DNA from: an uncultured Holophagae bacterium
GTDB lineage: Bacteria > Acidobacteriota > Thermoanaerobaculia > Thermoanaerobaculales > Sulfomarinibacteraceae
DNA: 64,000 bases
Direction of reading: 5' to 3'
NCBI GenBank assembly: GCA_963710645.1
Contig: CAVQBD010000009.1
Coordinates: 1,551,199 to 1,615,198, forward strand
Below are positions 1 to 64,000 of this stretch, one piece after another. The position numbers were made by a program, and so were the translations under genes. Numbering within the stretch: the first letter of the stretch is position 1; every line of letters starts with the position of its first letter. The notes beneath the pieces are model-generated. The model saw only the letters and a list, made by a program, of their open reading frames with translations. It ran no database searches and was not told the DNA's origin.

Positions 1-1320
1 GACACGGGAGAGATGAACCTGGCCGGCGACATGATTCGACCGGAAAGCCCAATGGAGGCTTCGCGATTGGGTTTGGTCATGATCCACCAGGAGCTCAACC
101 TCGTGCCGGGTCTTTCGGTGGCGGAGAATATCTTCCTGGGTCACGAGTTGTGCCGCTGCTCCTTGATGCGGACCCGACCCATGCGCAAGACATCGGAAGA
201 ACTGCTGCACCGGCTGGGCTGCCATATTGATCCCGACGCTCCGGTGGCCTTGCTTTCTGTGGCGGAGCAACAGTTGGTGGAGATCGCTCGTGCCCTGAGG
301 GAAGAAGCTCGGGTGCTGGTGATGGACGAGCCCACCGCGGCCCTTTCCGACGCCGAGATCGAGGCTCTTTTCGACGTGATCAGATCCATCTGCCGAGACG
401 GCGTCCCGGTCATCTACATTTCTCATCGGATGAAGGAGATCTTTGCCATCGGAGACCGGGTCACGGTGATGCGGGACGGCCGTACCGTGGGAACCCGATC
501 GGTGGAGGCAACCGACGTTGGCGAGCTTGTTCGGCTGATGGTGGGCCGCACCATCGACGAACAGATCGCCAAGCGCCAGGTGCCCATCGGCGACACTGTG
601 CTGGAGGTCCGTGGGCTGGGCCGCGACGGTGTGCTCTCGCCGGTGGATCTCGCCGTGCGGTCGGGAGAGATCGTCGGTGTCGCCGGGCTCATGGGTTCAG
701 GGCGAACCGAGCTGGCCCGCGCCATTTTCGGCGCCGATCCCATCGACTCCGGGTCGGTCACGGTGGCCGACACGACCATGTTCCATCCGACGCCTTCGGC
801 GTCCATCGCCGCGGGTCTCGGATTCCTCACCGAGGACCGCAAACAACAGGGTCTCGTGCTGTTGTGCTCGGTGACCGAGAACATCACCCTGACGAGCCTC
901 GACGATGTGTCGCACTTCGGTGTGCTGGATCTCGGCGCGGAGGCCCGGCGCGCGGAGGTCCTGGTTCAGAAGCTAGGGATTCGTGCGGCCTCCCTGGATC
1001 AGGAGGTGGTGAACCTGTCCGGGGGCAACCAGCAGAAAGTCGTGCTGGCCCGGTGGCTGGCGGCCCAATGCCGTGTGCTGCTCTTCGATGAGCCCACCCG
1101 CGGCATCGACGTGGCCGGCAAGGCCGAGATCTACGAGCTGATCGGCGAGTTGGTCGAGCAGGGTGTGGCGGTGCTGCTGATCTCCAGCGAGATGCCCGAG
1201 TTACTGGGTCTTTCCGACCGAATCGCCGTTATGCACGAGGGCGCCCTCCAGGGTGTGCTGCCCCGTTCGGATCTGACCCAGGAGCGGGTGATGGCTCTCG
1301 CCCTGGGTGAGACATCCTAA
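1..1320 (+). CDS. Sugar-type ABC transporter ATP-binding protein with two nucleotide-binding domains. The 5' end is cut by the window edge.
   Basis: Track ORF 13..1320, frame open to position 1. NBD1 signature-like LSVAEQQ and Walker B VLVMDEPTAAL. NBD2 Walker A GLMGSGRTE, signature LSGGNQQK, Walker B LLFDEPTRGID. RbsA/MglA-like layout. Confidence 0.85.
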   Translation, partial: DTGEMNLAGDMIRPESPMEASRLGLVMIHQELNLVPGLSVAENIFLGHELCRCSLMRTRPMRKTSEELLHRLGCHIDPDAPVALLSVAEQQLVEIARALREEARVLVMDEPTAALSDAEIEALFDVIRSICRDGVPVIYISHRMKEIFAIGDRVTVMRDGRTVGTRSVEATDVGELVRLMVGRTIDEQIAKRQVPIGDTVLEVRGLGRDGVLSPVDLAVRSGEIVGVAGLMGSGRTELARAIFGADPIDSGSVTVADTTMFHPTPSASIAAGLGFLTEDRKQQGLVLLCSVTENITLTSLDDVSHFGVLDLGAEARRAEVLVQKLGIRAASLDQEVVNLSGGNQQKVVLARWLAAQCRVLLFDEPTRGIDVAGKAEIYELIGELVEQGVAVLLISSEMPELLGLSDRIAVMHEGALQGVLPRSDLTQERVMALALGETS

Positions 1321-1934
1321 CGATCTGACAGCACTCCCAACCGGTCCAGCCGTTCTTCGAGTTCGACGATCCCGTCGGTCAGAAAGGCCGTCAGACCCGC
1401 CCGTTGGGCCGCCTCCACGTTAACGGCCGTGTCGTCAAAAAAGCAGACCCGACTCGCGTCCACCGCGAGCTTCTGAACCACATGGTCGAAGATCTCGGCC
1501 TCGGGTTTGACCGATCCGATCTCGTTCGAGAAGAAACAGCGCTCGATAAATGGACTGATGGCCTCACTGTGCAGCGGGGTGTGGAGCTCGTTCGAGTTGC
1601 TGAGGCAGGCGAGCCGGTAGTCCTTACGGATGCGACCGAGGAGCTGCCCCGCACCGGGATAGAGACCGCGCGCCCAGCCTGTGAAGAGGTCGAGGAATGC
1701 GTCGGGGGACATGGTCAGATTCCACTCGGTGAGGGAGCCTTCCGCGAACTGCCGCGGCGTCATCTCGCCGCGTTCGAAGAGGCGAACGGACTCCGAGCTG
1801 ATCCAACGCTGGCGGACCACCGTGCGGGGCAGCGGTTTTGAAAGCAACGGGCCCATTTCCTCGAACCCGGCAAAATCGATCAAAACTCCCCCGAGATCGA
1901 AGAGCAGGACGTCAAAGAGATGATGATTGGTCAC
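1317..1934 (-). CDS. HAD-superfamily hydrolase (subfamily IA-like phosphatase)
   Basis: 205 aa. N-terminal LLFDLGGVLIDF (HAD motif I variant) and C-terminal CFFDDTAVNVEAA (motif IV). Its start overlaps the stop of the phytase gene, suggesting translational coupling. Confidence 0.75.
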   Translation of the reverse strand: MTNHHLFDVLLFDLGGVLIDFAGFEEMGPLLSKPLPRTVVRQRWISSESVRLFERGEMTPRQFAEGSLTEWNLTMSPDAFLDLFTGWARGLYPGAGQLLGRIRKDYRLACLSNSNELHTPLHSEAISPFIERCFFSNEIGSVKPEAEIFDHVVQKLAVDASRVCFFDDTAVNVEAAQRAGLTAFLTDGIVELEERLDRLGVLSDR

Positions 1935-3127
1935 GACTCCGGGATCACTCCATTGGGAGCCTTGACGAGATCGTCACCGGCGATGTCGTCCCACGAATAG
2001 AGCTGGAAGGTCCCGTCGTCCGACATGGCGACGAAGATGCCCGACGGGAACCGATCGTCGAGGACCGCCGAGGTGACCTCAGACCCGTCGCTCTCGTTGG
2101 TGGAAGTCCGCACCACCTTGACGAGCCGGTGGTCGTGCGGATCGCCGGGTTCTCCCTCACGTGTGAAGATCCGGAACGCGTTGCCCTGCTGGTCTGAGAC
2201 CAGGATGTAGCCCGTTCCGTCGTTGATCGTGTAGATCGAAATTCCCTCGCGTTGATCGGCGAAGCCATCTGTGCCGAAGATCGCGAGCTCGACGTTCGCA
2301 TCCGGGTGATCGGGGTCCGCGTGGTACTTCCTGACCCCTGCCAGCTCGTCCGAGTAGTAGACGTAGCCGAGGGAGTCGTCGATGGCCACCGATTCGATCT
2401 CGCCGAGTTCGGGCACGCCCTCGTCCATGCTGGTTGCATCGCTGAACGTCCCGAACTCGCGCACCTTGCGTCCCACAACGTGTCCGCCACCGTCATCCTC
2501 GAGCCGGTACTGCCAGAGGTAGGCCCCGGAGGGTCCGGTCTTGCGGCTGACGACTGCAAACACGGCGCTATCGGAGGGACGCTTGTAGAGCGCGATCCCC
2601 ATCGGCAGACGAAGCTCGGGAGCCTCTCCCTCGAAAACCGGGATTCCGCCGTTGTCGATCAAGGTCATCTCAGGCAGACGGAAGACTCGCAGGGTGTTTT
2701 TCGGGCGTTCGGTGGCGACGGCGATGTCGATCGTCTCGCCACCGAGGTTGAAGCCGTACTCGACGTCGATGTTGTTCATCCGCTCGAGGCCGCTGACGGA
2801 TCTTTCGGGGAGGATCCTGCCTTCGAGGTCGAAGACGAAAATCGCCCCGGCCTTGTCGGTGCCGAGGATGAGGCTCTTGCTCGGGTCATCCGGATTCAGC
2901 CAGATGGCGGGATCATCGGAGTCCCTGAGGACCTCTTCAGTCACCACCACCGGTGTGATCACTGGCCCCGGGCTCAGGTTGGTCGGGGCCGGATCGGGCT
3001 CCGTGGTCACAGGTGGTGTGTCGGGCGCGCAGGAGATAAGGCTGAAAGCCATTAGTGCGACGACACACGCAAAGATCAGGTTGCCAATGGATTCGAGTTG
3101 GGTGTGGAATCGGAGTGATCTTTTCAC
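1931..3127 (-). CDS. Beta-propeller phytase (3-phytase, BPP family), lipoprotein
   Basis: 398 aa. Signal peptide with lipobox-like LISCAP. DDPAIWLNPDDPSKSLILGTDK, NNIDVEYGF..IDIAVATER and GYILVSDQQGNAFRIF resemble Bacillus PhyC-type BPP blocks. Confidence 0.85.
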   Translation of the reverse strand: MKRSLRFHTQLESIGNLIFACVVALMAFSLISCAPDTPPVTTEPDPAPTNLSPGPVITPVVVTEEVLRDSDDPAIWLNPDDPSKSLILGTDKAGAIFVFDLEGRILPERSVSGLERMNNIDVEYGFNLGGETIDIAVATERPKNTLRVFRLPEMTLIDNGGIPVFEGEAPELRLPMGIALYKRPSDSAVFAVVSRKTGPSGAYLWQYRLEDDGGGHVVGRKVREFGTFSDATSMDEGVPELGEIESVAIDDSLGYVYYSDELAGVRKYHADPDHPDANVELAIFGTDGFADQREGISIYTINDGTGYILVSDQQGNAFRIFTREGEPGDPHDHRLVKVVRTSTNESDGSEVTSAVLDDRFPSGIFVAMSDDGTFQLYSWDDIAGDDLVKAPNGVIPES

Positions 3128-3186
3128 GGGGTTCCTCCTGTGCTTTGAGTCTTGGATGCGTCAGAGTCCGGCATGGTTCATAGCCC

Positions 3187-4260
3187 TCAGTTTTTGGGCT
3201 GGTTGTCTGGCGGCGGCGGGGCGGTTGTGGACCGCACCACCAGGCTGGGTGCCACGACCTCGTGGCGGGGCGTGGTCCGCCCCTCGTGAATACGTTCGAA
3301 CAAAAGATCCATGGCTTTTCGCCCCATGTCCTCTCCGGGCTGGTGAATGCTGGTCAGCGAGACGTGACGCAGGGCGGCCAACGAAGTGTTGTCGTAGCCG
3401 ACCAGAGAGACATCTCGGGGAATCTCCAAACCCGCCTCCTCGAGGGCGTTGAGGATGCCGATGGCGCACAGATCGTTGGCTGCGATGATGGCCGTGGGCA
3501 GCATCTGCTGTTCGAGAAGAACCTGTCCACCCCGGTAGCCACCAGATTCGGTGAACCCGCCTTCGACAATGGTCATGTGGTCGGTCAGGCCATGACGACC
3601 CATGGCCCGCTCGTACCCTGTGCGGCGTCTGCGCGCCGCCTCACTCTCACGCCCGGCCACGTGTGCGATGGCGCGGTGGCCGAGGTCCACGCAATGATCC
3701 ACCGCGATCTCGGCACCCATCTCGTTGTCGATGGTGAGGCTGTCGGTAAATTCGTCCGAGGTCCGCCGGCCGAGCACGACCACCGGCACGGCTGGCGCGG
3801 CATGTTCGATCGTGGCGTCATCGATTCTCGAGGTTGCCAGGACCAGCCCGTCGACTCTGAGTTCGAGGAAGCTCTCGATGGCCTCGGTCTCCAGATCCCG
3901 TCGGCGGTCGCTGGTGTTGATCAGGGCCTTGTAACCGAGCCCCGCGGCTTCGTTGAGGATCCCGGAGATGACATCGCCGTTGAAAGGGTTGCGAAGGTCC
4001 GACACCACCACACCGATGATCCTCGTCCGGCGCTGGACCAGACCCCGGGCCATGGCGTTTGGGCGGTAGTCCAGGTCGGTGATGGCCTGGAGAACCGCTT
4101 CCCGTCGGATACCGCTGACCCTATCGTCGCCGCGGATCACCATGGACACGAGGGATTTGGATACACCGGCTCGGTCGGCGACGTCGAGAATTGTCGGTTT
4201 GCGTCGCCGAATTGAGATTTTGGTGCTTTTTCTTGGTGGTGCCACTTGACTTCGGTCCAT
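3187..4260 (-). CDS. LacI-family transcriptional repressor
   Basis: 357 aa. N-terminal HTH TILDVADRAGVSKSLVSMVIRG followed by a periplasmic-binding-protein-like sugar-binding core. Divergent from the TonB-receptor operon. Confidence 0.9.
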   Translation of the reverse strand: MDRSQVAPPRKSTKISIRRRKPTILDVADRAGVSKSLVSMVIRGDDRVSGIRREAVLQAITDLDYRPNAMARGLVQRRTRIIGVVVSDLRNPFNGDVISGILNEAAGLGYKALINTSDRRRDLETEAIESFLELRVDGLVLATSRIDDATIEHAAPAVPVVVLGRRTSDEFTDSLTIDNEMGAEIAVDHCVDLGHRAIAHVAGRESEAARRRRTGYERAMGRHGLTDHMTIVEGGFTESGGYRGGQVLLEQQMLPTAIIAANDLCAIGILNALEEAGLEIPRDVSLVGYDNTSLAALRHVSLTSIHQPGEDMGRKAMDLLFERIHEGRTTPRHEVVAPSLVVRSTTAPPPPDNQPKN

Positions 4261-4274
4261 TCCGTGGATAGATT
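4246..4274 (+). promoter_or_regulatory. Candidate sigma70-type promoter of the TonB-receptor operon
   Basis: TTGACT (4246-4251), 17-nt spacer, TAGATT (4269-4274). The first LacI-type palindrome starts 6 nt downstream, about where the transcription start would be. Confidence 0.35.
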
Positions 4275-4279
4275 CGTAA

Positions 4280-4291
4280 TGGAACGTTCCA
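4280..4291. promoter_or_regulatory. Candidate LacI-family operator O1 (perfect palindrome TGGAACGTTCCA)
   Basis: 12-bp perfect palindrome with central CG. The identical 14-mer ATGGAACGTTCCAA occurs three times in the 233-bp LacI/TBDR intergenic region. Confidence 0.6.
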
Positions 4292-4323
4292 ATTGTATCT
4301 CAAGAAGAACGCTCTTGGCAAGA

Positions 4324-4335
4324 TGGAACGTTCCA
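4324..4335. promoter_or_regulatory. Candidate LacI-family operator O2 (TGGAACGTTCCA)
   Basis: Second identical copy, 44 bp centre-to-centre from O1. Confidence 0.6.
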
Positions 4336-4404
4336 AGGTCAATCAGAAAGGACAACAGTAATGAGATCATCCGACCCAGGGGTTTCATGTTTTCCCTCGG
4401 GGGA

Positions 4405-4416
4405 TGGAACGTTCCA
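4405..4416. promoter_or_regulatory. Candidate LacI-family operator O3 (TGGAACGTTCCA)
   Basis: Third identical copy, 81 bp centre-to-centre from O2. Confidence 0.6.
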
Positions 4417-4492
4417 ACGATCGGTTTGGGGGATCGGTCGTGCGAACTGAACGGCCCGGTTTGGGCCATGAACCAAGGAGAGGGAGGTAGCA

Positions 4493-7192
4493 ATGACGTC
4501 ACATCGTTTCACCCGATACAGGACAGTCTCAACCTTCACACTCGTGATGGCTCTGGTGTCGATCACTGCGGTGGCGCAGGACGGGACCGGGGTCATCACC
4601 GGAACGGTGACTGGATCTGCGGGCAATGCCATTGAGAGCTGTCGGGTCACCATTGAGGACATGAACAGGGAAGCCACCACCGGGATGGACGGCACATACC
4701 GGTTGGCTCCGGTACCGGCAGGAGAGAGAACCCTGGTCTTCAGTTTTCTCGGGCTGCAACCGGGAACCGCCACGGTGACGGTTGTGGCGGGTGAGACCGT
4801 CAACCTGGACATGACCCTTCTCTACGGTGGTGAGATCGAGGTTCGTGGATCACCGTTGCTGGTCGGGCAGGCAAAAGCGCTCAACCAGCAAAAGAACGCC
4901 ATCAATATCTCGAACATCGTGGCCGCCGACCAGATCGGCCGCTTCCCCGACAAGAATGCCTCCGAGGCGACCCAGCGAGTGCCCGGTGTCAGTCTGGCGC
5001 GCGACATGGGTGAGGGCCGTTACGTCATCATCCGCGGCACCGAGGCCAGGCTCAACTCGACCACGGTCAACGGCGAGCGGATTCCGTCGCCGGAAGCGGG
5101 CGTCCGGAACGTCGCCCTCGACACCATCCCGGCTGATCTCCTGGGCTCGATCGTGGTTTCGAAGGCCCTGAGACCGGACATGGACGGCGACTCCATCGGC
5201 GGCACCGTCGATCTGGTGACCATGAGGGCTCCCGAAGAGACTCGGGTGTCGGCCGCCCTTGGTTTTGGCTACAGCGAGCTGATGGAAGAAACAGCCCCCA
5301 CCGGCACTGCCACCTTCGGGACTCGATTCGGACCCGATTCGAAGTGGGGTGTGCTGGTATCGGGAAGTTATAGCGACACCAAGCGTGGGGCCGACAACAT
5401 CGAGCCGGCGTACGACGACGGCGAACTCGAAGAACTCGAGATGCGCGATTACACCACCGAGCGTCAGCGGTCCGGCATCACAGCCGACCTCGACTACCGG
5501 GCAAACGCCCGCTCGAACTACTATCTCCGCGGTCTTTGGACCAACTACGTCGACGATGAAATCCGGCGCGCCAAGACCAACAAGGTTGCCGATGAGGAAC
5601 TCGAGCGATCGCTCAAGGACCGCAAGCAGGAGTCCTACATCAACTCCATTTCCTTCGGCGGCGAGAACAACATCGGTGAGGCCTTCGTCCTCGACTACCG
5701 CGTGATGTACAACAAATCACAAGAAGAAACCGACCACCAGTACACCTCGGCCTTCGAGATGGGAGACGTGATCTTTGATACCAACGTCAGTCCCGATTCC
5801 ATCGACCCGAACAACATTCAGGCCAATCCGCTAAACGAGGATCCCGCCGATTTCTGGTTCGCGGACATCGAGGACCTGAGCAAGCAAGCCCACGAGGAGG
5901 ACTTTGTCCTCGCCGCCAACCTCACCAAGGGCTTCTACAAAAACGCAGGTTTCAGCGGGCTTTGGAAGGTGGGCGCGAAGTACCGGACCAAGAACAAAGA
6001 CCAAAACTACGACGTCTACGACCTCGAGGCGGATGACGACTTGAACATGGTTCCGTTTCTGGACGACTGGAACTCCGAGACCCCGTTCTTCAACGGGATC
6101 TATGGTGATCAAATTTTCCCGTTCCAGGACCCCGATCTCATGAGGGAGCTCGGCGCGAGCGGGCTCCTGGAATCCGAGAGAAATCTGGAGGAGGATCTCG
6201 CCGACTTCGATATCACCGAGGACACCCTGGCCGCCTATGCCCTGGGCGAATTCCTCTTCGGCGCGAAATCCACCTTCATGGGTGGCGTTCGAGTGGAGAG
6301 CACGTCGGATGACTACATGGCCTACGAGCTGATCCTGGATGAAGAAGGAGACGCGGTGTCGCTGTTGCCGGTTTATGGCGACAAGAGTTGGACCGAGTGG
6401 CTGCCCCAGTTCCACTTCATCTACAAGACCGGAAACGACTCTCAGCTCCGCGCCGCCATCACCCGCAGTCTGGCCCGGCCAAACTTCGAGGACATGGCCC
6501 CGTGGCGGCTGACCAACCTGGAGGACCGTGAAGTCGAACTCGGCAATCCCGATCTGGATGTCACCACCGCCTGGAACCTCGATCTCATGTGGGAGAAGTA
6601 CCTGCAACCGGTGGGCATCCTCTCGGCTGGGGTCTTCTACAAAGACCTGACCGACTACATCTACATCTTCCAGGTCGATGACGTCATCGAAGGCGAAGAT
6701 GTGGAAATCACCCAGCCGCGAAACGGCGACAAGGGCACCTTGGCGGGCCTCGAGTTCGCCTTCCAAAACCAGTTCACAAACTGGGATGGATTCTGGGGAG
6801 GATTTGGTCTCTACCTCAACTACACCTACGTCGACTCCGACGCCAAGTACCCGGACCGTGAGTCTACCTCGCTGCCCGGGCAGTCGGAACACGTGGGCAA
6901 CCTCGCGCTGGTCTACGAGAAGTACGGCATCACCACCCGGCTGGCATACAACTACAACGGCAAACAGCTGATTGAGGTTGGCGGGGACGCCGACGAGGAT
7001 ATTTATGTCGACGACCACGGCCAGCTCGACTTCATGTTCCGTATCCAGGTCGCGAAGAGGTTCAGCATCATCGCCGAGATCATCAACATCACCGACGAGC
7101 CGTACACCGCCTATGAAGGCACCCCGGACCGGATCCGCCAGCAGGAGTACTACAGCTGGTGGGCGACGCTCGGCGTGAGGTTCGACCTTTAG
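4493..7192 (+). CDS. TonB-dependent outer-membrane receptor with N-terminal carboxypeptidase-regulatory-like domain
   Basis: 899 aa. Signal peptide, CarbopepD_reg-like GVITGTVTG...GTYRLAPVPAGERTLVFSFLG, plug region (NISNIVAADQIGRFPDKNASEA) and long beta-barrel ending ...TLGVRFDL. Strong SD GGAGAGGGAGG upstream. Confidence 0.9.
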   Translation: MTSHRFTRYRTVSTFTLVMALVSITAVAQDGTGVITGTVTGSAGNAIESCRVTIEDMNREATTGMDGTYRLAPVPAGERTLVFSFLGLQPGTATVTVVAGETVNLDMTLLYGGEIEVRGSPLLVGQAKALNQQKNAINISNIVAADQIGRFPDKNASEATQRVPGVSLARDMGEGRYVIIRGTEARLNSTTVNGERIPSPEAGVRNVALDTIPADLLGSIVVSKALRPDMDGDSIGGTVDLVTMRAPEETRVSAALGFGYSELMEETAPTGTATFGTRFGPDSKWGVLVSGSYSDTKRGADNIEPAYDDGELEELEMRDYTTERQRSGITADLDYRANARSNYYLRGLWTNYVDDEIRRAKTNKVADEELERSLKDRKQESYINSISFGGENNIGEAFVLDYRVMYNKSQEETDHQYTSAFEMGDVIFDTNVSPDSIDPNNIQANPLNEDPADFWFADIEDLSKQAHEEDFVLAANLTKGFYKNAGFSGLWKVGAKYRTKNKDQNYDVYDLEADDDLNMVPFLDDWNSETPFFNGIYGDQIFPFQDPDLMRELGASGLLESERNLEEDLADFDITEDTLAAYALGEFLFGAKSTFMGGVRVESTSDDYMAYELILDEEGDAVSLLPVYGDKSWTEWLPQFHFIYKTGNDSQLRAAITRSLARPNFEDMAPWRLTNLEDREVELGNPDLDVTTAWNLDLMWEKYLQPVGILSAGVFYKDLTDYIYIFQVDDVIEGEDVEITQPRNGDKGTLAGLEFAFQNQFTNWDGFWGGFGLYLNYTYVDSDAKYPDRESTSLPGQSEHVGNLALVYEKYGITTRLAYNYNGKQLIEVGGDADEDIYVDDHGQLDFMFRIQVAKRFSIIAEIINITDEPYTAYEGTPDRIRQQEYYSWWATLGVRFDL

Positions 7193-7208
7193 GGAAACGA
7201 GAAACATC

Positions 7209-8240
7209 ATGAAGGACGTGATCGTCGGCGTTGTCGGCATCGGTCGAATCGGCCGGATGCACGTGTACAACTTGGTGCACCGGATCCCATGGGCCCGGGT
7301 GAAGGCGGTGGCCAGCCCGCATATCGACGTGGACTGGGCTCGTCAAATGGACATCCCCGTGGCCACCACGGATGCCGATGCGCTGTTTCACGATCCTGAA
7401 ATTCAGGCAATCGTCATTGCTTCCCCCTCGGGGCGGCACGTCGAGCTGATTCGGCGTGCCGCCCATTCGGGAAAGCACATCTATTGTGAAAAACCGGTCG
7501 CCTTCGAGGAGGAACCCATTCTCGAGGCGATGCAAGCCGTTGAGACCGCCGGGGTTCAGCTCCAGGTGGGTTTCAATCGCCGCTTCGACCCCAGCATCTG
7601 CCGGATGGCCGAAGCGGTCCGCGACGGAGCGGTGGGCTTGGTCGAGGGTGTACGGATCGTCAACCGCGATCCGTCCGCCCCGCCCATCGATTTTGTGCGG
7701 CGGTCCGGCGGCATGTTCTTCGATTTCACGATCCACGATTTCGACACGGCCAGGTTTCTGAGCGGCAGCGAGATCGAGGAGGTCTACGCGGCAGCGGCGG
7801 TGCTGATCGACCCGGAGATCGGCGCCGCCGGTGACATCGACACTGCGCTCTTGACCCTGCGGTTGGCCAACGGCGCCCTGTGCACCATCGACAACAGCCG
7901 CCAGACTAACTACGGCTATGACCAGCGGTTCGAGGTCTTCGGATCAAAGGGTAATCTGGTGGTGGACAATCTCCGACCCACCACCATGGAGGCCTTTCTG
8001 GAAGGCGGAGTTTTTGCAGACAAGCCCCTTCCCTCGTTTCCCGATCGATACCAGGACGCATTCGTCAGCGAGCTGGAGGCCTTCGTCGGCTGCGTAGCCG
8101 ATGGTTCGCCGGTGTCGGTCACGGCCGCCGACGCGCTGGCGTCGGTGCGGGCCGCAAAAGCGGCAAGGACCTCGATGTTGGAAAACAGACCGGTGCGGGT
8201 CGCATCTGTGACGACGACCGGGGAAGGGGTCGGCCGATGA
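7209..8240 (+). CDS. Gfo/Idh/MocA-family NAD(P) oxidoreductase, inositol 2-dehydrogenase-like (paralog 1)
   Basis: 343 aa. Rossmann start VGVVGIGRIGRMH and EKP motif (IYCEKPVA), in an inositol-pathway context. Confidence 0.8.
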   Translation: MKDVIVGVVGIGRIGRMHVYNLVHRIPWARVKAVASPHIDVDWARQMDIPVATTDADALFHDPEIQAIVIASPSGRHVELIRRAAHSGKHIYCEKPVAFEEEPILEAMQAVETAGVQLQVGFNRRFDPSICRMAEAVRDGAVGLVEGVRIVNRDPSAPPIDFVRRSGGMFFDFTIHDFDTARFLSGSEIEEVYAAAAVLIDPEIGAAGDIDTALLTLRLANGALCTIDNSRQTNYGYDQRFEVFGSKGNLVVDNLRPTTMEAFLEGGVFADKPLPSFPDRYQDAFVSELEAFVGCVADGSPVSVTAADALASVRAAKAARTSMLENRPVRVASVTTTGEGVGR

Positions 8241-9235
8241 AAGAGATCATCACCGGTGTTGTGGGGGCCGGCAGGATCGGCAAACTCCACGCCGACAATT
8301 TGGTTGCGATGCCAGGGATTCGACTGAAGGCCATCGCCGATCCGTTCATCGTCCCGGACGAGTGGACGAATCGTGGGATCGCGCCGATTCTCGATCCCGA
8401 AGAGGTGATCAACGATCCCGAGATCGAAGCCGTCCTCATCTGCTCGCCGACCCCGACCCATGCGGATTTCACCGAACAGGCGGCCGAGGCCGGTAAACAC
8501 ATCTTCTGCGAAAAGCCGATCGCGCTCGATCCCGAACGGGTCCGCGAAACGCTGCGGGTCGTGGAGAGAGCCGGGGTCACGCTCCAGGTGGGTTTCAATA
8601 GGCGTTTCGACCCCACCTTCGCCAGAGTCCGCAGGGCGGTGGCCGACGGCGAAATCGGCGACATCCACATCGTCAAGGTCATGGCGCGGGATCCGGCGCC
8701 ACCTCCGGCGGAGTATGTGGCGGCCTCGGGTGGGATGTTTCTCGACATGACCATCCACGACTTCGATATGGTTCGCTTTCTCTCCGGCAGCGAGGTGGAA
8801 GAGGTCCAGGCCTTCGGCACGGTTCTGGTCGACCCCGCCATCGGGGAGGCCGGCGATGTGGATACCGCGGTGCTGACGCTCAGGCTGGCCAACGGCGCCT
8901 TGGCGGTGATCGAAAACAGCCGCCGCGCGGTGTTTGGCTACGACCAGCGAGTGGAGGTCTTTGGGTCGAAGGGGGGCGTGGAGGCGTTCAACGAGTCACC
9001 GTGCCAGGTTCGGCGGCGCACCGCCGAGGGCGAGCGTGCGGAAAACCCGCTCTACTTCTTTCTGGAGAGATACCGCCAGTCGTTCATTGCGGAGCTGGAG
9101 GCCTTTTTCACCTGCATCAGGGAAGATTCCCCGCCTCCGGTCACCGGTCGGGATGGGCTGATCCCCCTCCTCATCGGTGTGGCGGCCAAGCGGTCGATGC
9201 GCGAAAACCGACCCATACGGGTCGAGGCGCCGTGA
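8237..9235 (+). CDS. Gfo/Idh/MocA-family oxidoreductase, inositol dehydrogenase-like (paralog 2)
   Basis: 332 aa. GVVGAGRIGKLH and IFCEKPIA. Clearly paralogous to the upstream gene. ATGA start/stop overlap. Confidence 0.8.
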   Translation: MKEIITGVVGAGRIGKLHADNLVAMPGIRLKAIADPFIVPDEWTNRGIAPILDPEEVINDPEIEAVLICSPTPTHADFTEQAAEAGKHIFCEKPIALDPERVRETLRVVERAGVTLQVGFNRRFDPTFARVRRAVADGEIGDIHIVKVMARDPAPPPAEYVAASGGMFLDMTIHDFDMVRFLSGSEVEEVQAFGTVLVDPAIGEAGDVDTAVLTLRLANGALAVIENSRRAVFGYDQRVEVFGSKGGVEAFNESPCQVRRRTAEGERAENPLYFFLERYRQSFIAELEAFFTCIREDSPPPVTGRDGLIPLLIGVAAKRSMRENRPIRVEAP

Positions 9236-10578
9236 ATCCGTTCAGGTTTCTCGCCACCGGGGCGGATAAACCGCTGCTGGAGGATCAGGGCCTGATTGAC
9301 CGGCTGTACAAACGGCACCGATTGCGCATCATGCTGGCGATCACAATCGGATACGGCCTGGTCTACACTTGTCGTCTGGCGCTCTCGGTGGTCAAGAAAC
9401 CGCTGATCGATGGCGGCATCTTCACGCCGGAGCAGCTCGGGACAATCGGTTCCGCCCTGTTTTACACCTATGCCTTCGGAAAACTCACCAACGGGTTTCT
9501 CGCGGACCACGCCAACCTGAAATTGTTTTTTGCGGTCGGTGTGCTCGGTTCGGCGTTTCTGAACCTCGGCATGGGCTTCTCCACCGTGATGTGGGCTTCG
9601 GTGTTGCTGTGGGCCCTCAACGGCTGGTTCCAGGGATTCGGCGCACCCTCCGGTGCGGTGGCCATGGCCAGCTGGTTTTCAAACCGCGAACGGGGGAGGA
9701 TCTACGGCATCTGGAGCACCGCCCACGCCATCGGCGAGGGGCTCACCTTTGTGGGCGTGGCTGCGGTGGTGGCGATGTGGGGATGGCGTGCGGGTTTCTG
9801 GGCGCCGGGCCTGATGTGCATTTTCGTGGCCGGAGCCCTCTATCTGCTCATGCAGGATCGTCCACGCACCATGGGTTTGCCCGCAGTGGCCGACTGGAAG
9901 GATGACCACTGGAGCGGAGCGGAGGGTGCGGATGCCGAAAAGGGCACCTGGACGACCCAGCGCTCCATCCTGAAGATCCCCGCCATCTGGGTGCTCGCCC
10001 TGTCGAGCGCTTCGATCTACGTCACCCGCTATGCCATCAACAGCTGGGGCGTGTTGTATCTCCAGGAGGCCAAGGGCTACTCCCTGCTTCAGGCGGGCAG
10101 CGTCATCTCGGTCAACACCCTGGCCGGGATCATCGGTGCGGTGGCCTTCGGCTTCTCCTCGGACAAGATCTTCAAGGCGCGGCGACCGCCCACCAACGTG
10201 ATCTTCGCCGTCATCGAGCTTGTGGGTCTGGGGCTGATCTTCTTCGGTCCCAGCGGCCGTCCGGCCTTCATGACCTTCGCCTTCTTCATCTACGGCTTCG
10301 GCTTGACGGGGCTGATCACGTCGCTCGGCGGGCTCTTCGCGCTCGACATCGCGCCGAAGCGCGCCGCCGGGGCGGCCATGGGTTTCATCGGGGTCTTTTC
10401 CTACCTGGGTGCTGCGATCCAGGACCAGATCAGCGGCTACCTGATCGGCCAGGGAAGCACCATCGTGGACGGTGTGCGGTATTACGACTTCAGCAGTGTG
10501 ATCGTTTTCTGGGTTGGCTCGTCCATCGTATCGGCGGTTCTGGCGACCACCCTCTGGCGAGTCAAGTTACGGGACTGA
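9232..10578 (+). CDS. MFS transporter, organophosphate:Pi antiporter (GlpT/UhpC-like) family
   Basis: Track ORF 9001..10578 trimmed to the GTG at 9232 (GTGA overlap with the upstream stop). The product is multi-TM. The N-terminal RLRIMLAITIGYGLVYTCRLALSVVKKPL resembles OPA-family signature regions. Confidence 0.75.
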   Translation: MNPFRFLATGADKPLLEDQGLIDRLYKRHRLRIMLAITIGYGLVYTCRLALSVVKKPLIDGGIFTPEQLGTIGSALFYTYAFGKLTNGFLADHANLKLFFAVGVLGSAFLNLGMGFSTVMWASVLLWALNGWFQGFGAPSGAVAMASWFSNRERGRIYGIWSTAHAIGEGLTFVGVAAVVAMWGWRAGFWAPGLMCIFVAGALYLLMQDRPRTMGLPAVADWKDDHWSGAEGADAEKGTWTTQRSILKIPAIWVLALSSASIYVTRYAINSWGVLYLQEAKGYSLLQAGSVISVNTLAGIIGAVAFGFSSDKIFKARRPPTNVIFAVIELVGLGLIFFGPSGRPAFMTFAFFIYGFGLTGLITSLGGLFALDIAPKRAAGAAMGFIGVFSYLGAAIQDQISGYLIGQGSTIVDGVRYYDFSSVIVFWVGSSIVSAVLATTLWRVKLRD

Positions 10579-10587
10579 GGAACCTCA

Positions 10588-11541
10588 ATGAGCAACCGAC
10601 AGACGATATACGACGTTGCAGCGATCGGAAACTACACAAAGGACACGGTGGTCCACCCGGCGGGGACTCGCCAGGTCGACGGCGGAGGCGTTCGCTACGC
10701 GGCCTATGCGGCCGCCGGCCTCGGCTGTCGCGTCGCGGCCCTCACCAGGCTCGCCCACGAGGATGCCCGGGTTGTGGCTGATCTCGAGCAGGCCGGGGTC
10801 GACGTCTTCCCCGTCTTCACCTCGGATTCGACTCAGATGCGGCTCGAGTATCCCACCACCGACCCCGACCAGCGGACTCTCACGGCGGCCACCACCGCCG
10901 GGTCGTACACCGTGGAACACGTCGATTCAGTTGCGGCCCGCAGCTATCTGATCACCGCCTCCATTCGGGGCGAGGTTCCTGTGGAGGTTGTTCGCCGGCT
11001 TCGGGCGACCGGAGCCACCATCGCCCTCGACGTCCAGGGCTTTGTCCGCATCCGCCAGCCCGACGGGAGACTCGTGCACGCAGAGTGGCCTGACGCGTCC
11101 CTCGTACTTTCAATGGTGGACATCCTCAAGACCGATGCTGTGGAAGCCGAGTCGCTGACCGGTGAGTCGGACCCGGAAATCGCGGCGCGGCAGCTGGCCG
11201 AGCTGGGCCCGACCGAGGTGCTCGTCACCCATCGGGACGGGCTGCTCGTGCTCGCCGACGGCACGATTCATGAAGCTCGATTCCATCCCAAGGAAATGGT
11301 GGGCCGCAGTGGACGCGGCGACACCTGTCTGGGGTCGTACACCGCGGCGAGACTGGGCGTTGAGCCCGCGGAGGCCACCATCTGGGCGGCCGCGATCACC
11401 AGCCTCAAGATGGAGTCGGACGGTCCATTCCACCGAGGGATCGCCGAGGTGGAGGATCTTCTGCAACGAGAGTACGGACTGGTTCCGGGTGGACCCCCGG
11501 TTCCTGCCCCAATACCAACGGGGAACAATGCCGGGGCGTGA
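10588..11541 (+). CDS. PfkB-family carbohydrate kinase
   Basis: 317 aa. PfkB C-terminal signature region GRSGRGDTCLGSY. Occupies the same position as the kinase in Thermotoga-type iol clusters. Confidence 0.8.
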   Translation: MSNRQTIYDVAAIGNYTKDTVVHPAGTRQVDGGGVRYAAYAAAGLGCRVAALTRLAHEDARVVADLEQAGVDVFPVFTSDSTQMRLEYPTTDPDQRTLTAATTAGSYTVEHVDSVAARSYLITASIRGEVPVEVVRRLRATGATIALDVQGFVRIRQPDGRLVHAEWPDASLVLSMVDILKTDAVEAESLTGESDPEIAARQLAELGPTEVLVTHRDGLLVLADGTIHEARFHPKEMVGRSGRGDTCLGSYTAARLGVEPAEATIWAAAITSLKMESDGPFHRGIAEVEDLLQREYGLVPGGPPVPAPIPTGNNAGA

Positions 11542-11574
11542 ATCCCCGAGCTGACGAAATGGAGGAAGAAGTCC

Positions 11575-12732
11575 ATGAAAGGTATGGTTCTTGACGCGAA
11601 GTGGGATCCCAAGGCGGACTACACGGTATCGGATTGGGAGAAGGAGACGGGGAAGGCCATCACGGGAAACGCCATCTGGAGAAATCCGACGCTCGAGGTG
11701 CGTGACTGGCCCGATCCCGAACCGGGACCACAGGAGGTCGTGCTCGCGATCCAGGCCTGTGGTGTCTGCGGTTCGGATATGCACTTCTATGAGACCGATG
11801 ACCAGGACTACATCCTGTATCCCGGACTGACCAAATTTCCGACCATCCTCGGCCACGAGTTCTCGGGCAAGGTGGTGGCGACCGGGAAAGACGTCAAGCT
11901 TCTCAAGATCGGCGACATGGTGACCGTGGAGGAGATGATCTGGTGCGGCCGTTGTATTCCGTGTCGCAACGGATATCCCAACCACTGCAGCAATCTGGAA
12001 GAGATCGGTTTCACGATTCCGGGTGCGTTCGCGAATTTTATCGCCGTGGACGAAAAATTCTGTTGGAAGATCGACGCCATCGCCGAACGGTACGGTAGCG
12101 AAGAAAAGGCCTATGCCGTGGGTGCACTCACCGAGCCCACCTGCGTCGCATACAACGCCATGATCGAACGGGCCGGCGGATTCCGTCCCGGCCACTATGT
12201 GAACGTGGTTGGTGCGGGTCCCATCGGGCTCGCGGCCATCGGGATCGCCAAGGCGGCCGGTGCCGGCATCATCGCGGCATTCGAGGTTTCCCCGAAACGG
12301 CGCGAGCTGGCCAAGCTGGTGGGCGCGGATTACGTCTACGACCCTCGAGAGGTCAGCACCGGTGAGGTGCTGATGGAGCTCAGCGGCGGCGCGGGCTTCG
12401 ATTTTCACGTCGAGGCCGCAGGGGTCCCGGAGATCGCGATTCCCGAGATGGAGAAGGCGCTGGCCATCAACAGCAAGATCGTCCAGATCGGTCGTGCGGC
12501 CAAGCGAGTGCCGACCTATTTCGAGGCCTTCCAGGTCCGCCGCGCCCAGGCGTACGGGGCGCAAGGGCACTCGGGTCACGAGACCTTCCCCAACGTCATC
12601 CGCATGGTGGCCTCGGGGCGTCTCGATCTCAGCCCCATCATCACGGCGCACTACGGTCTTGACCAGACCGTCGCCGCCATCGCGAAATCGGTGGAACGGT
12701 CCGACGGCAAAATCATGGTGAACCCGAACTAG
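11575..12732 (+). CDS. iolM: Zn-dependent MDR alcohol dehydrogenase, scyllo-inosose 3-dehydrogenase (IolM)-like
   Basis: 385 aa. CGVCGSDMHFYE Zn-ligand region, GHEFSGKVV, GAGPIGLAA Rossmann. The iolM assignment rests on gene context and my recollection of the T. maritima pathway. Confidence 0.6.
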   Translation: MKGMVLDAKWDPKADYTVSDWEKETGKAITGNAIWRNPTLEVRDWPDPEPGPQEVVLAIQACGVCGSDMHFYETDDQDYILYPGLTKFPTILGHEFSGKVVATGKDVKLLKIGDMVTVEEMIWCGRCIPCRNGYPNHCSNLEEIGFTIPGAFANFIAVDEKFCWKIDAIAERYGSEEKAYAVGALTEPTCVAYNAMIERAGGFRPGHYVNVVGAGPIGLAAIGIAKAAGAGIIAAFEVSPKRRELAKLVGADYVYDPREVSTGEVLMELSGGAGFDFHVEAAGVPEIAIPEMEKALAINSKIVQIGRAAKRVPTYFEAFQVRRAQAYGAQGHSGHETFPNVIRMVASGRLDLSPIITAHYGLDQTVAAIAKSVERSDGKIMVNPN

Positions 12733-12762
12733 TCACCGAGACGAGGAATCCGGGAGTCGAGT

Positions 12763-13803
12763 ATGGACGAGTTGCGTGTCGCAGTCGTTGGCGTGGGTCG
12801 CATCGGGCTGACCCATGCCGAGCACCTGGCCCGGCGGGTGCGCGGTGCGCGGCTCGTCGCTGTCACCACGTCACGGGCTGACCGCACCGACGCAGTTCGA
12901 GCGGTCTGCTCAGACGTGGCGGTCTACCCTACCACCGAGTCCATGCTGAAGAACGAGGGCCTCGACGCGGTGGTCATCGCCAGCAGTACGTCGGCCCATG
13001 TGGACAACGTCGTGCAGTGCTCGGAAGCCGGGCTGCACATTCTGTGCGAGAAGCCCCTGTCCCTCGATCTCGATGGCTGCGACCGAGCGGTGTCGGCCGC
13101 CGATGCCGCAGGCGTGAAACTGATGATCGGTCACGTCCGCCAGTTCGATTCCGGCAACCTCGAAGCCAAGAAATTGATCGACGGGGGCGCCATTGGCCGA
13201 CCGGTGCTCTACCGGTCCATCAGCGGTGATATGGACCCGCCGCCGGCCAGCTTCGCCGACCTCGGCGTCAGTGGTGGTCTGATCCTGGACTCCATGTACC
13301 ACGACATCTACCTCGGACGCTGGCTCATGGACGACGAGGTGGTCCGTGTTTTCGGCGAAGGTGGTGCCCTGATAGATGACGGTGTGCGGTCGGTGGGAGA
13401 CGTGGACAATGCGGTGGTCAGCCTCCGGTTCGAAGGCGGTTCCATGGGGACCCTCACCGCCAGCCGAGTCACCAGGTACGGCCATGATGTGCGAGGCGAA
13501 GTGATCGGCGACGAAGGAGCGGTCCAGATCGGCCGTTATCGCCACACTCCGGTGCGGCTCATGGACCGCCATGGCATCCATCACGACATGGCCCACACCA
13601 CACCCGAGAGGATGGGTGAGGCCTTCGTCACCATGTTGCAGGCCTTTGTGGATTGCATCGTCGACGACACCCCACCTCCGGTCAACGGCCGGGACGGGGC
13701 GGCGACGCTGACGGTGGCCCTTGCAGGTCGCCGGTCGATCCAGACCGGCCAACCGGTCGAGGTTGAAACAAAAACAAGGCCGTCATCTGGCGGCAAAACA
13801 TAG
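12763..13803 (+). CDS. Gfo/Idh/MocA-family oxidoreductase, inositol dehydrogenase-like (paralog 3)
   Basis: 346 aa. VAVVGVGRIGLTHA and ILCEKPLS. Confidence 0.8.
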   Translation: MDELRVAVVGVGRIGLTHAEHLARRVRGARLVAVTTSRADRTDAVRAVCSDVAVYPTTESMLKNEGLDAVVIASSTSAHVDNVVQCSEAGLHILCEKPLSLDLDGCDRAVSAADAAGVKLMIGHVRQFDSGNLEAKKLIDGGAIGRPVLYRSISGDMDPPPASFADLGVSGGLILDSMYHDIYLGRWLMDDEVVRVFGEGGALIDDGVRSVGDVDNAVVSLRFEGGSMGTLTASRVTRYGHDVRGEVIGDEGAVQIGRYRHTPVRLMDRHGIHHDMAHTTPERMGEAFVTMLQAFVDCIVDDTPPPVNGRDGAATLTVALAGRRSIQTGQPVEVETKTRPSSGGKT

Positions 13804-13836
13804 AGCTCTCGAAAGAAGCGAGAGAAGGAGCATCAC

Positions 13837-14961
13837 ATGGCAAACGCCCCAGAAGATCCACGGTTGCTGGCCACCGATCAGCCGGATCTGTTCTTCGAGG
13901 ACAACACGGTTGGACGGTGCAAGAAAGAAGTTTGGGACGCGAGCGACGCGGAGATCGACCAGATCCTCGCCGATTACGGGATTCCGTCCCCCTGCGAGTG
14001 GGGCAAGGCCGGGTCCTATATCCAGACCACGGTGCGCCACCAGGTCGAGGCCGAGCGTCGGAAAAACGACATCGTCTTCATCCCCATAGGCTGCACCGAG
14101 CTCCACGGCCGCCACCTCCCGAGCGCCTCTGACACCCTCTATGTCAGTCAGATCCTCGAGGGTGTGCGACGTTTCACCGCCAAGAGCGGGGCTCCGGCGA
14201 GTCTCGCGCTGCCGCCGCTCAACTACGGCTCCCACCCCTATCATCATCTGGGAATGCCGGGCACGGTCATCATCCGCGAGAACATCGCCCGCGAGTTCCT
14301 CATGGATGTCATGCTGGGCCTCTGGAACGACGGTTTCCGAAAGCAGATCCTGATCAACAACCACGGTCATCTGTGGATGCTCGAGTCGGCCATCCAGCAG
14401 TTCCAGAAGCGCTACCAGCTGCCGGGCGTCTTCCGCGTCATCGACTGGCACCGGGCGGTCCGCGAGTTCTTCCGGACCGAGCCCAAGGGCGGCAAGATGG
14501 ACACCAATTTCGTCCACGCCGACGAGTCGGAGACGTCACTCGGTCTGCTGCTCCATCCCGATATGGTGGATATGGACTATGCGGTGGACACCGAGGGCAT
14601 AGGCTACCTGCCGGATGGGCACTTCGACAAGTCGGTGGATCCCTTCAGCCGGCCGAGCCGCTGGTCCGAGGGAGAGGGCCACTTCGCCATCGAGATCGCC
14701 GCGACTCCCGAGGGGGTGGTCGGTAAGGCCACCCGGGGCACCGCCGAAAAGGCCAAACGACCGGTCGCCGCAATCCTCAAGTATCTGACCCTGCTCAACG
14801 ACCAGATCCTCGAAGCCTTTCCGGCGGGCACCGTGCCACCGGTGGAGATGGTCACCCTCCGCACCGAGGCCGAGATGGAGCCCTATCTCCGCGAGCCCTT
14901 GAGTGATGGATGGAAGCCGGTCTATCAGCTGCCGCGGATCGGTCAGGGATCAAACTCGTAG
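13837..14961 (+). CDS. iolN: Creatininase-superfamily hydrolase, 3-dehydro-scyllo-inosose hydrolase (IolN)-like
   Basis: 374 aa. Creatininase-family motifs IPIGCTELHGRHLP and HADESETS. The iolN call is by context. Confidence 0.6.
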   Translation: MANAPEDPRLLATDQPDLFFEDNTVGRCKKEVWDASDAEIDQILADYGIPSPCEWGKAGSYIQTTVRHQVEAERRKNDIVFIPIGCTELHGRHLPSASDTLYVSQILEGVRRFTAKSGAPASLALPPLNYGSHPYHHLGMPGTVIIRENIAREFLMDVMLGLWNDGFRKQILINNHGHLWMLESAIQQFQKRYQLPGVFRVIDWHRAVREFFRTEPKGGKMDTNFVHADESETSLGLLLHPDMVDMDYAVDTEGIGYLPDGHFDKSVDPFSRPSRWSEGEGHFAIEIAATPEGVVGKATRGTAEKAKRPVAAILKYLTLLNDQILEAFPAGTVPPVEMVTLRTEAEMEPYLREPLSDGWKPVYQLPRIGQGSNS

Positions 14962-14971
14962 GACAACTACG

Positions 14972-15775
14972 ATGAAACTCAGCGTCGTGCTGTCAACCCA
15001 CGCCGCCGCCTTCCAGGCGGTGGCATTCAAGGGCGATTTCGAGGCCAACGTGGCCAAGATCGCCGGTTGGGGTTATGACGGTGTCGAACTCGCCGTGCGG
15101 GATCCAAATTTGGTGAACGCCGGCGAGCTCGAACGCGTCATCACCTCGCAGAATCTGGTCGTGCCCGCCATTGGCACCGGTCAGGCGTGGGGCGAGGAAG
15201 GACTTTCGTTCACCAGTGACGATGGGACGGTTCGGGCCGCAGCCATCGACCGAATCATCAGCCATATCCCGTTGGCCGAGCACCTGGACGCCATCGTGAT
15301 CTTGGGCCTGATTCGCGGTGTCACACCGGAGGGTCAGACCCACGATCAATCCATGGCCCACCTGGTGGAGGCCATCCGCGAATGCGCCGTGGCCGCCGAG
15401 GGGACCGGGGTGCGATTCGCATTGGAGCCAATGAACCGCTACGAAACTGACCTCATTCACTCGGCGGCGCAAGGGCTGGATCTGGTGGAGAGGGTGGGTC
15501 GAGACAACTTTGGATTGTTGCTCGACACCTTTCACATGAATATCGAGGAGCCCTCCATCGAGGAGAGCATCCGACTCTGCGGCGAGCGGATCTTCCATTT
15601 TCACGTGGCGGACTCGAACCGCTGGTACCCCGGAGCCGGGCATCTCGATTTCTCCTCGATTCTGCAGACTCTTGCCGAAACGGGCTTCGGCGGCTTTGTA
15701 TCCGGTGAATTCATGCCGCTGCCCGACGCCGATTCATCAGCCCAACGCGGCATTGCTCACTTGAGGAGCCTGTGA
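14972..15775 (+). CDS. iolO: Xylose-isomerase-like TIM-barrel sugar(-phosphate) isomerase/epimerase, 5-keto-L-gluconate epimerase (IolO)-like
   Basis: Track ORF 14903..15775 trimmed to the ATG at 14972 (MKLSVVLSTHA), 10 nt after the upstream stop. FALEPMNRYET and LLDTFHMNIEE are typical AP-endonuclease-2/TIM-barrel metal-site blocks. Confidence 0.65.
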   Translation: MKLSVVLSTHAAAFQAVAFKGDFEANVAKIAGWGYDGVELAVRDPNLVNAGELERVITSQNLVVPAIGTGQAWGEEGLSFTSDDGTVRAAAIDRIISHIPLAEHLDAIVILGLIRGVTPEGQTHDQSMAHLVEAIRECAVAAEGTGVRFALEPMNRYETDLIHSAAQGLDLVERVGRDNFGLLLDTFHMNIEEPSIEESIRLCGERIFHFHVADSNRWYPGAGHLDFSSILQTLAETGFGGFVSGEFMPLPDADSSAQRGIAHLRSL

Positions 15776-15814
15776 CACACGGACTGTGGGCGGCCGGCTG
15801 AACGGAGACAGTCT

Positions 15815-17290
15815 ATGAACCCGTTGGCGACTCTCGCAGGGGTGGACGATCTCGAAGTCGCACCCAGCTCCATTGTCGAGGCACAGGGCACAACCTACGC
15901 TCTGGCGACGCGCGACAACTCGAAATTCGTGGTGGTCCTCGGCGATTCGAGCGGTTTCGAGGGAGAAGATCACCGACCGGGCGGTGTACGTCTGTCTCCG
16001 GTGAGTCCATCCACACTGTCCGGGCTTCGGATGCGTCTGCCGTGGCTGCTGCCGGTTCCATTGGGGCTTCGCACCTCATTTGGTTTCGGTGACAGGCTCG
16101 GGCTCGCTACACCCGGGCACATCCGGTCCCTCCGGTCTCTCCGTGGAGCAACCCACGGCATCGCGCCCATCTTCGCCCAACAGTCGGTTCGGGAGAATTT
16201 TCGCACCGGCCGCACTCCCCGACAGGTGATGGACGATGCCGCCTGGGCGGTCTTCGAGCACGGTTGGCGCGACCCGTGGGGTGCCGATGCCGACCATCTC
16301 AAGACACCGGACGACGCCTCGAAATTCGCAGCCGCCGGCTTCACCTTCTTTACCATTGATCCGGGCGAGCATGTGGATGACGATGTGGACGCGGCCAATT
16401 TGGAGGCCAAGGTTCGAGGCCTGCCGTGGAGCTCCCTCGAGGACACCGTGGAGGATTTCGAAAGACGGTTCCTGTCTTCCCCCTTCGACCTCGAGGGCAC
16501 CTCGGTGCCATTCGACCGGGCATCGCTGTGGGGAGCCGCCGCAAAGTATGGCCGTGCTGTTGCGCACACGGCTGAGATGTATCGCCACATCGCTGCGATC
16601 ATGGAGGACCGGCCTTTCGAACTCGAGGTTTCGGTGGACGAGACCGACAGTCCGACCAGCGTGCCGGAACACATCTACATCGCGAGCGAACTGCGGCGGC
16701 TGGGGGTGCGCTGGGTGAGTCTGGCGCCCCGGTTCGTGGGACGGTTTGAAAAGGGTGTCGACTACATAGGCGACCTCGAGGAGTTCTCACGACAATTCGC
16801 TAAGCACGCTGCCGTCGCTCGCCAATTGGGACCATACAAGCTGAGCCTGCACTCTGGATCGGACAAGTTCAGCATCTACCCGGTTGCCAGTCGGCTGACC
16901 CGTCACGGTGCGAGGTCCCCCGGTCCGCTGGTCCACGTCAAGACCGCGGGAACCAGCTTCTTGGAGGCCCTGCGGGCCGTCGCCCGTGTCGATCCGGATC
17001 TGTTTCGGAGCGTCCTCGCCCTGGCGAAGGAGCGATACGAAAAGGACAAGCTGACCTACCACGTGTCGGCTGATCTTGCTCGGGTGGCCTCGCCCGAGGA
17101 CCTCGACGATTCGGAGCTCGAGGGTCTGCTCGAGCAGTTTGATGCTCGAGAGGTACTCCACGTGACCTTTGGATCCGCGCTGGATCGGTATGGCGATCCA
17201 ATCCGCGCGACCCTCGTGGAAAACAAGCAGGCGTATTCCGATGTGCTCACCTCGCACTTCGCCAAACACCTCGCGGATTTTGTGGATTGA
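15815..17290 (+). CDS. uxaE: Tagaturonate/fructuronate epimerase (UxaE)-like protein
   Basis: 491 aa. The size and the blocks SFGFGDRLGLATPGH and GADADHLK match my recollection of the UxaE family. Lies directly downstream of the IolO-like gene. Confidence 0.5.
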   Translation: MNPLATLAGVDDLEVAPSSIVEAQGTTYALATRDNSKFVVVLGDSSGFEGEDHRPGGVRLSPVSPSTLSGLRMRLPWLLPVPLGLRTSFGFGDRLGLATPGHIRSLRSLRGATHGIAPIFAQQSVRENFRTGRTPRQVMDDAAWAVFEHGWRDPWGADADHLKTPDDASKFAAAGFTFFTIDPGEHVDDDVDAANLEAKVRGLPWSSLEDTVEDFERRFLSSPFDLEGTSVPFDRASLWGAAAKYGRAVAHTAEMYRHIAAIMEDRPFELEVSVDETDSPTSVPEHIYIASELRRLGVRWVSLAPRFVGRFEKGVDYIGDLEEFSRQFAKHAAVARQLGPYKLSLHSGSDKFSIYPVASRLTRHGARSPGPLVHVKTAGTSFLEALRAVARVDPDLFRSVLALAKERYEKDKLTYHVSADLARVASPEDLDDSELEGLLEQFDAREVLHVTFGSALDRYGDPIRATLVENKQAYSDVLTSHFAKHLADFVD

Positions 17291-17394
17291 GGAGGATTTC
17301 GAGATGTGTCGCCCGATGCGCCGTGGGCCGTTTTATGGATCTCCGGCCGTTGGGCCTTTGTGATCGCTGAATTTCCCTGACCCCGGGGGACGAT

Positions 17395-18699
17395 ATGACC
17401 ATTGGAACGAGCAGCACAGCCCGCCCCCTCACCCAAAGCGAGGTTCGCGGCATCATGGCCGAAGCTCTAGACCATCTCGAGCTGGATGGTCAGCGGATAT
17501 TGGTCATCATTCCCGATGGGACCCGTACCGCGCCCATCCCCCTCATGAGGCGTCTGTTCAGTGAGTTGCTTGGTTCACGGGTCGAAAAAATCGACTACCT
17601 TGTGGCCCTCGGAACCCACCCACCCATGGACGACGGCGCCCTGTCCCGTCTACTGGGCACCAAGGTGCTCGACGGCAAGGCTGGATCTTCGAGGGTCTTC
17701 AACCATCGATGGGATGTGGAAGAGACCTTTGTCACCCTGGGCACGGTGCCCGCCGCCGAGGTGGCTGCAGCCAGCGGCGGCCGACTCGAGCTCGACATTC
17801 CGGTGCGCCTCAATCGGTTGGTGGGCGAGCCGGACGGTTCGAGCCCCTATGATTTGATCGTGGTCTGCGGCCCGGTATTCCCCCATGAGGTCGCGGGATT
17901 TTCCGGCGGAAACAAGTACTTCGTGCCCGGGGTCGCGGGCCCCGAGATCATCAACGTGACCCACTGGATCGGGGCCCTGGTCACCAGCCGCGAGATCATT
18001 GGCGTCGCCGACACCCCGGTGCGGCGGCTGATCGATCGCGCGGCGTCCCATGTTGCAACCCCCACCCTGTTGGTGGCCATGGTGCTCGAGGGCACATCGC
18101 TCCACGGGCTCTTCGTCGGTGGGATGGAGGAGACCTGGCGTGCTGCCGCGAGGTTGTCGGCCGAGCTGGACATCGAATGGGTCGACAAGCCCTTTGAAAG
18201 GGTGCTGTCCATGGTGCCCGAGATGTATGACGATCTGTGGACCGGCGCCAAGGGTATGTACAAGCTCGAACCCGCCATCGCCGATGGCGGCGAGGTGGTG
18301 GTCTACGCGCCGCACATCACCGAGGTCTCTTATGTCCACGGGCGGTGGCTGGACGAGATCGGTTACCACGTCCGAGATTACTTCGTCGAACAGTGGCATC
18401 GATTTATGCATGTGCCCTGGGGCGTGATCGCCCACTCCACCCATCTCCGGGGCGACGGCAGCTTCATCGACGGCGTCGAGCGGCCACGGATCCGGGTGAC
18501 TCTGGCCACCGGAATCCCGCGGGAGCGCTGCGAGTCCATCGGTCTCGGCTACCTGGACCCCGCGACGGTGGACCCGGAGGAATGGGCCGGGCGGGAGGAG
18601 GAGGGCGTGATGCTGGTTCGAAGGGCCGGCGAACGGCTGTACCGACTGAAAGAGGAGATCCCGGCGACGAGACTTTCCAGTTCACAGGAGGGGAACTGA
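17395..18699 (+). CDS. LarA-family (nickel-pincer-cofactor dependent) 2-hydroxyacid racemase/epimerase homolog
   Basis: 434 aa. DUF2088/LarA N-terminal pattern ILVIIPDGTRTAP. FPHEVAGFSGGNKYFVPG carries the His and the Lys that tethers the cofactor in LarA. Confidence 0.75.
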   Translation: MTIGTSSTARPLTQSEVRGIMAEALDHLELDGQRILVIIPDGTRTAPIPLMRRLFSELLGSRVEKIDYLVALGTHPPMDDGALSRLLGTKVLDGKAGSSRVFNHRWDVEETFVTLGTVPAAEVAAASGGRLELDIPVRLNRLVGEPDGSSPYDLIVVCGPVFPHEVAGFSGGNKYFVPGVAGPEIINVTHWIGALVTSREIIGVADTPVRRLIDRAASHVATPTLLVAMVLEGTSLHGLFVGGMEETWRAAARLSAELDIEWVDKPFERVLSMVPEMYDDLWTGAKGMYKLEPAIADGGEVVVYAPHITEVSYVHGRWLDEIGYHVRDYFVEQWHRFMHVPWGVIAHSTHLRGDGSFIDGVERPRIRVTLATGIPRERCESIGLGYLDPATVDPEEWAGREEEGVMLVRRAGERLYRLKEEIPATRLSSSQEGN

Positions 18700-18730
18700 C
18701 AGGCCGGCACGGACCTATCAGGCCTGAGGA

Positions 18731-18772
18731 AGAAAATGAGAAATGAGAAATGAAAAATGAAGGACGTGAAAA
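18731..18772. repeat. Heptamer-periodic tandem array (AGAAAAT GAGAAAT GAGAAAT GAAAAAT ...)
   Basis: About 6 units of 7 nt, read directly, in the 159-bp gap between the LarA-like gene and phoD. Confidence 0.8.
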
Positions 18773-18858
18773 TCGAGACTCGGATTTCGGGACTCGTAAA
18801 TGTCTGATAACGAGAATGTGGTGGTGGCCAATGAGCCATCACCTGTGGAAGGTTTGAC

Positions 18859-20298
18859 ATGAGATTATCCTCCGTTGTTTCGCGATGCGTAATGCTCTCG
18901 CTGATTGTTTTCACCCTGACGTCACCCGCACTGGCCGCGTCGCGGGACGACGATGGGTACCCGAGGCTGATGCAGGGTCCAATGGTGGGGACCGTGACTC
19001 CTACCGAGGCACATATCTGGCTTCGAACCACGGGCGAGTATGTCGTCACCATCGAGTACGGCACCGGCTTCGAACTTCGATCGGCTCTCACCACCGAACC
19101 GGTGACGGCGAGCAAGACTGCGGACTACACGCTGGTGGTGACGATCCCAGATCTCCAACCCGCCACCGAGTACTTCTACCGCGTACTGGTCGACGGCCAG
19201 GGCGACAAATATCTCGAGGAATATCCGCCGTTCCGATTCAAGACCGCACCGGCCCCGGGAACCAGCGCCAGCTTCAGGGTCGGCTTCGGTTCCTGTCCCA
19301 AATACCAGGATGACCGGATGCAGCCGATCTGGCCGGTCATCTCGGGATTCGAACCGGATCTGTTTTTCTGGATTGGGGACAACATCTACGGCGACACCCT
19401 CGACCCGGACATCCTGCGTGAGGAGTACCGCCGCCAGCGCGATGTCCCCGGGTTGCAACCCCTGCTGCACAACACCTCGCACCTCGCCGTCTGGGATGAT
19501 CATGATTTCGCGCTCAACAACCACGATCGAACCAACCCCATCAAGGACCGGGCGCTCGAGGTGTTCAAGGACTACTGGGCCAACCCTGCCTACGGACTGC
19601 CCGATGTACCGGGTGTGTTCTACAGCTACAGCTTCGGCGACGTTGATTTCTTTTTCATCGACGATCGCTATTACCGGGATCCCAACTCGGATCCGGACAC
19701 CCCGGAGAAGACCATGTTGGGACCCGCCCAGTTTGACTGGCTGCTCGAGCGGTTGTCGGCGAGCACAGCGGTCTTCAAGGTGATCGTATCGGGAAGCGGC
19801 TTCAGCAAGGCCAAGGGCGAGGGCGGCGACTCGTGGGCCGCGTTTCTCAACGAACGGAACAGGCTTTTTGACTTCATTCGGGACGAGGAGATCAGCGGCG
19901 TGGTCCTGCTGACGGGCGACTCCCACGTGGGCGAACTCAACGTGATTCCGTGGTCGGAGCGGGGCGGCTACGATCTCTACGATCTCGTGAGTTCGCCACT
20001 GGCCCAGCGCAACCCGGATTCATGGCTGCACCGGAGACCCGAGCGGCGCATCCGTCCGGTGTACTTCAGGGGAAGCAGTGTCGGCGTGGTGGACTTTCTG
20101 CTCGATGATCCGCCACGCTTGATGTACCGCATCATCGACATCCACGGCCGCAACGTCTGGGAGCCATTCGTTGTGCGGGCGGACGAGCTGGTCAACGGCG
20201 TGACATCCTGGCCCGATAAGGTCCACAGCGATTCCAGACAACGCCAGGAGAACTACGATGCTGGCAAGGGCTATTACGAGATCGAGGCGGAGGACTAG
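18859..20298 (+). CDS. phoD: PhoD-family alkaline phosphatase/phosphodiesterase, secreted
   Basis: 479 aa. Signal peptide. FWIGDNIYGD, AVWDDHDF and LLTGDSHVGE metallophosphatase blocks typical of PhoD. Confidence 0.85.
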   Translation: MRLSSVVSRCVMLSLIVFTLTSPALAASRDDDGYPRLMQGPMVGTVTPTEAHIWLRTTGEYVVTIEYGTGFELRSALTTEPVTASKTADYTLVVTIPDLQPATEYFYRVLVDGQGDKYLEEYPPFRFKTAPAPGTSASFRVGFGSCPKYQDDRMQPIWPVISGFEPDLFFWIGDNIYGDTLDPDILREEYRRQRDVPGLQPLLHNTSHLAVWDDHDFALNNHDRTNPIKDRALEVFKDYWANPAYGLPDVPGVFYSYSFGDVDFFFIDDRYYRDPNSDPDTPEKTMLGPAQFDWLLERLSASTAVFKVIVSGSGFSKAKGEGGDSWAAFLNERNRLFDFIRDEEISGVVLLTGDSHVGELNVIPWSERGGYDLYDLVSSPLAQRNPDSWLHRRPERRIRPVYFRGSSVGVVDFLLDDPPRLMYRIIDIHGRNVWEPFVVRADELVNGVTSWPDKVHSDSRQRQENYDAGKGYYEIEAED

Positions 20299-20301
20299 CC
20301 G

Positions 20302-21504
20302 GTGACAAACAATTGCCATTGCCGTGGGTTTCGCGGCTCCTTTGCTGGTTCACTCGTCGTTCATCTGACGGTGCTGACGCTCGTCCTCATGGCAGGCGGG
20401 CTGGGCGCTGAAGCGGCGGAATCTCCGGACGGGGAACTGGTCTTCATCGTTGCCGCGGACATGAGGAACTTCGCCGCGGACGGTGTGTGGTCAAAGAATT
20501 TCTCGGGCGCGTGCGAGGCGGTGAAAAAGGTCGGTGCGGGTTCCTTCATGGTCAGTCCGGGTGACCTCGATGTGGATCCGCCGTCGGCGGTCAGGGACAT
20601 GGTGAGTACGGTCCTCGGCGACGACTATCCGTGGTACCCCATCCTCGGCAACCACGACCCCGAGTCTCCTTCCACCATGAAGTACCTGCGCGAGTACAGC
20701 CAGAGTGTGCCCAACGTGGTGAATCGGGGGCCAAAGGGTTGTGAGGCCACCACCTATTCCTTTGACTGGTCGAACGTCCACTTCGTGGTGCTCAATCAGT
20801 ATTTCGACGGCGTCAAGGACTGGGGTGTCGAGGGTGACGTGGTTCCCGATCTATTGGAGTGGCTCGAGGCGGATCTGGCCGCCAACACAAAGGACCGCGT
20901 CTTTGTCCTCGGACACGAGCCGCTGATCGTCATGCCCGACATGGACAACGGGCGGATCCGCCACCAGGGCAACTCCCTCGACGAGCACCCGGAGAACATG
21001 TTCCAGTTCCTCAAGTTATTGAAGGAGTACGAAGTTGTGGCCTATATCTGCGGTCACACCCACAACACCTCCTATTCGAACATCAACGGCGTGTGGCAGC
21101 TCGATGCAGGTCACGCCCGGGGCCTCGAGGAGGCCTCTTACGCCGACCGAATGTACGCCGCCATCTCCGCAGCGATCGAGACCGGACGGGCCCATGGCGT
21201 CGGCGAGGCGGAGTCCATCAGGCAACTGTATAGAGACGACGCCTATCACGTGGACTATTGGTTCAAATACCTGGGGCTGGCGGGCCAACCTGTGGTTCAA
21301 ACCATGGCCCAGTTCTACGACGAGTACGGTACCGACCCCGGTGCACGAGACCGGTACTACGAAGCTCAGATCAAGGGCCGGGGCCAGACCCCAAGCACGT
21401 TTTTGAAAGTCACGGTGGGCGCGGCGAAGGTCACGGTGGATTTTTATCGCGACGACGCACATGGCGGGCCATACACTCTGCGAGAGACCCTCATTCTGGA
21501 TTGA
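20302..21504 (+). CDS. Calcineurin-like metallophosphoesterase, secreted
   Basis: 400 aa, GTG start. Signal/TM segment. SPGDLD, GNHD, VLGHEP and CGHTHN motifs. Confidence 0.8.
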   Translation: MTNNCHCRGFRGSFAGSLVVHLTVLTLVLMAGGLGAEAAESPDGELVFIVAADMRNFAADGVWSKNFSGACEAVKKVGAGSFMVSPGDLDVDPPSAVRDMVSTVLGDDYPWYPILGNHDPESPSTMKYLREYSQSVPNVVNRGPKGCEATTYSFDWSNVHFVVLNQYFDGVKDWGVEGDVVPDLLEWLEADLAANTKDRVFVLGHEPLIVMPDMDNGRIRHQGNSLDEHPENMFQFLKLLKEYEVVAYICGHTHNTSYSNINGVWQLDAGHARGLEEASYADRMYAAISAAIETGRAHGVGEAESIRQLYRDDAYHVDYWFKYLGLAGQPVVQTMAQFYDEYGTDPGARDRYYEAQIKGRGQTPSTFLKVTVGAAKVTVDFYRDDAHGGPYTLRETLILD

Positions 21505-23604
21505 GTGAATCCGTACGACGGGTATGTGATGGTAGACACCGACACGAATCAAGCGCTGATCAGGTTCGGGCGAGTGGCGTTGATCGTGACGGTGTTCATA
21601 TTTCTCAGCCCAATTCTCGCCGTCGCGATGGAGCTCGAAGGCGTGCGTCTCAGCTCGAAACCGACGATCGATGGCGTTGTGGACGAGGCTGTGTGGTCAG
21701 AGGCGGCGGTTGCCGAGGGATTCGTTCAGTTTGTGCCCAAGTTCGGACAACCCTCTCCATATCGAACGGTGGTCCTCGTGGGCTCCACCGAGGATGCCCT
21801 GTACGTCGCCTTCAAGTGCTTCGATCCCGAGTCGAAGGACATCTCCGCCGCGGTGACGTCTCGTGATGGTTCCCTAGAAAATGATGACTCTGTCGCCCTC
21901 CTCCTCGATACCTTCCACGACCAGCGGAGGGCCTACTACTTCATCACCAACACCCTCGGGGTTCAGGGGGATGGCAAGGTGGCCGACAACGGTCGGGTGG
22001 TGGAGAACGAGTGGGATGGGACGTGGGAGTGCGCCTCCAGCAGATCGGCGGACGGCTGGACGAGCGAGTTCGCGATTCCATTCAGGATGCTCCGCTTCAG
22101 CGGTGGTGAAGACACTACCTGGGGCATTAATTTTCACAGATACGTCCCCCGCCGGCTCGAGACATCGGTGTGGTCGGGTCCCGGGGAGTCGGAGTGGCGG
22201 GTCTCGAGTTTCGGGCAACTGACGGGGCTCGATCTTCGAACCACGGAAGCCAAGAAGTACGCCATCATCCCTTACGGGCTTGCGGTGGTGGAGAAGGGCC
22301 AGGAGCCCCATTACGAGGCGGGGGTAGATCTCAGGTTTCGGATTGCCCAGGGGCTGAGCGCCGATCTGACGTTGAATCCCGACTTCGCCCTCGTGGAAGC
22401 CGATGTGGAGCAGATCAACCTCACCAGATACGAGCTCTTTGTTCCGGAAAAAAGACCCTTCTTCCTTGAAGGCAACGAGATGTTCGATCAGCGGATCCGT
22501 CAGTTCTACAGCCGGCGGATCGGCGACATCGATTGGGGCGGCAAGCTCACCGGCAATGTGTTGGGCTTCGACGTGGCCGCCATCGCCTCGGTGGCCGATC
22601 TCCATCCGGATGAAGATCTCGAAAACGTGGACGATTCGGCGGACTACGCCGTGGTGCGTCTCCAGCGGGGGATTTTCGGCGGCTCGACGGTGGGGCTACT
22701 GGCGGCGAACCGTAGCGTCGGCTCGGACCGAGCCGGGTCCTTTGGCCTGGACACGACCCTCTTCTTCACCGAAACCATCGGCATGACAGCCCAATTTCTC
22801 CGCTCCCACGGGCCCGAGCACGACGGTGCCCAGGGTTGGTTTCTGAGACCGGCATATGACTCGGCCAACTCCCATTTTCACATCAGGTACACCAACCTCG
22901 ATGTGGGTCTCAAGGACAACGTCAACGCGATCGGTTTTTTGGAGGACGACGACCGCAAGGAGTTCGACACCGAAGTCAAACACATTTTTTGGTTCGAGAG
23001 CAGTGCGTTTGAGAGGCTCGAGGGCAAGATCAACTACAACCGCTTCTGGAGTCAGGACGGGATCCTGAGGAGCTGGGAGCTGGAATCCGATGTGGAGATC
23101 GTATTCACGAACTTCTGGCAGGTCGAGCTTTCCTACGTGGATGCCTACGAGCTCTTTGAAAAGGAGTACCGTAACTCAATCACTAGCCTGCAGGTGGGCT
23201 GGGACAACCGGGCCGGCAAGTTCTTTGCCGTCGAGGTGGGGACCGGAAAGAACTTCGACTCGGATCTGAGGCTGGCGACCCTCGAGACGGGGCTCATCCT
23301 GTTCAGCGCGCTGGATCTGTCATACGAGGCCACCTGGCTCGATCTCGACCCGGACCCGGAGAACGAGAGCACGTGGATCCATGTCTTCCGGGTGAACTAC
23401 CACTTCACGAACGACCTCTATGTCAATCTCTTCTGGCAGACAAACTCGGTCATCCAGAAGGAGAACATCCAACTCCTCGCCGTGTGGCGATTCATGCCTC
23501 CGTTCGGGTCGCTCCAGGTGGCATATCAGCGCGGGACCTCGGAGATCGGGACCCCGTCGGATCAGGGAGACTCGCTCTTCACGAAGTTGCAGTGGGTGTT
23601 CTGA
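21505..23604 (+). CDS. DUF5916 / carbohydrate-binding-family-9-like outer-membrane-associated protein
   Basis: 699 aa. The start is uncertain: GTG at 21505 or ATG at 21529. N-terminal KPTIDGVVDEAVWSEA...FVQFVPKFGQP is typical of CBM9-like/DUF5916 proteins. The C-terminal part is beta-rich and ends in F. Confidence 0.6.
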   Translation: MNPYDGYVMVDTDTNQALIRFGRVALIVTVFIFLSPILAVAMELEGVRLSSKPTIDGVVDEAVWSEAAVAEGFVQFVPKFGQPSPYRTVVLVGSTEDALYVAFKCFDPESKDISAAVTSRDGSLENDDSVALLLDTFHDQRRAYYFITNTLGVQGDGKVADNGRVVENEWDGTWECASSRSADGWTSEFAIPFRMLRFSGGEDTTWGINFHRYVPRRLETSVWSGPGESEWRVSSFGQLTGLDLRTTEAKKYAIIPYGLAVVEKGQEPHYEAGVDLRFRIAQGLSADLTLNPDFALVEADVEQINLTRYELFVPEKRPFFLEGNEMFDQRIRQFYSRRIGDIDWGGKLTGNVLGFDVAAIASVADLHPDEDLENVDDSADYAVVRLQRGIFGGSTVGLLAANRSVGSDRAGSFGLDTTLFFTETIGMTAQFLRSHGPEHDGAQGWFLRPAYDSANSHFHIRYTNLDVGLKDNVNAIGFLEDDDRKEFDTEVKHIFWFESSAFERLEGKINYNRFWSQDGILRSWELESDVEIVFTNFWQVELSYVDAYELFEKEYRNSITSLQVGWDNRAGKFFAVEVGTGKNFDSDLRLATLETGLILFSALDLSYEATWLDLDPDPENESTWIHVFRVNYHFTNDLYVNLFWQTNSVIQKENIQLLAVWRFMPPFGSLQVAYQRGTSEIGTPSDQGDSLFTKLQWVF

Positions 23605-23635
23605 CCCCCGGACAATTTGGTGACCCCAATCGATC

Positions 23636-24421
23636 TCAGATCGTCATCGCCGTGAAACCGCCGTCCACCCGGATGACGGTGCCGGTGACAAAGGACGAGG
23701 CCTTTTCAGATGCGAGCCACACCACCGCGCCGGCAAGCTCCTCGGGCTCGCCAAATCTTCCCATGGGGGTGTGGCCCATGATGGACGCCACCCGCTCCTC
23801 GGTGAGGATCTTGCGGTTTTGTTCGGCGGGGAAGAACCCGGGTGCCACGGCGTTGACCCGCACGCCATGGGGCGCCCACTCGCGGGCCAGGAATTGGGTG
23901 AGGTTGTTGACCCCGGCCTTGGTGATGGAGTAGGTGTAGACCTTGCTCAGCGGCGGCCCGGACGAGGCCGACGAGATGTTGATCACCGAGCCGCCGTCGC
24001 CCTGGTCGACCATCCGGCCGCCGAAGATCTGACACGCAAGATGCATGCTGGTGAGATTGACCCGTAGGATCCGCTCCCATTCATCAAGAGTGATGTCGAA
24101 GAATGGGGTGGCCGAATTGATCCCCGGAGCGTTGAGCAGGATGTCCACCCGGCCCCACTCCGACACCACCTGGTCGCAGGCGCGGCGAAGATCGATCTCG
24201 CTTGTGGCGTCCACCTGGAGGTCGATGGCATCGGTGCCGTTGGCGTCGCGGATGCTCCTGGCTCGCTCCTCGGCCGCGCCGGCATCCAGGTCCAGCACCG
24301 CGACTTTGGCCCCTGCTTTTCCGAGGGCCTCAGCCATGGCCCCGCCCAGAACTCCGCCCGAGCCGATGGTCACCGCCACCTTGCCAACAAGTGAGAACAT
24401 TTCACTGATGTACATGCTCAT
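23636..24421 (-). CDS. Short-chain dehydrogenase/reductase (SDR)
   Basis: Track ORF 23636..24592 trimmed to the ATG at 24421, which has GGGAG 6 nt upstream. TIGSGGVLGG cofactor motif, YSITKAG catalytic YxxxK. Confidence 0.85.
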   Translation of the reverse strand: MSMYISEMFSLVGKVAVTIGSGGVLGGAMAEALGKAGAKVAVLDLDAGAAEERARSIRDANGTDAIDLQVDATSEIDLRRACDQVVSEWGRVDILLNAPGINSATPFFDITLDEWERILRVNLTSMHLACQIFGGRMVDQGDGGSVINISSASSGPPLSKVYTYSITKAGVNNLTQFLAREWAPHGVRVNAVAPGFFPAEQNRKILTEERVASIMGHTPMGRFGEPEELAGAVVWLASEKASSFVTGTVIRVDGGFTAMTI

Positions 24422-24666
24422 GGTTGACTCCCGGCCCGATCCATTGAACGTTGAAAGGGATGATGGCCCTGGTGGGTCCCGCTGACCTTGTCCCAGGGCG
24501 TGATCGCTCAACCATTCTAGGGCAAGGTCGGGCATACCAGAAGGGCTGCCCTCGGGGAGATGACCAACCACTCCGGTCATTTCTAGATTCATTGTGATGA
24601 ATGCCGAGAAACGGAGCCGGGAAGACCTATTATGGACCGGTGAAATCGACAGCGTTGGACGGGAAC

Positions 24667-26174
<1,508 letters not shown>

Positions 26175-26178
<4 letters not shown>

Positions 26179-27734
26179 GACGGAAGAGAGCACTCGAGGC
26201 GATCGAGGACTTCAATGGTTTCTGGGATTTGGTCATTGTCGGGGGCGGTGCCACCGGGCTTGGTGCGGCGGTGGATGCATCGGCCCGTGGCTACAAGACC
26301 CTACTGCTGGAGCAGCACGACTTTTCCAAGGGCACGTCCAGCCGGAGCACGAAACTGGTTCACGGCGGTGTTCGGTATTTGCGGCAGGGCAATGTGTCGC
26401 TGGTATTGGAGGCGCTCCACGAACGAGGGCTGCTGGCGCAGAACGCACCTCATCTGGTGCGCAATCAGTCATTCATCGTTCCCATTTACGACTGGTGGGA
26501 GGGGCCCTTCTACGGGATCGGGCTCAAGGTCTACGACAAGCTGGCGGGCCGTCTCGGTATCAAACCCTCCGAGGGGCTGTCGCGGGAGGAGACGCTGAAG
26601 AGGATTCCGAACCTCGAGCCCGAGGGTCTGCGTGGCGGAGTGCTCTACTACGACGGCCAGTTCGACGACTCGAGACTGGCAATCGATCTCGCCCGCACTG
26701 CGGTCCGACACGGCGGAACCGTCATCAACTACATGCGGGTCGAAGGACTGCTCAAGATCGGCGGCATGGTGTCGGGGGTCCGCGCCCGGGACCTGGAGAC
26801 GGGCAAGGAGCTTGTGATCAACGCACGGGTGGTGGTCAACGCCACCGGGGTCTTCACCGATCAGGTCCGGGTCATGGATGATCCACAGAGCCGGCCCATG
26901 GTCACCCCGAGCCAGGGCACCCATCTCGTGCTGGCCAGGGATTTCCTGCCGGGAAATGTGGCCATCATGGTGCCCCAGACCACCGACGGTCGGGTCCTCT
27001 TCGCGGTGCCGTGGCACGATAGGGTTGTGGTCGGCACCACCGACGTGGAGGTTGACGAGCCGACGCTGGAGCCGCGGGCCCTTCCCGAGGAAGTGGACTT
27101 CATCCTCGAAAATGCCTCGAGCTACATGGCCAAGGACCCGCAACGCTCCGATGTGCTGAGCGTGTTCGCCGGCCTTCGGCCGCTGGTGACGGCTGACGAC
27201 GATGAAGAGACTTCGAAGATCTCCCGCGACCACACGGTGGTGGTCTCCGAATCGGGTCTGGTGACAATCACCGGCGGCAAGTGGACCACCTACCGGAAGA
27301 TGGCCCAGGACGTCGTGGACCAGGCGGCCATGGTGGCCGGGCTGGTTCCCCATCCCTGTCCCACCGAGACCCTACGTATTCACAGCTGGCTCAAACATGT
27401 GGATCCCTCGGATCCTCTCCACGTCTATGGCTCGGATGCCCCGGCGCTGCGCAAACTCGTTCAAAAGGACCGCAAGTTGGGCGAGCCGCTCGACGAACGG
27501 CTGCCGGTGATTGGAGCGCAGGTGGTGTGGGCGGTGGAAAAGGAGATGGGTCGAACCGTGGAGGACGTGCTCGCCCGGCGGACTCGCGCCCTGCTGCTGG
27601 ACGCGCGGGCCAGCGTCGCGGTGGCGCCACAGGTGGCCAAGCTCATGGCACGCTGGCTGCGCAAGGGCCGGAAATGGCAGGCCGAGCAGGTTGAGGCCTA
27701 CACCGCCGTCGCCAGTGGTTATATCTTGGACTGA
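26175..27734 (+). CDS. glpD: FAD-dependent glycerol-3-phosphate dehydrogenase
   Basis: 519 aa. [21 protein letters not shown] motif and [22 protein letters not shown] overlap with glpK. Confidence 0.9.
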
Positions 27735-27740
27735 CAAAAA

Positions 27741-27855
27741 GTGAATAGTAAATAGTGAATAGTGAATAGTAAATAGACCGAGTTGGGGTCCCCACGCCCT
27801 TGCCGGACGGGAGGGGGCATATTCACTATTCACTATTTACTATTCACTTATTACT
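27741..27855. repeat. Pair of inverted heptamer arrays (GTGAATA/GTAAATA x5 and its complement x5) forming a perfect 27-bp inverted repeat
   Basis: 27741-27767 is the exact reverse complement of 27821-27847, checked base by base, with a 53-nt spacer. It lies between the convergent glpD and peroxiredoxin genes. The right arm contains the peroxiredoxin stop codon. Confidence 0.9.
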
Positions 27856-28461
27856 TGAGCTGCGCGACACCCCCAGCGACGCGAGCCGCTGGGCGATTTG
27901 GGTCCCGTGGGAGCCCGCGTCCACCTCGGTGATGATGTCCAAGATGGTGCCGTCGACGCCGATGATGAAGGTCCACCGCTCCGGGTACGACCGACCTTCG
28001 TGGACCACCCCGTAGGCCTTGGCAGTCTTTTTGTCCGGGTCGCTCAAGACCGGGTAGTCCAGATCGAGGGTCTTGGCGAACCGTCTATTAGTCTCGGGCG
28101 AGTCGCAACTGGCGGCGAAAAGGGCGATATCAAAGGCATCGAGGCCCGATCCGTCGGAGGTGGGGAGTTCGATTGCCTTGCCGCTTTCGAGTTCGACCAT
28201 CTGCGCATGGGTTCGTCCGCTGGCACGCAGCGAATCGCACTCGCTGGTTCAGCCGCCGGTGAAGGCCTTGGGGAACCAGGCGAGGACGACCACCTGCTTG
28301 TCGTGCAAGTCGTCGAGCGTGTGAGTCTCGCCGTCGCTGCCGGGAAGCTCGAAGGCGGGCGCTGGGTCGCCGATTCCCAGGGCGGGTGGGCCGGCAACCA
28401 CCGTGAGAGAGGCGCAGGTCATTGCGATACCCAAGACACAGATCGAAGGGAACGGTTTCAT
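27844..28461 (-). CDS. Secreted AhpC/TSA (BCP-like) peroxiredoxin with in-frame TGA at the peroxidatic Cys position: candidate selenoprotein, or alternatively a nonsense pseudogene
   Basis: Track ORFs 28249..28461 and 27844..28200 are in the same frame (offset 261 nt), separated only by the TGA at 28249-28251. Read-through gives ...VVVLAWFPKAFTGG-U-TSECDSLRA..., matching the Prx motif FxPxxFTxxC-T.E. Signal peptide at the N-terminus. Confidence 0.6.
28228..28246 (-). promoter_or_regulatory. Candidate bacterial SECIS-like hairpin just 3' of the in-frame UGA
   Basis: The mRNA reads UGA AC-CAGCGA-GUGCGAU-UCGCUG: a 6-bp stem (7 with G-U) and a loop starting GU. A second possible hairpin, CUGCG...CGCAG, lies 22-51 nt after the UGA. 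Neither was evaluated with a model. Confidence 0.3.
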
Positions 28462-28509
28462 CAGATACCTCTCTCTGGGTGGGCCTCGAGATTGGTCACC
28501 CGGGGCACA

Positions 28510-29505
28510 CTATTCGATGTGCTCGAGCAGGGAACGAGCCGTCGGGGCATCGGGACTGTCAGGGTCGAGCTCGAGGAACGCGCTGAAAGCCTCCTTCGCA
28601 CATTGGGTGTCAACGAGCTTGTTGCAGGTCAGACCGAGCTGGAACTTGGCCGGCGCCAGGTCCGGTTGCCGTTCCAGGATCACTTCGAGGAGCGCCCTGG
28701 ATTGCGCGTACCTGTTGTGGTCAAACAACGCCACCGAGTGCGTCAGGAGTTCGCTCGAGACCATCTCGGGCTTGACATCGGCGAGTCGCTGCGCCCACTT
28801 CACCATCCCTTCGGTGTTCCCCATCATCAATTCGGCGTAGTAGGCGGTGCCCAAAGCCTCCTCATTGTCGGGCTCGAATTCGAGCAGTTTCTCAGCCGCG
28901 TCGGCTGCGATCGCGTACTCGTCCTGAGCGATGGCCGCTGCAGCGATCGCGCGGTAGGCCTCGGGAAAATCAGGGTCGAGCTTGGAGGCCTCCTGGAACA
29001 TTGACAGTGCGATGAGGTAGTTCTCGGCCTGGAGAGCTCCAACCCCCTCGTTGAAGACTGATATGGCCTCCATGCGTTGGGCATTCGCCTGCAGTTCGGC
29101 GTCATCGACCGCCGCAGCGGTGGTGGCGGGATCTTCCGCAATCGTCGATTCATCCAGCGTAGGGAGGGTGAAAATAACCCTCGCTGGATCATTGGGGTCG
29201 GGATGGAACGTCGCCTCGGCGGTAGCGTACCCCTCCAGCGCCGCGGTGATTGTGTAGGTTTGATTCCAGTCAGGCACCCGCAGTTTGAAGGTGCCGTTCT
29301 TTTTTGTGGTGGTGGTGGGCTGGGGTCCGGCCGCCTGTGCGACCGCGGTGATGACTGCTCCGGCGAGAGGCTCGCCACTCATGTCCACGACCTCGCCTTG
29401 TATGGTGGTCGGCCCACCAGCGAAGGTGACGCTGGTCATCGTCGCCAGTGTGAGAACAAGAACAGCTGCCTCAAGAACAGTCGATATCTTATGAAGGTGT
29501 TTCAC
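28510..29505 (-). CDS. Secreted protein with carboxypeptidase-regulatory-like N-domain and TPR repeats
   Basis: 331 aa. Signal peptide. IQGEVVDMSGEPLAGAVITA...TFKLRVPDW (CarbopepD_reg-like). The C-terminal half has TPR-like AxxYxxAL repeats. Confidence 0.65.
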   Translation of the reverse strand: MKHLHKISTVLEAAVLVLTLATMTSVTFAGGPTTIQGEVVDMSGEPLAGAVITAVAQAAGPQPTTTTKKNGTFKLRVPDWNQTYTITAALEGYATAEATFHPDPNDPARVIFTLPTLDESTIAEDPATTAAAVDDAELQANAQRMEAISVFNEGVGALQAENYLIALSMFQEASKLDPDFPEAYRAIAAAAIAQDEYAIAADAAEKLLEFEPDNEEALGTAYYAELMMGNTEGMVKWAQRLADVKPEMVSSELLTHSVALFDHNRYAQSRALLEVILERQPDLAPAKFQLGLTCNKLVDTQCAKEAFSAFLELDPDSPDAPTARSLLEHIE

Positions 29506-29597
29506 TGCAAGCCCCCAGAGATTTCAGAATTCGTGACAGCGGCAGAAACCAGGTTCAACCCGCCCCGCCGTGAATCTGGCGAGCACTATACCGTGTT

Positions 29598-29674
29598 CGG
29601 GACTCGGGACTCGGGACTCGGATGAAGCAGCCGCTCGTGCGCTCCGATCAACCGAATCCCGAGCCCTGAGCCCC
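29598..29674. repeat. Inverted heptamer arrays: CGGGACT x3.5 (29598-29622) and CCGAATC CCGAGCC CTGAGCC CC (29652-29674)
   Basis: Read directly. The two arms are about 19/23 complementary, including a G-U-compatible position. Confidence 0.75.
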
Positions 29675-29738
29675 GTTGGCTTCAGGACCCCAAGACCTCA
29701 AGACCATGGTGCGGGTGGGGGGCCGTGATCCCCGGTGC

Positions 29739-29873
29739 TTAGTCGCGGCCGGAGGCGAGGTCCAGCATGATGTCACCATCGTCGATGGTGAGCCCGGTGA
29801 GATCAAAATAGAAACCGAACCAACGTCGGATCAGTGAGTGAATATTCCGCAACAGTCTTGGTGAGTGTCTCAT
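29739..29873 (-). CDS. Candidate small protein (44 aa), unknown function
   Basis: MRHSPRLLRNIHSLIRRWFGFYFDLTGLTIDDGDIMLDLASGRD. The ATG is preceded by GGAAGGAGA at 6-nt spacing and lies 22 nt downstream of the hydrolase stop. No family recognised. Confidence 0.35.
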   Translation of the reverse strand: MRHSPRLLRNIHSLIRRWFGFYFDLTGLTIDDGDIMLDLASGRD

Positions 29874-29895
29874 TGCGTCTCCTTCCTGACATCCG

Positions 29896-30657
29896 TCAGG
29901 CAGCACTTTGGGAATCAGATTCGTGGGGCGTGGATACATTTTTCAAAAAACGACCTCGCTCGGCGATGAAATCGGTGACCGCATCGACCACCGAGGGATC
30001 CCGCAAGATCCGACGGTGCCCAAGCCCCTCGGTGGTGTGCATTACCGCCTCGGGCAACGAATGGGCGAGGTGTCTTCCCTCGCTCCACTGAATTTCTGGG
30101 TCGCTGTGGTCATGGATGATCAGGCTGTCGTTGTGCAGCTCCGATGCGAGCCGCCACGGCTCCACATCGTTCCATTGGAAGTTGAAGCGACGTTCCAGCC
30201 GCCGTCGCATACGCTCGACAACGTCCGGGCTGAAGCCCGTCATCTCACCGAACCAATCGGTCAAGGCTGTGGTGCGAGCGGCAGGTGCCAACAACACCAG
30301 ACGGTCGGCGGCCAAACCACGTCGACTCGCTCCAAGGAGGACCGCCGCAGCACCCAGAGAGTGCCCGACAACTCCGGCGAACGGGCCGTACTCCTTGGCC
30401 ACCGCCATCAGTCCGTCGGTGTGGCGGAAGAGATTGGATGTGTGACCAGGGGCTGCGCCGTGGGCCGGTGCGTCGTAGGCCACCACGCGGTATCCGGCAG
30501 CCGCGAGGGATGCGGCGAACGCACCGAGTTGGAGACCCCGCCCGGTCCACCCGTGCACCAGCAGCACGGTGTGTGGACCTTCGCCCCACACCCAAACCGG
30601 AAGAGCGCCGTGCGGCGAGACTCTTTCTTCACGGCGGGCGCCGGTGGCCCAGTCCAA
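29896..30657 (-). CDS. Alpha/beta-fold hydrolase
   Basis: 253 aa. VLLVHGWTGRG and nucleophile elbow GHSLGAAA. Confidence 0.8.
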   Translation of the reverse strand: MDWATGARREERVSPHGALPVWVWGEGPHTVLLVHGWTGRGLQLGAFAASLAAAGYRVVAYDAPAHGAAPGHTSNLFRHTDGLMAVAKEYGPFAGVVGHSLGAAAVLLGASRRGLAADRLVLLAPAARTTALTDWFGEMTGFSPDVVERMRRRLERRFNFQWNDVEPWRLASELHNDSLIIHDHSDPEIQWSEGRHLAHSLPEAVMHTTEGLGHRRILRDPSVVDAVTDFIAERGRFLKNVSTPHESDSQSAA

Positions 30658-30771
30658 CTCCCGACGGGGGGTGCGTGAGCGCAGCGAGGTGGTGAACAGC
30701 CGTTCGGCCAGCCACGCCGCAACCGCTGGCGCCCATGTGCTGAGAAGGGCGAATGATCTGTTGATATTGGG

Positions 30772-30794
30772 AGCACGACCGATCGTGCTTTTTT
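30772..30794 (+). terminator. Intrinsic-terminator-like hairpin with no upstream plus-strand gene
   Basis: AGCACGA-CCGA-TCGTGCT followed by TTTTT(G). Located in the 330-bp divergent region between the hydrolase (-) and the GT2 gene (+). Confidence 0.45.
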
Positions 30795-30987
30795 GTCAAT
30801 ACCCAATCTTGGAGTCGAAAGTCAAAAGTGCTAGCCTGCACGTCGATCCGCCGGGTCAACCAACCCATCGCGGCACGTCGATTGGGTATTGGTTGTTTCA
30901 CCACGGGGATTCTCGATTACGATTGTTGATTGAAAGTGGCCCGGGCAGCGAAGACATCGAGCGAGTTGCAGCGAATTCGCGAAGTCG

Positions 30988-31677
30988 GTGGATCCATTGA
31001 TCAGCATCGTCATTCCAGCCCTGAACGAGGCGCGGGCCCTCCCGGCCACCCTCGAGTCCGTCGCATCGCAGACCGGACCGCTGGAGGTGATTGTGGCTGA
31101 CGGCAGCAGCGACGACCGCACCGTCGAGATCGTCCGCGGGTTTGCCGCGGCGGGTCACCGGGTGCGCTGCGTTCAGGCCCCGCGCGGACGGGCGCGCCAG
31201 ATGAACGCCGGCGCGGTGGTCGCGGGTGGGGATTGGCTGTTGTTCCTGCACGCGGACACCAAGTTGCCGGAGGGTGCCGTGCGCGGTATCGCTGCCCTCC
31301 CCGATGCGGTCCAGGCGGGCTGCTTCCACCAACTCTTTGACACACCGAGCCGATTTCTGCGCGCGCTGTCCTGGATGCACAACAAACGGTTTTTTTTCAC
31401 ACGGGTGATGTACGGAGACCAGGCCATATTCATCCGCCGAAAGCTGTTCGATGAGATTGGCGGCTTTCCTGACCGGCCGATGGAGGACGTGGCCTTCAGC
31501 CTTGCCCTCCGGCAGAAGACCAAGCCCATCATGTTGCCTGCGGTGGTGCGCACCGGTGCTCGCAAGTTCGAGCAGATGGGTCATTGGCGCGCCCTCCGTC
31601 ACTCGGTTCTGCTCCTGCTGAGGTTCCGTCGCGGCGCCGATGTTTCGGGGGACCGGTTTTTCGACGAGTATCGCTAG
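30988..31677 (+). CDS. Family-2 glycosyltransferase, resembling the TIGR04283 'rSAM/selenodomain-associated' transferase family
   Basis: 229 aa. SIVIPALNEA, EVIVADGSSDDRT, GRARQMNAGA, LLFLHADTKLP, YGDQAIFIRRKLFDEIGGFPDRPMEDV. The family assignment is from memory of its consensus. Confidence 0.7.
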   Translation: MDPLISIVIPALNEARALPATLESVASQTGPLEVIVADGSSDDRTVEIVRGFAAAGHRVRCVQAPRGRARQMNAGAVVAGGDWLLFLHADTKLPEGAVRGIAALPDAVQAGCFHQLFDTPSRFLRALSWMHNKRFFFTRVMYGDQAIFIRRKLFDEIGGFPDRPMEDVAFSLALRQKTKPIMLPAVVRTGARKFEQMGHWRALRHSVLLLLRFRRGADVSGDRFFDEYR

Positions 31678-31753
31678 GTGGAGCAGCGGGCAGTACCGCC
31701 CGCCCGGAATCGTACTGCCCACTTGACACGCGCCTTCTAATGGGTGGCAACCT

Positions 31754-31861
31754 GCCGGCGGCAGCGATTGTGGCCTGGGCCGGGAGGGATGTGGCGGGGG
31801 GTGACCCGGCCACTGGCCACTCGCTGGTGACGGCTGGTCACCGCGGCCGCAGGCCGCGAGT
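31754..31861. mobile_element. MITE-like GC-rich repeat, copy 1, flanked by 5-bp direct repeat AACCT
   Basis: It shares its termini with the copy at 52199-52320: GCCGGCGGCAGCGATYGTGGCC on the left and GGCCACTCGCTGGTGACGG...CCGCGGCC-loop-GGCCGCGAG on the right. AACCT occurs at 31749-31753 and 31862-31866. Confidence 0.5.
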
Positions 31862-31921
31862 AACCTCGGGGAGTGCCATCAGAATAGGGGCGCGATGAAA
31901 TCAGTGAATCGAAGCGAACGC
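31862..31921 (+). repeat. Partial, diverged copy of the 149-bp intergenic element (3' module)
   Basis: AACCTCGGGGAG...AAATCAGTGAATCGAAGCGAACGC aligns with 52053-52113 and with the reverse complement of 59700-59760. Confidence 0.6.
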
Positions 31922-32084
31922 TCGGGGAGCCTCCATCGCGCCCCGATTCTCATTGCGCCCCCCGTGAGGATGCCAGGCACGCCGATTCGCCCAATCGAGA
32001 CGGGTCATGTCTGCGGCCGCGGCGAATCGGGATGCCAGGCACCTCCGAGGGACGCGCCCTACGCTCCGGGTTGGCGGGGGACCC

Positions 32085-32168
32085 CATGCCTCATACCCCA
32101 CAACCCATACCCCGGGTGGGCGAAGGTCAACCCGGAACTCGCAACCCTCAACCCGAAACTCCTCAACG
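32085..32168. repeat. Heptamer-periodic arrays in one register (CATACCC/CACAACC then TCAACCC/GCAACCC/GAAACTC)
   Basis: 12 consecutive 7-nt units, read directly. The array runs into the stop codon of the patatin gene (32163-32165). Confidence 0.75.
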
Positions 32169-33059
32169 TCCCAGGAGCTTCTTGAGATACGGCAACTGCT
32201 GTTCCGCGGTCCTCTCCCCCTGCTCGATGACATAGGAGAACTTACCGGTGTCGAAGAGACCAACTCGCTGATCGAAGTCGGGCAACACCGGAATGATCTC
32301 GGCGTGGTGGGCGAGATTGTGAAACGCGTAGCTCGCCCGCAGCAGATTATTGGTGTACACGCTGTTGAGCTGGAAGGCGTAGCGAGTTGCTGACTTGATT
32401 TTGCGCGGGTACTCGGCCTCAAAACCCATGGCCAGAATGATCTCCGCTCCCTCGCGAATGGCCACATCAACCGGCAGGGGATTGGAAAGACAGCCGTCGA
32501 CGAGCATGCGATCGCCCACCTGCCAGGCGGGCCAGACGTAAGGTATGGCGATGCTGGCGCGGATCGCGTCGAAGAGCCGGCCCTCGGAAAGGACGACCTT
32601 CTCGCCGCTGTGGAGATCGGTTGTGGAGATGTGAAGCGGCGTCACGGTGTCGTCAAAGGTTCGGTCACCGAAGCCCTCAGCCAACAAGCGATTCAATGCG
32701 TCGTCGCTGATCAGGCTGAACCGGCTGTCGAAGGCGAAGAACTTGGGTAGGAAGATGCTCGCCACCGCCCTGAGATTCCGCGATGCCGTGACCTCTCGGG
32801 TCCACAGCTTTTTGGTCAGGGCCTCGACCTCTTCAAGATCGGCATTGAGGGCCATCATGGTCGTGAAGAGCGTTCCTCCGCTACAACCGACAAAAAGATC
32901 GATGGGGATGTTCTCCCGATGGAGGACCCGCCACAATCCGAGGGCCGCGGCGCATTTGACCGCTCCGGATCCCACTACGAGAGCGATCTGGGGGGTGTTT
33001 TTTGAATTGTCAGCCATCGTGTGCTCCGTTTCTCTGTGGATCGTCGCCTCGAACACCAT
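32163..33059 (-). CDS. Patatin-like phospholipase
   Basis: 298 aa (alternative start MADNSK at 33017). Oxyanion GSGAVKCAA, lipase motif GCSGG, catalytic Asp context VDGCLSNPLP. Confidence 0.85.
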   Translation of the reverse strand: MVFEATIHRETEHTMADNSKNTPQIALVVGSGAVKCAAALGLWRVLHRENIPIDLFVGCSGGTLFTTMMALNADLEEVEALTKKLWTREVTASRNLRAVASIFLPKFFAFDSRFSLISDDALNRLLAEGFGDRTFDDTVTPLHISTTDLHSGEKVVLSEGRLFDAIRASIAIPYVWPAWQVGDRMLVDGCLSNPLPVDVAIREGAEIILAMGFEAEYPRKIKSATRYAFQLNSVYTNNLLRASYAFHNLAHHAEIIPVLPDFDQRVGLFDTGKFSYVIEQGERTAEQQLPYLKKLLGR

Positions 33060-35001
33060 CGTCCTGGCGTCGGACCGCCAGCAGGGTCACGTCGTCGCTC
33101 TGATCCGCCCCCGCCGCGTGGCGCCTGACGTCGTCCTCGATACGGTCAAGCAGCTCTTCCGGGGTCCGGCTCGGGTCGCGGATCAGCTCCATGAGGCGTT
33201 GTTCGGTGTACTGGGAACCGTCGGTGCTGAGGGCCTCCGGAACACCGTCGGTGAAGGCCAGCAACGTGTCACCAATCTCCAGTTGAACGTATTTCACCGT
33301 GCAGTTGGATCCTGGGACCAGGCCGACCGCCGGTCCGGTGGGGCCGAGCCGGCTCATGGTTCCGTCGGCGCGGAGCACGATTGCGGGATCGTGACCTGCA
33401 TTGGCGTACTCGAGGATCCCGGTGACCGGATCGATTACCCCGAAGAATGCCGTCGCAAACATGTTCGCGTGATCATGGATGGTGGCCATGTAATCGTTGG
33501 CAAAGCTCAGGGCCGAGGCCGGCAGCGGAGAACCGTCGGCGGCCTCGCGCTCGCTCGCCGCTCGCAAAAGGCTCCGTGATAGGGCCATGAACAGGGCTGC
33601 TCCGACTCCCTTGTCGCACACGTCCGCAACCACCACCACGACGCGGCCGGACGGTACCGTGAAGACGTCATAGAAGTCCCCCGACACCTGGCGTGCGGAG
33701 TGCAACCGGGCGGCGAGCTGCCAGCCCTCGAAGCGAGGCATATGGGACGGAAGGAATTCGGTCTGGATCTCGCGTCCGATCTCCAATTCTCGTTCCGCCA
33801 GCGTCCGTGCTCGTTCGGCCTCTTCGAAGAGCCTCGCATTGCCGATGGCCGTGGCCACGTGAGTGACGTACTGCTCGATGGTCAACTGGTCCTGCTCGGA
33901 GAAATTAAAGGGCATGTGGTTGCTGCCGAGAAACAGGGAACCCACCATCTTCTCCTGGACCTCGAGTGGACAGAGCAGCAGCGCTCGCATGGGGTTGATC
34001 TGGTGGATCTCGCGGTCGACCGGGTGCATTCTCGCGATTCTGTCGTCGTCGATTGTGTTTAAAAAGACAGGATCTCGTTCCACCATGCTTCGGACGAATA
34101 CGCTTCCCGTGGCGTCGAGCGGGACGGATATTCCTTTGAGAGCATCGGCCAATTCGGGCGTGGTGCCAGGTCCGAGAAAGCGATCAAGCACGAGCTGTTG
34201 GTTTTCTTCATCAAACATCAGCGTGCCCACCTGATCGAAGATGAAGATTTTGCGCAGGCTCCGGAGAACCATTTCAAGGACCTCGTCCAGATCGAGGGTG
34301 GCATTGACAGTGCGCGCCACCTCGTTGATCTCGATGCTCTCGGCCACAGCCAGCTCGAGCATCTGGGACTGTTCGATCACCTTGCTGTTGGTCTCGCGGA
34401 GCTCGCGTCTGGTGGTGACCAGGTCCTTGGTGGTGTGATTGACCCAGTACGAGGACGTCCACATGGCCCCAGCCACGAAGAGCAGACAGAGATTCGTGGT
34501 CAACAGGCTGGGATTGAACTGTGGATGGAATCCGACAACCGGTAGCGTGATCGCGGCTCCGGCAGCCATGGCCGCCGAGCCGCGGGTCAGAAACCGGACG
34601 CCCCCCATCATGAGTTCGAAAGCAATCAGCGCGACCACGAGGATGCCGGCGGCCAGCGGGCTGAAACCGGTCATCCCGGCAAAGACCCCAATCACAAAAC
34701 CGTCACCGACCAGGTTGCGATATCCAGCCGCTTTCTGATCACTTGCCCTGGAAGCGACGAGATGGGCAAGCAGAGGCCATGCCACGCCGATGACGAGCAC
34801 AGCAGTCATCAAAAACACCGGTCGGTCCAACATGGTGGACGCGGTAATCAACCCCCCCAGCACTCCGCACACCAGACGTGGTAGGAAGGAAACCCGAACG
34901 ACGGGGTGCAGTTTTCCGGTTGGCGGTTGCATGACCAGTGAATCCACTACTCCAGAAAAGATACGGAATCTCATTTTAATTTCGCAATCTCCTCCGGTCA
35001 A
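33010..35001 (-). CDS. Membrane-anchored GAF-domain PP2C (SpoIIE/RsbU-type) serine phosphatase
   Basis: 663 aa. Multi-TM N-terminal third, a GAF-like middle and a SpoIIE-type C-terminus (GREIQTEFLP, SGDFYDVF, VVVADVCDKGVGAALFMA, TDGVPEA). Confidence 0.85.
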   Translation of the reverse strand: MTGGDCEIKMRFRIFSGVVDSLVMQPPTGKLHPVVRVSFLPRLVCGVLGGLITASTMLDRPVFLMTAVLVIGVAWPLLAHLVASRASDQKAAGYRNLVGDGFVIGVFAGMTGFSPLAAGILVVALIAFELMMGGVRFLTRGSAAMAAGAAITLPVVGFHPQFNPSLLTTNLCLLFVAGAMWTSSYWVNHTTKDLVTTRRELRETNSKVIEQSQMLELAVAESIEINEVARTVNATLDLDEVLEMVLRSLRKIFIFDQVGTLMFDEENQQLVLDRFLGPGTTPELADALKGISVPLDATGSVFVRSMVERDPVFLNTIDDDRIARMHPVDREIHQINPMRALLLCPLEVQEKMVGSLFLGSNHMPFNFSEQDQLTIEQYVTHVATAIGNARLFEEAERARTLAERELEIGREIQTEFLPSHMPRFEGWQLAARLHSARQVSGDFYDVFTVPSGRVVVVVADVCDKGVGAALFMALSRSLLRAASEREAADGSPLPASALSFANDYMATIHDHANMFATAFFGVIDPVTGILEYANAGHDPAIVLRADGTMSRLGPTGPAVGLVPGSNCTVKYVQLEIGDTLLAFTDGVPEALSTDGSQYTEQRLMELIRDPSRTPEELLDRIEDDVRRHAAGADQSDDVTLLAVRRQDDGVRGDDPQRNGAHDG

Positions 35002-35074
35002 GCTGGCTCAGGCCGGGAAAAACCTTGACCCGCAGTGGTTGTCTCACGCAAAATACAGAGACTGAATATCAAAG

Positions 35075-35542
35075 ATGAGACTGCACGACCGACTCGAACT
35101 CGCCGCTACGCTGGAAAACATCCCACGTTTTCGAGCCTTTATTGAAGACGCCTGCGCACGGGGCGGGGCTTCGGCCGATGACTGCTTCGCCATCAAGCTT
35201 GCGGTGGACGAGGTCTGCACCAACATCATCGAGCACGGCTATGGGCCGGACCATCACGGCGCGATCTCGTTGATCGTCGATGTCGCCGAGGGCGAGATCC
35301 GCGTGGCGGTGGTGGACACCGGTCGCCCCTTCGCCCCGGAGGAGGCCCCGGTGCCCGACCTGGAGGCGCCGTGGCAGGATCGCCCCATCGGCGGTCTCGG
35401 CTGGCACCTGATCCGGAACATGGTGGACGAAATTCGATATCGAACAGACGGCGCGGAGAATCGGTTGACGCTGGTCAAGAAATTCGCCGAGACATCCGGC
35501 CCCGGCAATGAAGAGGAGCGCGACAATGGACGTGATGATTGA
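35075..35542 (+). CDS. Anti-sigma-factor-type serine kinase (RsbW/SpoIIAB-like HATPase)
   Basis: 155 aa. KLAVDEVCTNIIEHGY (N-box) and GGLGWHLIRNMVDE (G-box). Confidence 0.8.
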   Translation: MRLHDRLELAATLENIPRFRAFIEDACARGGASADDCFAIKLAVDEVCTNIIEHGYGPDHHGAISLIVDVAEGEIRVAVVDTGRPFAPEEAPVPDLEAPWQDRPIGGLGWHLIRNMVDEIRYRTDGAENRLTLVKKFAETSGPGNEEERDNGRDD

Positions 35543-35864
35543 ACAGCAGGGAGACGTTTCCGTGGTCTCGGTGACGGGCAGTATCGACGCGCTCACCGCG
35601 GACCAGTTGACCCAGGCGTTTGAAGAGCAAATTGGTGCAGGTCAGGTCAGCCTGGTGGCGGATTTTTCAGGTGTGGACTACACCTCGAGCGCGGGGCTTC
35701 GCGCGTTGCTCGGTGCCATGAAATCAAGCCGGAGCGGCGGCGGCGACCTCCGCCTGGCCGGGATCCGAAGCGACGTCTACCGGGTGCTCGAGATGAGCGG
35801 GTTCACCACTATCCTGAAGACCTTCGACGACGTGGACCAGGCCATCGCCAGTTTCGGTTCGTGA
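35526..35864 (+). CDS. STAS-domain anti-sigma-factor antagonist (RsbV/SpoIIAA-like)
   Basis: Track ORF 35508..35864 trimmed to MDVMIEQQGDVSVVSVTGSIDA. Contains DFSGVDYTSSAGLRAL with the phosphorylatable Ser. Confidence 0.85.
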   Translation: MDVMIEQQGDVSVVSVTGSIDALTADQLTQAFEEQIGAGQVSLVADFSGVDYTSSAGLRALLGAMKSSRSGGGDLRLAGIRSDVYRVLEMSGFTTILKTFDDVDQAIASFGS

Positions 35865-35878
35865 CGCTACTGCGTCAC
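35861..35878 (+). terminator. Hairpin at the end of the rsbW/rsbV-like operon
   Basis: GTGACGC-TACT-GCGTCAC followed by the T-rich TCTCTTTG. The stop codon lies inside the stem. Confidence 0.35.
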
Positions 35879-35933
35879 TCTCTTTGAACTACGAATCCGC
35901 AGTTTTCAGTGACTGCGAGGGCCCTCCGCGGAC

Positions 35934-35978
35934 AGTAAATAATTTGCAATTTGCAATTTGCAATTTGCAATCTGTAAT
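35934..35978. repeat. Heptamer tandem array (AATTTGC x4 plus degenerate flanking units)
   Basis: Read directly. Lies between the convergent STAS gene and carB. Confidence 0.85.
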
Positions 35979-35996
35979 GGGTGGACGGGCGGGGAG

Positions 35997-38900
35997 TCAG
36001 CCCCCGTACTCCCGCCACGGCCGGACCTTGAGCTGGTCGATAGGGACGCGCTCCAGGGCCTCGGTAAGGCGCTCGGCGAGCTGGCGGTTGGTGATCAAGG
36101 GCACCCCGAAGTCCACCGCGGTGCGGCGGATGATGTAGTCGTTGGTCAGCTCTTCCTTCTGGAAGTGCTTCGGGATGTTGATCACGAGATCGAGCCGGCC
36201 CTCCTTGATGAAGTCCACAGCGTTGGGTTGGGCTTTGTCCAGCGGCCAATGCAGGACCGTGGTCTCGATCCCCTTGTCGGCCAGGAAATCGGCGGTGCCC
36301 TGGGTGGCGTAGAGTTCGACGCCAAGCTTGACCAGCCGGCGGGCGCTGTCCTGGAACGCGGCCTTGGACTCGATGGGGCCGGTGGACAGCAGGGCGTTCT
36401 TGATCGGTAGTTTGAAGCCCACCGCGATCAACGCCTTGAGGAACGCCTCGTCGAAGTCCCAGCCGAGACACGCGACCTCGCCGGTGGAGGCCATCTCCAC
36501 ACCGAGGGTGGGGTCGGCGCCCTCGAGCCGAGTGAATGAGAAATGCGGGGCCTTGACTCCCACGTAGTCGAGGTCGAGGTGGGACCTCTCGTCCGTCTCC
36601 ACGGGCCGCCCCATCATGACCCGGGTTGCGGCGTCGATGAAGTTGCGTTTGAGGACCTTTGACACGAATGGGAAGGAGCGTGACGCCCGCAGGTTGCACT
36701 CGATCACCATCACCCTATTGTCCTTGGCAAGGAACTGGATGTTGAAGGGTCCGGTGATGTTCATGGACCGCGCCACCTGGGTGGTGATCACGCGGACTCT
36801 CCGCATGGTCTCCAGATAGGTGCGCTGCGGCGGCAGGACCAGGGTGGCGTCACCCGAGTGGACGCCGGCGTTCTCCACGTGTTCGGACACCGCTGAGCAC
36901 ACCAACTCGCCATCGCGGGCGACCGCGTCGACGTCGATCTCCTTGGCGTTCTCGATGAATTTGGACACCACCACCGGGTGGTCGGGTGAAATGTCCACTG
37001 CCTTGTCCAGGAAGATGGTGAGCTCCTCGTCAGTGCCGGCCACAGCCATGGCCGCGCCGGACAGTACGTAGGACGGACGGACGATGACGGGATAGCCGTG
37101 TTGGTGGGCGAAGCGTTGGGTCTCGTCCACCGAACTGAGCTCCTGCCAGGCCGGTTGTGGCACGCCAAGCTTTTCGAGCAGGCTCGAGAAACTGTGCCGG
37201 TTCTCGGCGCGGTCGATGGATCGGGGTGAGGTTCCAAGCACTCGCATGCCCATCTCGTGGCAGCGGAGGGCGAGATTGTTCGGCACCTGTCCGCCCATTG
37301 AGAGCATGATTCCGAGCGGCGTTTCCTTGCTGTAGATCTCGGACACCGCTTCAAAGCTCAGCTCGTCAAAGTACAAACGGTCGCACTCGTCGTAGTCGGT
37401 GCTGACGGTTTCCGGGTTGTGGTTGACCATCAGAGTCCGGTAGCCGAGCTCCCGCAGGGTTCGGGCCGCATTGACGCAACACCAATCGAACTCCACCGAG
37501 GAACCGATCCGGTAGGCCCCCGGGCCGAGGATCATCACGGCCCCCTCTTGGCCGTAGGTGACGTCGTCCTCGGTTCCGTTGTAGGTCAGGTAGAGGTAGT
37601 TTGTCGCGGCGGGATACTCAGCCGCCAGCGTGTCGATTTGTTTGACGGCCGGGTGGAGCTTGAGCTTGTGCCGGCTCTCACGCACTCGGTCCTCGTCGGC
37701 GCCGACGGCAATCCCGATCTGGAAGTCCGAAAAGCCGTGCTGCTTCGCCTCGAGCATCAACTCGTGATCGATTTCTTCGAGATCGCGGGTTTCGAGTCTT
37801 TGGGCAATGGCCACGATGTTGGCAATCTTGTCCAGGAACCAGTGGTCGATGTGGGTGATCTCGTGGATCTCGTCCACAGATATTCCGGTGCGGATCGCCT
37901 CCGCGACGGCGAAAATCCTCTGTTCGGTGGGCTCGGCCAGAGCAGTTCTGAGATCATCGAATGTCATGCGGTCGTTGAGAACCAGGCCCCGTGCGCCGGT
38001 CTCGGTCATCCGCAATGCTTTCTGCAGGGTTTCCTCGAGCCGGCGGCCGATGGCCATGACCTCTCCCACCGACTTCATGGCTGATCCGATCCGCTGTTCC
38101 ACTCCGGGGAACTTCTGGAAGTCCCACCTGGGCGCCTTGACCACCACGTAGTCCAGAGCCGGCTCGAAGCAGGCGCAGGTGGAGCGGGTGACCGAGTTCT
38201 CAACCTCGGTGAGGGAAAAACCGAGCGCGAGCTTTGCCGCCACAAAGGCCAGTGGGTAGCCGGTGGCCTTGGAGGCCAGGGCCGACGACCGTGACAGCCG
38301 GGCGTTGATCTCGATCACGCGGTAGCCCTCGCCGGTGGGCGAAAGGGCGTACTGGATGTTGCACTCACCAACGATGCCCAGGTGCCGGACCACCCGAGTG
38401 GCGATCTCGCGAAGTTGGTGGTATTCGGAGTTGTCGAGGGTCTGGGATGGGGCCACAACCAGACTCTCACCGGTGTGGATGCCCATGGGATCGATGTTCT
38501 CCATGTTGCACACGGTGATGCAGTTGTCGTAGGCGTCCCGCATCACCTCGTATTCGATCTCTTTCCAACCCTCGAGATACTCCTCCACCAGAACCTGTTC
38601 GGTATGGGCGAAGGCCTTTTTCGCCAGTTTTCTGAGTTCCTCCTCGGTGCGGCAGATGCCGGACCCGAGTCCACCCAGGGCGAAGGCCACCCGGGCCATG
38701 CATGGGAAGCCGATCTCGAGGCCGGCCGCCACCGCCTCATCGATGCTGGTTGTAGGTCGGCTGCGGGGGACATCCACCTCTACCTCGGCTAGGCGCGCCA
38801 CGAAGCGTTCTCGGTCCTCGGTGTCGAGCACCGACTCGATGGGTGCGCCCAGGACGCGAATGCCGTGTTTCTCCAGCAGGCCCTGGCGGTAGAGCTCGAC

Positions 38901-39194
38901 GCCGCAGTTGAGAGCCGTCTGGCCGCCAAACCCGAGGAGAATCCCGTCGGGCTTTTCCTTCTCGATCACCTGTTCCACAAATTCGGGCGTGACCGGGATG
39001 AAGTAGATCTCGTCCGCGAGGTGTTCCGAGGTCTGGATCGTGGCCACGTTGGGGTTGATGAGCACGGTCCGGATGCCCTCTTCTTTGAGGGCCTTGATCG
39101 CCTGGCTGCCGGAGTAGTCGAATTCGCCCGCTTCGCCGATTTTCAGCGCAGAGCTCCCGAGCACGAGGACGGTGTTGGGAAGGTCGTTTCTCAT
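35997..39194 (-). CDS. carB: Carbamoyl-phosphate synthase large subunit
   Basis: 1065 aa. Duplicated ATP-grasp halves and an MGS-like C-terminus. Unmistakable CarB blocks throughout. Confidence 0.97.
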   Translation of the reverse strand: MRNDLPNTVLVLGSSALKIGEAGEFDYSGSQAIKALKEEGIRTVLINPNVATIQTSEHLADEIYFIPVTPEFVEQVIEKEKPDGILLGFGGQTALNCGVELYRQGLLEKHGIRVLGAPIESVLDTEDRERFVARLAEVEVDVPRSRPTTSIDEAVAAGLEIGFPCMARVAFALGGLGSGICRTEEELRKLAKKAFAHTEQVLVEEYLEGWKEIEYEVMRDAYDNCITVCNMENIDPMGIHTGESLVVAPSQTLDNSEYHQLREIATRVVRHLGIVGECNIQYALSPTGEGYRVIEINARLSRSSALASKATGYPLAFVAAKLALGFSLTEVENSVTRSTCACFEPALDYVVVKAPRWDFQKFPGVEQRIGSAMKSVGEVMAIGRRLEETLQKALRMTETGARGLVLNDRMTFDDLRTALAEPTEQRIFAVAEAIRTGISVDEIHEITHIDHWFLDKIANIVAIAQRLETRDLEEIDHELMLEAKQHGFSDFQIGIAVGADEDRVRESRHKLKLHPAVKQIDTLAAEYPAATNYLYLTYNGTEDDVTYGQEGAVMILGPGAYRIGSSVEFDWCCVNAARTLRELGYRTLMVNHNPETVSTDYDECDRLYFDELSFEAVSEIYSKETPLGIMLSMGGQVPNNLALRCHEMGMRVLGTSPRSIDRAENRHSFSSLLEKLGVPQPAWQELSSVDETQRFAHQHGYPVIVRPSYVLSGAAMAVAGTDEELTIFLDKAVDISPDHPVVVSKFIENAKEIDVDAVARDGELVCSAVSEHVENAGVHSGDATLVLPPQRTYLETMRRVRVITTQVARSMNITGPFNIQFLAKDNRVMVIECNLRASRSFPFVSKVLKRNFIDAATRVMMGRPVETDERSHLDLDYVGVKAPHFSFTRLEGADPTLGVEMASTGEVACLGWDFDEAFLKALIAVGFKLPIKNALLSTGPIESKAAFQDSARRLVKLGVELYATQGTADFLADKGIETTVLHWPLDKAQPNAVDFIKEGRLDLVINIPKHFQKEELTNDYIIRRTAVDFGVPLITNRQLAERLTEALERVPIDQLKVRPWREYGG

Positions 39195-40297
39195 GCGTTC
39201 CTCCCCTTCACCACCGTGGCGAAGTCGTCAAAAATCCAAGCCGAGTCCACCGGTCCCGGGTTCGCCTCGGGGTGAAACTGAACACTCCGGATCGGCTTGG
39301 AAACGTGACGTATGCCCTCCACTGTGTCGTCGTTGGCGTTGACGAACCACAGCTGCCAGTCCGGGGGCAGCGAGTCGGCGCGGACGGCGAAGCCGTGGTT
39401 CTGGGAGGTGATCACACACCGCCTGCCGCGCTCTCCGGAGGGCAGCATCTCGACACACGGTTGGTTCTGGCTGCGGTGGCCAAAGGGCAGTTTGAAGGTC
39501 TCAGCGCCGGCGGCCAACGCCAGGAGTTGATTGCCGAGGCAGATTCCCAGGATCGGCACATCCAGCGCCAGTGCGCGTTCGATATTGCGAATCGCCGCCG
39601 AGCACATCCTGGGATTGCCAGGCCCATTGGAGATCAACAGCCCGTCAAAGGCCATGCCGGGAAAATAGTGATCGTGGGGTACTCGAACCACATCCAGACC
39701 GCGGTCGAGCATGCTGCGGATGATGCTCGTCTTGCAGCCACAGTCGAGAAGCGCCACCGTTGGGGCACCGTCCAACCTACACCTGTAGTGGACCACGTCG
39801 TCGACGCTGACCGTGGCCACGAGGTCGGTGGCGTTGGGATCCACAAGGGTCACTCCTTCGGTGGTTCCCCGGGGCTCGATGGCGCCGAGCATCGTGCCTT
39901 TTTCGCGGAGTCGCTTGGTCAATGCGCGGGTGTCCACCGCGGCCAGGGCCGGGATGCCCTCGCCGGTGAGCCAGGCGTGGAGAGATCGGGTGGCAAGGTG
40001 GTGGCTGTAGCGCTCTGAGTTCTCCCAAACCACCAGCCCCGCCGCCTGGATTTTTTCGGACTCGAAACCCACCGGCAGTCCCCGGTCGTCGAGGCCATAA
40101 GGTGGCACGCCGTAGTTTCCCACGAGGGGATAGGTGAGCACCAAGATCTGACCCGCGTATGACGGATCGGTGAGCGACTCCGGATACCCCACCATGCCGG
40201 TGTTGAAGACCACCTCTCCGGCGACCGGCTCTTCGGCACCAAACGCGATTCCCTCGAAGACAGACCCGTCCTCGAGCCGCAACCGTCCTCGTCCCAT
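39191..40297 (-). CDS. carA: Carbamoyl-phosphate synthase small (glutaminase) subunit
   Basis: Track ORF 39191..40582 trimmed to MGRGRLRLEDGSVFEG (369 aa). GICLGNQLL catalytic Cys and QFHPE. Overlaps the carB start. Confidence 0.95.
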   Translation of the reverse strand: MGRGRLRLEDGSVFEGIAFGAEEPVAGEVVFNTGMVGYPESLTDPSYAGQILVLTYPLVGNYGVPPYGLDDRGLPVGFESEKIQAAGLVVWENSERYSHHLATRSLHAWLTGEGIPALAAVDTRALTKRLREKGTMLGAIEPRGTTEGVTLVDPNATDLVATVSVDDVVHYRCRLDGAPTVALLDCGCKTSIIRSMLDRGLDVVRVPHDHYFPGMAFDGLLISNGPGNPRMCSAAIRNIERALALDVPILGICLGNQLLALAAGAETFKLPFGHRSQNQPCVEMLPSGERGRRCVITSQNHGFAVRADSLPPDWQLWFVNANDDTVEGIRHVSKPIRSVQFHPEANPGPVDSAWIFDDFATVVKGRNA

Positions 40298-40455
40298 CAA
40301 CACCCCCGTCGTACAACCGCCCCGATCTGGATCCGACGGCGTCCGACCGGGGCCGCATCGTGGTTCTGGGGCGGGAGTGTAACAGGTCGAATCAGGGTGC
40401 CGGTGGGTCGGTTCCCCGTCCGCCGACGCCCGCTGGCAGCGGCGCGGCCGGTGAG

Positions 40456-40484
40456 TTGACCTGGGGTGGATCCTCACATAGCAT
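40456..40484 (+). promoter_or_regulatory. Candidate sigma70-type promoter giving a leaderless BLUF mRNA
   Basis: TTGACC (40456-40461), 17-nt spacer, TAGCAT (40479-40484). The ATG at 40491 lies 7 nt after the -10 element, and there is no SD sequence. Confidence 0.35.
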
Positions 40485-40490
40485 CTGTCA

Positions 40491-40916
40491 ATGTTCAAGA
40501 GAATCAAATACGTGAGTCGGTTCGAAAAACCAATGTCCGCGGATGCCATCGAGCAGATCGGCGAACTGTCGCGGAAAAACAACGAGAGTCTCGGCCTGAC
40601 AGGCCTCCTGATGTCATCCGGCGGGATCTTCTATCAGGTGCTGGAAGGACCGGCGGAAGCAGTGGACGATGTCTACCGGCGTATCGTCGCCGACGGACGT
40701 CATACGGATCTGGTGCTCATCAGCTCCGTGGAAAACGTGGAGCGCCTGTTCCCGGACTGGTCCATGGAAACCATCAACCTGGACGCGGACTCTCACGTCC
40801 GACTGTTCCCGTTGAAGGCGCTGATCAAGGCCGTGTTCGAGCAGAGTCGTCTGATGGAGAACATGATGTGGGCCATCGAGCGCACGGTGCAGCACGAGAT
40901 GCGGCGGAGTGACTGA
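40491..40916 (+). CDS. Short BLUF-domain blue-light FAD photoreceptor
   Basis: 141 aa. The conserved Tyr (RIKYVSRF), Gln (GIFYQVLEG), DGRH and WSM are all present. Confidence 0.9.
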   Translation: MFKRIKYVSRFEKPMSADAIEQIGELSRKNNESLGLTGLLMSSGGIFYQVLEGPAEAVDDVYRRIVADGRHTDLVLISSVENVERLFPDWSMETINLDADSHVRLFPLKALIKAVFEQSRLMENMMWAIERTVQHEMRRSD

Positions 40917-40954
40917 CGGAATCTCGCCTTAGGGCGGTGGGTTCTAGAAACAGC

Positions 40955-42799
40955 ATGGTCAACCGACGCCTCCGTCGCGTGTGCCTGCTCGGGCTTGTTT
41001 TGGCGTTCTCCGCCTTGTCCGTCCAAGCAGAGGAACAATGCCAGTGGCGTTGGGATGGGGTTGAGCGCGTGGTCGTTGTGGGTGACGTTCACGGCGCCTA
41101 TGACTCGCTCATCGGCATTCTCCGCGAGGCCGGTTTGATCGACGCCGACACCATCTGGTCCGGCGGCGAGGACCACCTGGTCATGCTGGGCGACCTCGTG
41201 GATCGGGGCCCCGACTCCAGAAAGGCGCTGGCCCTGATCATGCGGCTCCAGCACGAGGCGGAGGAGGCCGGCGGCCGGGTTCACGTGGTGCTCGGCAACC
41301 ATGAGGTCATGGATCTGGTTGGCGAACTCAGCTACGTCAACCCCTCCGAGTTTGCAGCCTTCTCAAAGGAGGAGGATGCCAAGCAACGCAAGGCGGCCTT
41401 CAAGCGAACGCTGAAGTCGTCGGTGTCGCAGAACGGCGATCTCGGCAAGATGCGCAAGGTCTTCGCCAACAGGTATCCCCCCGGCTACTTCGGTCACCGC
41501 CAAGCCTTCTCCCCGGACGGCCTCTACGGAAAGTGGCTGTTGCGTCAGTCGGTCCTCGTGGTGGTGAACGACGTCGCCTTTGTTCACGGCGGCCTGCCCC
41601 CGATGCTGCTGGAAATCGAGCCGGACCAGATCAATCCGGTGGCCATGGGCGAGCTGCGGCAATTCATGGATGCCCGCCAGCGGTTGATGGAGTTCGGGGT
41701 GCTTGGGCCGGAGATGTCGTACAACCAGCAGATCAGCCAGGTCAGTGAGATTGTCGAAGATCCGACGAGCCGGCCGGAGGTCGTGGCCGCTGCCAAGCAG
41801 CTCTTCCAGGCGGCCGAAGGTATGGTCTTCCGCCGGGACGGCCCCCTCTGGTATCGCGGGCTCGCGCTTAACCCCGAGGTTGACGAACAGGCTCTGGTGG
41901 ACGACGTGCTCGAGCACGTGGGGGCCGATCGTGTGATCGTGGGCCACACCCCGGTCCACACCGACAGAATCGCGACCCGGTTCGACGGTGCCGTGGTCAT
42001 GGCCGACACCGGGATGCTGACCGAGCATTATGGCGGACGGGCGTCCGCGGTGGAGATGACAGATGGGGTTCTCTCTGCGCTCTACACCGGTGAGGGCGCG
42101 ATGGCGCTCGAGGACCAGCGGTGGGACCTGACTCCCGGTCTATTCAGCGGACCCGATGAGGTGGTGGTGTTTCTCGAGTCGGCGCCGGCGGTCTCCATTG
42201 AATTGGTCGGGTCTGGGTCCACCCATCCCAAGGAAGTGATCCTGGCGGATAACGGTCGCCGGTGTCGCGCCATCTTCAAGGATGTGGACGAGGGAGATCG
42301 GAGCTACGCGAACGAGATCGCCGCCTTCAAGCTGGACCGCATGCTTGGTCTCGGCATGGTCCCACCCACCGTGGTGCGCGAGATCAACGGCACCACCGGC
42401 TCGCTCCAACTCTATGTGGAGAACGCCATCAACGAAGAAGACCGGCTGGCCGAGGACCTCTGGCCCGCAGACAGGAGTGGCTTCCAAGAGCAACGGGAAC
42501 GCGCCGGTGTCTTCGACGTGCTGATCTTCAATATCGACCGGAACGGCAGCAACACTCTCATCACCACCAACGACTGGCAGATCCACCTCATCGACCACGA
42601 GCAGGCACTCAAACCCAGCCTGCCGAGTCCGTACCACCTCGAGGACGGGCGCGGCTTGCTCGATGGGGATTTTGCTGCAGCGCTGGCGGCGCTCGACCCG
42701 GAGGAAGTCCGCGCCGAGATCGGGGATCTGCTCACAGACCAGGAGATCGATGCGCTCTTCGAACGGCGCGATTTGATCCTAGCCGACGACACTGAATAG
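40955..42799 (+). CDS. Exported fusion protein: PPP-family metallophosphatase domain plus PI3/PI4-kinase-like domain
   Basis: The track ORF starts at 40937. I prefer the ATG at 40955. Signal/anchor segment LLGLVLAFSALSVQA. PPP motifs GDVHG, GDLVDRG, GNHE. The C-terminus has AIFKD, LDRMLGLGMVPPTVVRE, GSLQLYVE, FNIDRNGSN and LIDHEQAL, which look like kinase VAIK/catalytic-loop/DFG equivalents. Confidence 0.65.
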   Translation: MVNRRLRRVCLLGLVLAFSALSVQAEEQCQWRWDGVERVVVVGDVHGAYDSLIGILREAGLIDADTIWSGGEDHLVMLGDLVDRGPDSRKALALIMRLQHEAEEAGGRVHVVLGNHEVMDLVGELSYVNPSEFAAFSKEEDAKQRKAAFKRTLKSSVSQNGDLGKMRKVFANRYPPGYFGHRQAFSPDGLYGKWLLRQSVLVVVNDVAFVHGGLPPMLLEIEPDQINPVAMGELRQFMDARQRLMEFGVLGPEMSYNQQISQVSEIVEDPTSRPEVVAAAKQLFQAAEGMVFRRDGPLWYRGLALNPEVDEQALVDDVLEHVGADRVIVGHTPVHTDRIATRFDGAVVMADTGMLTEHYGGRASAVEMTDGVLSALYTGEGAMALEDQRWDLTPGLFSGPDEVVVFLESAPAVSIELVGSGSTHPKEVILADNGRRCRAIFKDVDEGDRSYANEIAAFKLDRMLGLGMVPPTVVREINGTTGSLQLYVENAINEEDRLAEDLWPADRSGFQEQRERAGVFDVLIFNIDRNGSNTLITTNDWQIHLIDHEQALKPSLPSPYHLEDGRGLLDGDFAAALAALDPEEVRAEIGDLLTDQEIDALFERRDLILADDTE

Positions 42800-42892
42800 G
42801 GTCAATCTCTCGTCGTGCCGCCACTCGCGCCGCCACAACCTACCAACCCACGACCTCATCCCGGGAGATCCCGGGCTGGCTGTCGCCCTGTA

Positions 42893-43120
42893 TCAGTAGT
42901 AGGGCACGGCGACCGGCGGTCCGACCACGACGACGCCACCGCCACCGTATCCCGGATAACCGCCGTAACCCCAGCCGGGACCGTAGCCACCATAGCCGTA
43001 GCCGTGGCTCACCCCCACATACGTTGTTGTCGAGCCGTCAGCGGAAGTGCAGCCGGTCAACCACAGGACTGCGACCACAACCAGGAGAAGGGACGCCAGC
43101 GTCCGCATTGGATGTTTCAT
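42893..43120 (-). CDS. Small Gly/Tyr-rich lipoprotein
   Basis: 75 aa. Lipobox LTGC followed by GYGYGGYGPGWGYGGYPGYGGGG. Overlaps the stop of the upstream VOC gene. Confidence 0.55.
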   Translation of the reverse strand: MKHPMRTLASLLLVVVAVLWLTGCTSADGSTTTYVGVSHGYGYGGYGPGWGYGGYPGYGGGGVVVVGPPVAVPYY

Positions 43121-43971
43121 TTCGAGGCCCCCTCTTCTTTGCGCTGGTAGACGAAGAACGCCGCTCCGCTTGGGTCGGCGAGCAGGGCCACCGAACCGAG
43201 GCTGCTGAATGTACCGGGCTTTGCCAGGACGGTGCCGCCGAGCGTTGGGGTGCGGGCGAGCACGTCTTCGAGATTGGCCACCAGAAGGTACGGCGCCCAG
43301 ATCGGTTCGACCTTATCGTGCGGGGTCTTCACCAGCCCCGCCCGTATCTGGCCCCCCGTCTTGAAGACCTGGTAGGGCGCACCCCCGACATCGGTCTGGT
43401 CCTTTTCGTAACCGACGACCTTCTCGTAGAAGGCGGCGGCGGAGTCCGGGTCCCGGGCCCACAGCTCGGCCCAAACCCAGCTGCCGGGTCCACGGTCACC
43501 GCCCAGGGTCGTGACCGGGTCGAGCAACATCACCGGGACTCCCTCGGAATCGGAGATGACGGCATAGCGGGCGTAACCCACGGAGTCGGCGGGTTGGACG
43601 TGAACGGTCGAGCCGCGTTTTGATGCCCGTTTGACCGCCTTGTCCACGTCGTCAACCACGATGCCGGCAAGCCAGAAAGCCCCGTTGACGTCAGGCTTCT
43701 GGTTTGGGATCTGGCTGATACCGGCGATGGGCCGGCCGTTGTGGACCACCACGTAGTGCTGTGGAGTGTGTACCTGTATCTCCCAACCGAAGAGCTCGCG
43801 GTAGAAATCCAGCACGGCGTCGGCGTCCTCGGTGAGCAGATCGAACCAGACCACCGCCCCGGGGGCCGGGGGAGCCGACGGTTGAGAATTCTGCGCGTCA
43901 GCGTGTCCGATGGGCATGACAGCCAGCCCGATAAATATCAGAGCGATGGTGGCCGTTTTTCGGATGTTCAT
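43117..43971 (-). CDS. Secreted VOC (glyoxalase/bleomycin-resistance fold) family protein, two repeats
   Basis: Track ORF 43117..44280 trimmed to MNIRKTATIALIF (signal peptide), preceded by GAAGGAG. The VWFDL...FYRELFGW and WAELW...FYEKVVGY repeat pattern is typical of VOC tandem domains. Confidence 0.7.
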   Translation of the reverse strand: MNIRKTATIALIFIGLAVMPIGHADAQNSQPSAPPAPGAVVWFDLLTEDADAVLDFYRELFGWEIQVHTPQHYVVVHNGRPIAGISQIPNQKPDVNGAFWLAGIVVDDVDKAVKRASKRGSTVHVQPADSVGYARYAVISDSEGVPVMLLDPVTTLGGDRGPGSWVWAELWARDPDSAAAFYEKVVGYEKDQTDVGGAPYQVFKTGGQIRAGLVKTPHDKVEPIWAPYLLVANLEDVLARTPTLGGTVLAKPGTFSSLGSVALLADPSGAAFFVYQRKEEGASK

Positions 43972-44065
43972 GAAAACTCCTTCACCGAGTGTGTACGCAC
44001 AACCGATCCACGAAGATACAGCAATTAGGGAGATCCTTGGATTCCCGGGACCATGAGAAGCTGTT

Positions 44066-44078
44066 GGTGCCAGGCACC
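44066..44078. repeat. 13-bp perfect palindrome GGTGCCAGGCACC
   Basis: Read directly in the VOC/mscS intergenic region. The same 13-mer occurs at 54387-54399, and near-copies GGATGCCAGGCAC at 31968 and 32029. Confidence 0.7.
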
Positions 44079-44356
44079 GTCGCAGATGTCGCGATCTCGT
44101 GCTCCGTTGCACGACGGTGCATTCCCGACCGCTCCCCGAGGTGCCCCAGAATGATGCGACTCGAGGGCTGATGACGCGATCAGGTCCCGACATTGTGAAC
44201 GACGCACGCCGCTCCCGCACCCACTCCCTGCATGGCTCGCTCCCGCTTTGCTCCCTGCTCCTGCGCCTCTCCCCCCCCACCCCCCTGGCGATGCAAACAC
44301 GCCTGCGCTAAGGTGTGGGTTCCAAAAAACTAAAGAGGCACGAGAGGAGAAGACGC

Positions 44357-45190
44357 ATGGAACAGAATTTCGATGGTTTGATTGAAAACGTGATGACCCT
44401 GATCTCGACCTGGGGGCTTCGAGTGATCGGCGCGATTGCGCTGCTGATCGTCGGCCGGATGGTTGCCGGCGCGGTGCGCCGCGGTATGCGCCGGATGATG
44501 AAACGGGCCGATGCCGATCCGACCCTGATCCCCTTCGCGTCGAGCATGGTCTATTACCTGGTGATCGCCTTTGTGCTGATCGCCGTGCTCGGCATCTTCG
44601 GTATCCCCACCGCATCATTCGTGGCGGTGCTCGGCGCCGCGGGGCTGGCTGTGGGACTCGCTCTGCAGGGCACGCTGTCGAACTTTGCGGCCGGGGTGAT
44701 GCTGCTCGTTTTTCGTCCCTTCAAGGTAGGTGATCTGGTGGAGGTCGGCGGCCAGCTCGGTGTGGTCCAGGCGATCGGGATCTTCACGACCACCATGAAC
44801 AGCCTCGACAACAAGCGCGTCATCCAACCCAACTCCCAGGTCTTCTCGGGCACCATCGTCAACTACAACGGCAACGACACCCGCCGCGTGGACATGGTGA
44901 TGGGGATTGACTACGGAGACAACATCGGGGTGGCGATGGAGACCATCGATCGCATCGTCAAGGCCCATCCCAAGGTTCTGGCAGAACCCGAGGTTCAGAT
45001 CGCCGTGTCCAACCTGGGCGACTCCTCGGTGGATCTCGTGGTGCGGCCGTGGTGCGTCCCGGCAGACTACTGGACCGTCTATTTCGATCTGACCAGGCAG
45101 ATGAAGGAGGGCCTCGAGACCGCCGGTTGCTCGATCCCGTTCCCGCAGCGCGATGTCCATCTGTATCAAGAGAAGAGCGCGATGGCGTAA
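44357..45190 (+). CDS. MscS-family mechanosensitive channel
   Basis: Track ORF trimmed to MEQNFDGL (GAGGAGAAG upstream). TM3/beta-domain blocks GLALQGTLSNFAAGVMLLVFRPFKVGD. Confidence 0.9.
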   Translation: MEQNFDGLIENVMTLISTWGLRVIGAIALLIVGRMVAGAVRRGMRRMMKRADADPTLIPFASSMVYYLVIAFVLIAVLGIFGIPTASFVAVLGAAGLAVGLALQGTLSNFAAGVMLLVFRPFKVGDLVEVGGQLGVVQAIGIFTTTMNSLDNKRVIQPNSQVFSGTIVNYNGNDTRRVDMVMGIDYGDNIGVAMETIDRIVKAHPKVLAEPEVQIAVSNLGDSSVDLVVRPWCVPADYWTVYFDLTRQMKEGLETAGCSIPFPQRDVHLYQEKSAMA

Positions 45191-45196
45191 TCCGGA

Positions 45197-45260
45197 GAGC
45201 AGGGAGCAGAACCCCTGCCCCTGAGGGTGGTTTCGGGTGACGAATTCCGGGTTTCGGGCT
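45197..45260. repeat. Heptamer-periodic segment including a 9-bp bulged hairpin (45200-45223) just after the mscS stop
   Basis: GAGCAGG GAGCAGA ACCCCTG CCCCTGA, then GGTTTCG recurring at a 21-nt spacing (45229 and 45250). Confidence 0.5.
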
Positions 45261-45298
45261 GATCCGTCTTCGGTCGGGTAAAAAAACCCGGAACCCTG

Positions 45299-45332
45299 AA
45301 AAAACCGCCCACCCGGGTTCCCGGATGGGCGG
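45299..45332 (-). terminator. Rho-independent terminator of the beta-helix protein gene
   Basis: The minus strand reads CCGCCCA-tccgggaacccggg-TGGGCGG followed by TTTTTT, 28 nt after the stop at 45360. Confidence 0.6.
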
Positions 45333-45359
45333 TGGATTGTGCAACCGTGATCGACTGAA

Positions 45360-47546
45360 CTAGCGCATGATCTCCGGCCAGGCGGAAGTGTCACCCGACT
45401 CGAAACCGTCATCGAAAATGCGGAGTGACCGAATTTCGGCCTCGGCCTCATTGTCCGACGGGTTGGCGTCGATCAGGTAGTCGGGGAGAGTGGCCGTTCC
45501 TGCCACCACCAGGACGCCTGTAAACGGGTCAGGCACGGCTCCGATGGCGGTGTAGGTGACGCTTCCACCAACTGGCAGGTCGGCCAGGTCGTCGATGTTG
45601 CCCGCTCCCTGGTTGGAGCAGGTACCACCACCTGCACCGACGCAGATCCAACCGATACCGCCCAACTCAGCCTGGAAGTCCACCTCGACCTCGACCTCGG
45701 CAGCGGCGTCAGGACCGGCATTGCTGACGGTGATGGAAAGTTCCGCATTGTCACCGTCGTCGAGGATCTGGGTTGACGGCGTCATGGTCATTGTGAGATC
45801 GGCGCCGCCCGTGACGGTCACTGGGAGCTCCAGGGTGGCAAAATCAACGGTGGCGCTGATGGCGTAGAAACCCGGGGCCGCACCGGCGGTAAATGTGCTT
45901 GATGTCGCCCCGAGAACGGTACCGGCATCGGCCGGGTCCATGGTGCCGCCGGTGGCGTCAAAAAACACCGGAGTGCCGTCGGGAAGAGTGCCCATGCCGG
46001 AGGTGTCCGCGCCGTCGGAGTTGAATATCAAAGAGGCGTCGGCCGTCGCCTGACCCCCCACTGGGATGATGGTCTGATTCAGTTCGAGGCCGAGCACCAG
46101 CCATGGGTCGGCATCCAGGAATCCGGCGGTGCCGGTGTAGAGCGCCGGATCGCAGTCACCGATGCCGGGTCCATCGTTACAGCCCCACCAGTTGTTCTCG
46201 GCCATGATCTCGGCGTCGTCTGATCGCACCCCCACGCCGTTGCCGGCAAGGCGGTTGAACGCGAGATAGGCCTTGCTCATTTTGGTGCCGGACGCGAGAT
46301 CGTCGGTGTGGACCCACACGCCGGTTCCGTTGCCCAACACGGTGTTGTATTCGACAACAACCGGAAGCACCGAGGCGGGCGGGCTTGAGGTGTAGTTGTC
46401 GCCGATCCAGTGGAAACCAATGTTGGCGCCGATGGAGACGTTGTGGATGTAGCTGACTGTGGTGGTGTCGGACGAGTGAGAGGTGACGCGGAAGGCGCGC
46501 TGGAGATTCAGCTCGGGGTCGTTGTCCAGTGATTCGTTGACAAAGATGTTGCCGTTCACCTCGATGTTCGAGTCGTGGCCGTGTGCGTTCTCCCAGATGC
46601 CGTAGATGCGCTCCGAATTGCCTGCCTGGGCGCCGGTGATTCGAATCAGGTTGTCGGTGATGACCAGCCCGTCGTACCCTGCGCCGCCGCTGGTGTTCGA
46701 TTGCAGGGCTACACAGGATGAGCTTTCGGGATCAGCGGCAGCGGCGCTACCGGGGATGACCACCTCGTTGCCCTCGATGGTCTGGTTGGTGCCGAAGGCG
46801 AGGTGGAACGCGATGTTCTGCCACGGTTCGCCTGTCGCGAGGGTGTGATTGCCGGGAATGTCCGCGGGCATCTCGATGAGGTTGTTGCGCACGGTGACGT
46901 CGTTGAAATCGCCCGCGGCGGTGAAGAACATGCCGAGGGTCCAGTCGAAACCGCGCAGCTCGAGATTCTCGATGGTCCAGCCGTGGTAGGTACCCTCGAA
47001 GAGGGCGAGAAACCCCTCGTAGTAGATATCGAGATCCGGAAGTTCCCAGGGCCCGAGAACCACCGCGTCGCCAAGTTCGGTGGCGTAGATTCGCACGTTG
47101 TCCACGCCGCCTGGGGGGATCACCGCGTAGTCGGCTGCGGCCCAGGAGGCCATGGCGTTGGGTTCGTTCCAGTCAAAGAGGCCGAGCAGCCTGACCTCGG
47201 TGCCGTCGCCGAGCAGCTCCACCGACTGTATGGCGTTGTCGATCCGGGTGAAGTCGTTGTCGTCGGGTTGAGGAACACTTCCGGTGGTGGCCACCGACTC
47301 CACCAGCACGGTGAGCCCACCCTCGGTGGTGAGCAGACTGATGCCCCTGCTCCAGGAGTCCGGTGAACCCTCGGGGATGTGGTGTTCTGGCATCCGGACG
47401 ACGCTGCGGTCGACGTCGCTCGAATTGACGTCCGCCACCTGGATCGTGACCTTGTCAGCCGCCTCGGCTGATGGTGCCCAGATGAAGGTCATGACCAACA
47501 GGGTGGCCACCAGGAATGAGTTTTGGAGCAGAGATCGCTTTGACAT
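45360..47546 (-). CDS. Secreted right-handed beta-helix protein with C-terminal DUF11-like repeat domain
   Basis: 728 aa. Signal peptide ending AEA. Repetitive NxxI/V..G beta-helix-like segments. The C-terminal LTMTMTPS...ELSITVSNAGPDAAAEVEVEVDF resembles the DUF11 conserved repeat. Confidence 0.6.
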   Translation of the reverse strand: MSKRSLLQNSFLVATLLVMTFIWAPSAEAADKVTIQVADVNSSDVDRSVVRMPEHHIPEGSPDSWSRGISLLTTEGGLTVLVESVATTGSVPQPDDNDFTRIDNAIQSVELLGDGTEVRLLGLFDWNEPNAMASWAAADYAVIPPGGVDNVRIYATELGDAVVLGPWELPDLDIYYEGFLALFEGTYHGWTIENLELRGFDWTLGMFFTAAGDFNDVTVRNNLIEMPADIPGNHTLATGEPWQNIAFHLAFGTNQTIEGNEVVIPGSAAAADPESSSCVALQSNTSGGAGYDGLVITDNLIRITGAQAGNSERIYGIWENAHGHDSNIEVNGNIFVNESLDNDPELNLQRAFRVTSHSSDTTTVSYIHNVSIGANIGFHWIGDNYTSSPPASVLPVVVEYNTVLGNGTGVWVHTDDLASGTKMSKAYLAFNRLAGNGVGVRSDDAEIMAENNWWGCNDGPGIGDCDPALYTGTAGFLDADPWLVLGLELNQTIIPVGGQATADASLIFNSDGADTSGMGTLPDGTPVFFDATGGTMDPADAGTVLGATSSTFTAGAAPGFYAISATVDFATLELPVTVTGGADLTMTMTPSTQILDDGDNAELSITVSNAGPDAAAEVEVEVDFQAELGGIGWICVGAGGGTCSNQGAGNIDDLADLPVGGSVTYTAIGAVPDPFTGVLVVAGTATLPDYLIDANPSDNEAEAEIRSLRIFDDGFESGDTSAWPEIMR

Positions 47547-47848
47547 CTCGGTTTCTCCCTTTGGTAGAAATTCGGTCTGTTCCGTCGAAAAAAGGCCGGA
47601 ACCGCTGTTCCGGCGAAAACTTCCCTTCTAATGAGTACCCGTGTGGCTAATAAAAATAGGGGCCTCGTGGGGTCCGGGGACCGGACCGGAAAAATGAACG
47701 AGGGCCCGCGACCGCGGGCCCTCTCTCGGAGTTTCCGGGCCGGACAGCCCGGAGGAGGGTTGGTCGGATGGGGCTTGGGGAGATTCCGCCATCCGATCTG
47801 TCGACAGGAAAGAGTCTATTCAGTGAGTGTTGAGTTGACGTCAAGCTG

Positions 47849-49138
47849 GTGTTCGGATGTTGCGAGGTGGGACCGGCGTGGGACAATTACGGCGTGACGC
47901 AGTTCATATCACGTGCCGAGGCGATCGAACTCGACCTGAGGGACCCGTTGGCAGGAAGCCGCCAGGAGTTCATGATCCCGGAGGGTGTCGTCTACCTCGA
48001 CGGCAACTCCTTGGGTCCGCTCCCAAAGCGCACCCTTGACCGGATCCAGCGGCTGATGACGGTGGAATGGGGAGAGGACCTCATCCGGAGTTGGACCGAT
48101 CACGGGTGGATCGACATGCCCGGGCAGATTTCGGCGGCGGTTGCGCCACTGATCGGAGCGGAGCCCGACGAGATTGCGGTGGCGGATTCGGTGTCGGTCA
48201 ATCTCTTCAAATTGCTGGGGGCCGGTCTGCGGCTGAGCCAGGGTCGTCGGGTCATTCTCACCGAAGAGGAGAACTTCCCCACCGATCAGTACATCGCCCA
48301 GGGGCTCGTTGAGCTGATGGCGGATCGGGCTTCGTTGCGAGTCGTGCCCCGAAGTGAGGTCGCCGACGCTCTCGATGAGGACGTGGCCGTGCTGATGCTC
48401 ACCCAGGTGGATTTTCGCAGCGGCGAGATTCACGATCTCCGGGATTGGAACGAGGCAGCCGAGGCGGTCGGCGCGCTGACCCTGTGGGATCTCTCCCACT
48501 CCGCGGGCGCGATTCCGGTGGACCTTGGTGACGCCGGCGCCGACCTTGCGGTTGGCTGCGGCTACAAGTACCTCAACGGCGGCCCCGGTGCACCTGCCTT
48601 CGCCTATGTTGCGCGCCGGCACCACGGCCGCCTGCGGTCTCCTCTGTGGGGCTGGATGGGTCATGCTGCGCCGTTCGACTTTGGTACCGACTACCGGCCG
48701 GCGCCGGGGGTGTCATCGCTCATCGTCGGCACGCCACCTATCTTGAGCCTTGCCGCCCTCCAATGCGGTGTCGAGACCGTGGCCGAGATCGGAATCCACC
48801 GTTTGCGGGCAAAGTCCATCGAGCTCGGCGAGATGTTCATCGCGGGTGTGGAAAGCACGTGTGACGGCCAGGGATTCGAGCTGGCCTCACCTCGAGATCC
48901 GCAGCGTCGGGGGAGCCACGTGTCGTTCCACCACCCGGATGGCTACGCCATTGTTCAGGCTCTCATCGCGCGTGGAGTCATCGGCGATTTCCGGGTCCCG
49001 GATCTGCTCCGTTTTGGATTTGCCCCCGCGTACCTGAGATTTGTCGAGGTTTGGGATGCGGTGGCTGCATTGGCCGAGATCATGGAGGCGCGGCAATGGG
49101 ATCAACCACGATTTCGGGTGCGGGCGAAGGTCACGTGA
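47849..49138 (+). CDS. kynU: Kynureninase
   Basis: 429 aa (alternative GTG start at 47894). YLDGNSLGPLP and PLP-Lys block GCGYKYLNGGPGAPAF. Confidence 0.85.
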   Translation: MFGCCEVGPAWDNYGVTQFISRAEAIELDLRDPLAGSRQEFMIPEGVVYLDGNSLGPLPKRTLDRIQRLMTVEWGEDLIRSWTDHGWIDMPGQISAAVAPLIGAEPDEIAVADSVSVNLFKLLGAGLRLSQGRRVILTEEENFPTDQYIAQGLVELMADRASLRVVPRSEVADALDEDVAVLMLTQVDFRSGEIHDLRDWNEAAEAVGALTLWDLSHSAGAIPVDLGDAGADLAVGCGYKYLNGGPGAPAFAYVARRHHGRLRSPLWGWMGHAAPFDFGTDYRPAPGVSSLIVGTPPILSLAALQCGVETVAEIGIHRLRAKSIELGEMFIAGVESTCDGQGFELASPRDPQRRGSHVSFHHPDGYAIVQALIARGVIGDFRVPDLLRFGFAPAYLRFVEVWDAVAALAEIMEARQWDQPRFRVRAKVT

Positions 49139-49139
49139 G

Positions 49140-50045
49140 TTGCGGAAGATTCACCTTCTTGCCGTGGTGCTGGTGGCGGCCCAGTCCATCGGTGCCCAGG
49201 AGCGTCCGGTGATGAAGGCAGCCGACGCGATGGCCCTCCCTCGTTCCGAGGCGCAACACGTGATCGCCTACGGGAGGGGACCACTGCAATTCGGCGAGCT
49301 TCGGCTGCCCGACGGCGCCGGATCCCATCCGGTGGCTCTGGTGATCCATGGCGGTTGCTGGTTGGCCGAGTACGATCTCGGCTATATGTCATCCTTCGCG
49401 GCCGCGCTTGGCTCGGAGGGGATCGCCACCTGGAGCATCGAATACCGGCGGGTTGGCAATGACGGCGGCGGGTGGCCCGGGACCTTTGAAGACGTGGCCG
49501 CGGCGGCTGATCATCTCCGTAAGATCGCGGCCGACCATCACCTCGACCTCGCGCGGGTGGTGGCGGTTGGTCATTCCGCCGGTGGACATCTGGCCCTGTG
49601 GCTTGCCGCCCGAAACCGGCTGCCGTCCAACGACCCCCTCCGCGGACCTGCGCCGCTGGATCTCGCGGGAGTTGTGAGTCTTGCCGGGATTCCGGATCTT
49701 GCGGGGTTCGCTTCACCCGAGGGGTGTGGCGCCGCTGTTTCCGGACTCCTGGGCGGTCGGCCGGCGGATCACCCCGAGAGACTGCGCAGGGTGTCGCCGA
49801 TCCGGATGGTGCCGTCGGGCGTACCGCAGGTTCTGGTGATTGGGGAGCTCGACCCGATCGTGCCCCGCGCCCAGGCCGACGATTACCTGGCTGCCGCCGG
49901 CGGGGCCGTCGGGAACGTCGGGCTGAAGGAGGTCGCTGGAGTCGGCCATTTCGAACTCGTGAACCCCGCCTGCGAGGCGTGGCCCACCGTCAAAGCCGCG
50001 ATCCACGAGATGCTGGGATCCGAGCGTGAGGACGACGCCGGCTAG
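49140..50045 (+). CDS. Alpha/beta hydrolase (esterase/arylformamidase-like), probable signal peptide
   Basis: Track ORF 49041..50045. I favour the TTG at 49140 (LRKIHLLAVVLVAAQSIGA). HGGCW oxyanion motif and GHSAGGHLA nucleophile elbow. Confidence 0.65.
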   Translation: MRKIHLLAVVLVAAQSIGAQERPVMKAADAMALPRSEAQHVIAYGRGPLQFGELRLPDGAGSHPVALVIHGGCWLAEYDLGYMSSFAAALGSEGIATWSIEYRRVGNDGGGWPGTFEDVAAAADHLRKIAADHHLDLARVVAVGHSAGGHLALWLAARNRLPSNDPLRGPAPLDLAGVVSLAGIPDLAGFASPEGCGAAVSGLLGGRPADHPERLRRVSPIRMVPSGVPQVLVIGELDPIVPRAQADDYLAAAGGAVGNVGLKEVAGVGHFELVNPACEAWPTVKAAIHEMLGSEREDDAG

Positions 50046-50051
50046 CCCGGG

Positions 50052-50330
50052 CTAGTCCATCCCGATCGAGAACATACGCTCCAAATCGTGTTGGGAGAAC
50101 GCTCGGAAGGCGATCAAGGTCTCTGACGAAATGATGCCCTCGGCGGTGAGCATCTTCTCGGTGACCAGCGAGGCGATCTGCTCCTCTCCCGAGCAGCGGA
50201 CGATGGCCACCAGGTCGACCTGACCGGCCACCGAATAGACCTCGGACACGCCGTCGAATTGAACCAGGGTCTGGGCCACCTCGTTGATTCGATCGTTTTG
50301 TACGTTGAGCAGGATGATTGCCGTGACCAT
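50052..50330 (-). CDS. Stand-alone Lrp/AsnC ligand-binding (RAM) domain protein with no HTH
   Basis: 92 aa. VTAIILLNVQ...VSEVYSVAGQVDLVAIV is the typical AsnC_trans_reg fold pattern. Confidence 0.65.
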   Translation of the reverse strand: MVTAIILLNVQNDRINEVAQTLVQFDGVSEVYSVAGQVDLVAIVRCSGEEQIASLVTEKMLTAEGIISSETLIAFRAFSQHDLERMFSIGMD

Positions 50331-50419
50331 GGGTCCTCCCGTGTGCCCCGTCCGGGCACCCCATCATACTCCGCGATGATGTCGTTCGCGGGTGCTATGC
50401 TGCGCCGTCCGGAGAACGA

Positions 50420-51778
50420 ATGACCCGACCCTTCGAGCCCCCGAGCCGCGCTGAATTCGCCGCCATGCTTCGCCTGGCGGGGCCGGTGGTTGTGGTGCAG
50501 GTGGGTCTGATGCTCATGGGTGTGGTGGATATCATGGTGGTGGGGAGGGTATCGGCCAACGCCCTGGCGGCTGTCGCCCTGGGCCACGTGTCCGTCATGA
50601 CTATTGTGTCCTTCGGGCTGGGAACGCTCATGGTGGTGGATCCGCTGGTGTCCCAAGCTATCGGTGCCCGCGACCGTTTGGCGGTGCGGCGGACCTTTCA
50701 ACGGTGTCTCTTCATGACCGTCTTGATCGCCCTTCCAGCGATCGTTCTCTTGATCCCGGTGAAACCGGTGCTGGTGTTTCTCCGACAGCCTGTGGAGACG
50801 GTGCCCCTCGCCGCGGGCTATGTCCACCGTTGTCTGCCGGGGTTGTTGCCATTCTTCGGATTCATAGTGCTCCGCCAGACCCTGCAGGCCATGGAACGCA
50901 TGCGGCCCATCGTGCTGACCATTGTGGGGGCCAACGGATTGAATCTGTTGCTTGACCTCGCCCTGGTGCACGGCCGCTGGGGATTTCCGGCCCTCGGTCC
51001 ACTGGGATCGGCATGGGCCACCACCATCAGCCGACTCACTCTGTTTGTCGGACTGGCTTTCGCCGCCCGCCGGGATCTGGCGCCTCTTGTGGCACGTTTC
51101 GATCGAGAGGCCGTGAAGCTGATGCCCCTTCTGAGGACCCTCAAATTGGGGATCCCCATCGGTCTTCAGATTCAGCTCGAATTCACCTCTGTGAGCGCCA
51201 TCGCCCTGATGATGGGTGGTATGGGAGCCGTCACCATGGCCGCCCACCAGGTGGCCATCAATCTGGCGGCCCTCACCTTCATGGTGCCTCTGGGGGTGTC
51301 GGCCGCGTCGGCGATCCGCGTCGGACACGCTGTTGGTCGGAATGATCAGGGTGGAGTCCGCCGTGCGGCTTCGGCGGCGCTCATTTGCGGCGCCGGTTTC
51401 ATGACGTGCACTGCCGTCCTGTTCCTCCTCCTGCCCCGACAGCTGGCCTCGGCCTACACCCCGGAGGTCGAGGTGCTCGTGCTGGCCGCCTTGCTGATTC
51501 CCATCGCCGGCGTCTTCCAGATCTTCGACGGTCTGCAGATCGTGTCGGCCGGTATTTTACGTGGCCTCGGAGACACCCGTGCACCCATGCTGATCAATCT
51601 ATTCGGCTTCTGGCTGATCGGCATTCCGGTGAGCATCCTGTTGGCCTTCCGCCTCGGGCTGGGTCCCCAGGGTCTTTGGTGGGGCTTTGTGGTGGGCCTC
51701 GCGGTGGTGTCGACCATGCTGCTTCTGCGAATCGGCTCAAAGTTGTCGCGGCCGGTGGAGCGCGTCACCGTCGAGTGA
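50420..51778 (+). CDS. MATE-family efflux transporter
   Basis: 452 aa, 12-TM pattern, with internally duplicated MatE-like halves. Confidence 0.85.
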   Translation: MTRPFEPPSRAEFAAMLRLAGPVVVVQVGLMLMGVVDIMVVGRVSANALAAVALGHVSVMTIVSFGLGTLMVVDPLVSQAIGARDRLAVRRTFQRCLFMTVLIALPAIVLLIPVKPVLVFLRQPVETVPLAAGYVHRCLPGLLPFFGFIVLRQTLQAMERMRPIVLTIVGANGLNLLLDLALVHGRWGFPALGPLGSAWATTISRLTLFVGLAFAARRDLAPLVARFDREAVKLMPLLRTLKLGIPIGLQIQLEFTSVSAIALMMGGMGAVTMAAHQVAINLAALTFMVPLGVSAASAIRVGHAVGRNDQGGVRRAASAALICGAGFMTCTAVLFLLLPRQLASAYTPEVEVLVLAALLIPIAGVFQIFDGLQIVSAGILRGLGDTRAPMLINLFGFWLIGIPVSILLAFRLGLGPQGLWWGFVVGLAVVSTMLLLRIGSKLSRPVERVTVE

Positions 51779-51906
51779 ACCCCCTCCCGCCCGGTCGGGA
51801 ACAAGGAGCAAGGAACATCCCCCGCCCGCTCAGGCAGCAGGGAGTAGCCCCGCCCACCTGGAGTCTGGGGGCGCTTTGGGCGGGCTTGCCACTCCGGGTA
51901 CCTTCA

Positions 51907-51941
51907 AGTTGAACGTTAAACGTTGAATGTTCCCACCCACC
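51907..51941. repeat. Heptamer-periodic array AGTTGAA CGTTAAA CGTTGAA TGTTCCC ACCCACC
   Basis: Read directly. A related array, ..CAATTTT GAATGTT GAGTTTC CACCCAA, occurs at 57791-57818. Confidence 0.7.
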
Positions 51942-51970
51942 CTCCAGGATTGTGAGAGGCCGCGTTGATC

Positions 51971-52119
51971 GGGCGTGCCGTCTCCGACGATTTTAAGTTG
52001 GGGCCGAACCTCTATCGTGCCACGATGGGTCCCAAATATCGTCGGAGGGGGCAACCTCGGGGAGCGCGATTGGGAGATGCTTGCGTCGAAGTCAGCAAAT
52101 CGAAGCGAGCGCGCGGGCC
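51971..52119 (+). repeat. 149-bp conserved intergenic element, copy B (possible structured RNA or REP/BIME-like unit)
   Basis: Aligns without gaps to the reverse complement of 59694-59842, with about 121/149 identical by my hand count. Contains the 10-bp stem CTCCGACGAT (51982-51991) / ATCGTCGGAG (52038-52047). Confidence 0.8.
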
Positions 52120-52180
52120 GTGCCCAGGTTGTAGGCCCCGCACACCCGGGTTGACATGGAGGAGGGAAGACTGATCATTT

Positions 52181-52198
52181 TACTGCCTACTGCCAACT
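52181..52198. repeat. Heptamer array TACTGCC TACTGCC (left flank of MITE-like copy 2)
   Basis: Read directly. The same CTACTGC unit resumes at 52321-52348 and occurs again at 54481-54494. Confidence 0.75.
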
Positions 52199-52320
52199 CG
52201 CCGGCGGCAGCGATCGTGGCCGTGGCCGTGTGCGGTGACGCGAGACGCACAAGAAGGTGGACTGGCAGGCCTACGGCCACTCGCTGGTGACGGGGAGTCG
52301 CCGCGGCCATCGGCCGCGAG
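52199..52320. mobile_element. MITE-like GC-rich repeat, copy 2, flanked by 5-bp direct repeat CAACT and sitting inside a CTACTGC heptamer array
   Basis: Its termini match those of copy 1 (31754-31861). CAACT occurs at 52194-52198 and 52321-52325. Conserved hairpins: GGTGAC/GTCGCC (G-U-compatible change relative to copy 1) and CGCGGCC-ATC-GGCCGCG (loop GCA in copy 1). Confidence 0.5.
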
Positions 52321-52348
52321 CAACTGCCTACTGCCTACTGCCTACGAG
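52321..52348. repeat. Heptamer array CAACTGC CTACTGC CTACTGC CTACGAG
   Basis: Read directly, 67 nt upstream of acs. Confidence 0.8.
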
Positions 52349-52414
52349 ACAGCGACTCAAAATGGTCCCTGCTAAAGTAAGAGGCCACTGACCCCACAGC
52401 GAGAGGTATGGCCC

Positions 52415-54379
52415 ATGACCGAACCCAAGGACATTTACCCGCCGAAGCCCCACATCGCCGAACGAGCCCACATCGGTTCGATGGCGGAGTACGAACGGCT
52501 CTACCGTCTCTCTCTCGACGATCCCGAGTCCTTCTGGGGCAAGCAGGCGGAGCGGATCAGCTGGTTCCATCCTTGGAATGAGGTCTACGACCACGACTAT
52601 GACAACGTTGATTTCGGCTGGTTCCTTGGCGGGCGCCTGAACGCGTGCTTCAACTGTGTCGATCGCCATCTGAGCACCCGCGGCGACCAGGACGCCATCA
52701 TCTGGGCCAAGGACGAGCCCGGCGAATACCAGCACATCAGCTACCGCCAGCTCAAGCACGAGGTCAGCCGGGTGGCCAACGTCCTCAAGGTCCACGGGGT
52801 GCGTCGCGGCGATCGGGTCTGCCTCTACATGCCCATGATCCCGGAGCTGGCCTACACCATGCTCGCGTGTGCGCGCATCGGCGCCGTCCATTCCATCGTC
52901 TTTGGTGGATTCAGCTCCGAGTCCATTCGGGACCGGATCCTCGATGCTGGCGCTCAGGTCGTGGTGACCGCCAACCAGGGTCTCCGAGGCGGGCGAGTGC
53001 TCCACCTCAAGGAGACCGTGGACCGCGCTGTGGACGGCCTCGATCTGGTCAAGACGGTGCTGGTGGCGCGGCGCACCGACGCCGAGGTGCCCATGAAACC
53101 CGGCCGGGATCACTGGCTCGACGAGGAGTGTCGGAAACAGCGCTCCACCTGCACCTATCAGTGGATGGGTTCGGAGGATCCGCTGTTCATCCTCTATACG
53201 TCGGGATCCACCGGCAAGCCCAAGGGGGTGCTCCACACCACCGGGGGCTACATGGTCTATGCCGCCATGACCCACGAGCTGGTCTTCGACTACCACCCCG
53301 GAGACATCTACTTCTGCGCAGCCGACATAGGCTGGATCACCGGCCACAGCTACATCATCTACGGACCGCTGGCCAACGGCGCCACCACAGTGATGTTCGA
53401 GTCGGTGCCCAACTACCCCGACGCGGGCCGCTATTGGCGGGTGGTGGACGACTTGGGGGTGAATATCTTCTACACCGCGCCCACTGCCATCCGCGCCATC
53501 AACCGCGCTGGGGATGACCACGTCACAGGGTCTTCGCGGGAGTCATTGCGCATTCTGGGCACCGTGGGCGAGCCCATCAACCCGGACACCTGGCGCTGGT
53601 ACCACGATGTGGTGGGCGAGGGTCGGTGCGCCATCGTCGATACATGGTGGCAGACCGAGACCGGCGGCATCCTGATGACGCCATTGCCCGGGGTCACGCC
53701 GCTGAAGCCGGGATCGGCCACCCTCCCCTTCTTCGGGATCAAGCCGCTGGTTGTGGATGATGAGGGCGCGATCCTCTCCGGCGACGAGGTGACCGGCAAT
53801 CTCTGTCTCGAACGAACCTGGCCGGGCCAGGCTCGAACCGTGTGGGGCGACCACGAGCGCTTTCACGAGACCTACTTCACCCAGTTCCCGGGGCTCTACT
53901 TCACCGGTGACGGCTGTCGTCGCGACCGGGACGGCTACTACTGGATCACCGGCCGGGTGGACGATGTCATCAACGTGTCGGGCCACCGCATGGGCACCGC
54001 CGAGGTGGAGAGTGCGCTGGTTGCCCACGACGCGGTGGCCGAGGCTGCGGTTGTGGGTTTTCCCCATGACATCAAGGGACAGGGCATCTTCGCTTACGTC
54101 ATTCTCAACCTTTCCTCCGAGGGCGAAACCGAACCTAACGAGTTGGTGGGCGCCCTCAAGGAGCAGGTGCGTCACGTCATCGGTCCCATCGCCACACCCG
54201 ATGAGATTCTGATCGTGCCCGGGCTGCCCAAGACCCGCTCGGGCAAGATCATGCGCCGCATCCTGCGCAACATCGCCGCCGGCGAGTACACCGACATGGG
54301 TAACATCACCACTCTGGCGGATCCCGAGATCGTCGACACACTCATCACCGCCCACAAGGAACTCGTTGCAGAGGACTAA
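52415..54379 (+). CDS. acs: Acetyl-CoA synthetase (AMP-forming)
   Basis: 654 aa. [15 protein letters not shown]-binding motif, WWQTETGG, and the C-terminal [11 protein letters not shown] with the regulatory Lys. Confidence 0.97.
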
Positions 54380-54385
54380 AATAGT

Positions 54386-54400
54386 CGGTGCCAGGCACCG
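54386..54400. repeat. 15-bp perfect palindrome CGGTGCCAGGCACCG, 7 nt after the acs stop
   Basis: Read directly. Same core as at 44066-44078. Confidence 0.7.
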
Positions 54401-54480
54401 GCTCCCGCGTTCGGTTCGCCTCGCTGATCTCTGAGCTCTGCACTCTGGGCGGGAGGGGGCCGCGCCCTGCTCCCAGCACC

Positions 54481-54494
54481 CTACTGCCTACTGC
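54481..54494. repeat. Heptamer array CTACTGC x2, preceded by GATCTCT GAGCTCT GCACTCT at 54426-54446
   Basis: Read directly in the acs / K+ channel intergenic region. Confidence 0.65.
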
Positions 54495-54520
54495 CTCGAC
54501 TCATGTAAGATCATCCCACG

Positions 54521-55276
54521 ATGTCCGACCCGTCTCAGAGCCGCAGCTTCTTTGGCGCCCATCCCCACCGCAATATGTTCGTGGCCTTCCTGGTCATCCT
54601 CATCGCGGCGGTGTTGTTACCCAAGGAAATCATCGGTGGCCGGCTCTACGACTTCATGGTGGCCGGCATCTTCATGGTGGCCCTGCTGGAGACCGCGAGA
54701 ACACGTCGGAACAAGGTTGTGGCGCTGGCCATCGGCCTGCCGGCCATCGCCGCCCGTCTTTTCTTGTTGTACGCTGACGATTCCCGCGCCATCAACGGTT
54801 CGGTGCTCATGTTGAGCGCCATCTTCTTCGCCTACCTGATCTGGAATCTCCTCCGTGGTCTTTTTACGGGCGATCGCATCACCAGCGAGCGGGTCTTCGG
54901 TGCCCTCACGGCCTACCTGTGTATCGGGCTGCTGTTCGCTCTGATCTACGCCCATGTCCACTTCCGAGATCCCACCGCGTTCAGAATTCCCAACGAGCTT
55001 GTTGTGACCGCCAGCGATTCGGAAGCCCTGACCGTGCCGTCCTTTACCTACTTCAGTTTTGTGACCCTGACGACTCTGGGCTACGGCGATTTCGTACCCC
55101 TTTCCGAAAAGGCGCGCAGCCTGGCCTGGTTGGAGGCGATCATCGGACAGCTCTTTCTTGCGGTGTTGGTGGGCGGGCTGGTGGGGGTGTTCTTTGCCGA
55201 GGCAGCCAATCAAGCCGCTCAAGCCACCTTCAGAGACGGCCGGAAGGACGACACGAAGTCCTCGAAGGGCGAGTGA
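54521..55276 (+). CDS. Potassium-channel family protein
   Basis: 251 aa. Several TM helices and a pore loop with selectivity filter TLTTLGYGDF. Confidence 0.8.
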   Translation: MSDPSQSRSFFGAHPHRNMFVAFLVILIAAVLLPKEIIGGRLYDFMVAGIFMVALLETARTRRNKVVALAIGLPAIAARLFLLYADDSRAINGSVLMLSAIFFAYLIWNLLRGLFTGDRITSERVFGALTAYLCIGLLFALIYAHVHFRDPTAFRIPNELVVTASDSEALTVPSFTYFSFVTLTTLGYGDFVPLSEKARSLAWLEAIIGQLFLAVLVGGLVGVFFAEAANQAAQATFRDGRKDDTKSSKGE

Positions 55277-55303
55277 CCTGGTCCTTCTGACCTAAGATCA
55301 ACT

Positions 55304-55373
55304 CGGAGCCCCGAGCCCCGAGCCCCGAGCCCCGAGCCCCGAATTTCGAATTTCGAATTTCGAATTTCGAATT
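55304..55373. repeat. Two abutting in-register heptamer arrays: CCGAGCC x5, then TCGAATT x5
   Basis: 10 consecutive 7-nt units, read directly. The composition switches from GC-rich to AT-rich with no change of phase. Confidence 0.9.
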
Positions 55374-55387
55374 TTTCCATCATGAAC

Positions 55388-55418
55388 AAAGCCGCCCTCC
55401 GGGATGGAGGGCGGCTTT
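55388..55418. terminator. Strong GC hairpin between convergent genes (bidirectional terminator candidate)
   Basis: AAAGCCGCCCTCC-GGGAT-GGAGGGCGGCTTT. T-runs follow on both strands (TTTAGG on plus, TTTGTTC on minus). Confidence 0.55.
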
Positions 55419-55445
55419 AGGTTCTTGACCGAGATGTCCTGTGCC

Positions 55446-56147
55446 CTACTGCTTGTACTGGGCGTCGTGCTCTTTCTTGATGTCCTTCCACGTCTTTTTG
55501 AACTCCTTCGCTTCCTCCTCGGTCAGGATCCGGAAGGGCACCTGCAACGCACTGCCGGCGAACTTCAAGTTGAGGTAGTGTTGGCCGGTCGTGATGCCGT
55601 CAGGGATGTGGAAGTAGACGCGGCCGACACAGGCCTTCTGCCAGTTGAGGTCCACCTGGTCGTATGCTAGACCGCGTCCTGGCTGCGAGATGTCGGTGAA
55701 GAAGCCGATTCGGCACGGGAGCGTCACGCTGGACGGGAAGTAGTTGATGGAGTCGTGGACCATGTTGGCCCGCGCGTCGAGGGCCCGGAGGTTCGCCTTG
55801 CTGAACTCCTCCTGGCTGGCCAGCGCGATGGTGGAACCGTCTGGCAGCTGGACCGAGATGTCGCCGCGTGTGATGGTCTGGTCCTTGACCCCTTGTCGCA
55901 CGGTCAGGCCCAGATCGAGCAGCATCCACTTCTCCCCAACCGAGTCGTTGGCCACCCGGTAGCCCAGGGTGGCGAATCCTTCGTTGTTGTACGCCATCCT
56001 CACGTACTGTCCAGTGAGTGTGAAGACCTCCGGCACCACCGGGCTTGGAGCCTTGATATCCTGGGCCGTGGCGACTGGCGCCCCCAAGCTGATCACGAGA
56101 ATGCTGATGACACCGAGCAGGCCGAGTTTTTTGGTTTCCATATCCAA
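55446..56147 (-). CDS. Secreted hypothetical protein
   Basis: 233 aa. Signal peptide LGLLGVISILVISLGAPVATAQD. Lys/Glu-rich C-terminal tail. No family recognised. Confidence 0.55.
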   Translation of the reverse strand: MDMETKKLGLLGVISILVISLGAPVATAQDIKAPSPVVPEVFTLTGQYVRMAYNNEGFATLGYRVANDSVGEKWMLLDLGLTVRQGVKDQTITRGDISVQLPDGSTIALASQEEFSKANLRALDARANMVHDSINYFPSSVTLPCRIGFFTDISQPGRGLAYDQVDLNWQKACVGRVYFHIPDGITTGQHYLNLKFAGSALQVPFRILTEEEAKEFKKTWKDIKKEHDAQYKQ

Positions 56148-56353
56148 GTCCTTTTTATGATTACCGTGAATCTGAGACCCGGTGCGTTTTTCAGCGGTCG
56201 GGTCAGGCGGTTACGATACACAATGGGATCATGAAGTGTACCAGTGCGCGACGTCCTCGGGGCCACCCGGCCATCCTGGATGTGATCGATACATCGGGAG
56301 AGCAATTGCCGACCCACCACCCCGCGAATCCACAGCGGTATATTGGTCTTGCG

Positions 56354-57772
56354 ATGCACGATCTCCCTCATGTCCAGGAAGCAGCGGATCGGCCGGGGAT
56401 TTCAAACGTGACCGGGCTGGTAGTGGTTGTCGTCGGTTTCATGCTGTCAAGGGTCTACTTCTGGTGGCTCGGGGTTCGCTTCGAGACCTCGTCGCTCCAG
56501 TGGTACTGGCAGGTGCTCGACCCGCAGCTGCTGGCAACCAGGCTTGCGGAGAGCGTCTTCTTCTTGCACGCCCAGCCGCCGCTGTTCAATCTAATGGTGG
56601 GCGTCGGTCTCAAGCTGTCACCGGATCATGTCGGGCTGGTCTTCCACCTGGTGTATCTCGGTCTGGGACTCGTGCTGGCGGTGGTGATCTACCGGATGTT
56701 GACCCGGTTCGGGCTGTCGCCGCTCATCGCCGCGGTGTTTGTTCTGCTCTACGCCACCTCGCCCAACTGGCTGATGTACGAGAACTGGCTGTTCTACGAT
56801 TTTCCCAACGCAGTGCTCCTCGTCTTTGCCGGCGCGGCGTTGCTGGTTTTCAGTCGAACCTCATCGATTGGCTGGCTGGCCCTTTTCTTTGTCCTGCTCG
56901 CCGCGGTGGTCTGGACCCGTAGTCTTTTTCACCTGGTGTGGTTTGTGGGATGCGTGGGGCTCGTGATGGTGGCCAGACCGCGGCGCTGGCGTGCGATCGC
57001 CGCGGCTGCGGCGGTGCCGATTTTGTTGATCGTCGCGCTGTTTGCCAAAAACCTGGTGGTCTTCGACTTCTTTGGATCGAGTTCGTGGCTGGGGATGAGC
57101 CTCACCAGGCTCACCACGGCCGTGATGGATCCGCCGGAGCGCGGAGCATGGGTGGACGAGGGGCGATTGTCACGGGTGGCGTTGGTGCCGCCCTTCAGTC
57201 CCATCGCGGTCTACGAGTCGGCGGGCGTGCCGGTGCCAGATTGCGGAATACCGGTCCTCGGCTGGCGGCTCAGATCCACCGGCGCGCCCAACTTCAACCA
57301 CGCCGCCTACCTCCAGATCTCACGGATGAGCCTGGACGACGCCAAGGTGGTGATCCGGAGTCGGCCGGGTCTCTACCTGGGTTCGGTGGCTCGGTCGAGC
57401 GGTCGCTTCTTCTGGTCACCGGTCAACTACCCGCCCTTCCGCAACAATCTGGTGGCCACCGCCTCGACCTACAGGCTCTTCGAGTCCACGGTGAACCTGC
57501 CGCCAGTGGCGGCCATACTGGGGTTTCTCGCAGTGGCCTATGGTGGGATCCGGGGGTGGCGTTGGCTGCGCGGGTCGGGATCGGGTGACGACGCTTTCTT
57601 CGCTTTCTCCGTATTCACCATTACATGGGTCTTTTGTGTGAGCAGTTTGTTGGAGCTCGGTGAGAACTTCCGTTTCAGGTTCGCCGTGGAGCCGCTTGTG
57701 GTCGTCATCCTTGGCGCCATGGTTGCTGATTTGATGAGACGAAGGGGCAACGAAGAAGGCAGTGAGTCGTGA
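56354..57772 (+). CDS. Polytopic membrane protein, possibly GT-C-like glycosyltransferase
   Basis: Track ORF 56231..57772 trimmed to MHDLPHV. Many TM segments. FLHAQPPLFNL is reminiscent of the HPPL loop of PMT/ArnT-type enzymes. Weak assignment. Confidence 0.5.
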   Translation: MHDLPHVQEAADRPGISNVTGLVVVVVGFMLSRVYFWWLGVRFETSSLQWYWQVLDPQLLATRLAESVFFLHAQPPLFNLMVGVGLKLSPDHVGLVFHLVYLGLGLVLAVVIYRMLTRFGLSPLIAAVFVLLYATSPNWLMYENWLFYDFPNAVLLVFAGAALLVFSRTSSIGWLALFFVLLAAVVWTRSLFHLVWFVGCVGLVMVARPRRWRAIAAAAAVPILLIVALFAKNLVVFDFFGSSSWLGMSLTRLTTAVMDPPERGAWVDEGRLSRVALVPPFSPIAVYESAGVPVPDCGIPVLGWRLRSTGAPNFNHAAYLQISRMSLDDAKVVIRSRPGLYLGSVARSSGRFFWSPVNYPPFRNNLVATASTYRLFESTVNLPPVAAILGFLAVAYGGIRGWRWLRGSGSGDDAFFAFSVFTITWVFCVSSLLELGENFRFRFAVEPLVVVILGAMVADLMRRRGNEEGSES

Positions 57773-57776
57773 ATCG

Positions 57777-57875
57777 GAGTTTTGAGTGCTCAATTTTGAA
57801 TGTTGAGTTTCCACCCAACCGTTTGGAAGCGGCCAGGAACAATTCAATACTGAGAATTGAGAATTCAAAATTTCC
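57777..57875. repeat. Two AT-rich heptamer-periodic arrays (GAGTTTT GAGTGCT CAATTTT GAATGTT GAGTTTC, and ..GAATTGA GAATTCA AAATTTC)
   Basis: Read directly in the gap upstream of the radical SAM gene. The left array is related to 51907-51941. Confidence 0.6.
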
Positions 57876-57937
57876 GGCAGTCGTCCAACGAAATTAAAAC
57901 GGCTGCACCAGACTCGGTTCATGAGGAGCGCCGCGCC

Positions 57938-59368
57938 ATGAAGGTATTGCTTGTCAACCCCGACTACGCCATCGAACGCTACATGGGCAAGCACTTCGGT
58001 AGGATGGGGTGGGTCATGCCGCCCATGGGTGTGCTCTACCTTGCAGCCCAACTCGAGCGTGACGGGATCGGCGTCAGGGTCTACGACGCCCAGGTGGAAC
58101 AGCGGCCTCTCGCAGAGGTTTTGGGTGATTACAGCCCTCAGATCGTTGGAATCACCTGCGCCACCGCCCTGGTGGAGAGCACCTTTGCCGCGGCCAGGCT
58201 GGTGAAGGAGCACGACCCCTCGGCAGTGGTGTTGGCTGGTGGAGTCCACCCCACAGTGAGGCCTGAGGAAATGCTCCGCTGCGCCGATGTGGACATCGCG
58301 GTGCGCGGCGAAGGGATGATCAGCCAGGTGGAGATCGCCCGCGCCGTGGAAGGCGACGGAGATTTCACCCACATCAGGGGCATCAGCTACCGGCGCGACG
58401 GTGAGATCGTCCACAACCAGGCACGGCCGCTCGAGCAAAACGTGGATTCCTTCCCCTTCCCGGCTCGGCACCTGGTGCCCATGGACGTCTACCGCATGAG
58501 CCCGGATCTCAGCATTCGCAGGCCCTACGACATCGTGTTCGGGGCCTTTGGGTGTCCTTTCGACTGTGTCTTCTGCGCCGCGCAGGTGGTGATGGGGGGC
58601 AGCTTCAGAATGCGGTCCGTGGACAACATCATGGAGGAGATCGACCTGGTGGTGCGGGACTACCAGCCACGGTCACTGCTCATGGGCGACGACAACTTCG
58701 TCATCTCCCCGGAACGCACCATGGAATTCTGCGAGAAGTACCGCGCGCGGGGATATCACCGGACGTTGCCCTGGCAGATCGCCACCCGGGTGGACTCGGT
58801 GGATCCCGAGATCCTCCAGGCCCTGGCCGATGCCGGCTGCTATTTGGTGTCCTTCGGCATCGAAAGCGCCGTGCCGCGTTTGCTCGACACCGTGGAAAAA
58901 GGCGCGAGGCCCGATCAGGCGGAGGCGGCGGTGAGGTGGGCTAAGGAGGCGGGGCTCAAGGTGCGGGCCACCCTCATCCTGGGCTTGCCGGGGGAAACCC
59001 GTGCGGAGAGCCTCGAAACCATCGCCTTTGCCAAACGCCTTCCCATCGACCAGGTCCGCTTCGCACTGGCCACGCCCTATCCGGGGACCCGGCTGTGGGA
59101 GATCGCCCTCGAGGAAGGCTCGCTTCGGGTGGATGACTGGATCGAGCTGAGCTCCATGGGCGGATACCGCGAAGGCGACATCGTCTACGTGCCCGAAGGC
59201 CGCGAATCTGAAGAGCTCAAGAAGCTCCAGCGGCAGGCCAACTTCTCTTTCTATTTTCGGCCCAAGATCATGCTCGGCTTTGCCACCCGAGTACGGTCAT
59301 TGGAGGATGTGAGCGAGTACGTCCGCGGCGCCTGGGGTCTCTTGCGCGCCACTATCGCGCCGTATTGA
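57938..59368 (+). CDS. B12-binding-domain radical SAM protein
   Basis: Track ORF trimmed to MKVLLVNPD. N-terminal cobalamin-binding-like Rossmann domain (PPMGVLYLAA), then the FGCPFDCVFCA CxxxCxxC cluster motif and an ELP3-like TIM barrel. Confidence 0.88.
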   Translation: MKVLLVNPDYAIERYMGKHFGRMGWVMPPMGVLYLAAQLERDGIGVRVYDAQVEQRPLAEVLGDYSPQIVGITCATALVESTFAAARLVKEHDPSAVVLAGGVHPTVRPEEMLRCADVDIAVRGEGMISQVEIARAVEGDGDFTHIRGISYRRDGEIVHNQARPLEQNVDSFPFPARHLVPMDVYRMSPDLSIRRPYDIVFGAFGCPFDCVFCAAQVVMGGSFRMRSVDNIMEEIDLVVRDYQPRSLLMGDDNFVISPERTMEFCEKYRARGYHRTLPWQIATRVDSVDPEILQALADAGCYLVSFGIESAVPRLLDTVEKGARPDQAEAAVRWAKEAGLKVRATLILGLPGETRAESLETIAFAKRLPIDQVRFALATPYPGTRLWEIALEEGSLRVDDWIELSSMGGYREGDIVYVPEGRESEELKKLQRQANFSFYFRPKIMLGFATRVRSLEDVSEYVRGAWGLLRATIAPY

Positions 59369-59693
59369 TATTCCACCGCCCACCCGTTGTTAGACCTTTA
59401 ACTTCAGGTTCATCCGGGGAATCGTGGGGTGGCGATTCTGCGCGCCCGTCTCCGTGCCCGGATTCAGGCGGCAGGGGCAGCGACGGCAATCAGGTACAGC
59501 GTCCGTGATCGGCGGCTGCGTCAGCGATCAGGGGCCGAGGCGGTGATCAGGTGGGATTGCCCCGGATTACGGTCGCTGTTCACCGATGCTGCCATCTGCC
59601 CCGGGCACCGGTTGCTGTCCCTGTCCCTGTCCCGGCCGCAGCCGACTGCCGCTGATCGCTGATAGCTATCGCAGACACTGGCGCCGGAATCCG

Positions 59694-59842
59694 GGCCCTT
59701 GCGTTCGCTTCGATTCACTGACTTCGACGCGCCCATCTCCCAACCGTGCTCCCCGAGGGAGCCCCCTCTGACGATATTTGGTACTCGTCGCGGCAAGCTG
59801 CCTGTTCGACCTCAACCCAAAATCGTCAGAGACGGCACGCCC
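59694..59842 (-). repeat. 149-bp conserved intergenic element, copy C (inverted relative to copy B)
   Basis: Its reverse complement aligns to 51971-52119. The stem here is CTCTGACGAT (59766-59775) / ATCGTCAGAG (59822-59831), a compensatory C:G to T:A change relative to copy B. Confidence 0.8.
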
Positions 59843-59881
59843 GCCTGTCGCGCCCACGTCGCTCCGGGTGGGCGGGTGGTC

Positions 59882-59909
59882 TAGCCCCCAGATCCTAGCC
59901 CCTAGTCCC
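59882..59909. repeat. Heptamer array TAGCCCC CAGATCC TAGCCCC TAGTCCC
   Basis: Read directly. Overlaps the stop codon of the GT-C gene (59902-59904). A separate 6-nt array, CTGTCC x3, lies at 59615-59632. Confidence 0.7.
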
Positions 59910-62163
59910 TTGAAGGGCTCGTCCACCAACCACTGGTGGGGCTGGCGGGCTCGAAATTGAGGCCCAGGAGCACCACACCGAGGCGACGGGTGTCGGCTCC
60001 GTTCCCGCTCTCCGATGGGATGTAGGCGTCACTGAGAAGCCCGATGTCAGCCCCGCCATCGGCGATTTCGGCTGAATCGATGAACATCGAGACGAGCGAC
60101 TCTTCGGGTGTGAGCTCTCCTGCGAACCCCACGTCCAGGCTCTTTCTCCGGATCAGCAGGTTGGCTGGAGTTGGGCGGGGCGAGGCCAGCCGAAGAACCA
60201 GCTCGCCGGGTTCGTCCAAAGCGAGCCGGAGACGGGCCTCGGGTGCGAGCCAGACGCCGCGTCCCAAATCCTCAAAGCTCTCAGGTTGGTAGGCACCCTC
60301 GATCTCCAGCCGGAGTTTGAAGCGGTCGTTTTCGGTGGCGGCCGGCCCGCCAAAGGCGGCCCCGGGCGGTCGGACCACGACACCCAGTAGCTGCGTTGAC
60401 AGGGGTCTGTTGTCTCCGCTGCCCGGAGGGTAGCCGGAGGTGCGCGACAAACGCACGATGATCGGGCAGGCCGATGCCTGCTCGAGCCGGGTCCAGAGAT
60501 GTGCGGTTGGTGCGTCGCCGTCGAACTCAATGGACAGCCCCCCGGCTTCCATCGTCACCACCAGGGGTGCGGGACCGACAGCGGGTCGCAAAGCCAACCC
60601 CACCAGGGTGCCCGCCGGGGCCGGCGGCAACCACAGCTCGGCCGAGGGACCCGCCCACATGAAGGGCGTGCCGTCGGGCAGATGCTCCCGGGTCCACCAC
60701 TGGCCCACCGGCAGAGGTGGGTTGGAGATGAGTTCGGCTGATAGGAAGCGATTCTGCGTCAAGGGTTCGAGATCTTCGGACACCCGCCCGTAGGACCGAG
60801 TATCGCCGGTGAGTGACGGCATGTAGAGGTGGGGGTGAACCGTTGCCACCAGCCACGGCGTTGTGACGCCGAGCCAGGGCTCCGGTGCCCGCGGCGACAA
60901 GACCATGGGTGGGACCGGGTCACCGTTCGCCTCGAGCAGGTGCCACCAATACGAGGAGAAGACGTGGACCTCCGGCTCCACCACCACCGTCCACTGGCGC
61001 TGGGTGGCAACCGACGCGGCCCGGGTCGTTGCCTCCCAGGCTCCGAAGAGTTCGTCATGCTGTTCTTCGAGCAAGGGCAGCGACTTCCAAGCGACAACAC
61101 CGGCCACCCCGAGGGTGCCCGCCACCGCCACGGGGAGCGGCGCCAACGAGGCAGCACCGGCGAGCAGCGGCGCCAGCGCCACCTGGATACCCACCGAGTA
61201 GCGGGCGTAGGACCTATTCTGAAGGGCGTAGAGCTGAGCTGCGGTCAGTCCAATGATGATCAACCACGTAGTGGCGGCCCTGGGACCGACCCGTCGCCAC
61301 CAGACGAGGAGCCCCACCGCGGCGGCCGCCAGCAGAATGGCAGCGATGCCGGGTCCGCCAACGCCATTGGACATCCCTAAATTTTCGAGACCGGGCTTGT
61401 TGAGGTGCAGCCGCGCGGTGTGGAAGTCGGCGTGGGTTACGAACGGCTCGAGAAAGGCCGCCCAACCGCCCTCGAGATGGGCCATGACGGCCACCGAGAT
61501 TGTAACCAGCGCCAGCCCGGCCAGGAGACCGGGCAGGATCCTCCGAACGGGTCGCACCGTGTTGACGCCCACCAGCCAGAGCAGGGCCAGGGTGGGCAGC
61601 AGGATCGGCCGGACCAGGAAGGCTGCGGTCAGCAGCGGGGTGAACCAGGTGACGCGGCGGCCATCAAGTCCGCCCGGAATCATCGCGGCGGCCGCCAGGG
61701 CGAGGGTCACGGCTGCCCAGGTTGAAAAACCTCGCACAGAGTAGAGCCACGGCCCGGGCAGAAAGAGCACCAGCAGGGCGGCAGCGGTGGCCACCGCGGG
61801 CGGGGCCACCTTGCGGCCGAGGATCGACAGCGGCCACAGGGCCAGCACCGAGGCGATGGCCGATAGCCACTGCAGCGCCTGGTAGGGTGAGCCGGCCAAT
61901 GGTCGCAGCAGATTCCCGAGGGTTAGCAGACCGGGGAAGCCGGGCGGCTGTGGAAAGTGGGCGGCGAGCTCGAAGTGGAGCATGCCGCGGGCAAAGATGG
62001 TTTCATCCCACTCCCACGGACCGGAGGCCATCAGACAGGCCCGCGACAACACCAGGGCTACCGTGGCGGCCACGGTCAACACGACGTCCAAACGACGGTC
62101 GTCCAGGCCCCAAAGGAGGAGCAAAGATCCCCGTTTCGTGTCCACTGGAGTCGCGGCTGTCAT
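59902..62163 (-). CDS. GT-C-fold (ArnT/PMT-like) membrane glycosyltransferase with large C-terminal extracytoplasmic domain
   Basis: 753 aa. The first loop, PWEWDETIFARG...HFPQPPGFP, has the DE motif and HxPP-like loop of GT39/GT83 enzymes. About 11 TM segments, then about 350 aa of soluble sequence. Confidence 0.65.
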   Translation of the reverse strand: MTAATPVDTKRGSLLLLWGLDDRRLDVVLTVAATVALVLSRACLMASGPWEWDETIFARGMLHFELAAHFPQPPGFPGLLTLGNLLRPLAGSPYQALQWLSAIASVLALWPLSILGRKVAPPAVATAAALLVLFLPGPWLYSVRGFSTWAAVTLALAAAAMIPGGLDGRRVTWFTPLLTAAFLVRPILLPTLALLWLVGVNTVRPVRRILPGLLAGLALVTISVAVMAHLEGGWAAFLEPFVTHADFHTARLHLNKPGLENLGMSNGVGGPGIAAILLAAAAVGLLVWWRRVGPRAATTWLIIIGLTAAQLYALQNRSYARYSVGIQVALAPLLAGAASLAPLPVAVAGTLGVAGVVAWKSLPLLEEQHDELFGAWEATTRAASVATQRQWTVVVEPEVHVFSSYWWHLLEANGDPVPPMVLSPRAPEPWLGVTTPWLVATVHPHLYMPSLTGDTRSYGRVSEDLEPLTQNRFLSAELISNPPLPVGQWWTREHLPDGTPFMWAGPSAELWLPPAPAGTLVGLALRPAVGPAPLVVTMEAGGLSIEFDGDAPTAHLWTRLEQASACPIIVRLSRTSGYPPGSGDNRPLSTQLLGVVVRPPGAAFGGPAATENDRFKLRLEIEGAYQPESFEDLGRGVWLAPEARLRLALDEPGELVLRLASPRPTPANLLIRRKSLDVGFAGELTPEESLVSMFIDSAEIADGGADIGLLSDAYIPSESGNGADTRRLGVVLLGLNFEPASPTSGWWTSPSRD

Positions 62164-62233
62164 ACCAGGCGATGATACCTCGCGCCTGGCGAGGAGCGCC
62201 TCGCGCGAGAGTGATCATTGTCTACAGAACGCC

Positions 62234-63505
<1,272 letters not shown>

Positions 63506-63731
63506 ACGGGTACTTTTCCTTCTGCGGGCGCACCACCGCCATGGGCGGTCGCGCCGCTTGTACGCTTCCGGCTCATTTTGAAACGGGAGACTTGCCGGTG
63601 AGGCTGCCGTCCGGGCTGGGGTGCCCTGCGTGGTGTCGGATCTGCGCGACTGGCCGCCGTGAGGGGCGTCGCGGGTGGACGACTGAGATAGCCTCTCACG
63701 TTTTGTTCCGAAAGGCAAGCTGGAGGCGTTC

Positions 63732-64000
63732 CTACTGTCCCGGAATGCCCAGGGTGCCTGGCCGAAATCGATAGATGAAGTAGGGCGCTGATCGGCGGAT
63801 GTGTGTCTTCGAACGCATCACCTGGTCCGGAATCGCACTGTCGGCCACGTAGAGCCATCCATCCGGACCGAAACTGAGGGCGTCGGCCCACCGAATGCGT
63901 GGTGTTCTGATCAGGGTCTCGAGGAGCCGGTCTGAACCGACCCTCATCACCGCGCCGTGTTCCACGTCGGTGATGAAGACGTTCCCCTCCACATCGGTGC
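63732..64000 (-). CDS. C-terminal part of a beta-propeller protein (SMP-30/gluconolactonase/LRE-like). The 5' end lies beyond the window.
   Basis: The frame is open to the window edge. ALSFGPDGWLYVADS is typical of 6-bladed propeller lactonase-like proteins. Weak call. Confidence 0.4.
   Translation of the reverse strand, partial: TDVEGNVFITDVEHGAVMRVGSDRLLETLIRTPRIRWADALSFGPDGWLYVADSAIPDQVMRSKTHIRRSAPYFIYRFRPGTLGIPGQ

Follow-up and report, generated by a model that had tools for sequence, protein, structure and literature searches.

A conserved acidobacterial locus that joins a beta-propeller phytase homologue and a TonB-dependent receptor to inositol catabolism genes

The window analysed here, a 64-kb stretch of DNA from an uncultured sediment acidobacterium (Thermoanaerobaculia/Sulfomarinibacteraceae-like), contains a CUT-type (TonB-receptor-containing) utilisation locus which appears on balance to serve inositol phosphates, phytate and its stereoisomers being the likeliest. 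The coupling of the BPP and TBDR genes to inositol catabolism genes is real and lineage-specific, as a comparison of 80 loci indicates; the substrates, the location of the enzymes and the regulation of the locus are what we infer.

Organization of the locus

Matches to Pfam and NCBIfam models identify three genes on the minus arm, which encode a LacI-family repressor, a lipoprotein beta-propeller phytase (BPP) homologue and a cytoplasmic HAD phosphatase, and 14 genes on the 19.1-kb plus arm (4493-23604), which encode a TonB-dependent receptor (TBDR), three IolG paralogues (the third located after IolM), an OPA-type MFS transporter, a PfkB kinase, IolM, IolN, IolO, UxaE, a LarA-like protein, a PhoD-like phosphatase, a metallophosphoesterase (MPE) and a DUF5916 protein (Table 1). 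All of the gene types named in an earlier sequence-only reading are present where that reading placed them, and the HMM searches which it proposed upheld its phytase, PhoD-like and TBDR calls, but its plus arm of 16 genes has only 14, which is also the sum of its own list. Its description of the gaps as very short or overlapping holds for most of the arm (-4 to +39 nt) but not for the 104 nt between the UxaE and LarA-like genes or the AT-rich 159 nt between the LarA-like and PhoD-like genes. The plus arm may be split into sub-operons at a hairpin in the first of these wider gaps, a weak call in that the number of terminator-like hairpin sites is not above that in shuffles. Two start codons were revised: that of IolO to 14972, the NCBIfam match opening at residue 24 of the long ORF, and that of the MFS gene from 9001 to 9232, in agreement with a 448-aa database protein (P0241) that is 100% identical.

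Table 1. Coordinates of the features of the locus, in window positions
Feature	Coordinates	Strand	Evidence
CUT2-type sugar ABC transporter ATPase, 3' part	13..1320	+	Cut by window start; PF00005 x2; xylose/ribose-type ATPase models 450-460 bits
HAD-IA phosphatase, YihX-like, cytoplasmic	1317..1934	-	PF00702, 51 bits; NF006991 glucose-1-phosphatase, 79 bits, below cut-off
BPP homologue, lipoprotein	1931..3127	-	PF02333, 153.7 bits; lipobox LISC
LacI-family repressor	3187..4260	-	PF00356 + PF13377/PF00532; top NCBIfam match RbsR-like, 232 bits, below cut-off
Two facing sigma-70-like promoter matches	4246..4321		+ TTGACT-17-TAGATT (4246-4274); - TTGCCA-18-TACAAT (4321->4292); consensus match only
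Predicted operator O1, TGGAACGTTCCA	4280..4291		Palindrome search; kept in orthologous spacers
Predicted operator O2, TGGAACGTTCCA	4324..4335		44 bp from O1, a spacing kept in most orthologous spacers
Predicted operator O3, TGGAACGTTCCA	4405..4416		77 nt 5' of TBDR start codon
TBDR	4493..7192	+	TIGR01782 TonB-Xanth-Caul, 494 bits (cut-off 310); Plug + barrel Pfam domains
IolG1, inositol 2-dehydrogenase paralogue	7209..8240	+	TIGR04380, 395.6 bits (cut-off 355)
IolG2, inositol 2-dehydrogenase paralogue	8237..9235	+	TIGR04380, 442 bits; PDB 3EZY, E 1.5e-101; 4HKT 'inositol 2-dehydrogenase'
OPA-family MFS, GlpT/UhpC-like	9232..10578	+	PF07690; PDB 1PW4 GlpT, E 2e-54
PfkB/ribokinase-family kinase, TM0415/IolK-type	10588..11541	+	PDB 1VK4/5YSP (TM0415), E 1e-34
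IolM, scyllo-inosose 3-dehydrogenase (Zn-ADH)	11575..12732	+	NF041097, 536 bits (cut-off 450)
IolG3, third IolG-like dehydrogenase	12763..13803	+	TIGR04380, 302 bits, below cut-off 355
IolN, 3-dehydro-scyllo-inosose hydrolase, ring-opening step	13837..14961	+	NF041098, 311 bits (cut-off 245); creatininase fold
IolO, 5-keto-L-gluconate epimerase (TIM-barrel)	14972..15775	+	NF041099, 332 bits (cut-off 300)
UxaE, tagaturonate/fructuronate epimerase	15815..17290	+	PF16257, 455 bits
Terminator-like hairpin, then T-run	17311..17328	+	In 104-nt UxaE/LarA-like gap; weak call
LarA-like, nickel-pincer-dependent putative hexonate (mannonate/gluconate) epimerase	17395..18699	+	PF09861, 71.6 bits; PDB 4NAR, E 1e-59
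PhoD-like phosphatase, secreted	18859..20298	+	PF09423, 100 bits, plus PhoD_N/DUF7800; PDB 9UYA/2YEQ
MPE, secreted	20302..21504	+	PF00149, 40 bits; signal-like N-terminus
CBM9-like domain + DUF5916 protein	21529..23604	+	PF19313; homologues additionally with PF06452
SDR, part of pathway	23636..24424	-	NF006132, 271 bits (cut-off 281)

Operators and promoters

The 232-bp divergent spacer between the LacI and TBDR genes contains three copies of the perfect palindrome TGGAACGTTCCA, compared to 0.45 sites expected by chance. No further site with at most one mismatch is found in the 64 kb, and the sole site with two mismatches (26129-26140) lies inside glpK. Every orthologous spacer holds two or three copies, and in a rearranged locus (L032) the palindrome precedes BPP, LacI and a divergent PhoD/IolG1 pair. 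The only promoter-like matches in the 18.8 kb scanned are the two facing ones inside the spacer, both of whose predicted start sites land on O1. The repressor would act at the palindromes, and its own gene is probably autoregulated. The proposal that a single repressor governs the locus is supported for the two spacer promoters by the conserved predicted operator, but it does not extend securely to the LarA-like and PhoD-MPE-DUF5916 genes, which have no TGGAACGTTCCA operator upstream of them in the window and which, lying behind the hairpin and the 159-nt gap, may therefore be regulated separately.

The catabolic route

The inositol route is the rare IolG-IolM-IolN-IolO-UxaE pathway of Thermotoga maritima, as opposed to the classical iolABCDE pathway, and it is incomplete within the locus. 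The sequence-only reading had described a full pathway, but the SDR, a probable fructuronate reductase/D-mannonate oxidoreductase, lies just outside the interval which that reading delimited, and the last steps (gntK/gnd or uxuA/kdgK/kdgA) are absent from the 64-kb window. Orthologues of the SDR that are 75-77% identical are flanked by UxaE and the LarA-like gene in three relatives (L009, L014 and L017). The LarA-like protein scores 189 bits against NF052594, under the cut-off of 500, and in the 4NAR alignment it keeps the His/His/Lys/His spacing of LarA. IolG3, which a minority of the orthologous loci lack, perhaps acts on another inositol stereoisomer.

Alignment of the kinase with TM0415, using the residue roles given in PMC5931981, shows that K171, F221, R229, R232, M266 and D234 are conserved and that all five residues of the PPi signature are matched; among the acceptor residues D11, Q141 and R145 are kept, while I76 is replaced by M and N78 by L. 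The protein is accordingly predicted from its sequence to be a pyrophosphate-dependent inositol kinase. A kinase and a phosphatase acting on inositol phosphate in the same compartment would constitute a futile cycle unless one of them has another substrate.

Phosphatases and transporters

The BPP homologue, which matches the Bacillus PhyC/TS-Phy structures 3AMR/1H6L (E 1e-32) and contains the motifs DDPAIW and NNIDVEY, is predicted to hydrolyse phytate, but it diverges from characterised enzymes: motif 2 has Glu in place of the family Arg, and the first motif agrees with the family in its DDPAIW core only. The lipobox Cys is found in the window protein and 14 orthologues. The earlier description of a surface hydrolase goes too far, because a lipoprotein sequence with a long Ala/Pro/Thr-rich linker specifies neither the membrane nor its face. 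The HAD protein, in which no signal peptide was found and whose gene adjoins BPP in relatives as well, would take the last phosphate off imported inositol monophosphate.

The PhoD-like protein has a Sec-type signal peptide with no twin-arginine motif and scores 53 bits against the PhoD equivalog model (cut-off 1000); the MPE weakly resembles purple acid phosphatases (PDB, E 2e-5). The signal peptides of both are present in most orthologues, and the DUF5916 protein co-occurs constantly with the pair. Its AF2 model (mean pLDDT 64) resembles CBM9 1I82 in the N-domain (TM 0.70) and, with low TM scores, LptD, usher and TBDT barrels in the C-part, which suggests that it is probably a large outer-membrane beta-barrel.

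The TBDR has a signal peptide and an N-terminal CarboxypepD_reg domain, and more than 100 homologues with 59-87% identity occur in Acidobacteriota MAGs. It belongs to the Xanthomonas/Caulobacter carbohydrate-type subfamily, and the search for relatives of proven, unrelated specificity returned no close one, the only PDB similarity being at the level of the plug domain; it may import inositol phosphates or inositol across the outer membrane. The MFS protein scores below the cut-offs of the UhpC (287 bits), PgtP-subfamily (261 bits) and GlpT (227 bits, cut-off 632) models, but it retains R45, K80, H165 and R269, the four substrate and phosphate-binding residues of GlpT (1PW4), and is a candidate organophosphate:phosphate antiporter for inositol monophosphate. 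The TBDR, MFS and HAD proteins have no characterised close relatives, so that their ligands are guesses from context. The ABC ATPase gene, which converges on the HAD gene, is probably the last gene of an inositol ABC importer operon; in relatives a fused permease and binding-protein gene, followed by the ATPase gene, always lies ahead of HAD/BPP, and the transporter belongs to the conserved neighbourhood.

Conservation and alternative interpretations

The neighbourhood comparison proposed in the sequence-only reading was made on 80 species-level representative loci found with IolM, and it bears out a phytase-TBDR-inositol gene linkage across the lineage. The MFS-PfkB-IolM arrangement occurs in 22 of the 80, all of them Acidobacteriota-type MAGs, and among the loci reaching far enough left the TBDR is present in 16/16, LacI in 14/14 and BPP in 13/14. 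The remaining 58, without the MFS gene and mostly from Chloroflexota, are plain LacI-IolG-IolM-IolN-IolO(+ABC) operons that lack a TBDR; it is from this division that the coupling is judged real and lineage-specific. The order ABC / HAD-BPP-LacI <> TBDR-IolG-IolG-MFS-PfkB-IolM-(IolG)-IolN-IolO-... persists where TBDR identity is as low as 59%, synteny holds down to a TBDR identity of 55-59%, and the linkage of the BPP, TBDR, MFS, phosphatase and inositol genes outlasts rearrangement (L032, L086).

If the locus were instead devoted to high-affinity scavenging of free inositol, with the TBDR taking inositol as SuxA takes sucrose, then phytate would not be a significant carbon source and the phytase and phosphatase genes would be phosphorus-acquisition genes, simply adjacent to the others or a source of Pi. 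The TBDRs of CUT loci can carry small sugars (PMC1790865), the BPP-TBDT pair Fjoh_1367/1368 consists of phosphate-starvation genes (PMC8115612), and PhoD-MPE-DUF5916 lacks an operator in the window. This interpretation is nevertheless unlikely, given that BPP follows LacI on the same strand after 59 nt and overlaps HAD; that in L032 the LacI-type palindrome is immediately 5' of both BPP and PhoD; and that phosphatase genes lie amid catabolic genes in L014 and L017 (IolO-PhoD-UxaE-SDR-LarA) and in L086 (...LarA-6PGD-PFK-PhoD-MPE-DUF5916-...-ABC). The plain inositol operons of other phyla lack the TBDR and phosphatases, which implies that the extra genes came as a functional package.

It is quite improbable that the locus acts on phosphodiesters of inositol derived from membrane lipids or osmolytes (glycerophosphoinositol, phosphatidylinositol or inositol-phosphoceramide headgroups, di-myo-inositol phosphate), with the PhoD-like protein and MPE as diesterases, the MFS protein importing glycerol-3-phosphate (or inositol phosphate), GlpK/GlpD burning the glycerol and the Iol enzymes the inositol. 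Characterised PhoD enzymes show diesterase activity, a patatin-like phospholipase gene is located at 32163-33059, and the locus is directly followed by a genuine glpK (780 bits) and a glpD-like gene; this proximity and an MFS protein nearest to GlpT suit a glycerophospho-inositol substrate equally well. The MFS protein, however, falls far short of the GlpT equivalog model, glpK/glpD form a separate transcription unit without an operator and glpK adjoins the locus in only one relative (L008), a TBDR should be needless for such small diesters, and the BPP family, so widely kept here, is known solely as a Ca-phytate hydrolase.

That an inositol operon and a phosphate-scavenging island came to lie together by accident, with no functional link, is very hard to credit, since synteny in more than 20 species-level genomes is far beyond chance, survives both divergence and rearrangement, and is accompanied by an operator common to both gene sets.

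Proposed mechanism

In the utilisation of inositol phosphates, where gene identities, synteny and the conserved operator are observed and the other steps are what we infer, LacI bound to the three TGGAACGTTCCA copies would close both arms until an inositol-derived effector is present. The BPP lipoprotein, on its flexible linker tether, would begin the Ca-dependent dephosphorylation of InsP6, and the TBDR would bring this bulky and strongly charged substrate, or the InsP3-5 formed from it, through the outer membrane. Further phosphates would be removed in the envelope by the PhoD-like enzyme and by the MPE that resembles purple acid phosphatases, the two constantly accompanied by the CBM9/DUF5916 barrel protein. 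Free inositol could enter via the adjacent CUT2 ABC transporter. For residual inositol monophosphate the route would be the GlpT-like OPA antiporter, which would export Pi in return, and the cytoplasmic HAD enzyme would then remove the phosphate. Interconversion of inositol and inositol phosphate would fall to the PPi-dependent kinase of TM0415 type. Oxidation of myo-inositol and other inositol isomers by the three IolG paralogues would give scyllo-inosose, which IolM, IolN and IolO would convert to D-tagaturonate and UxaE to D-fructuronate; the SDR would then yield D-mannonate and the LarA-like epimerase probably D-gluconate, which genes not in the locus would feed into central metabolism. 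Control by LacI, as opposed to phosphate starvation, would imply that inositol phosphates serve primarily for carbon and energy, with phosphate as a by-product.

Comparison with known systems

The resemblance to a polysaccharide-utilization locus that had been suggested fails in the strict sense, because SusD is absent and the TBDR scores only 24.8 bits against a SusC/RagA cut-off of 368; the locus does fit the definition of the Xanthomonas 'CUT locus'. In metagenomes of marine sediment, Thermoanaerobaculia rank among the leading classes that carry phytases (PMC12406696). The earlier statement that no characterised locus joins a phytase, a TBDR and an inositol pathway must be divided: BPP-TBDR adjacency is already known from Flavobacterium (Fjoh_1367/1368) and Citromicrobium, but no description of such a pair joined to inositol carbon catabolism was found in the literature. 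All of the components are of known kinds, namely a CUT-type locus, a BPP-receptor pair and a Thermotoga iol operon, and it is only for their combination that the literature search returned no description.

Organization and gene content of the locus

The ORF listing of the window and the HMM searches confirmed a divergent locus, in which a minus-strand arm with a LacI-family regulator, a beta-propeller phytase (BPP) and a HAD-IA phosphatase is transcribed away from a long plus-strand arm that begins with a TonB-dependent receptor (TBDR). The plus arm was counted at 14 genes rather than the 16 claimed by the sequence-only reading, and that reading's phytase, PhoD and TBDR calls were upheld by the family scores collected in the table.

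Features of the divergent locus and the adjoining importer gene
Feature	Position	Strand	Family evidence and remarks
CUT2 sugar ABC transporter ATPase gene	13-1320	+	window start falls inside the gene
HAD-IA phosphatase	1317-1934	-	no signal peptide; 4-nt overlap with BPP
BPP	1931-3127	-	PF02333, 153.7 bits (gathering score 21)
LacI-family regulator	3187-4260	-	minus arm
Putative operator O1	4280-4291	spacer	TGGAACGTTCCA
Putative operator O2	4324-4335	spacer	TGGAACGTTCCA
Putative operator O3	4405-4416	spacer	TGGAACGTTCCA
Plus arm	4493-23604	+	19.1 kb, 14 genes
TBDR	4493-7192	+	TIGR01782, 494 bits; CarboxypepD_reg, Plug and barrel domains
IolG1, IolG2	plus arm	+	TIGR04380, 396 and 442 bits (cut-off 355)
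OPA-family MFS transporter	9232-10578	+	start 9232
PfkB kinase	plus arm	+	TM0415-type
IolM	plus arm	+	NF041097, 536 bits (cut-off 450)
IolG3	plus arm	+	TIGR04380, 302 bits, under the cut-off
IolN	plus arm	+	NF041098, 311 bits (cut-off 245)
IolO	start 14972	+	NF041099, 332 bits (cut-off 300)
UxaE	plus arm	+	PF16257, 455 bits
LarA-like protein	plus arm	+	PF09861, 71.6 bits
PhoD-like phosphatase	plus arm	+	PF09423, 100 bits (against 27), plus PhoD_N
Metallophosphoesterase (MPE)	plus arm	+	between the PhoD-like and DUF5916 genes
DUF5916 protein	plus arm	+	last of the 14 genes

A start at 9001 for the MFS gene was rejected because database protein P0241 (448 aa) is 100% identical to the product that starts at 9232; the stretch 9001-9231 (+), a 77-codon upstream extension which overlaps IolG2, is an ORF artefact of a high-GC genome. 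A start for IolO at 14903 was likewise rejected, and the 219-aa ORF at 24589-25248 (-) is spurious, since it lies antisense inside glpK, matches no Pfam family and has the wrong codon-position GC pattern. Intergenic gaps in the plus arm run from -4 to +39 nt with two exceptions, a gap of 104 nt on the 3' side of UxaE, which holds a weak terminator-like hairpin at 17311-17328, and a gap of 159 nt directly 5' of PhoD. No Rfam family and no tRNA was matched when the whole window was scanned, so no riboswitch or leader RNA accounts for these two gaps.

Directly past the locus, at 24601-27734 (+), lie glpK (NF000756, 780 bits), which is divergent from an SDR gene, and a glpD-like FAD glycerol-3-phosphate dehydrogenase gene; glpK also adjoins the locus in the relative L008, on the opposite strand. 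The adjacency could be a coincidence or a hint of glycerophospho-inositol substrates. A protein of about 325 aa with CarboxypepD_reg and TPR domains is encoded about 5 kb downstream (28510-29505, -), and a protein that pairs these two domains occurs near a DUF5916/ABC/ROK cluster in a distant locus (L087, 9389-10357, -); it may be a conserved neighbour. Two further hydrolases, a 620-aa metallophosphoesterase with a C-terminal SCO1664-like region (40937-42799, +) and a patatin-like phospholipase (32163-33059, -), have no operator nearby and no obvious tie to the locus. Two ORFs with gene-like codon-position GC and no Pfam match (55446-56147, -, and 56231-57772, +) adjoin a B12-binding radical SAM gene (57857-59368).

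Conservation and distribution

More than 100 homologues of the TBDR were found at 59-87% identity, the named ones coming from Thermoanaerobaculales, Ca. Sulfomarinibacteraceae or other Acidobacteriota MAGs, and the whole gene order is kept in contexts at 71, 68 and 59% TBDR identity. When GTDB species representatives were scanned with IolM, 80 loci were recovered, and these were annotated by tblastn with the window's proteins. The MFS, PfkB and IolM genes occur together in 22 of the 80, all from Acidobacteriota-type MAGs, a few of which are binned elsewhere. Where enough left-hand DNA was present, these loci carry the TBDR (16/16, frameshifted in L008), LacI (14/14) and the BPP (13/14). The other 58 loci, found in Anaerolineae and other Chloroflexota, Desulfobacterota, Ignavibacteria and Armatimonadota, lack a TBDR and are simple operons of the form LacI-IolG-IolM-IolN-IolO(+ABC); among them only one, L032, has both a BPP and PhoD. 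The PhoD, MPE and DUF5916 genes move as a module, often placed among the catabolic genes (L014, L017, L010, L011), and they are found within these genes even at 59% DUF5916 identity (L086). The feature is genuine and conserved, and its distribution pattern indicates a composite, in which an otherwise ordinary inositol operon of the Thermotoga type is joined to an acquired package, which is predicted to handle phosphorylated inositol in a diderm cell.

Some of the relatives differ in detail. The TBDR of L008 (2917-5610) comes out of tblastn as six or more fragments that lie in different frames, as expected of either a pseudogene or long-read assembly frameshifts; assembly errors are favoured because IolG1, PfkB and PhoD in this locus also match only partially. 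In L004 a TRAP transporter (DctPQM), an NAD-binding dehydrogenase and a second xylose-isomerase-like TIM-barrel gene stand between BPP and HAD (2686-7388, -), and L001 has a DctP remnant in the same place (7005-7469, -). These insertions suggest an extra acid-sugar uptake branch in the same regulon.

Regulation

The regulator combines an HTH_LacI domain with a periplasmic-binding-protein-like domain, and its predicted target promoters contain a palindrome with a central CG, as in LacI regulons. The perfect palindrome, which is found inside ATGGAACGTTCCAA, is present in three copies in the 232-bp spacer between the LacI and TBDR genes, compared to 0.45 sites expected by chance; none of 100 shuffles equalled the observed count, and no further site with one mismatch or fewer was found elsewhere in the 64 kb. 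The only two sigma-70-like matches in the 18.8 kb scanned are both in this spacer, facing each other, and both predicted start sites land on O1. All of the orthologous loci have two or three copies of the palindrome in the same spacer, with O1 and O2 separated by 44 bp in most of them.

Further comparative evidence comes from L032, a rearranged acidobacterial locus with the order BPP<, LacI>, ABC>, <PhoD, IolG1>…, where the palindrome is located beside BPP, between BPP and LacI, and twice in the divergent PhoD/IolG1 spacer; this placement connects the iol genes, like PhoD and BPP, with a single regulator. The claim that a single repressor governs the locus is supported by the putative operators of the LacI/TBDR spacer and by the comparison with L032, but this support does not extend to every gene of the locus: in the window no operator was found upstream of the LarA-like gene or PhoD. 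These genes could be controlled by read-through or by a separate promoter in the AT-rich gap.

About four 7-nt direct repeats (GAAAATGA GAAATGA GAAATGA AAAATGA) occupy 18733-18762 (+), within the 159-nt gap that separates PhoD from the LarA-like gene. The run is AT-rich against a genome GC of 62%, and PhoD-MPE-DUF5916 may have a promoter of their own or a binding site for a regulator here. In L006, the closest relative, the corresponding stretch measures only about 37 nt.

Transport and envelope enzymes

The MFS protein aligns to GlpT (PDB 1PW4) with E 2e-54 and keeps R45, K80, H165 and R269, as expected of the OPA family, yet it scores under every named NCBIfam specificity cut-off (GlpT 227/632, UhpC 287/564, PgtP 154/750, UhpT 135/497), and it is accordingly described here as a predicted organophosphate:Pi antiporter to which no named specificity can be assigned. 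A homologue search, in which all relatives were at least 78% identical, confirmed the start codon and the abundance of the family and supplied no distant contexts for specificity. The second inner-membrane importer is represented by the ABC ATPase gene at the edge of the window, which in the relatives follows a gene for a fused permease and binding protein.

The TBDR belongs to the TonB-Xanth-Caul subfamily and is without a characterised close relative, its sole PDB similarity being to the plug domain of CirA. The resemblance to a polysaccharide-utilization locus that had been proposed does not hold in the strict sense: the TBDR scores 24.8 bits, against 368 for SusC/RagA (TIGR04056), and Pfam searches found no SusD-family match among the locus proteins.

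Residues 70-370 of the BPP align with Bacillus PhyC and TS-Phy (3AMR/1H6L) with E 1e-32. Two motifs are conserved in the family, D-A-[ATE]-D-D-P-A-[ILV]-W and N-N-[VI]-D-[ILV]-R-[YDQ] (PMC4017775). The first reads RDSDDPAIW in the window's protein, with the DDPAIW core kept and the first three positions different, and the second reads NNIDVEY, with Glu in place of the family's Arg. The N-terminus has a lipobox (…SLISC|APDT) followed by a linker rich in Ala, Pro and Thr, and the lipobox Cys and long linker are common to 14 BPP orthologues; the protein is a putative phytase and a predicted lipoprotein. The PhoD-like protein is far from Bacillus PhoD (NF058638, 53 bits against a cut-off of 1000), matches PDB 2YEQ with E 2e-14, and begins with a Sec-type signal peptide (MRLSSVVSRC...) that has no twin-arginine motif and is not of the Tat type. 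The metallophosphoesterase has a signal-like N-terminus and is weakly similar to purple acid phosphatases (E 2e-5), some of which are phytases. For the DUF5916 protein a structural model was built from 35 homologues (mean pLDDT 64). In this model the N-terminal domain matches CBM9 (1I82, TM 0.70), and the remaining residues, about 470, are predicted to form about 25 antiparallel strands, with matches of low TM to LptD, usher and TBDT barrels; the protein is, with moderate confidence, a probable outer-membrane barrel with a CBM9-like domain.

Inositol catabolism

The locus has orthologues of IolM, IolN and IolO together with IolG, all scoring over the NCBIfam cut-offs (two of the three in the case of IolG), which is the enzyme set of the T. 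maritima TM0411-TM0416 operon. By family, IolM is a scyllo-inosose 3-dehydrogenase, IolN a diketo-inositol hydrolase and IolO a 5-keto-L-gluconate epimerase; ring opening would be hydrolytic, carried out by IolN after a second oxidation, and UxaE would follow IolO to yield D-fructuronate. HMM searches found no homologues of the classical IolE/D/B/C/J/A enzymes among the 17 locus proteins, and the TIM-barrel protein of the locus is IolO, not IolE. Soils and sediments hold mixed myo-, scyllo- and chiro-inositol phosphates, and the presence of three IolG paralogues fits such a mixture of stereoisomers.

An SDR gene at 23636-24424 (-), just beyond the interval of the sequence-only reading, scores 271 bits against a cut-off of 281 for D-mannonate oxidoreductase, and its orthologues, which are 75-77% identical, stand between the UxaE and LarA-like genes in L009, L014 and L017; score and position together make it a probable fructuronate reductase. 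The LarA-like protein belongs to the LarA superfamily by its Lar_N domain and its residue spacing, since it keeps GTH..., PHE-x8-K and then a His 16 residues past the Lys, the spacing expected for the cofactor and catalytic residues of LarA, namely His108, His174, Lys184 and His200 (L. plantarum numbering). Among solved structures it matches PDB 4NAR best (E 1e-59), and its best family, NF052594 ("nickel-dependent putative hexonate epimerase"), is reached at 189 bits, short of the cut-off of 500. It would correspond to gntE in the uxaE-uxaD-gntE-gntK-gnd route of T. maritima, an assignment based on the literature for that route and on NCBIfam.

In the distant locus L086 the gene directly 3' of the LarA-like gene encodes a 6-phosphogluconate dehydrogenase. 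There, at 4323-7221 (59% DUF5916 identity), the iol/uxaE/LarA-like string is followed by this gene, by a PF00365 phosphofructokinase-family gene, which could be PPi-dependent, and then by PhoD-MPE-DUF5916, an order which supports an exit from mannonate through gluconate to 6-phosphogluconate. The FGGY kinase downstream of the window's locus was rejected as the pathway's gluconokinase, because its NCBIfam score is 780 bits for glycerol kinase and 149 for gntK. The final catabolic steps were not found in the 64-kb window, and the description of the pathway as full was therefore an overstatement; it is of the Thermotoga type and lacks its end steps within the window.

The PfkB protein matches T. 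maritima TM0415 (PDB 1VK4/5YSP) with E 1e-34. TM0415 makes Ins(1)P from myo-inositol, and its defining residues are K171, R229, R232, F221 and M266 (Nagata 2018, PMC5931981). In an alignment to 1VK4/7E4L all five residues of this PPi signature and the catalytic D234 are kept, while the acceptor site keeps D11, Q141 and R145 but departs from the full TM0415 site at I76->M and N78->L. Homologues with N78L make inositol monophosphates other than Ins(1)P (PMC5931981).

The OPA transporter and TM0415-type kinase genes always adjoin each other in these loci, and the occurrence of a predicted PPi-dependent inositol kinase together with a phosphatase suggests either that the two have distinct substrates or that the kinase is used reversibly to form PPi. 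A bolder proposal, which we regard as quite improbable, is that transporter and kinase together form a route of entry that conserves energy. The transporter would take in inositol monophosphate, an end product which resists most phytases, in exchange for Pi; the kinase would then run in reverse (InsP + Pi -> inositol + PPi), so that the phosphoryl group would not be lost to hydrolysis, and this anaerobe would spend the PPi on glycolytic enzymes that depend on it or on a proton-pumping pyrophosphatase. If this were true, the locus would provide the first bacterial inositol-phosphate transporter and the first physiological role for the PPi-dependent kinase class, and DUF5916 proteins would gain a role in outer-membrane organophosphate handling.

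Interpretation and significance

The most economical reading of these gene assignments is that the locus encodes a CUT-type system for inositol phosphates. Dephosphorylation in the envelope would be combined with TonB-dependent uptake, free inositol and InsP would cross the inner membrane by two separate entry routes, and cytoplasmic dephosphorylation would be followed by oxidation of the ring, with all of these steps under a carbon-type repressor. A rival reading, that the substrates are inositol phosphodiesters, draws on the GlpT-like MFS and the adjoining glpK and glpD genes; the same transporter falls well below the GlpT cut-off. Less economical than uptake of inositol phosphates, too, is the scavenging of free inositol with phosphorus-acquisition genes as hitch-hikers.

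Inositol phosphates form a large pool of organic phosphorus in soils and sediments, and they are usually discussed only as a phosphorus source, the inositol being released by one organism and cross-fed to others. The locus suggests that abundant uncultured anaerobic sediment Acidobacteriota themselves import and fully degrade inositol phosphates, and that under LacI control this use would take a "selfish" mode like that of polysaccharide utilization. It offers a candidate TBDR specific for phytate or InsPx, a candidate inner-membrane inositol-phosphate transporter, and a candidate physiological context for PPi-dependent TM0415 kinases and the widespread DUF5916/CBM9 outer-membrane proteins; we know of no characterised example of any of these. 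In addition, the Thermotoga-type inositol pathway, so far little studied, is extended to mesophiles of several phyla living in sediment.

Relation to known systems

The BPP-TBDT Pho-regulon unit (TBDT, TonB-dependent transporter), the CUT architecture, the IolGMNO pathway and TM0415 are each already known singly. No description of a single regulated locus uniting them was found in the literature. Thermoanaerobaculia are among the main phytase carriers of marine sediments and have been treated in this context only with phytate as a phosphorus source (PMC12406696), and recent work on phytate and inositol stresses cross-feeding from phytase producers to inositol degraders.

The enzyme set is shared with T. 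maritima TM0411-TM0416 (IolR, IolM, IolN, IolG, IolK/TM0415, IolO) and InoEFGK, whose inositol operon and uxaE-uxaD-gntE hexuronate genes have been described (Rodionova et al. 2013 and 2012; Nagata et al. 2018), and the likeness extends to the TM0415-type kinase, UxaE, the SDR, the LarA-like protein (4NAR) and the adjoining CUT2-type ABC importer. Unlike the T. maritima operon, which has a ROK regulator, the locus has a LacI-family regulator and three IolG paralogues, and it adds the BPP, TBDR, OPA MFS, HAD, PhoD-like, metallophosphoesterase and CBM9/DUF5916 genes, which do not appear for TM0411-TM0416/InoEFGK in the publications consulted. With the classical pathway (IolG-IolE-IolD-IolB-IolC-IolJ-IolA) of Bacillus, Salmonella and rhizobia it has in common the IolG reaction at the start and the predicted role, growth on inositol as carbon, but IolE/D/B/C/J/A are missing and the ring would be opened by IolN.

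A PF02333 phytase gene adjoining a TBDT gene is also known from the phosphate-starvation pair Fjoh_1367/Fjoh_1368 of Flavobacterium johnsoniae (Lidbury et al. 2021, PMC8115612) and from Citromicrobium (Tang et al. 2012, PMC3400609; see also Lim et al. 2007), and the authors likewise infer phytate or its products as the TBDT cargo. Low Pi induces those pairs, which serve to supply phosphorus and are not linked to inositol catabolism, whereas here the BPP and TBDR are split across a divergent promoter under predicted LacI control and joined to carbon catabolism. The SusC/SusD PULs of Bacteroidota and the phosphate utilisation systems PusCD follow a common logic of TonB transporter, envelope hydrolases, inner-membrane importer, cytoplasmic catabolism and local regulator, but the locus has no SusD-like lipoprotein and its TBDR is not of the SusC/RagA type.

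A CUT locus is a TBDR gene clustered with an inner-membrane transporter, one or more degradative enzymes and a regulator (Blanvillain et al. 2007, PMC1790865), and the predicted products of the locus supply each of these: the TBDR, the MFS and ABC importers, the BPP, PhoD-like protein and metallophosphoesterase, and LacI. The Xanthomonas and Caulobacter loci, for example the sucrose locus suxR-suxC-suxA-suxB, likewise place a TBDR, an MFS transporter, a degradative enzyme and a repressor in a divergent arrangement, and the TBDR described here falls in TIGR01782, the subfamily named after the genera in which CUT loci were described. The locus differs from these in its predicted substrate, an organophosphate instead of a neutral sugar, and in its acidobacterial host; it also has several envelope phosphatases, two importers for the inner membrane, one ABC and one OPA-MFS, and a catabolic pathway of 10 steps.

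Follow-up and report, generated by a model that had tools for sequence, protein, structure and literature searches.

The question raised by this locus is whether an uncultured member of the Acidobacteriota degrades inositol by the oxidative route of Thermotoga rather than by the classical IolCDEB pathway, as an earlier sequence-only reading of positions 7209-17290 had proposed. The window analyzed here is the whole stretch of DNA of 64 kb, with a GC content of 59-68%, and it is most closely related to Acidobacteriota MAGs that carry the labels Thermoanaerobaculia, Holophagae or Sulfomarinibacteraceae. Together with a TonB-dependent receptor gene at 4493-7192, this agrees with the earlier description of a GC-rich Gram-negative-type genome, and a mesophilic diderm with a GC content of ~62% is the probable host. 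The Thermotoga-type reading is supported by the passed equivalog cut-offs, the full-length UxaE and the lack of classical iol genes in the 64 kb. Judging from the encoded proteins, we give a probability of roughly three in four to a LacI-controlled catabolic locus that would degrade inositol by this route and not by IolCDEB.

The flagged range consists of nine co-directional, tightly spaced genes, all of them intact ORFs (three IolG-type dehydrogenases, an MFS transporter, a PfkB kinase, IolM, IolN, IolO and UxaE), and the intergenic gaps of -4 to 39 nt make the array operon-like. Every gene type that had been listed for it was found as an intact ORF with a full-length profile match, but the 448-aa MFS transporter at 9232-10578 had been overlooked. 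The whole unit exceeds this range, extending roughly from 1931 to 24421, with 15 genes between 4493 and 23604 running in one direction with gaps of ≤159 nt. The features of the locus and its flank are as follows.

1931-3127, - strand, beta-propeller phytase (PF02333 Phytase, 153.7 bits; NF045638 phytase-like, 113 bits, under cut-off)
3187-4260, - strand, LacI-family regulator, transcribed away from the catabolic operon (PF00356, PF13377, PF00532)
4279-4292, 4323-4336 and 4404-4417, no strand, perfect palindrome TGGAACGTTCCA in three copies, each inside ATGGAACGTTCCAA, in the 232-bp divergent promoter region
4493-7192, + strand, TonB-dependent outer-membrane receptor with CarboxypepD_reg N-terminal domain, plug and beta-barrel domains (TIGR01782, 494.1 bits versus 310)
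7209-8240, + strand, IolG-a, inositol 2-dehydrogenase paralog, Gfo/Idh/MocA (TIGR04380, 395.6 bits versus cut-off 355)
8237-9235, + strand, IolG-b, inositol 2-dehydrogenase, Gfo/Idh/MocA (TIGR04380, 442 bits versus 355)
9232-10578, + strand, MFS transporter of the organophosphate:phosphate antiporter family, UhpC/GlpT/PgtP-like (PF07690, 151.7 bits)
10588-11541, + strand, PfkB/ribokinase-family kinase, homolog of T. maritima TM0415
11575-12732, + strand, IolM, scyllo-inosose 3-dehydrogenase, 385-aa Zn-ADH (NF041097, 536.4 bits versus cut-off 450)
12763-13803, + strand, IolG-c, divergent Gfo/Idh/MocA inositol-dehydrogenase-like paralog (TIGR04380, 301.8 bits, under cut-off 355)
13837-14961, + strand, IolN, 3-dehydro-scyllo-inosose hydrolase, creatininase fold (NF041098, 311.4 bits versus 245; PF02633, 154.3 bits)
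14972-15775, + strand, IolO, 5-keto-L-gluconate epimerase, xylose-isomerase-like TIM barrel (NF041099, 331.8 bits versus 300)
15815-17290, + strand, UxaE, tagaturonate/fructuronate epimerase (PF16257, 455.5 bits, full length)
17395-18699, + strand, LarA-superfamily protein, homolog of T. maritima D-gluconate 2-epimerase GntE (PDB 4nar, 205.6 bits)
18859-20298, + strand, PhoD-like phosphatase/phosphodiesterase with signal peptide (PF09423, 100.3 bits; PF16655)
20302-21504, + strand, calcineurin-like metallophosphoesterase (PF00149, 40.4 bits)
21505-23604, + strand, DUF5916 protein, role unassigned, last gene of the co-directional array (PF19313, 66.7 bits)
23636-24421, - strand, SDR oxidoreductase, best match D-mannonate oxidoreductase (NF006132, 272.4 bits, just under cut-off 281)
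24601-26178, + strand, GlpK glycerol kinase (TIGR01311, 717.8 bits versus cut-off 590)
26175-27734, + strand, GlpD glycerol-3-phosphate dehydrogenase (NF008899, 293.9 bits, below cut-off 360)

The identity of the core enzymes was tested against the curated NCBIfam equivalog cut-offs, which were passed by IolM, IolN, IolO and two of the three IolG copies. The names IolM, IolN, IolO and UxaE had been drawn from context, and each now passes an independent sequence test (NF041097, NF041098, NF041099 and PF16257, respectively). Distance from the Thermotoga enzymes had been named beforehand as what would speak against the pathway, and the matches to solved structures did not bear this out: the Zn-ADH is nearest to 3ip1 (354.5 bits, identical at 45% of 361 positions; second-best entry, 168.6), the TIM barrel to 2zvr, "TM_0416" (233.1 bits; runner-up, 103.9), the kinase matches TM0415 entries only, and both IolG-b and IolG-c are nearest to 3ezy. 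We take these structures to be those of T. maritima TM0412, TM0414, TM0415 and TM0416, with 3ezy being TM0414. Since TM0413 (IolN) has no solved structure, IolN was identified from the equivalog model and from its context. The start of IolO was placed at 14972, and not at 14903 as in the listed ORF, because the profile match begins at ORF residue 24 and an ATG is found there.

Among the dehydrogenases, IolG-b is the copy nearest to 3ezy (343 bits), followed by the inositol 2-dehydrogenase 4hkt (300.7 bits), while IolG-c matches 3ezy with 215.8 bits and then the Lactobacillus inositol dehydrogenases 4mkx and 4n54 with 152. IolG-a and IolG-b share 51% identity, and IolG-c is 33% identical to either. 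The placement of IolG-c between IolM and IolN is conserved, and its orthologs (61 to 90%) occur in Acidobacteriota and some Chloroflexota loci. The three paralogs may serve different inositol stereoisomers.

Homologs of IolE, IolD, IolB, IolC, IolJ and IolA were absent from the 49 ORFs scanned in the window, which comprise nearly all non-overlapped ORFs of ≥200 aa together with the cluster genes; the lone trace of IolE was a 23-bit, sub-threshold match inside IolO. The earlier statement that there is "no recognisable IolE, IolD or IolB" is borne out for the cluster and these 49 ORFs, and the remaining genome may encode the classical pathway.

Below tagaturonate, UxaE matches the tagaturonate/fructuronate epimerases 9lhu (362 bits) and 6il9 (298 bits). 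The SDR protein, whose start at 24421 was inferred from the profile alignment, is a candidate fructuronate reductase by its best profile, and it scores 199.5 bits against the gluconate 5-dehydrogenase profile. Its orthologs (69 to 72%) lie between UxaE and the LarA homolog in the related loci L002, L005, L006 and L018; in the window it is encoded 5 kb away from UxaE and on the other strand, which weighs against our main reading, and no operator copy was found near it in the window scan. The LarA homolog matches lactate racemases with ≤34 bits and keeps the equivalents of the LarA catalytic and cofactor residues His108, His174, Lys184 and His200. Its best structure, 4nar, is presumably the T. 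maritima gluconate epimerase, in line with a published mention of a solved gluconate-epimerase apoprotein. We predict a nickel-pincer-cofactor enzyme that would convert D-mannonate to D-gluconate, the reaction shown experimentally for T. maritima LarAH20/GntE2, a D-mannonate/D-gluconate epimerase (Desguin et al. 2020, PMC7583248). The 64-kb window has no gene for gluconate kinase, no gnd, uxuA, kdgK or eda, and none of the NPN-cofactor genes larB, larC and larE, which leaves the lower pathway incomplete within it.

The surroundings of the core genes suggest a phosphorylated substrate. The phytase, probably a lipoprotein (N-terminus ...LMAFSLISC), is encoded in the divergent transcription unit, where its gene comes after that of the LacI protein. 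The PhoD-like gene lies within the cluster in 10 related loci, and the gene for the metallophosphoesterase, a probably exported enzyme, accompanies it in related loci. The receptor is the first gene of the operon, a position kept in 17 related loci. The MFS gene was found in 26 related loci; its product gave full-length matches to UhpC (287 bits), the PgtP subfamily (261 bits) and GlpT (227 bits), every one under its cut-off, and both phosphate-binding arginines of GlpT are conserved in an alignment to a GlpT sequence. We propose an inositol-phosphate:Pi antiporter, and the locus appears to be designed for collecting phytate and other inositol phosphates. The LacI protein, with RbsR-, PurR- and CcpA-like matches all under the equivalog cut-offs, is encoded at the equivalent position in related loci. 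The only matches to TGGAACGTTCCA in the window are the three listed sites (0.45 expected by chance), and the palindrome is present upstream of the receptor gene in 2 or 3 copies in 18 related loci and in 1 copy in 1 further locus. The three copies are a probable operator array for the LacI protein.

The kinase has as its sole PDB matches the TM0415 entries 1vk4, 5ysp and 7e4l, and the scores of ~123 to 129 bits make it a distant member. In the alignment it carries all five residues of the pyrophosphate-donor signature (K171, F221, R229, R232 and M266) of Nagata et al. 2018 (PMC5931981), as well as an RSGRGD motif, and RxGRGD is retained in 32 of 32 cluster-linked homologs. The enzyme is therefore predicted to be pyrophosphate dependent. 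It also has the acceptor-site substitutions N78L, S89L and L116S of the Levilinea saccharolytica homolog No. 49, which phosphorylated myo-inositol and not KDG (PMC5931981). The Km of TM0415 for myo-inositol is 12 mM, which weighs against our main reading; the physiological acceptor of that enzyme may be another compound.

By family membership, the IolG enzymes (two good copies and one divergent) would oxidize myo-inositol, and perhaps other isomers, to scyllo-inosose, IolM would oxidize this to 3-dehydro-scyllo-inosose, IolN would open the ring hydrolytically to 5-keto-L-gluconate, and IolO and UxaE would epimerize the product to D-tagaturonate and on to D-fructuronate. Homology and the synteny of relatives suggest that the SDR then reduces fructuronate to D-mannonate, that the GntE-like LarA homolog yields D-gluconate, and that this enters the pentose-phosphate pathway via a gluconate kinase and a 6-phosphogluconate dehydrogenase encoded elsewhere, an entry step that presumably mirrors the T. 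maritima TM0438-TM0443 arrangement. The genomic context further suggests that the natural feedstock is phosphorylated inositol: phytate or related esters would be trimmed by the phytase and the two exported phosphatases, the products imported by the receptor and the MFS antiporter, cytoplasmic inositol and inositol phosphate interconverted by the TM0415-type kinase, and the divergent units controlled by LacI binding to the TGGAACGTTCCA palindromes between them. We favor this explanation because the matches to 3ip1, 2zvr, 1vk4/5ysp, 3ezy and 4nar are each far above the next family, because the three phosphatase genes and the antiporter arginines are all present, and because the palindrome occurs nowhere else in the window than between the divergent units and recurs in 18 related loci. 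Weighing against it, IolG-c, the SDR, the LarA homolog and the MFS protein are below curated cut-offs, the window leaves the lower pathway incomplete, a classical pathway may be encoded elsewhere in the genome, and inositol does not support growth of T. maritima itself (PMC3750489).

The core enzymes could be as named and the pathway below D-fructuronate could still follow the published T. maritima hexuronate route through UxuB and the UxuA dehydratase to KDG, and then KdgK and KDPG aldolase, with the LarA homolog in another role or on a side branch. This was the endpoint given in the sequence-only reading, and it would fit the LarA homolog being below every curated LarA-subfamily cut-off (189 bits against NF052594, "putative hexonate epimerase," cut-off 500) and the missing larB, larC and larE in the window. 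We consider it unlikely, since uxuA, kdgK and eda were absent from the window and from the inspected flanks of L025 and L004, whereas in both of these loci gnd (768 and 774 bits, respectively) directly follows the LarA homolog. What comes after gnd differs, being a PPi-phosphofructokinase in L025 and a KDG-kinase-like PfkB sugar kinase in L004, the latter in favor of the KDG route. The adjoining UxaE, SDR and LarA genes in many loci, the four retained LarA residues and the closeness to 4nar also speak for gluconate.

It is quite unlikely that the actual substrate range is determined by the IolG paralogs, as their mutual identities of 33 to 51%, the sub-threshold score of one copy and the Lactobacillus structures next in line for IolG-c might suggest. 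Scyllo-, neo- and D-chiro-inositol phosphates are present in soils and sediments, which speaks for such a range. IolO-type epimerases also take part in L-glucose catabolism in Luteolibacter (PMC12632266), but homologs of L-glucose or L-gluconate dehydrogenases were not encountered here, and two paralogs pass the myo-inositol 2-dehydrogenase cut-off. Since IolM and IolN are specific for the scyllo-inosose branch, to which both myo- and scyllo-inositol lead, this alternative would widen the main explanation more than replace it. Equally improbable in our judgment is a chance neighborhood of the iol genes with those for the phosphatases, receptor, antiporter and glycerol enzymes, with free inositol entering by another transporter and the kinase phosphorylating a downstream acid (gluconate or KDG) with PPi. 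In its favor, the cluster has no gluconate kinase, GlpK/GlpD and the SDR are without an operator copy, a PPi-using KDG kinase exists in Luteolibacter, and Nagata et al. suggest that TM0415 may in fact act on a pathway intermediate; against this, the Levilinea homolog with the same acceptor-site substitutions used myo-inositol and not KDG. The phytase position was outside the 10-kb flanks examined in related loci, but the gene shares the operator-bearing promoter, the receptor and MFS genes are inside the operon (gaps of ≤16 nt or overlapping stops) with positions kept in 17 to 26 loci, and the PhoD and metallophosphoesterase genes are co-directional and recurrent. The membership of GlpK and GlpD, which adjoin the locus, is uncertain: the window scan found no operator palindrome upstream of them, and a GlpK gene lies close by in L001 and L017 too.

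The T. maritima inositol operon, reportedly described by Rodionova et al. in 2013, comprises TM0411-TM0416 (IolR, IolM, IolN, IolG, the TM0415 kinase and IolO), with UxaE as TM0440. The same enzyme families recur here at each step between inositol and fructuronate, the unusual PPi-type kinase among them, and both systems lack IolE, IolD and IolB. In contrast to T. maritima, the regulator is of the LacI and not the ROK type, uptake is by a TonB-dependent receptor and an OPA-family MFS protein and not by the ABC system InoEFGK, IolG occurs as three paralogs where T. maritima has one, the genes for UxaE and the GntE homolog have joined the operon, phosphatase genes are attached, and IolM is just 45% identical to 3ip1. 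We take the T. maritima hexuronate/gluconate module TM0438-TM0443 to be Gnd, UxaR, UxaE, SDR, GntE/LarAH20 and GntK in this order. It likewise links UxaE, SDR and a LarA-family epimerase, and related Acidobacteriota loci add gnd, whereas in the window the SDR has moved to the opposite strand and gluconate kinase and gnd are absent. The kinase resembles TM0415 and No. 49 in its donor site and RxGRGD, and No. 49 in the three acceptor substitutions. With the classical Bacillus subtilis-type pathway (IolG, IolE, IolD, IolB, IolC, IolJ and IolA), the locus shares the first step and inositol as carbon source, but here the ring would be opened by hydrolysis of a diketone, whereas the classical route uses dehydration and a ThDP-dependent hydrolase. 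The TonB-dependent-receptor carbohydrate loci of Xanthomonas and Caulobacter ("TonB-Xanth-Caul" subfamily) appear to share this layout, in which a TIGR01782 receptor gene precedes that of an inner-membrane transporter and genes for catabolic enzymes, exported hydrolases and a LacI-type regulator complete the locus; the differences are the putative inositol-phosphate cargo and the Acidobacteriota host.

Relatives of IolN are present in at least 546 species genomes, and 2794 IolN homolog clusters were found at E ≤ 1e-20, some of them named by NCBI. The extension of the pathway outside Thermotogae, proposed earlier as a finding, is real but not new: NCBI names close IolN homologs in Anaerolineae MAGs "3-dehydro-scyllo-inosose hydrolase," and KEGG KOs for iolM and iolN have been reported in Megamonas (PMC13234733). 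The locus appears to hold an intact Thermotoga-type inositol pathway in an uncultured Acidobacteriota bacterium, of a kind whose genes standard annotation databases already recognize. The order receptor, IolG, IolG, MFS, kinase, IolM, IolG, IolN, IolO, UxaE, SDR, LarA is shared by many Acidobacteriota MAGs, the closest relatives among them. The DUF5916 gene is also found within the cluster in L001, L007, L012, L013 and L017, and the last 30 residues of the kinase form an unmatched Pro/Gly-rich C-terminal tail.

The cluster at 7209-17290 consists of nine intact co-directional genes spaced by -4 to 39 nt, and Pfam and NCBIfam profile scans identified them as follows.

Genes of the cluster, with best profile and score
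7209-8240, plus strand: IolG-a dehydrogenase; TIGR04380, 395.6 bits (cut-off 355)
8237-9235, plus strand: IolG-b dehydrogenase; TIGR04380, 442 bits (cut-off 355)
9232-10578, plus strand: MFS transporter of the organophosphate:phosphate antiporter (OPA) family; UhpC 287, PgtP 261 and GlpT 227 bits, full length, all below the equivalog cut-offs
10588-11541, plus strand: PfkB kinase; PF00294, 49.3 bits
11575-12732, plus strand: IolM; NF041097, 536.4 bits (cut-off 450)
12763-13803, plus strand: IolG-c dehydrogenase; TIGR04380, 301.8 bits, below the cut-off of 355
13837-14961, plus strand: IolN; NF041098, 311.4 bits (cut-off 245)
14972-15775, plus strand: IolO; NF041099, 331.8 bits (cut-off 300), with the start at 14972 preferred over the listed ORF start at 14903
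15815-17290, plus strand: UxaE; PF16257, 455.5 bits, 473 of 475 profile positions

The sequence-only reading had listed these genes correctly, leaving out only the MFS transporter, and its context-based names for IolM, IolN, IolO and UxaE were borne out by three models scoring above their equivalog cut-offs (NF041097, NF041098 and NF041099) and by the full-length PF16257 match. Its interpretation of the cluster as a Thermotoga-type oxidative inositol pathway is supported by this sequence evidence. Judged by family membership, IolG would yield scyllo-inosose and IolM the diketone, IolN would open the ring to give 5-keto-L-gluconate, and IolO and UxaE would lead on to D-tagaturonate and D-fructuronate. 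The further claim that IolE, IolD and IolB are absent holds within the 64-kb window: a scan of 49 window ORFs, made up of the cluster genes and nearly all non-overlapped ORFs of 200 aa or longer, turned up none of IolE, IolD, IolB, IolC, IolJ and IolA. The classical pathway left sub-threshold traces only, at 23 bits for IolE within IolO and 22 bits for IolC within the PfkB kinase. The core enzymes are already captured by standard annotation, where curated models label them; NCBIfam equivalogs and KEGG KOs exist for the pathway, and the KOs K22231 and K22232 have been reported in Megamonas MAGs (PMC13234733).

We searched the window proteins against the sequences of all solved structures, and the expectation that the Zn-ADH, creatininase-like and TIM-barrel proteins are closest to the Thermotoga enzymes held for IolM and IolO. 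The best match of IolM was 3ip1 (354.5 bits, 45% identity over 361 positions), which has a generic name in the search output and which we take to be TM0412; the next family was threonine dehydrogenase, at 168.6 bits. IolO was closest to 2zvr ("Uncharacterized protein TM_0416"), with 233.1 bits compared to 103.9 for ketose 3-epimerases. The top match for both IolG-b (343 bits) and IolG-c (215.8 bits) was 3ezy, also generically named in the output and presumably TM0414. UxaE scored 298 to 362 bits against solved tagaturonate/fructuronate epimerases. The nearest entries to IolN were generic creatininase-fold proteins (at most 56 bits), and since the solved structures include no TM0413, and hence no Thermotoga IolN for comparison, its assignment rests on the NF041098 equivalog model and the gene context. 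A true creatininase was considered and rejected because the creatininase models reach only 58 to 65 bits compared to 311 for NF041098.

Of the three dehydrogenases, IolG-a and IolG-b are 51% identical to each other, and IolG-c is 33% identical to either. IolG-c is conserved in clusters across phyla at 61 to 90% identity and usually adjoins IolN. It is plausible that the paralogs have different stereoisomer preferences, since myo- and scyllo-inositol both yield scyllo-inosose.

The unit extends beyond the nine genes on both sides.

Features flanking the cluster
1931-3127, minus strand: beta-propeller phytase (PF02333, 153.7 bits) with a lipoprotein-like N-terminus, behind the LacI gene
3187-4260, minus strand: LacI-family regulator, divergent from the operon
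4279-4292, 4323-4336 and 4404-4417: palindrome TGGAACGTTCCA, three copies, located by pattern search in the 232-bp region between the divergent LacI and receptor genes
4493-7192, plus strand: TonB-dependent receptor (TIGR01782, 494 bits), first operon gene
17395-18699, plus strand: LarA-family protein (GntE homolog), after UxaE
18859-20298, plus strand: PhoD-like phosphatase with a signal peptide
20302-21504, plus strand: metallophosphoesterase, after the PhoD-like gene
21505-23604, plus strand: DUF5916 protein of 699 aa, last gene of the co-directional array
23636-24421, minus strand: SDR whose best model is D-mannonate oxidoreductase (272.4 bits versus a cut-off of 281)
24601-27734, plus strand: GlpK and GlpD, directly after the locus

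An inverted-repeat search of the promoter region returned nothing, and the perfect palindrome TGGAACGTTCCA, whose first two copies lie 44 bp apart, was noticed by eye and confirmed with a pattern search. The three promoter copies are its sole matches in the 64 kb, where 0.45 would be expected by chance, and 18 related loci carry two to three copies in this same position, ahead of the receptor gene. These copies probably constitute the operator array of the LacI-family regulator, as predicted from their sequence and position.

The DUF5916 gene recurs within the cluster in five of the related loci from other genomes (L001, L007, L012, L013 and L017) and is also found at L004:18465-19727. A gene for a patatin-like phospholipase (32163-33059, minus strand) lies 5 kb beyond GlpK/GlpD, and the pattern search found no copy of TGGAACGTTCCA near either the GlpK/GlpD or the phospholipase gene. 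The combination of GlpK/GlpD, a phospholipase and phosphodiesterase-type enzymes hints at the use of glycerophosphoinositol or of phosphatidylinositol head groups. Downstream of GlpD, a long plus-strand ORF (27898-29004) without a family match overlaps another long ORF on the minus strand (28510-29505), which is probably the real gene because it carries CarboxypepD_reg and TPR domains.

The LarA-family protein and the SDR suggest how the pathway might continue below D-fructuronate. The best solved relative of the LarA homolog is 4nar ("putative uronate isomerase," 205.6 bits, with lactate racemases at no more than 34 bits), which we take to be the D-gluconate epimerase apoprotein structure. 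The protein keeps the LarA residues H108 and H174 (catalytic), K184 (cofactor linking) and H200 (Ni binding), and its GTH, PHE, GGNK and THW motifs align to the corresponding motifs of 2yjg. None of the curated LarA-subfamily models scores it above the cut-off, and the highest score, from NF052594 ("putative hexonate epimerase"), is 189 bits versus a cut-off of 500; its homology to 4nar is strong all the same. The epimerization of D-mannonate to D-gluconate was shown for LarAH20/GntE2 of T. maritima by Desguin et al., whose paper also refers to a D-gluconate epimerase apoprotein of solved structure (PMC7583248). By homology and synteny, the SDR would produce D-mannonate and the GntE homolog D-gluconate. 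Neither larB, larC and larE nor uxuA, kdgK, eda, gntK and gnd were found within the 64-kb window.

In two related loci, L025 and L004, the array runs on to 6-phosphogluconate dehydrogenase (768 and 774 bits, respectively), followed by a PPi-phosphofructokinase gene in L025 and a PfkB sugar kinase gene in L004. Since Gnd continues the array there, these sequences support a putative pathway exit via mannonate, gluconate and 6-phosphogluconate, and the fused arrangement of IolO, UxaE, SDR and GntE speaks for carbon leaving from mannonate via gluconate into the pentose-phosphate pathway. The arrangement of TM0438-TM0443 in T. maritima corresponds to the same mannonate/gluconate/6-phosphogluconate exit. 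The order in both loci (L025:13498-19332 and L004:13454-18455) is UxaE, mannonate oxidoreductase (354 to 357 bits), GntE-like LarA and then Gnd. Before the LarA gene of L025 there is a 299-aa ORF (L025:14338-15237) with no family match, which could encode a missing step, e.g., a gluconate kinase.

The kinase of the cluster matched only TM0415 entries among the solved structures (1vk4, 5ysp and 7e4l; 123 to 129 bits). TM0415 is a pyrophosphate-dependent inositol kinase, for which Nagata et al. name as criteria the donor-site residues K171, F221, R229, R232 and M266 together with an RxGRGD motif (PMC5931981). When aligned to 5ysp, the window kinase is identical at all five donor-site residues, its motif is RSGRGD, and the acceptor-site positions N78, S89 and L116 are occupied by Leu, Leu and Ser. 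The same Leu/Leu/Ser combination is found in the Levilinea homolog No. 49, which phosphorylated myo-inositol with PPi and not with ATP (PMC5931981). RxGRGD and KxDxxE are kept in all 32 cluster-linked kinase homologs in the fetched loci. A PPi-using KDG kinase like LguH of Luteolibacter was considered as another identity. We judge this less likely, since the annotation of LguH is that of a normal KDG kinase, whereas the window kinase matches TM0415 only and has acceptor-site residues in common with a homolog that phosphorylated inositol but did not use KDG. The window protein (10588-11541) has a Pro/Gly-rich C-terminal tail of about 30 residues (…LVPGGPPVPAPIPTGNNAGA) that is missing in TM0415, and in most related loci the alignment with the homologs spans only about 296 residues. 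Inositol is no more than a putative physiological acceptor of TM0415 itself, whose Km for inositol is 12 mM.

The MFS transporter keeps the equivalents of R45 and R269, both phosphate-binding arginines of GlpT, in an alignment with the GlpT sequence. Taken together, the phytase, phosphatases, receptor and antiporter are the best clue at hand that the pathway naturally acts on phosphorylated inositols. From this context, phytate-type esters would be attacked outside the cytoplasm by the phytase and the exported phosphatases, phosphorylated inositol may enter through the receptor and the OPA-type MFS transporter, and the kinase could connect inositol and inositol phosphate. In a 2013 study, the ABC transporter of Thermotoga (InoEFGK) reportedly preferred inositol phosphate, which fits a phosphorylated substrate. 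So does the failure of T. maritima to grow on free inositol (PMC3750489).

It is conceivable, although we consider it improbable, that the real purpose of the pathway is the use of imported inositol phosphates derived from phytate or phosphoinositol, rather than of free inositol, the antiporter importing inositol monophosphate and the TM0415-type enzyme running in reverse, from inositol phosphate and Pi to inositol and PPi. Such an inositol-phosphate:phosphate phosphotransferase would conserve the ester bond as pyrophosphate, which could be spent by enzymes such as the PPi-phosphofructokinase adjoining the cluster in L025. If true, a reversed kinase would explain why there is a kinase in the catabolic operon of both Thermotoga and Acidobacteriota, why the cluster contains no inositol monophosphatase and why T. 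maritima fails to grow on free inositol. Phosphorylated inositols are a major organic-phosphorus pool, and the locus provides a concrete setting for studying what the pyrophosphate-dependent TM0415-type kinase does.

Descriptions from T. maritima already exist for the pathway, for the kinase type and for the LarA epimerase. In a literature search run largely without subscription papers, we found no paper that describes this locus in Acidobacteriota or its association with a phytase, a receptor and an antiporter. What the analysis adds is the architecture of the wider locus, its probable operator, the link to GntE and the PPi-kinase signature, and current knowledge is not overturned.

Relatives of the locus are numerous. 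An IolN protein search gave 2794 clusters at an E value of ≤1e-20, the best 120 of these being 81 to 93% identical, and in a collection with one genome per species, at least 546 stretches encode an IolN relative. The nearest among the matches listed are Acidobacteriota MAGs (Holophagae, Thermoanaerobaculia/Thermoanaerobaculales, Sulfomarinibacteraceae), followed by Chloroflexota. Several of the homologs from the IolN protein search, in Anaerolineae MAGs, already bear the NCBI name "3-dehydro-scyllo-inosose hydrolase." The Thermotoga-type route is widespread in uncultured sediment and soil bacteria (Acidobacteriota and Chloroflexota) and is no thermophile curiosity.

When all window proteins were compared by tblastn with the 80 related loci (L001-L080), the recurring order in Acidobacteriota was receptor, IolG-a, IolG-b, MFS, kinase, IolM, IolG-c, IolN, IolO, (PhoD), UxaE, SDR and LarA; the loci were fetched with 10-kb flanks, which places the phytase and GlpK/GlpD positions beyond or at their edges. 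In the nearest locus, L001 (CAWCOD010000008.1), IolN is 99% identical; the other proteins are only 84 to 95% identical despite this, so L001 represents a close relative with a different genome. Across the Acidobacteriota and Chloroflexota loci, IolN is 79 to 99% identical, while the neighboring proteins vary more compared to those of the window (IolG 42 to 92%, kinase 37 to 89% and UxaE 44 to 91%), a contrast that is partly selection bias because the 80 loci are the best IolN matches. The 58-residue N-terminal extension of IolN beyond the NCBIfam profile is conserved in these loci. A second, deep clade of IolM is present in many Chloroflexota loci; it is only 42 to 47% identical to the window protein, and its members (L058:4623-5789 and L065:11139-12305) score above the equivalog cut-off (504 to 510 versus 450 bits).

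Follow-up and report, generated by a model that had tools for sequence, protein, structure and literature searches.

Three relatives of the lactate racemase LarA, namely GntE1 of Corynebacterium glutamicum, GntE2 (TM0442) of Thermotoga maritima and LarAH15, epimerise D-mannonate to D-gluconate using nickel-pincer nucleotide (NPN) as cofactor (PMC7583248; PMC11770544). GntE1, an NPN-dependent D-mannonate/D-gluconate 2-epimerase of LarA homolog (LarAH) group 19, shows a Km of 120 mM for D-mannonate, a very high value, and the authors who described it suspect that the native substrate of the group is a different one: another isomer, a uronic acid or an aldaric acid (PMC7583248). GntE2, a proven D-gluconate 2-epimerase (PMC7583248), belongs to group 20, and its structure has been solved (PDB 4NAR). 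The T. maritima operon is gnd-uxaRED-gntEK, with the gluconate kinase gene right after gntE (PMC3750489). A role of GntE in letting D-mannonate into the pentose phosphate pathway of this organism was proposed by Rodionova 2012, as quoted in PMC7583248 and PMC3750489. The inositol pathway of T. maritima, IolG-IolM-IolN-IolO, is credited to Rodionova et al. 2013 where it is cited in PMC5931981 and PMC12632266, and TM0415 is a myo-inositol kinase that depends on PPi and whose true acceptor is uncertain (PMC5931981).

Here, we describe a gene for a LarA homolog that lies at the end of an inositol operon in a 64-kb stretch of acidobacterial DNA (the window, i.e. the whole stretch that was analysed; Table 1).

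The gene product and its family

The gene is an open reading frame with an ATG start; its codon-position GC content (GC1/2/3 = 0.67/0.46/0.79) is as usual for coding sequence of the window. The 434-aa product belongs to the LarA superfamily and matches the Pfam domain Lar_N (PF09861) with 71.6 bits at a cutoff of 23.3, which places the match far beyond chance. Both LarA hallmarks named in the preliminary description are found in the translation, as IIPDGTRT and VFPHEVAGFSGGNKYF. When the protein was aligned with Lactiplantibacillus plantarum LarA (6c1w), the cofactor tether K184 corresponded to K174 and the Ni ligand H200 to H190, with the 16-residue spacing kept. The catalytic histidine pair (LarA H108 and H174) is conserved as H75 and H164, the carboxylate-binding R75 and K298 as R44 and K286, and D72 as D41. 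In 144 aligned homologs, all of these residues (D41, R44, H75, H164, K174, H190, and K286) are invariant, or missing solely from truncated sequences.

A PDB search returned GntE2 (4nar) with an E-value of 1e-59, and LarA entries with E-values of 1e-5 to 1e-7 (1.5e-5). An AlphaFold model of the protein (pLDDT 87), submitted to Foldseek, likewise had 4nar as its best match (E 2e-38, TM 0.75-0.77), and the top 19 PDB matches were all LarA-family proteins. These results support the view that the product is an NPN-type LarA homolog with the two-domain fold of LarA, and NPN binding is predicted. The protein has more than 8000 database matches, the best 120 of them at 69-84% identity; the genome nearest to it, at 85% identity, is that of a Holophagae MAG.

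According to blastp, the protein is 44% identical (over ca. 380 residues) to the characterised GntE1 and 44-56% identical to five group-19 sequences, Rcas_3031 and Npun_F5335 being at 54-56%, while identity to sequences of groups 18 and 20 is 30-31%. In an NJ tree, it falls inside LarAH group 19. Its active-site signature, D R H H E V K H V W T A K G I A S T H R, is the same as that of GntE1 at 20 of 20 residues; the reference was the group-19 row of Dataset S2 of PMC7583248 (D R H H E V K H V W T A K G L/I A S T H R). We conclude from these alignments that the protein is a GntE1-type member of LarAH group 19 (Desguin et al. 2020), a group that has already been described. The earlier assignment to NPN-type LarA homologs is supported; the protein belongs to the gluconate-2-epimerase branch and is not a lactate racemase.

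Other assignments were rejected. Orthology with GntE2/4NAR was dropped for group 19 after comparison with the Dataset S2 sequences; membership in LarAH group 20 fails, at 31% identity and with a signature that is unlike at 7 of 20 positions. The protein probably works like GntE2, yet it lies outside GntE2's group. The best NCBIfam match is NF052594 NPN_18_hexonate (group 18), but the score of 189.1 bits (cutoff 500) and a different cofactor-loop motif speak against a group-18 equivalog, and GntE2 scores alike (193.5 bits).

The operon, its surroundings, and related loci

The gene directly follows uxaE, as had been stated before, with a gap of 104 nt. The operon is a Thermotoga-type inositol pathway (IolG/M/N/O) that gives D-tagaturonate and then, via UxaE, D-fructuronate, and it is part of an island for the use of phytate in the genome of a Holophagae-like acidobacterium. 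The cluster is presumably co-transcribed. The family match of IolO runs from residue 24 on, so its true start probably lies downstream of the stretch shared with iolN; that of the MFS transporter is probably near 9240 (match from residue 81). The phosphatases encoded downstream of the LarA homolog may free phosphate from inositol phosphates; this downstream gene set is syntenic in the related loci L002, L004, L006, L007, L014, and L026.

Table 1. Features of the window in the surroundings of the LarA homolog
Feature	Coordinates	Strand	Basis
Beta-propeller phytase	1931-3127	-	Pfam Phytase
LacI-family regulator	3187-4260	-	Pfam LacI/Peripla_BP
TonB-dependent receptor	4493-7192	+	Pfam TonB_dep_Rec/Plug/CarboxypepD_reg
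Tandem IolG inositol 2-dehydrogenase gene pair	7209-8240, 8237-9235	+	TIGR04380 395.6 and 442 bits (cutoff 355)
MFS transporter, UhpC/GlpT organophosphate:phosphate antiporter type	9001-10578	+	NF008661 287 bits; Pfam MFS_1
PfkB kinase, homolog of T. maritima TM0415	10588-11541	+	PDB 1vk4/5ysp E ~1e-34
IolM, scyllo-inosose 3-dehydrogenase	11575-12732	+	NCBIfam NF041097 536.4 bits (cutoff 450)
IolG-like GFO/IDH/MocA oxidoreductase, third paralog	12763-13803	+	TIGR04380 301.8 bits (below equivalog cutoff 355)
IolN, 3-dehydro-scyllo-inosose hydrolase, creatininase fold	13837-14961	+	NCBIfam NF041098 311.4 bits (cutoff 245)
IolO, 5-keto-L-gluconate epimerase	14903-15775	+	NCBIfam NF041099 331.8 bits (cutoff 300)
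UxaE, tagaturonate/fructuronate epimerase	15815-17290	+	Pfam PF16257 455.5 bits; PDB 9lhu E 4e-107, 6il9 E 1e-87
LarA homolog	17395-18699	+	ORF listing; Pfam
PhoD-like phosphatase, metallophosphoesterase, DUF5916 protein	18859-23604	+	Pfam; co-directional, downstream of LarA homolog
UxaD-like SDR oxidoreductase (type: D-mannonate oxidoreductase or gluconate 5-dehydrogenase)	23636-24592	-	
GlpK (FGGY kinase), glpD next	24601-26178		780 bits

The UxaD-like SDR is encoded 5 kb from the LarA homolog on the opposite strand. It just missed the cutoff for D-mannonate oxidoreductase (NF006132, 271.3 bits, cutoff 281) and scored 198.5 bits for gluconate 5-dehydrogenase; its best PDB match is 1vl8, the gluconate 5-dehydrogenase of T. 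maritima. The family match begins at about residue 60, and the real protein has ca. 258 aa. Neither a 6-phosphogluconate dehydrogenase nor a recognisable gluconokinase was found in the 64-kb window: a gluconokinase function of the PfkB protein, a TM0415 homolog, is unsupported, and the FGGY kinase considered as a GntK is GlpK. A Rfam scan of the window produced zero matches, and promoter and terminator sites predicted around the LarA homolog gene were not above the level of shuffled sequence.

The synteny analysis covered 29 related loci (together 566 kb; 26 of the loci informative) from Acidobacteriota and Chloroflexota. Clustered with the LarA homolog were 6-phosphogluconate dehydrogenase (Gnd) in 19 of the 26 informative loci, a UxaD-like SDR in 17, UxaE in 15, and IolM/N/O in 11-13. 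Gnd, the most conserved neighbour, usually comes immediately after the LarA homolog; SDR orthologs are directly upstream of it in 16 related loci, and the usual gene order in most loci is UxaE-SDR-LarAH. The kinases in these clusters are of the PfkB type or, in Chloroflexota, PPi-PFK-like, with no classical gluconokinase among them. A complete module of UxaE, SDR, LarA homolog, Gnd, and hexonate kinase is present in relatives such as L001, L003, and L005. Of this module, the window holds UxaE, the LarA homolog, and the displaced SDR, with gnd and an assignable hexonate kinase absent; in the closest relative, L014, the SDR is absent from the locus. The clustering in the relatives matches the gnd-uxaRED-gntEK module of T. 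maritima.

The cofactor-biosynthesis genes larB, larC, and larE had been reported missing from the window, and our searches agree. A Pfam scan of ca. 50 GC3-supported ORFs in the 64-kb window revealed no larB (AIRC), larC (DUF111), or larE (PP-loop), and tblastn with LarB and LarE of Embleya returned nothing below E = 0.83, leaving the window and the 29 related loci without larB and larE. A search with motifs for larB, larC, and larE was negative in the window and in the same 29 loci; as a positive control, these motifs did recover larB and larE in Embleya, where a 47%-identical homolog adjoins the bona fide genes. For LarC, the search consisted of Pfam models in the window and a motif in the 29 loci. 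Genes for larB, larC, or larE adjoin just 19-33% of group-19 genes (LarE and LarB at 33%; PMC7583248 Table S1). Most group-19 genes have no adjoining lar genes, and it is not unusual that none are nearby here. The cofactor is presumably made elsewhere in the genome.

Proposed reaction and alternative substrates

In the pathway that we propose, IolG would convert myo-inositol to scyllo-inosose, IolM would convert the latter to 3-dehydro-scyllo-inosose, and ring hydrolysis by IolN would yield 5-keto-L-gluconate, which IolO would epimerise to D-tagaturonate and UxaE further to D-fructuronate. The UxaD-like SDR may then reduce D-fructuronate to D-mannonate, and the LarA homolog would invert C2 to give D-gluconate, to be phosphorylated and brought into the pentose phosphate pathway via 6-phosphogluconate dehydrogenase. 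By analogy with LarA, H75 or H164 would take the proton of the 2-OH group while the C2 hydride moves to NPN, tethered by Lys174 and ligated by His190; a 2-keto intermediate would form, and the hydride would be returned to its opposite face, with the other histidine serving as the acid. We consider it probable, though well short of certain, that the enzyme is an NPN-dependent epimerase converting D-mannonate to D-gluconate and the final enzyme in the catabolism of inositol by a Thermotoga-type oxidative route that feeds the pentose phosphate pathway. The preliminary description had suggested such a mannonate/gluconate link to central metabolism, and this part is supported by the UxaD-like SDR and Gnd that flank the gene in relatives; the "new physiological role" that it saw there is not new in kind, since that role had already been proposed for GntE.

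There is a modest chance that the native substrate of this widespread group-19 clade is not D-mannonate but D-fructuronate or 6-phospho-D-mannonate. The first of these would have the enzyme act one step earlier, inverting the alpha-carbon of D-fructuronate (5-keto-D-mannonate) to give 5-keto-D-gluconate, from which the SDR would make D-gluconate. On stereochemical grounds, the two keto acids should differ solely at the alpha-hydroxy carbon, which is also the one difference between D-mannonate and D-gluconate. No reductase comes between UxaE and the LarA homolog directly after it in the window, and gluconate 5-dehydrogenases are both the second-best family and the best PDB match of the SDR; the high mannonate Km values of GntE1 and GntE2 and the uronic acid substrate suggested for group 19 (PMC7583248) point the same way. 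However, the top family of the SDR is D-mannonate oxidoreductase, most loci have the order UxaE-SDR-LarAH, three enzymes of the branch are proven to be active on D-mannonate, and keto-uronate activity has been demonstrated for no LarA homolog, so that we regard an action on D-fructuronate as rather unlikely. We give somewhat less credit to a 6-phospho-D-mannonate 2-epimerase, an orphan activity detected in extracts of Lactobacillus suebicus, which would deliver 6-phosphogluconate straight to Gnd. The place of Gnd as the most conserved neighbour would fit this reading, as would the PfkB or PPi-PFK-like (Chloroflexota) kinases found where a classical gluconokinase might stand. All assayed GntEs have millimolar Km values for free mannonate (PMC7583248; PMC11770544), and the uncertain acceptor of the TM0415-type kinase (PMC5931981) is also compatible with a phosphorylated hexonate. 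Yet GntE1 and GntE2 turn over free D-mannonate at 59-197 s-1 (PMC7583248), the T. maritima gluconate kinase gene is right after gntE (PMC3750489), and no phosphate-binding feature was found in the protein.

The absence of larB, larC, and larE from the window and the 29 related loci (566 kb) is what one would see if the genome lacked NPN biosynthesis and the protein were inactive or worked on another cofactor. We think this very improbable: the NPN-binding residues are all invariant in a large, strongly conserved orthologous group, a pattern that points to purifying selection on the use of the cofactor, most group-19 genes lie away from lar genes anyway, and the Embleya homolog adjoins larB and larE. 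Least credible of all is a racemase of lactate or another small 2-hydroxyacid that sits beside sugar-acid genes by chance. The protein does share its Lar_N domain and its cofactor residues with lactate racemases, and relatives carry the JGI label "nickel-dependent lactate racemase", but the protein scores 68.8 bits with the lactate racemase family NF033504 (cutoff 460), and its E-values with LarA structures are far weaker than that with GntE2. In the substrate pocket, E-V replaces the hydrophobic F-F loop of LarA, and W282/T283 replace Y294/Q295; LarAH15, of the GntE branch, is without lactate activity (PMC11770544), and synteny with UxaE, SDR, and Gnd is kept across two phyla.

Epimerisation of D-mannonate, the reading that we prefer, would provide a physiological setting for LarAH group 19, whose one characterised member binds D-mannonate poorly. 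On paper, it completes a route from phytate/inositol to ribulose 5-phosphate that bypasses the KDG/Entner-Doudoroff branch and leads from inositol over 5-keto-L-gluconate, tagaturonate, fructuronate, mannonate, and gluconate to 6-phosphogluconate. Soil Acidobacteriota and Chloroflexota, which are abundant and mostly uncultured, keep this route, and its conservation there implies a nickel need for the use of inositol-phosphate carbon. Either alternative substrate, if true, would settle the physiological substrate of group 19; if it is 6-phospho-D-mannonate, the gene for the orphan 6-phosphomannonate 2-epimerase of the L. suebicus-type galacturonate pathway would be in hand, and the TM0415-type PPi kinase would be the matching hexonate kinase. 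The enzyme, the cofactor chemistry, and the logic of the module are all precedented, and the advance is an incremental, sensible extension of known biology. The sole new element is the coupling of GntE to the IolG/M/N/O inositol route, which is undescribed in the literature that we searched; neither a link between LarA and inositol nor a follow-up on IolM/N/O was found there.

Comparison with known systems

The protein shares with L. plantarum LarA (5HUQ/6C1W) the fold, the Lys tether, the Ni-ligand His, the catalytic His pair, and the Arg/Lys carboxylate binders; it differs in the substrate contacts given above, and its gene has no surrounding lar operon. Group 18 (NF052594, "nickel-dependent putative hexonate epimerase"; Acidobacterium capsulatum ACP_2683) has the E-V loop and the Trp in common with it, but identity is 30% and the group has GMANYNKN or GFANHNKN in place of GFSGGNKY. 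Of the group-18 neighbourhoods, 36% include an SDR, 32% Gnd, and 16% a ribokinase-family kinase (PMC7583248 Table S1).

With GntE1, the protein has the GFSGGNKY cofactor loop, the signature, and the clade in common. GntE1 and other actinobacterial members have uxaC, LacI, and mannitol/altronate-type dehydrogenases as neighbours, often along with larB/larE/larC, whereas the gene in the window ends an IolG/M/N/O-UxaE inositol operon and its close relatives have gnd next. GntE2 is the best solved-structure match both by sequence and by fold, and its module (gnd, uxaE, uxaD (SDR), gntE, kinase) is the same functional module as in the relatives' loci. It differs in being just 31-32% identical, in a signature with an E-S loop, A, G, and then A A V I N, and in its kinase, which is of the FGGY type in Thermotoga, against PfkB or PFK-like kinases in the related loci.

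As in the T. maritima inositol pathway, all four Iol enzymes are above their equivalog cutoffs, and a TM0415-like kinase is present in the window. The inositol operon of T. maritima (TM0411-0416) is named apart from the uxaE-gntE pectin operon; here, the two form one fused cluster, the operon of the window also having uxaE and the LarA homolog, and, unlike in T. maritima, its surroundings comprise genes for a phytase and phosphatases as well as for a TonB-dependent receptor and an organophosphate antiporter.

Family placement and residues of the LarA homolog

The LarA homolog is encoded by a genuine gene with an ATG start, 434 aa and a codon-position GC of coding type. Its product matched the Pfam lactate-racemase N-terminal domain (71.6 bits), and both hallmarks read in it by the preliminary description, PDGTR and VFPHEVAGFSGGNKYF, were found in the translation, the former within IIPDGTRT. 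In a HMMER alignment with L. plantarum LarA (6c1w), residues D72, R75, H108, H174, K184 (the cofactor tether), H200 (a Ni ligand) and K298 corresponded to D41, R44, H75, H164, K174, H190 and K286 of the window protein, respectively; these were invariant across 144 aligned homologs, or missing only where a sequence was truncated.

Lactate racemase is an unlikely identity and was rejected, the score against NF033504 being 68.8 bits versus a cutoff of 460. LarA structures were matched only at E 1e-5 to 1e-7, while the T. maritima D-gluconate 2-epimerase GntE2 (4NAR; PMC7583248) was matched along its entire length at E 1e-59. An AlphaFold model (pLDDT 87, pTM 0.85, with the C-terminus and cofactor loop 167-175 as its only uncertain parts) retrieved 4NAR as the best PDB match in Foldseek (E 2e-38, TM 0.75-0.77); all further matches were LarA-family structures. 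The best NCBIfam model, NF052594 (LarAH group 18), gave 189 bits, far under its 500-bit cutoff, and marks the wider branch only, because GntE2 also scores 193 bits on it.

Reference sequences of groups 18, 19 and 20 (Dataset S2, Desguin et al. 2020) were compared by blastp. Identity to the group 19 proteins was 56% (Roseiflexus Rcas_3031), 54% (Nostoc Npun_F5335), 48% (Plabr_2258), 46% (Kfla_5672) and 44% (the characterised C. glutamicum GntE1); it was 31% to T. maritima GntE2 (4NAR, group 20) and 30% to A. capsulatum ACP_2683 (group 18). In a neighbour-joining tree the window protein fell within the group 19 radiation, and at every one of the 20 signature positions it has the residue of GntE1 (D R H H E V K H V W T A K G I A S T H R). 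We therefore assign it to group 19 as a new member; the phylogenetic placement proposed earlier thus puts it with GntE1 and not with lactate racemases. Family, fold and a full set of NPN-binding and catalytic residues are established, and the signature is that of a proven D-mannonate/D-gluconate 2-epimerase. The protein very probably belongs to the GntE branch as an NPN-dependent 2-epimerase of hexonate type.

More than 8000 database homologs were found, the best 120 of these being 69-84% identical and mostly metagenomic; at 50% identity and E <= 1e-30 there were 314 clusters. In one large fusion protein of 2030 aa (P0145), residues 1105-1544 form a LarA-homolog domain that is 42% identical to the query.

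The inositol operon and its surroundings

The co-directional cluster runs from a TonB-dependent receptor through two inositol dehydrogenase (IolG) genes, a UhpC/GlpT-type MFS antiporter, a PfkB kinase, IolM (scyllo-inosose 3-dehydrogenase), a third, IolG-like oxidoreductase, IolN (3-dehydro-scyllo-inosose hydrolase), IolO (5-keto-L-gluconate epimerase), UxaE, the LarA homolog, a PhoD-like phosphatase and a metallophosphoesterase to a DUF5916 protein. IolG, IolM, IolN and IolO all exceeded NCBIfam equivalog cutoffs, and we conclude that the operon encodes a Thermotoga-type oxidative inositol pathway ending in D-tagaturonate. The LarA homolog had been described as lying directly after a UxaE-like gene; UxaE was confirmed by Pfam (455 bits) and by PDB tagaturonate/fructuronate epimerases (E 4e-107), 104 nt upstream.

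Upstream of the cluster, a LacI regulator, a beta-propeller phytase and a HAD hydrolase (Pfam) lie on the opposite strand, and the operon appears to be set in a phytate or inositol-phosphate utilisation island. Several Acidobacteriota loci keep the PhoD-like, metallophosphoesterase and DUF5916 genes in synteny. The antiporter hints at uptake of inositol phosphate rather than free inositol; as listed, its ORF shares 235 nt with iolG, which makes a true start near 9240 probable. The IolG-type paralogs may differ in the inositol stereoisomer on which they act, or may carry out another redox step. Pfam scans of about 50 plausible ORFs revealed no uxuA, mannitol-dehydrogenase-type uxuB, kdgA, gnd or gntK in the window. 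The source organism is an acidobacterium, and the closest locus, from an uncultured Holophagae MAG, is 85% identical for the LarA homolog and 89-99% for its neighbours.

The PfkB kinase proved homologous to T. maritima TM0415 (PDB 1vk4/5ysp, E about 1e-34) and was for that reason set aside as a gluconokinase. TM0415 is PPi-dependent and has a Km of 12 mM for myo-inositol; which acceptor it truly uses is regarded as uncertain (PMC5931981). As the sole sugar-type kinase of the operon, here and in L002, L004 and L014 (loci of homologs), it could be the missing hexonate kinase of a route to 6-phosphogluconate. The FGGY kinase was likewise set aside, being GlpK (780 bits) with GlpD after it. The best family of the UxaD-like SDR was D-mannonate oxidoreductase (271 bits, just below the cutoff of 281) and the second-best gluconate 5-dehydrogenase; its best solved relative is 1vl8, T. 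maritima 'gluconate 5-dehydrogenase', which we take to be TM0441 (UxaD).

Coordinates of features in the window and in loci of homologs
Feature	Position	Strand	Remark
Co-directional cluster	4493-23604		
HAD hydrolase, phytase, LacI, TonB-dependent receptor, PhoD-like, metallophosphoesterase, DUF5916	1317-7192; 18859-23604		flank iol genes
IolG-type GFO/IDH/MocA paralogs, three	7209-9235; 12763-13803		two above equivalog cutoff, one below
MFS transporter	9001-10578	+	organophosphate:phosphate antiporter type
PfkB kinase	10588-11541	+	
Weak hairpin, then T-run	17311-17328		in uxaE/LarA-homolog gap
LarA homolog	17395-18699	+	
AAATGAG tandem repeat, 7 nt	18734-18760		3.9 copies
UxaD-like SDR	23636-24592	-	
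FGGY kinase	24601		
ORFs without Pfam match	29908-30678; 56231-57772	+	sizeable, coding-type
ORFs without Pfam match	30898-31722; 59902-62163	-	sizeable, coding-type
B12-binding radical SAM gene	57857-59368		adjoins ORF 56231-57772
larE, larB, uxaC	L030 (Embleya sp. NBC_00896, NZ_CP108777.1) 7001-13230		divergent from group 19 LarA homolog; LacI downstream
HAD-like 299-aa protein	L011:140-1039; L008:9079-9978		DSDG motif, no NCBIfam match; six other Chloroflexota/Planctomycetota loci
PPi-phosphofructokinase-type gene	L002:12862-14154		NF010675, 362 bits; beside gnd, also in five other loci

Conserved neighbourhood and cofactor genes

Of the related loci compared, 28 came from reference genomes (Acidobacteriota, Chloroflexota, Planctomycetota, Rhodothermales) and one from a metagenome contig. 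In these 29 loci, tblastn with the window's proteins revealed a conserved module around the LarA homolog, usually in the order UxaE-SDR-LarAH. Among 26 informative loci, 6-phosphogluconate dehydrogenase (Gnd) was present in 19, usually immediately downstream, the SDR in 17, usually immediately upstream, UxaE in 15, and IolM/N/O in 11-13. The synteny is thus with enzymes making D-fructuronate and D-mannonate and consuming 6-phosphogluconate. Neither in the window nor in its closest relative, L014, is gnd adjacent to the LarA homolog; the SDR has moved to the other strand in the window, as in L004. Additional genes occur in Chloroflexota: that of the HAD-like protein lies between SDR and LarA homolog at 8 loci, uxaC is present at 5, and at 6 gnd is followed by a PPi-phosphofructokinase-type gene. 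The latter kinase gene and the PPi-dependent TM0415-type kinase suggest pyrophosphate-linked phosphorylation in these pathways.

The hairpin in the uxaE/LarA-homolog gap occupies the position of the SDR gene in most relatives. The unusually A-rich, 159-nt spacer before the PhoD-like gene holds the AAATGAG repeat. Terminator-like sites around the LarA homolog were not more frequent than in shuffled sequence.

As the preliminary description had stated, larB, larC and larE were absent from the window in Pfam scans of the approximately 50 plausible ORFs. Searches with PP-loop, LarB and LarC motifs detected none in the window or the 29 loci (566 kb total), and tblastn of the same sequences with real LarB and LarE gave a best match of only E 0.83. 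The motifs did pick up larE and larB, as a positive control, at the Embleya locus, on a 3.1-Mb record labelled plasmid and nearly without annotation; there a group 19 homolog (47% identical) is flanked by LarE (TIGR00268, 268 bits, cutoff 150), LarB (NF033503, 270 bits, cutoff 175) and UxaC. Since LarE and LarB lie beside 33% of group 19 genes and LarC beside 19% (Table S1, PMC7583248), their absence nearby is the majority condition and no anomaly. An inactive orphan is unlikely.

Proposed reaction and relation to known systems

D-mannonate/D-gluconate 2-epimerisation feeding the pentose phosphate pathway is probably the specific reaction. IolG, IolM, IolN and IolO would convert inositol to D-tagaturonate, from which UxaE would produce D-fructuronate and the SDR D-mannonate. 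The LarA homolog would invert C2 of D-mannonate by proton-coupled hydride transfer to NPN tethered by Lys174, with H75 and H164 as putative acid and base, and a kinase and Gnd would then carry D-gluconate into the pentose phosphate pathway.

It is improbable that the substrate is instead a keto-uronate, D-fructuronate being inverted at the alpha-carbon to 5-keto-D-gluconate and reduced to gluconate by a gluconate 5-dehydrogenase-type SDR. The stereochemical bookkeeping fits, UxaE and the LarA homolog are directly adjacent in the window, the family of the SDR is ambiguous, and the Km of GntE1 for mannonate is 120 mM, its authors suggesting a uronic or aldaric acid as a possible native substrate of group 19 (PMC7583248). 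We also consider it very doubtful that 6-phosphomannonate is epimerised, giving 6-phosphogluconate for Gnd, although in L. suebicus extracts mannonate is phosphorylated first and 6-phosphomannonate then epimerised, by the product of an unknown gene (PMC6978723), and although such a reaction would fit the close adjacency of LarAH and Gnd and the absence of a classical gluconokinase. Against both stand the turnover of free D-mannonate by GntE1 (59 s-1), GntE2 (197 s-1; PMC7583248) and LarAH15 (111 s-1; PMC11770544), and the usual gene order, with the SDR between UxaE and LarAH.

The enzyme class, cofactor chemistry, gluconate 2-epimerase activity and the idea of routing mannonate to pentose phosphates are already published (PMC7583248, PMC3750489, PMC6978723). 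We found no paper linking any LarA homolog to inositol catabolism or describing a fused IolG/M/N/O-UxaE-LarAH(-Gnd) cluster. Of the new physiological role proposed earlier, the inositol coupling is therefore without precedent in the literature searched, while the mannonate-to-pentose-phosphate role is not new. The protein is a known-group enzyme in a new yet logical pathway combination, which provides, as its main value, a concrete, testable physiological setting for group 19. One related locus, L001 (GntR-UxaE-SDR-LarAH-Gnd-PfkB, adjoining pectin genes), has the same layout as the T. maritima operon aldH-pelB-gnd-uxaRED-gntEK (PMC3750489), with PfkB replacing the FGGY gluconokinase.
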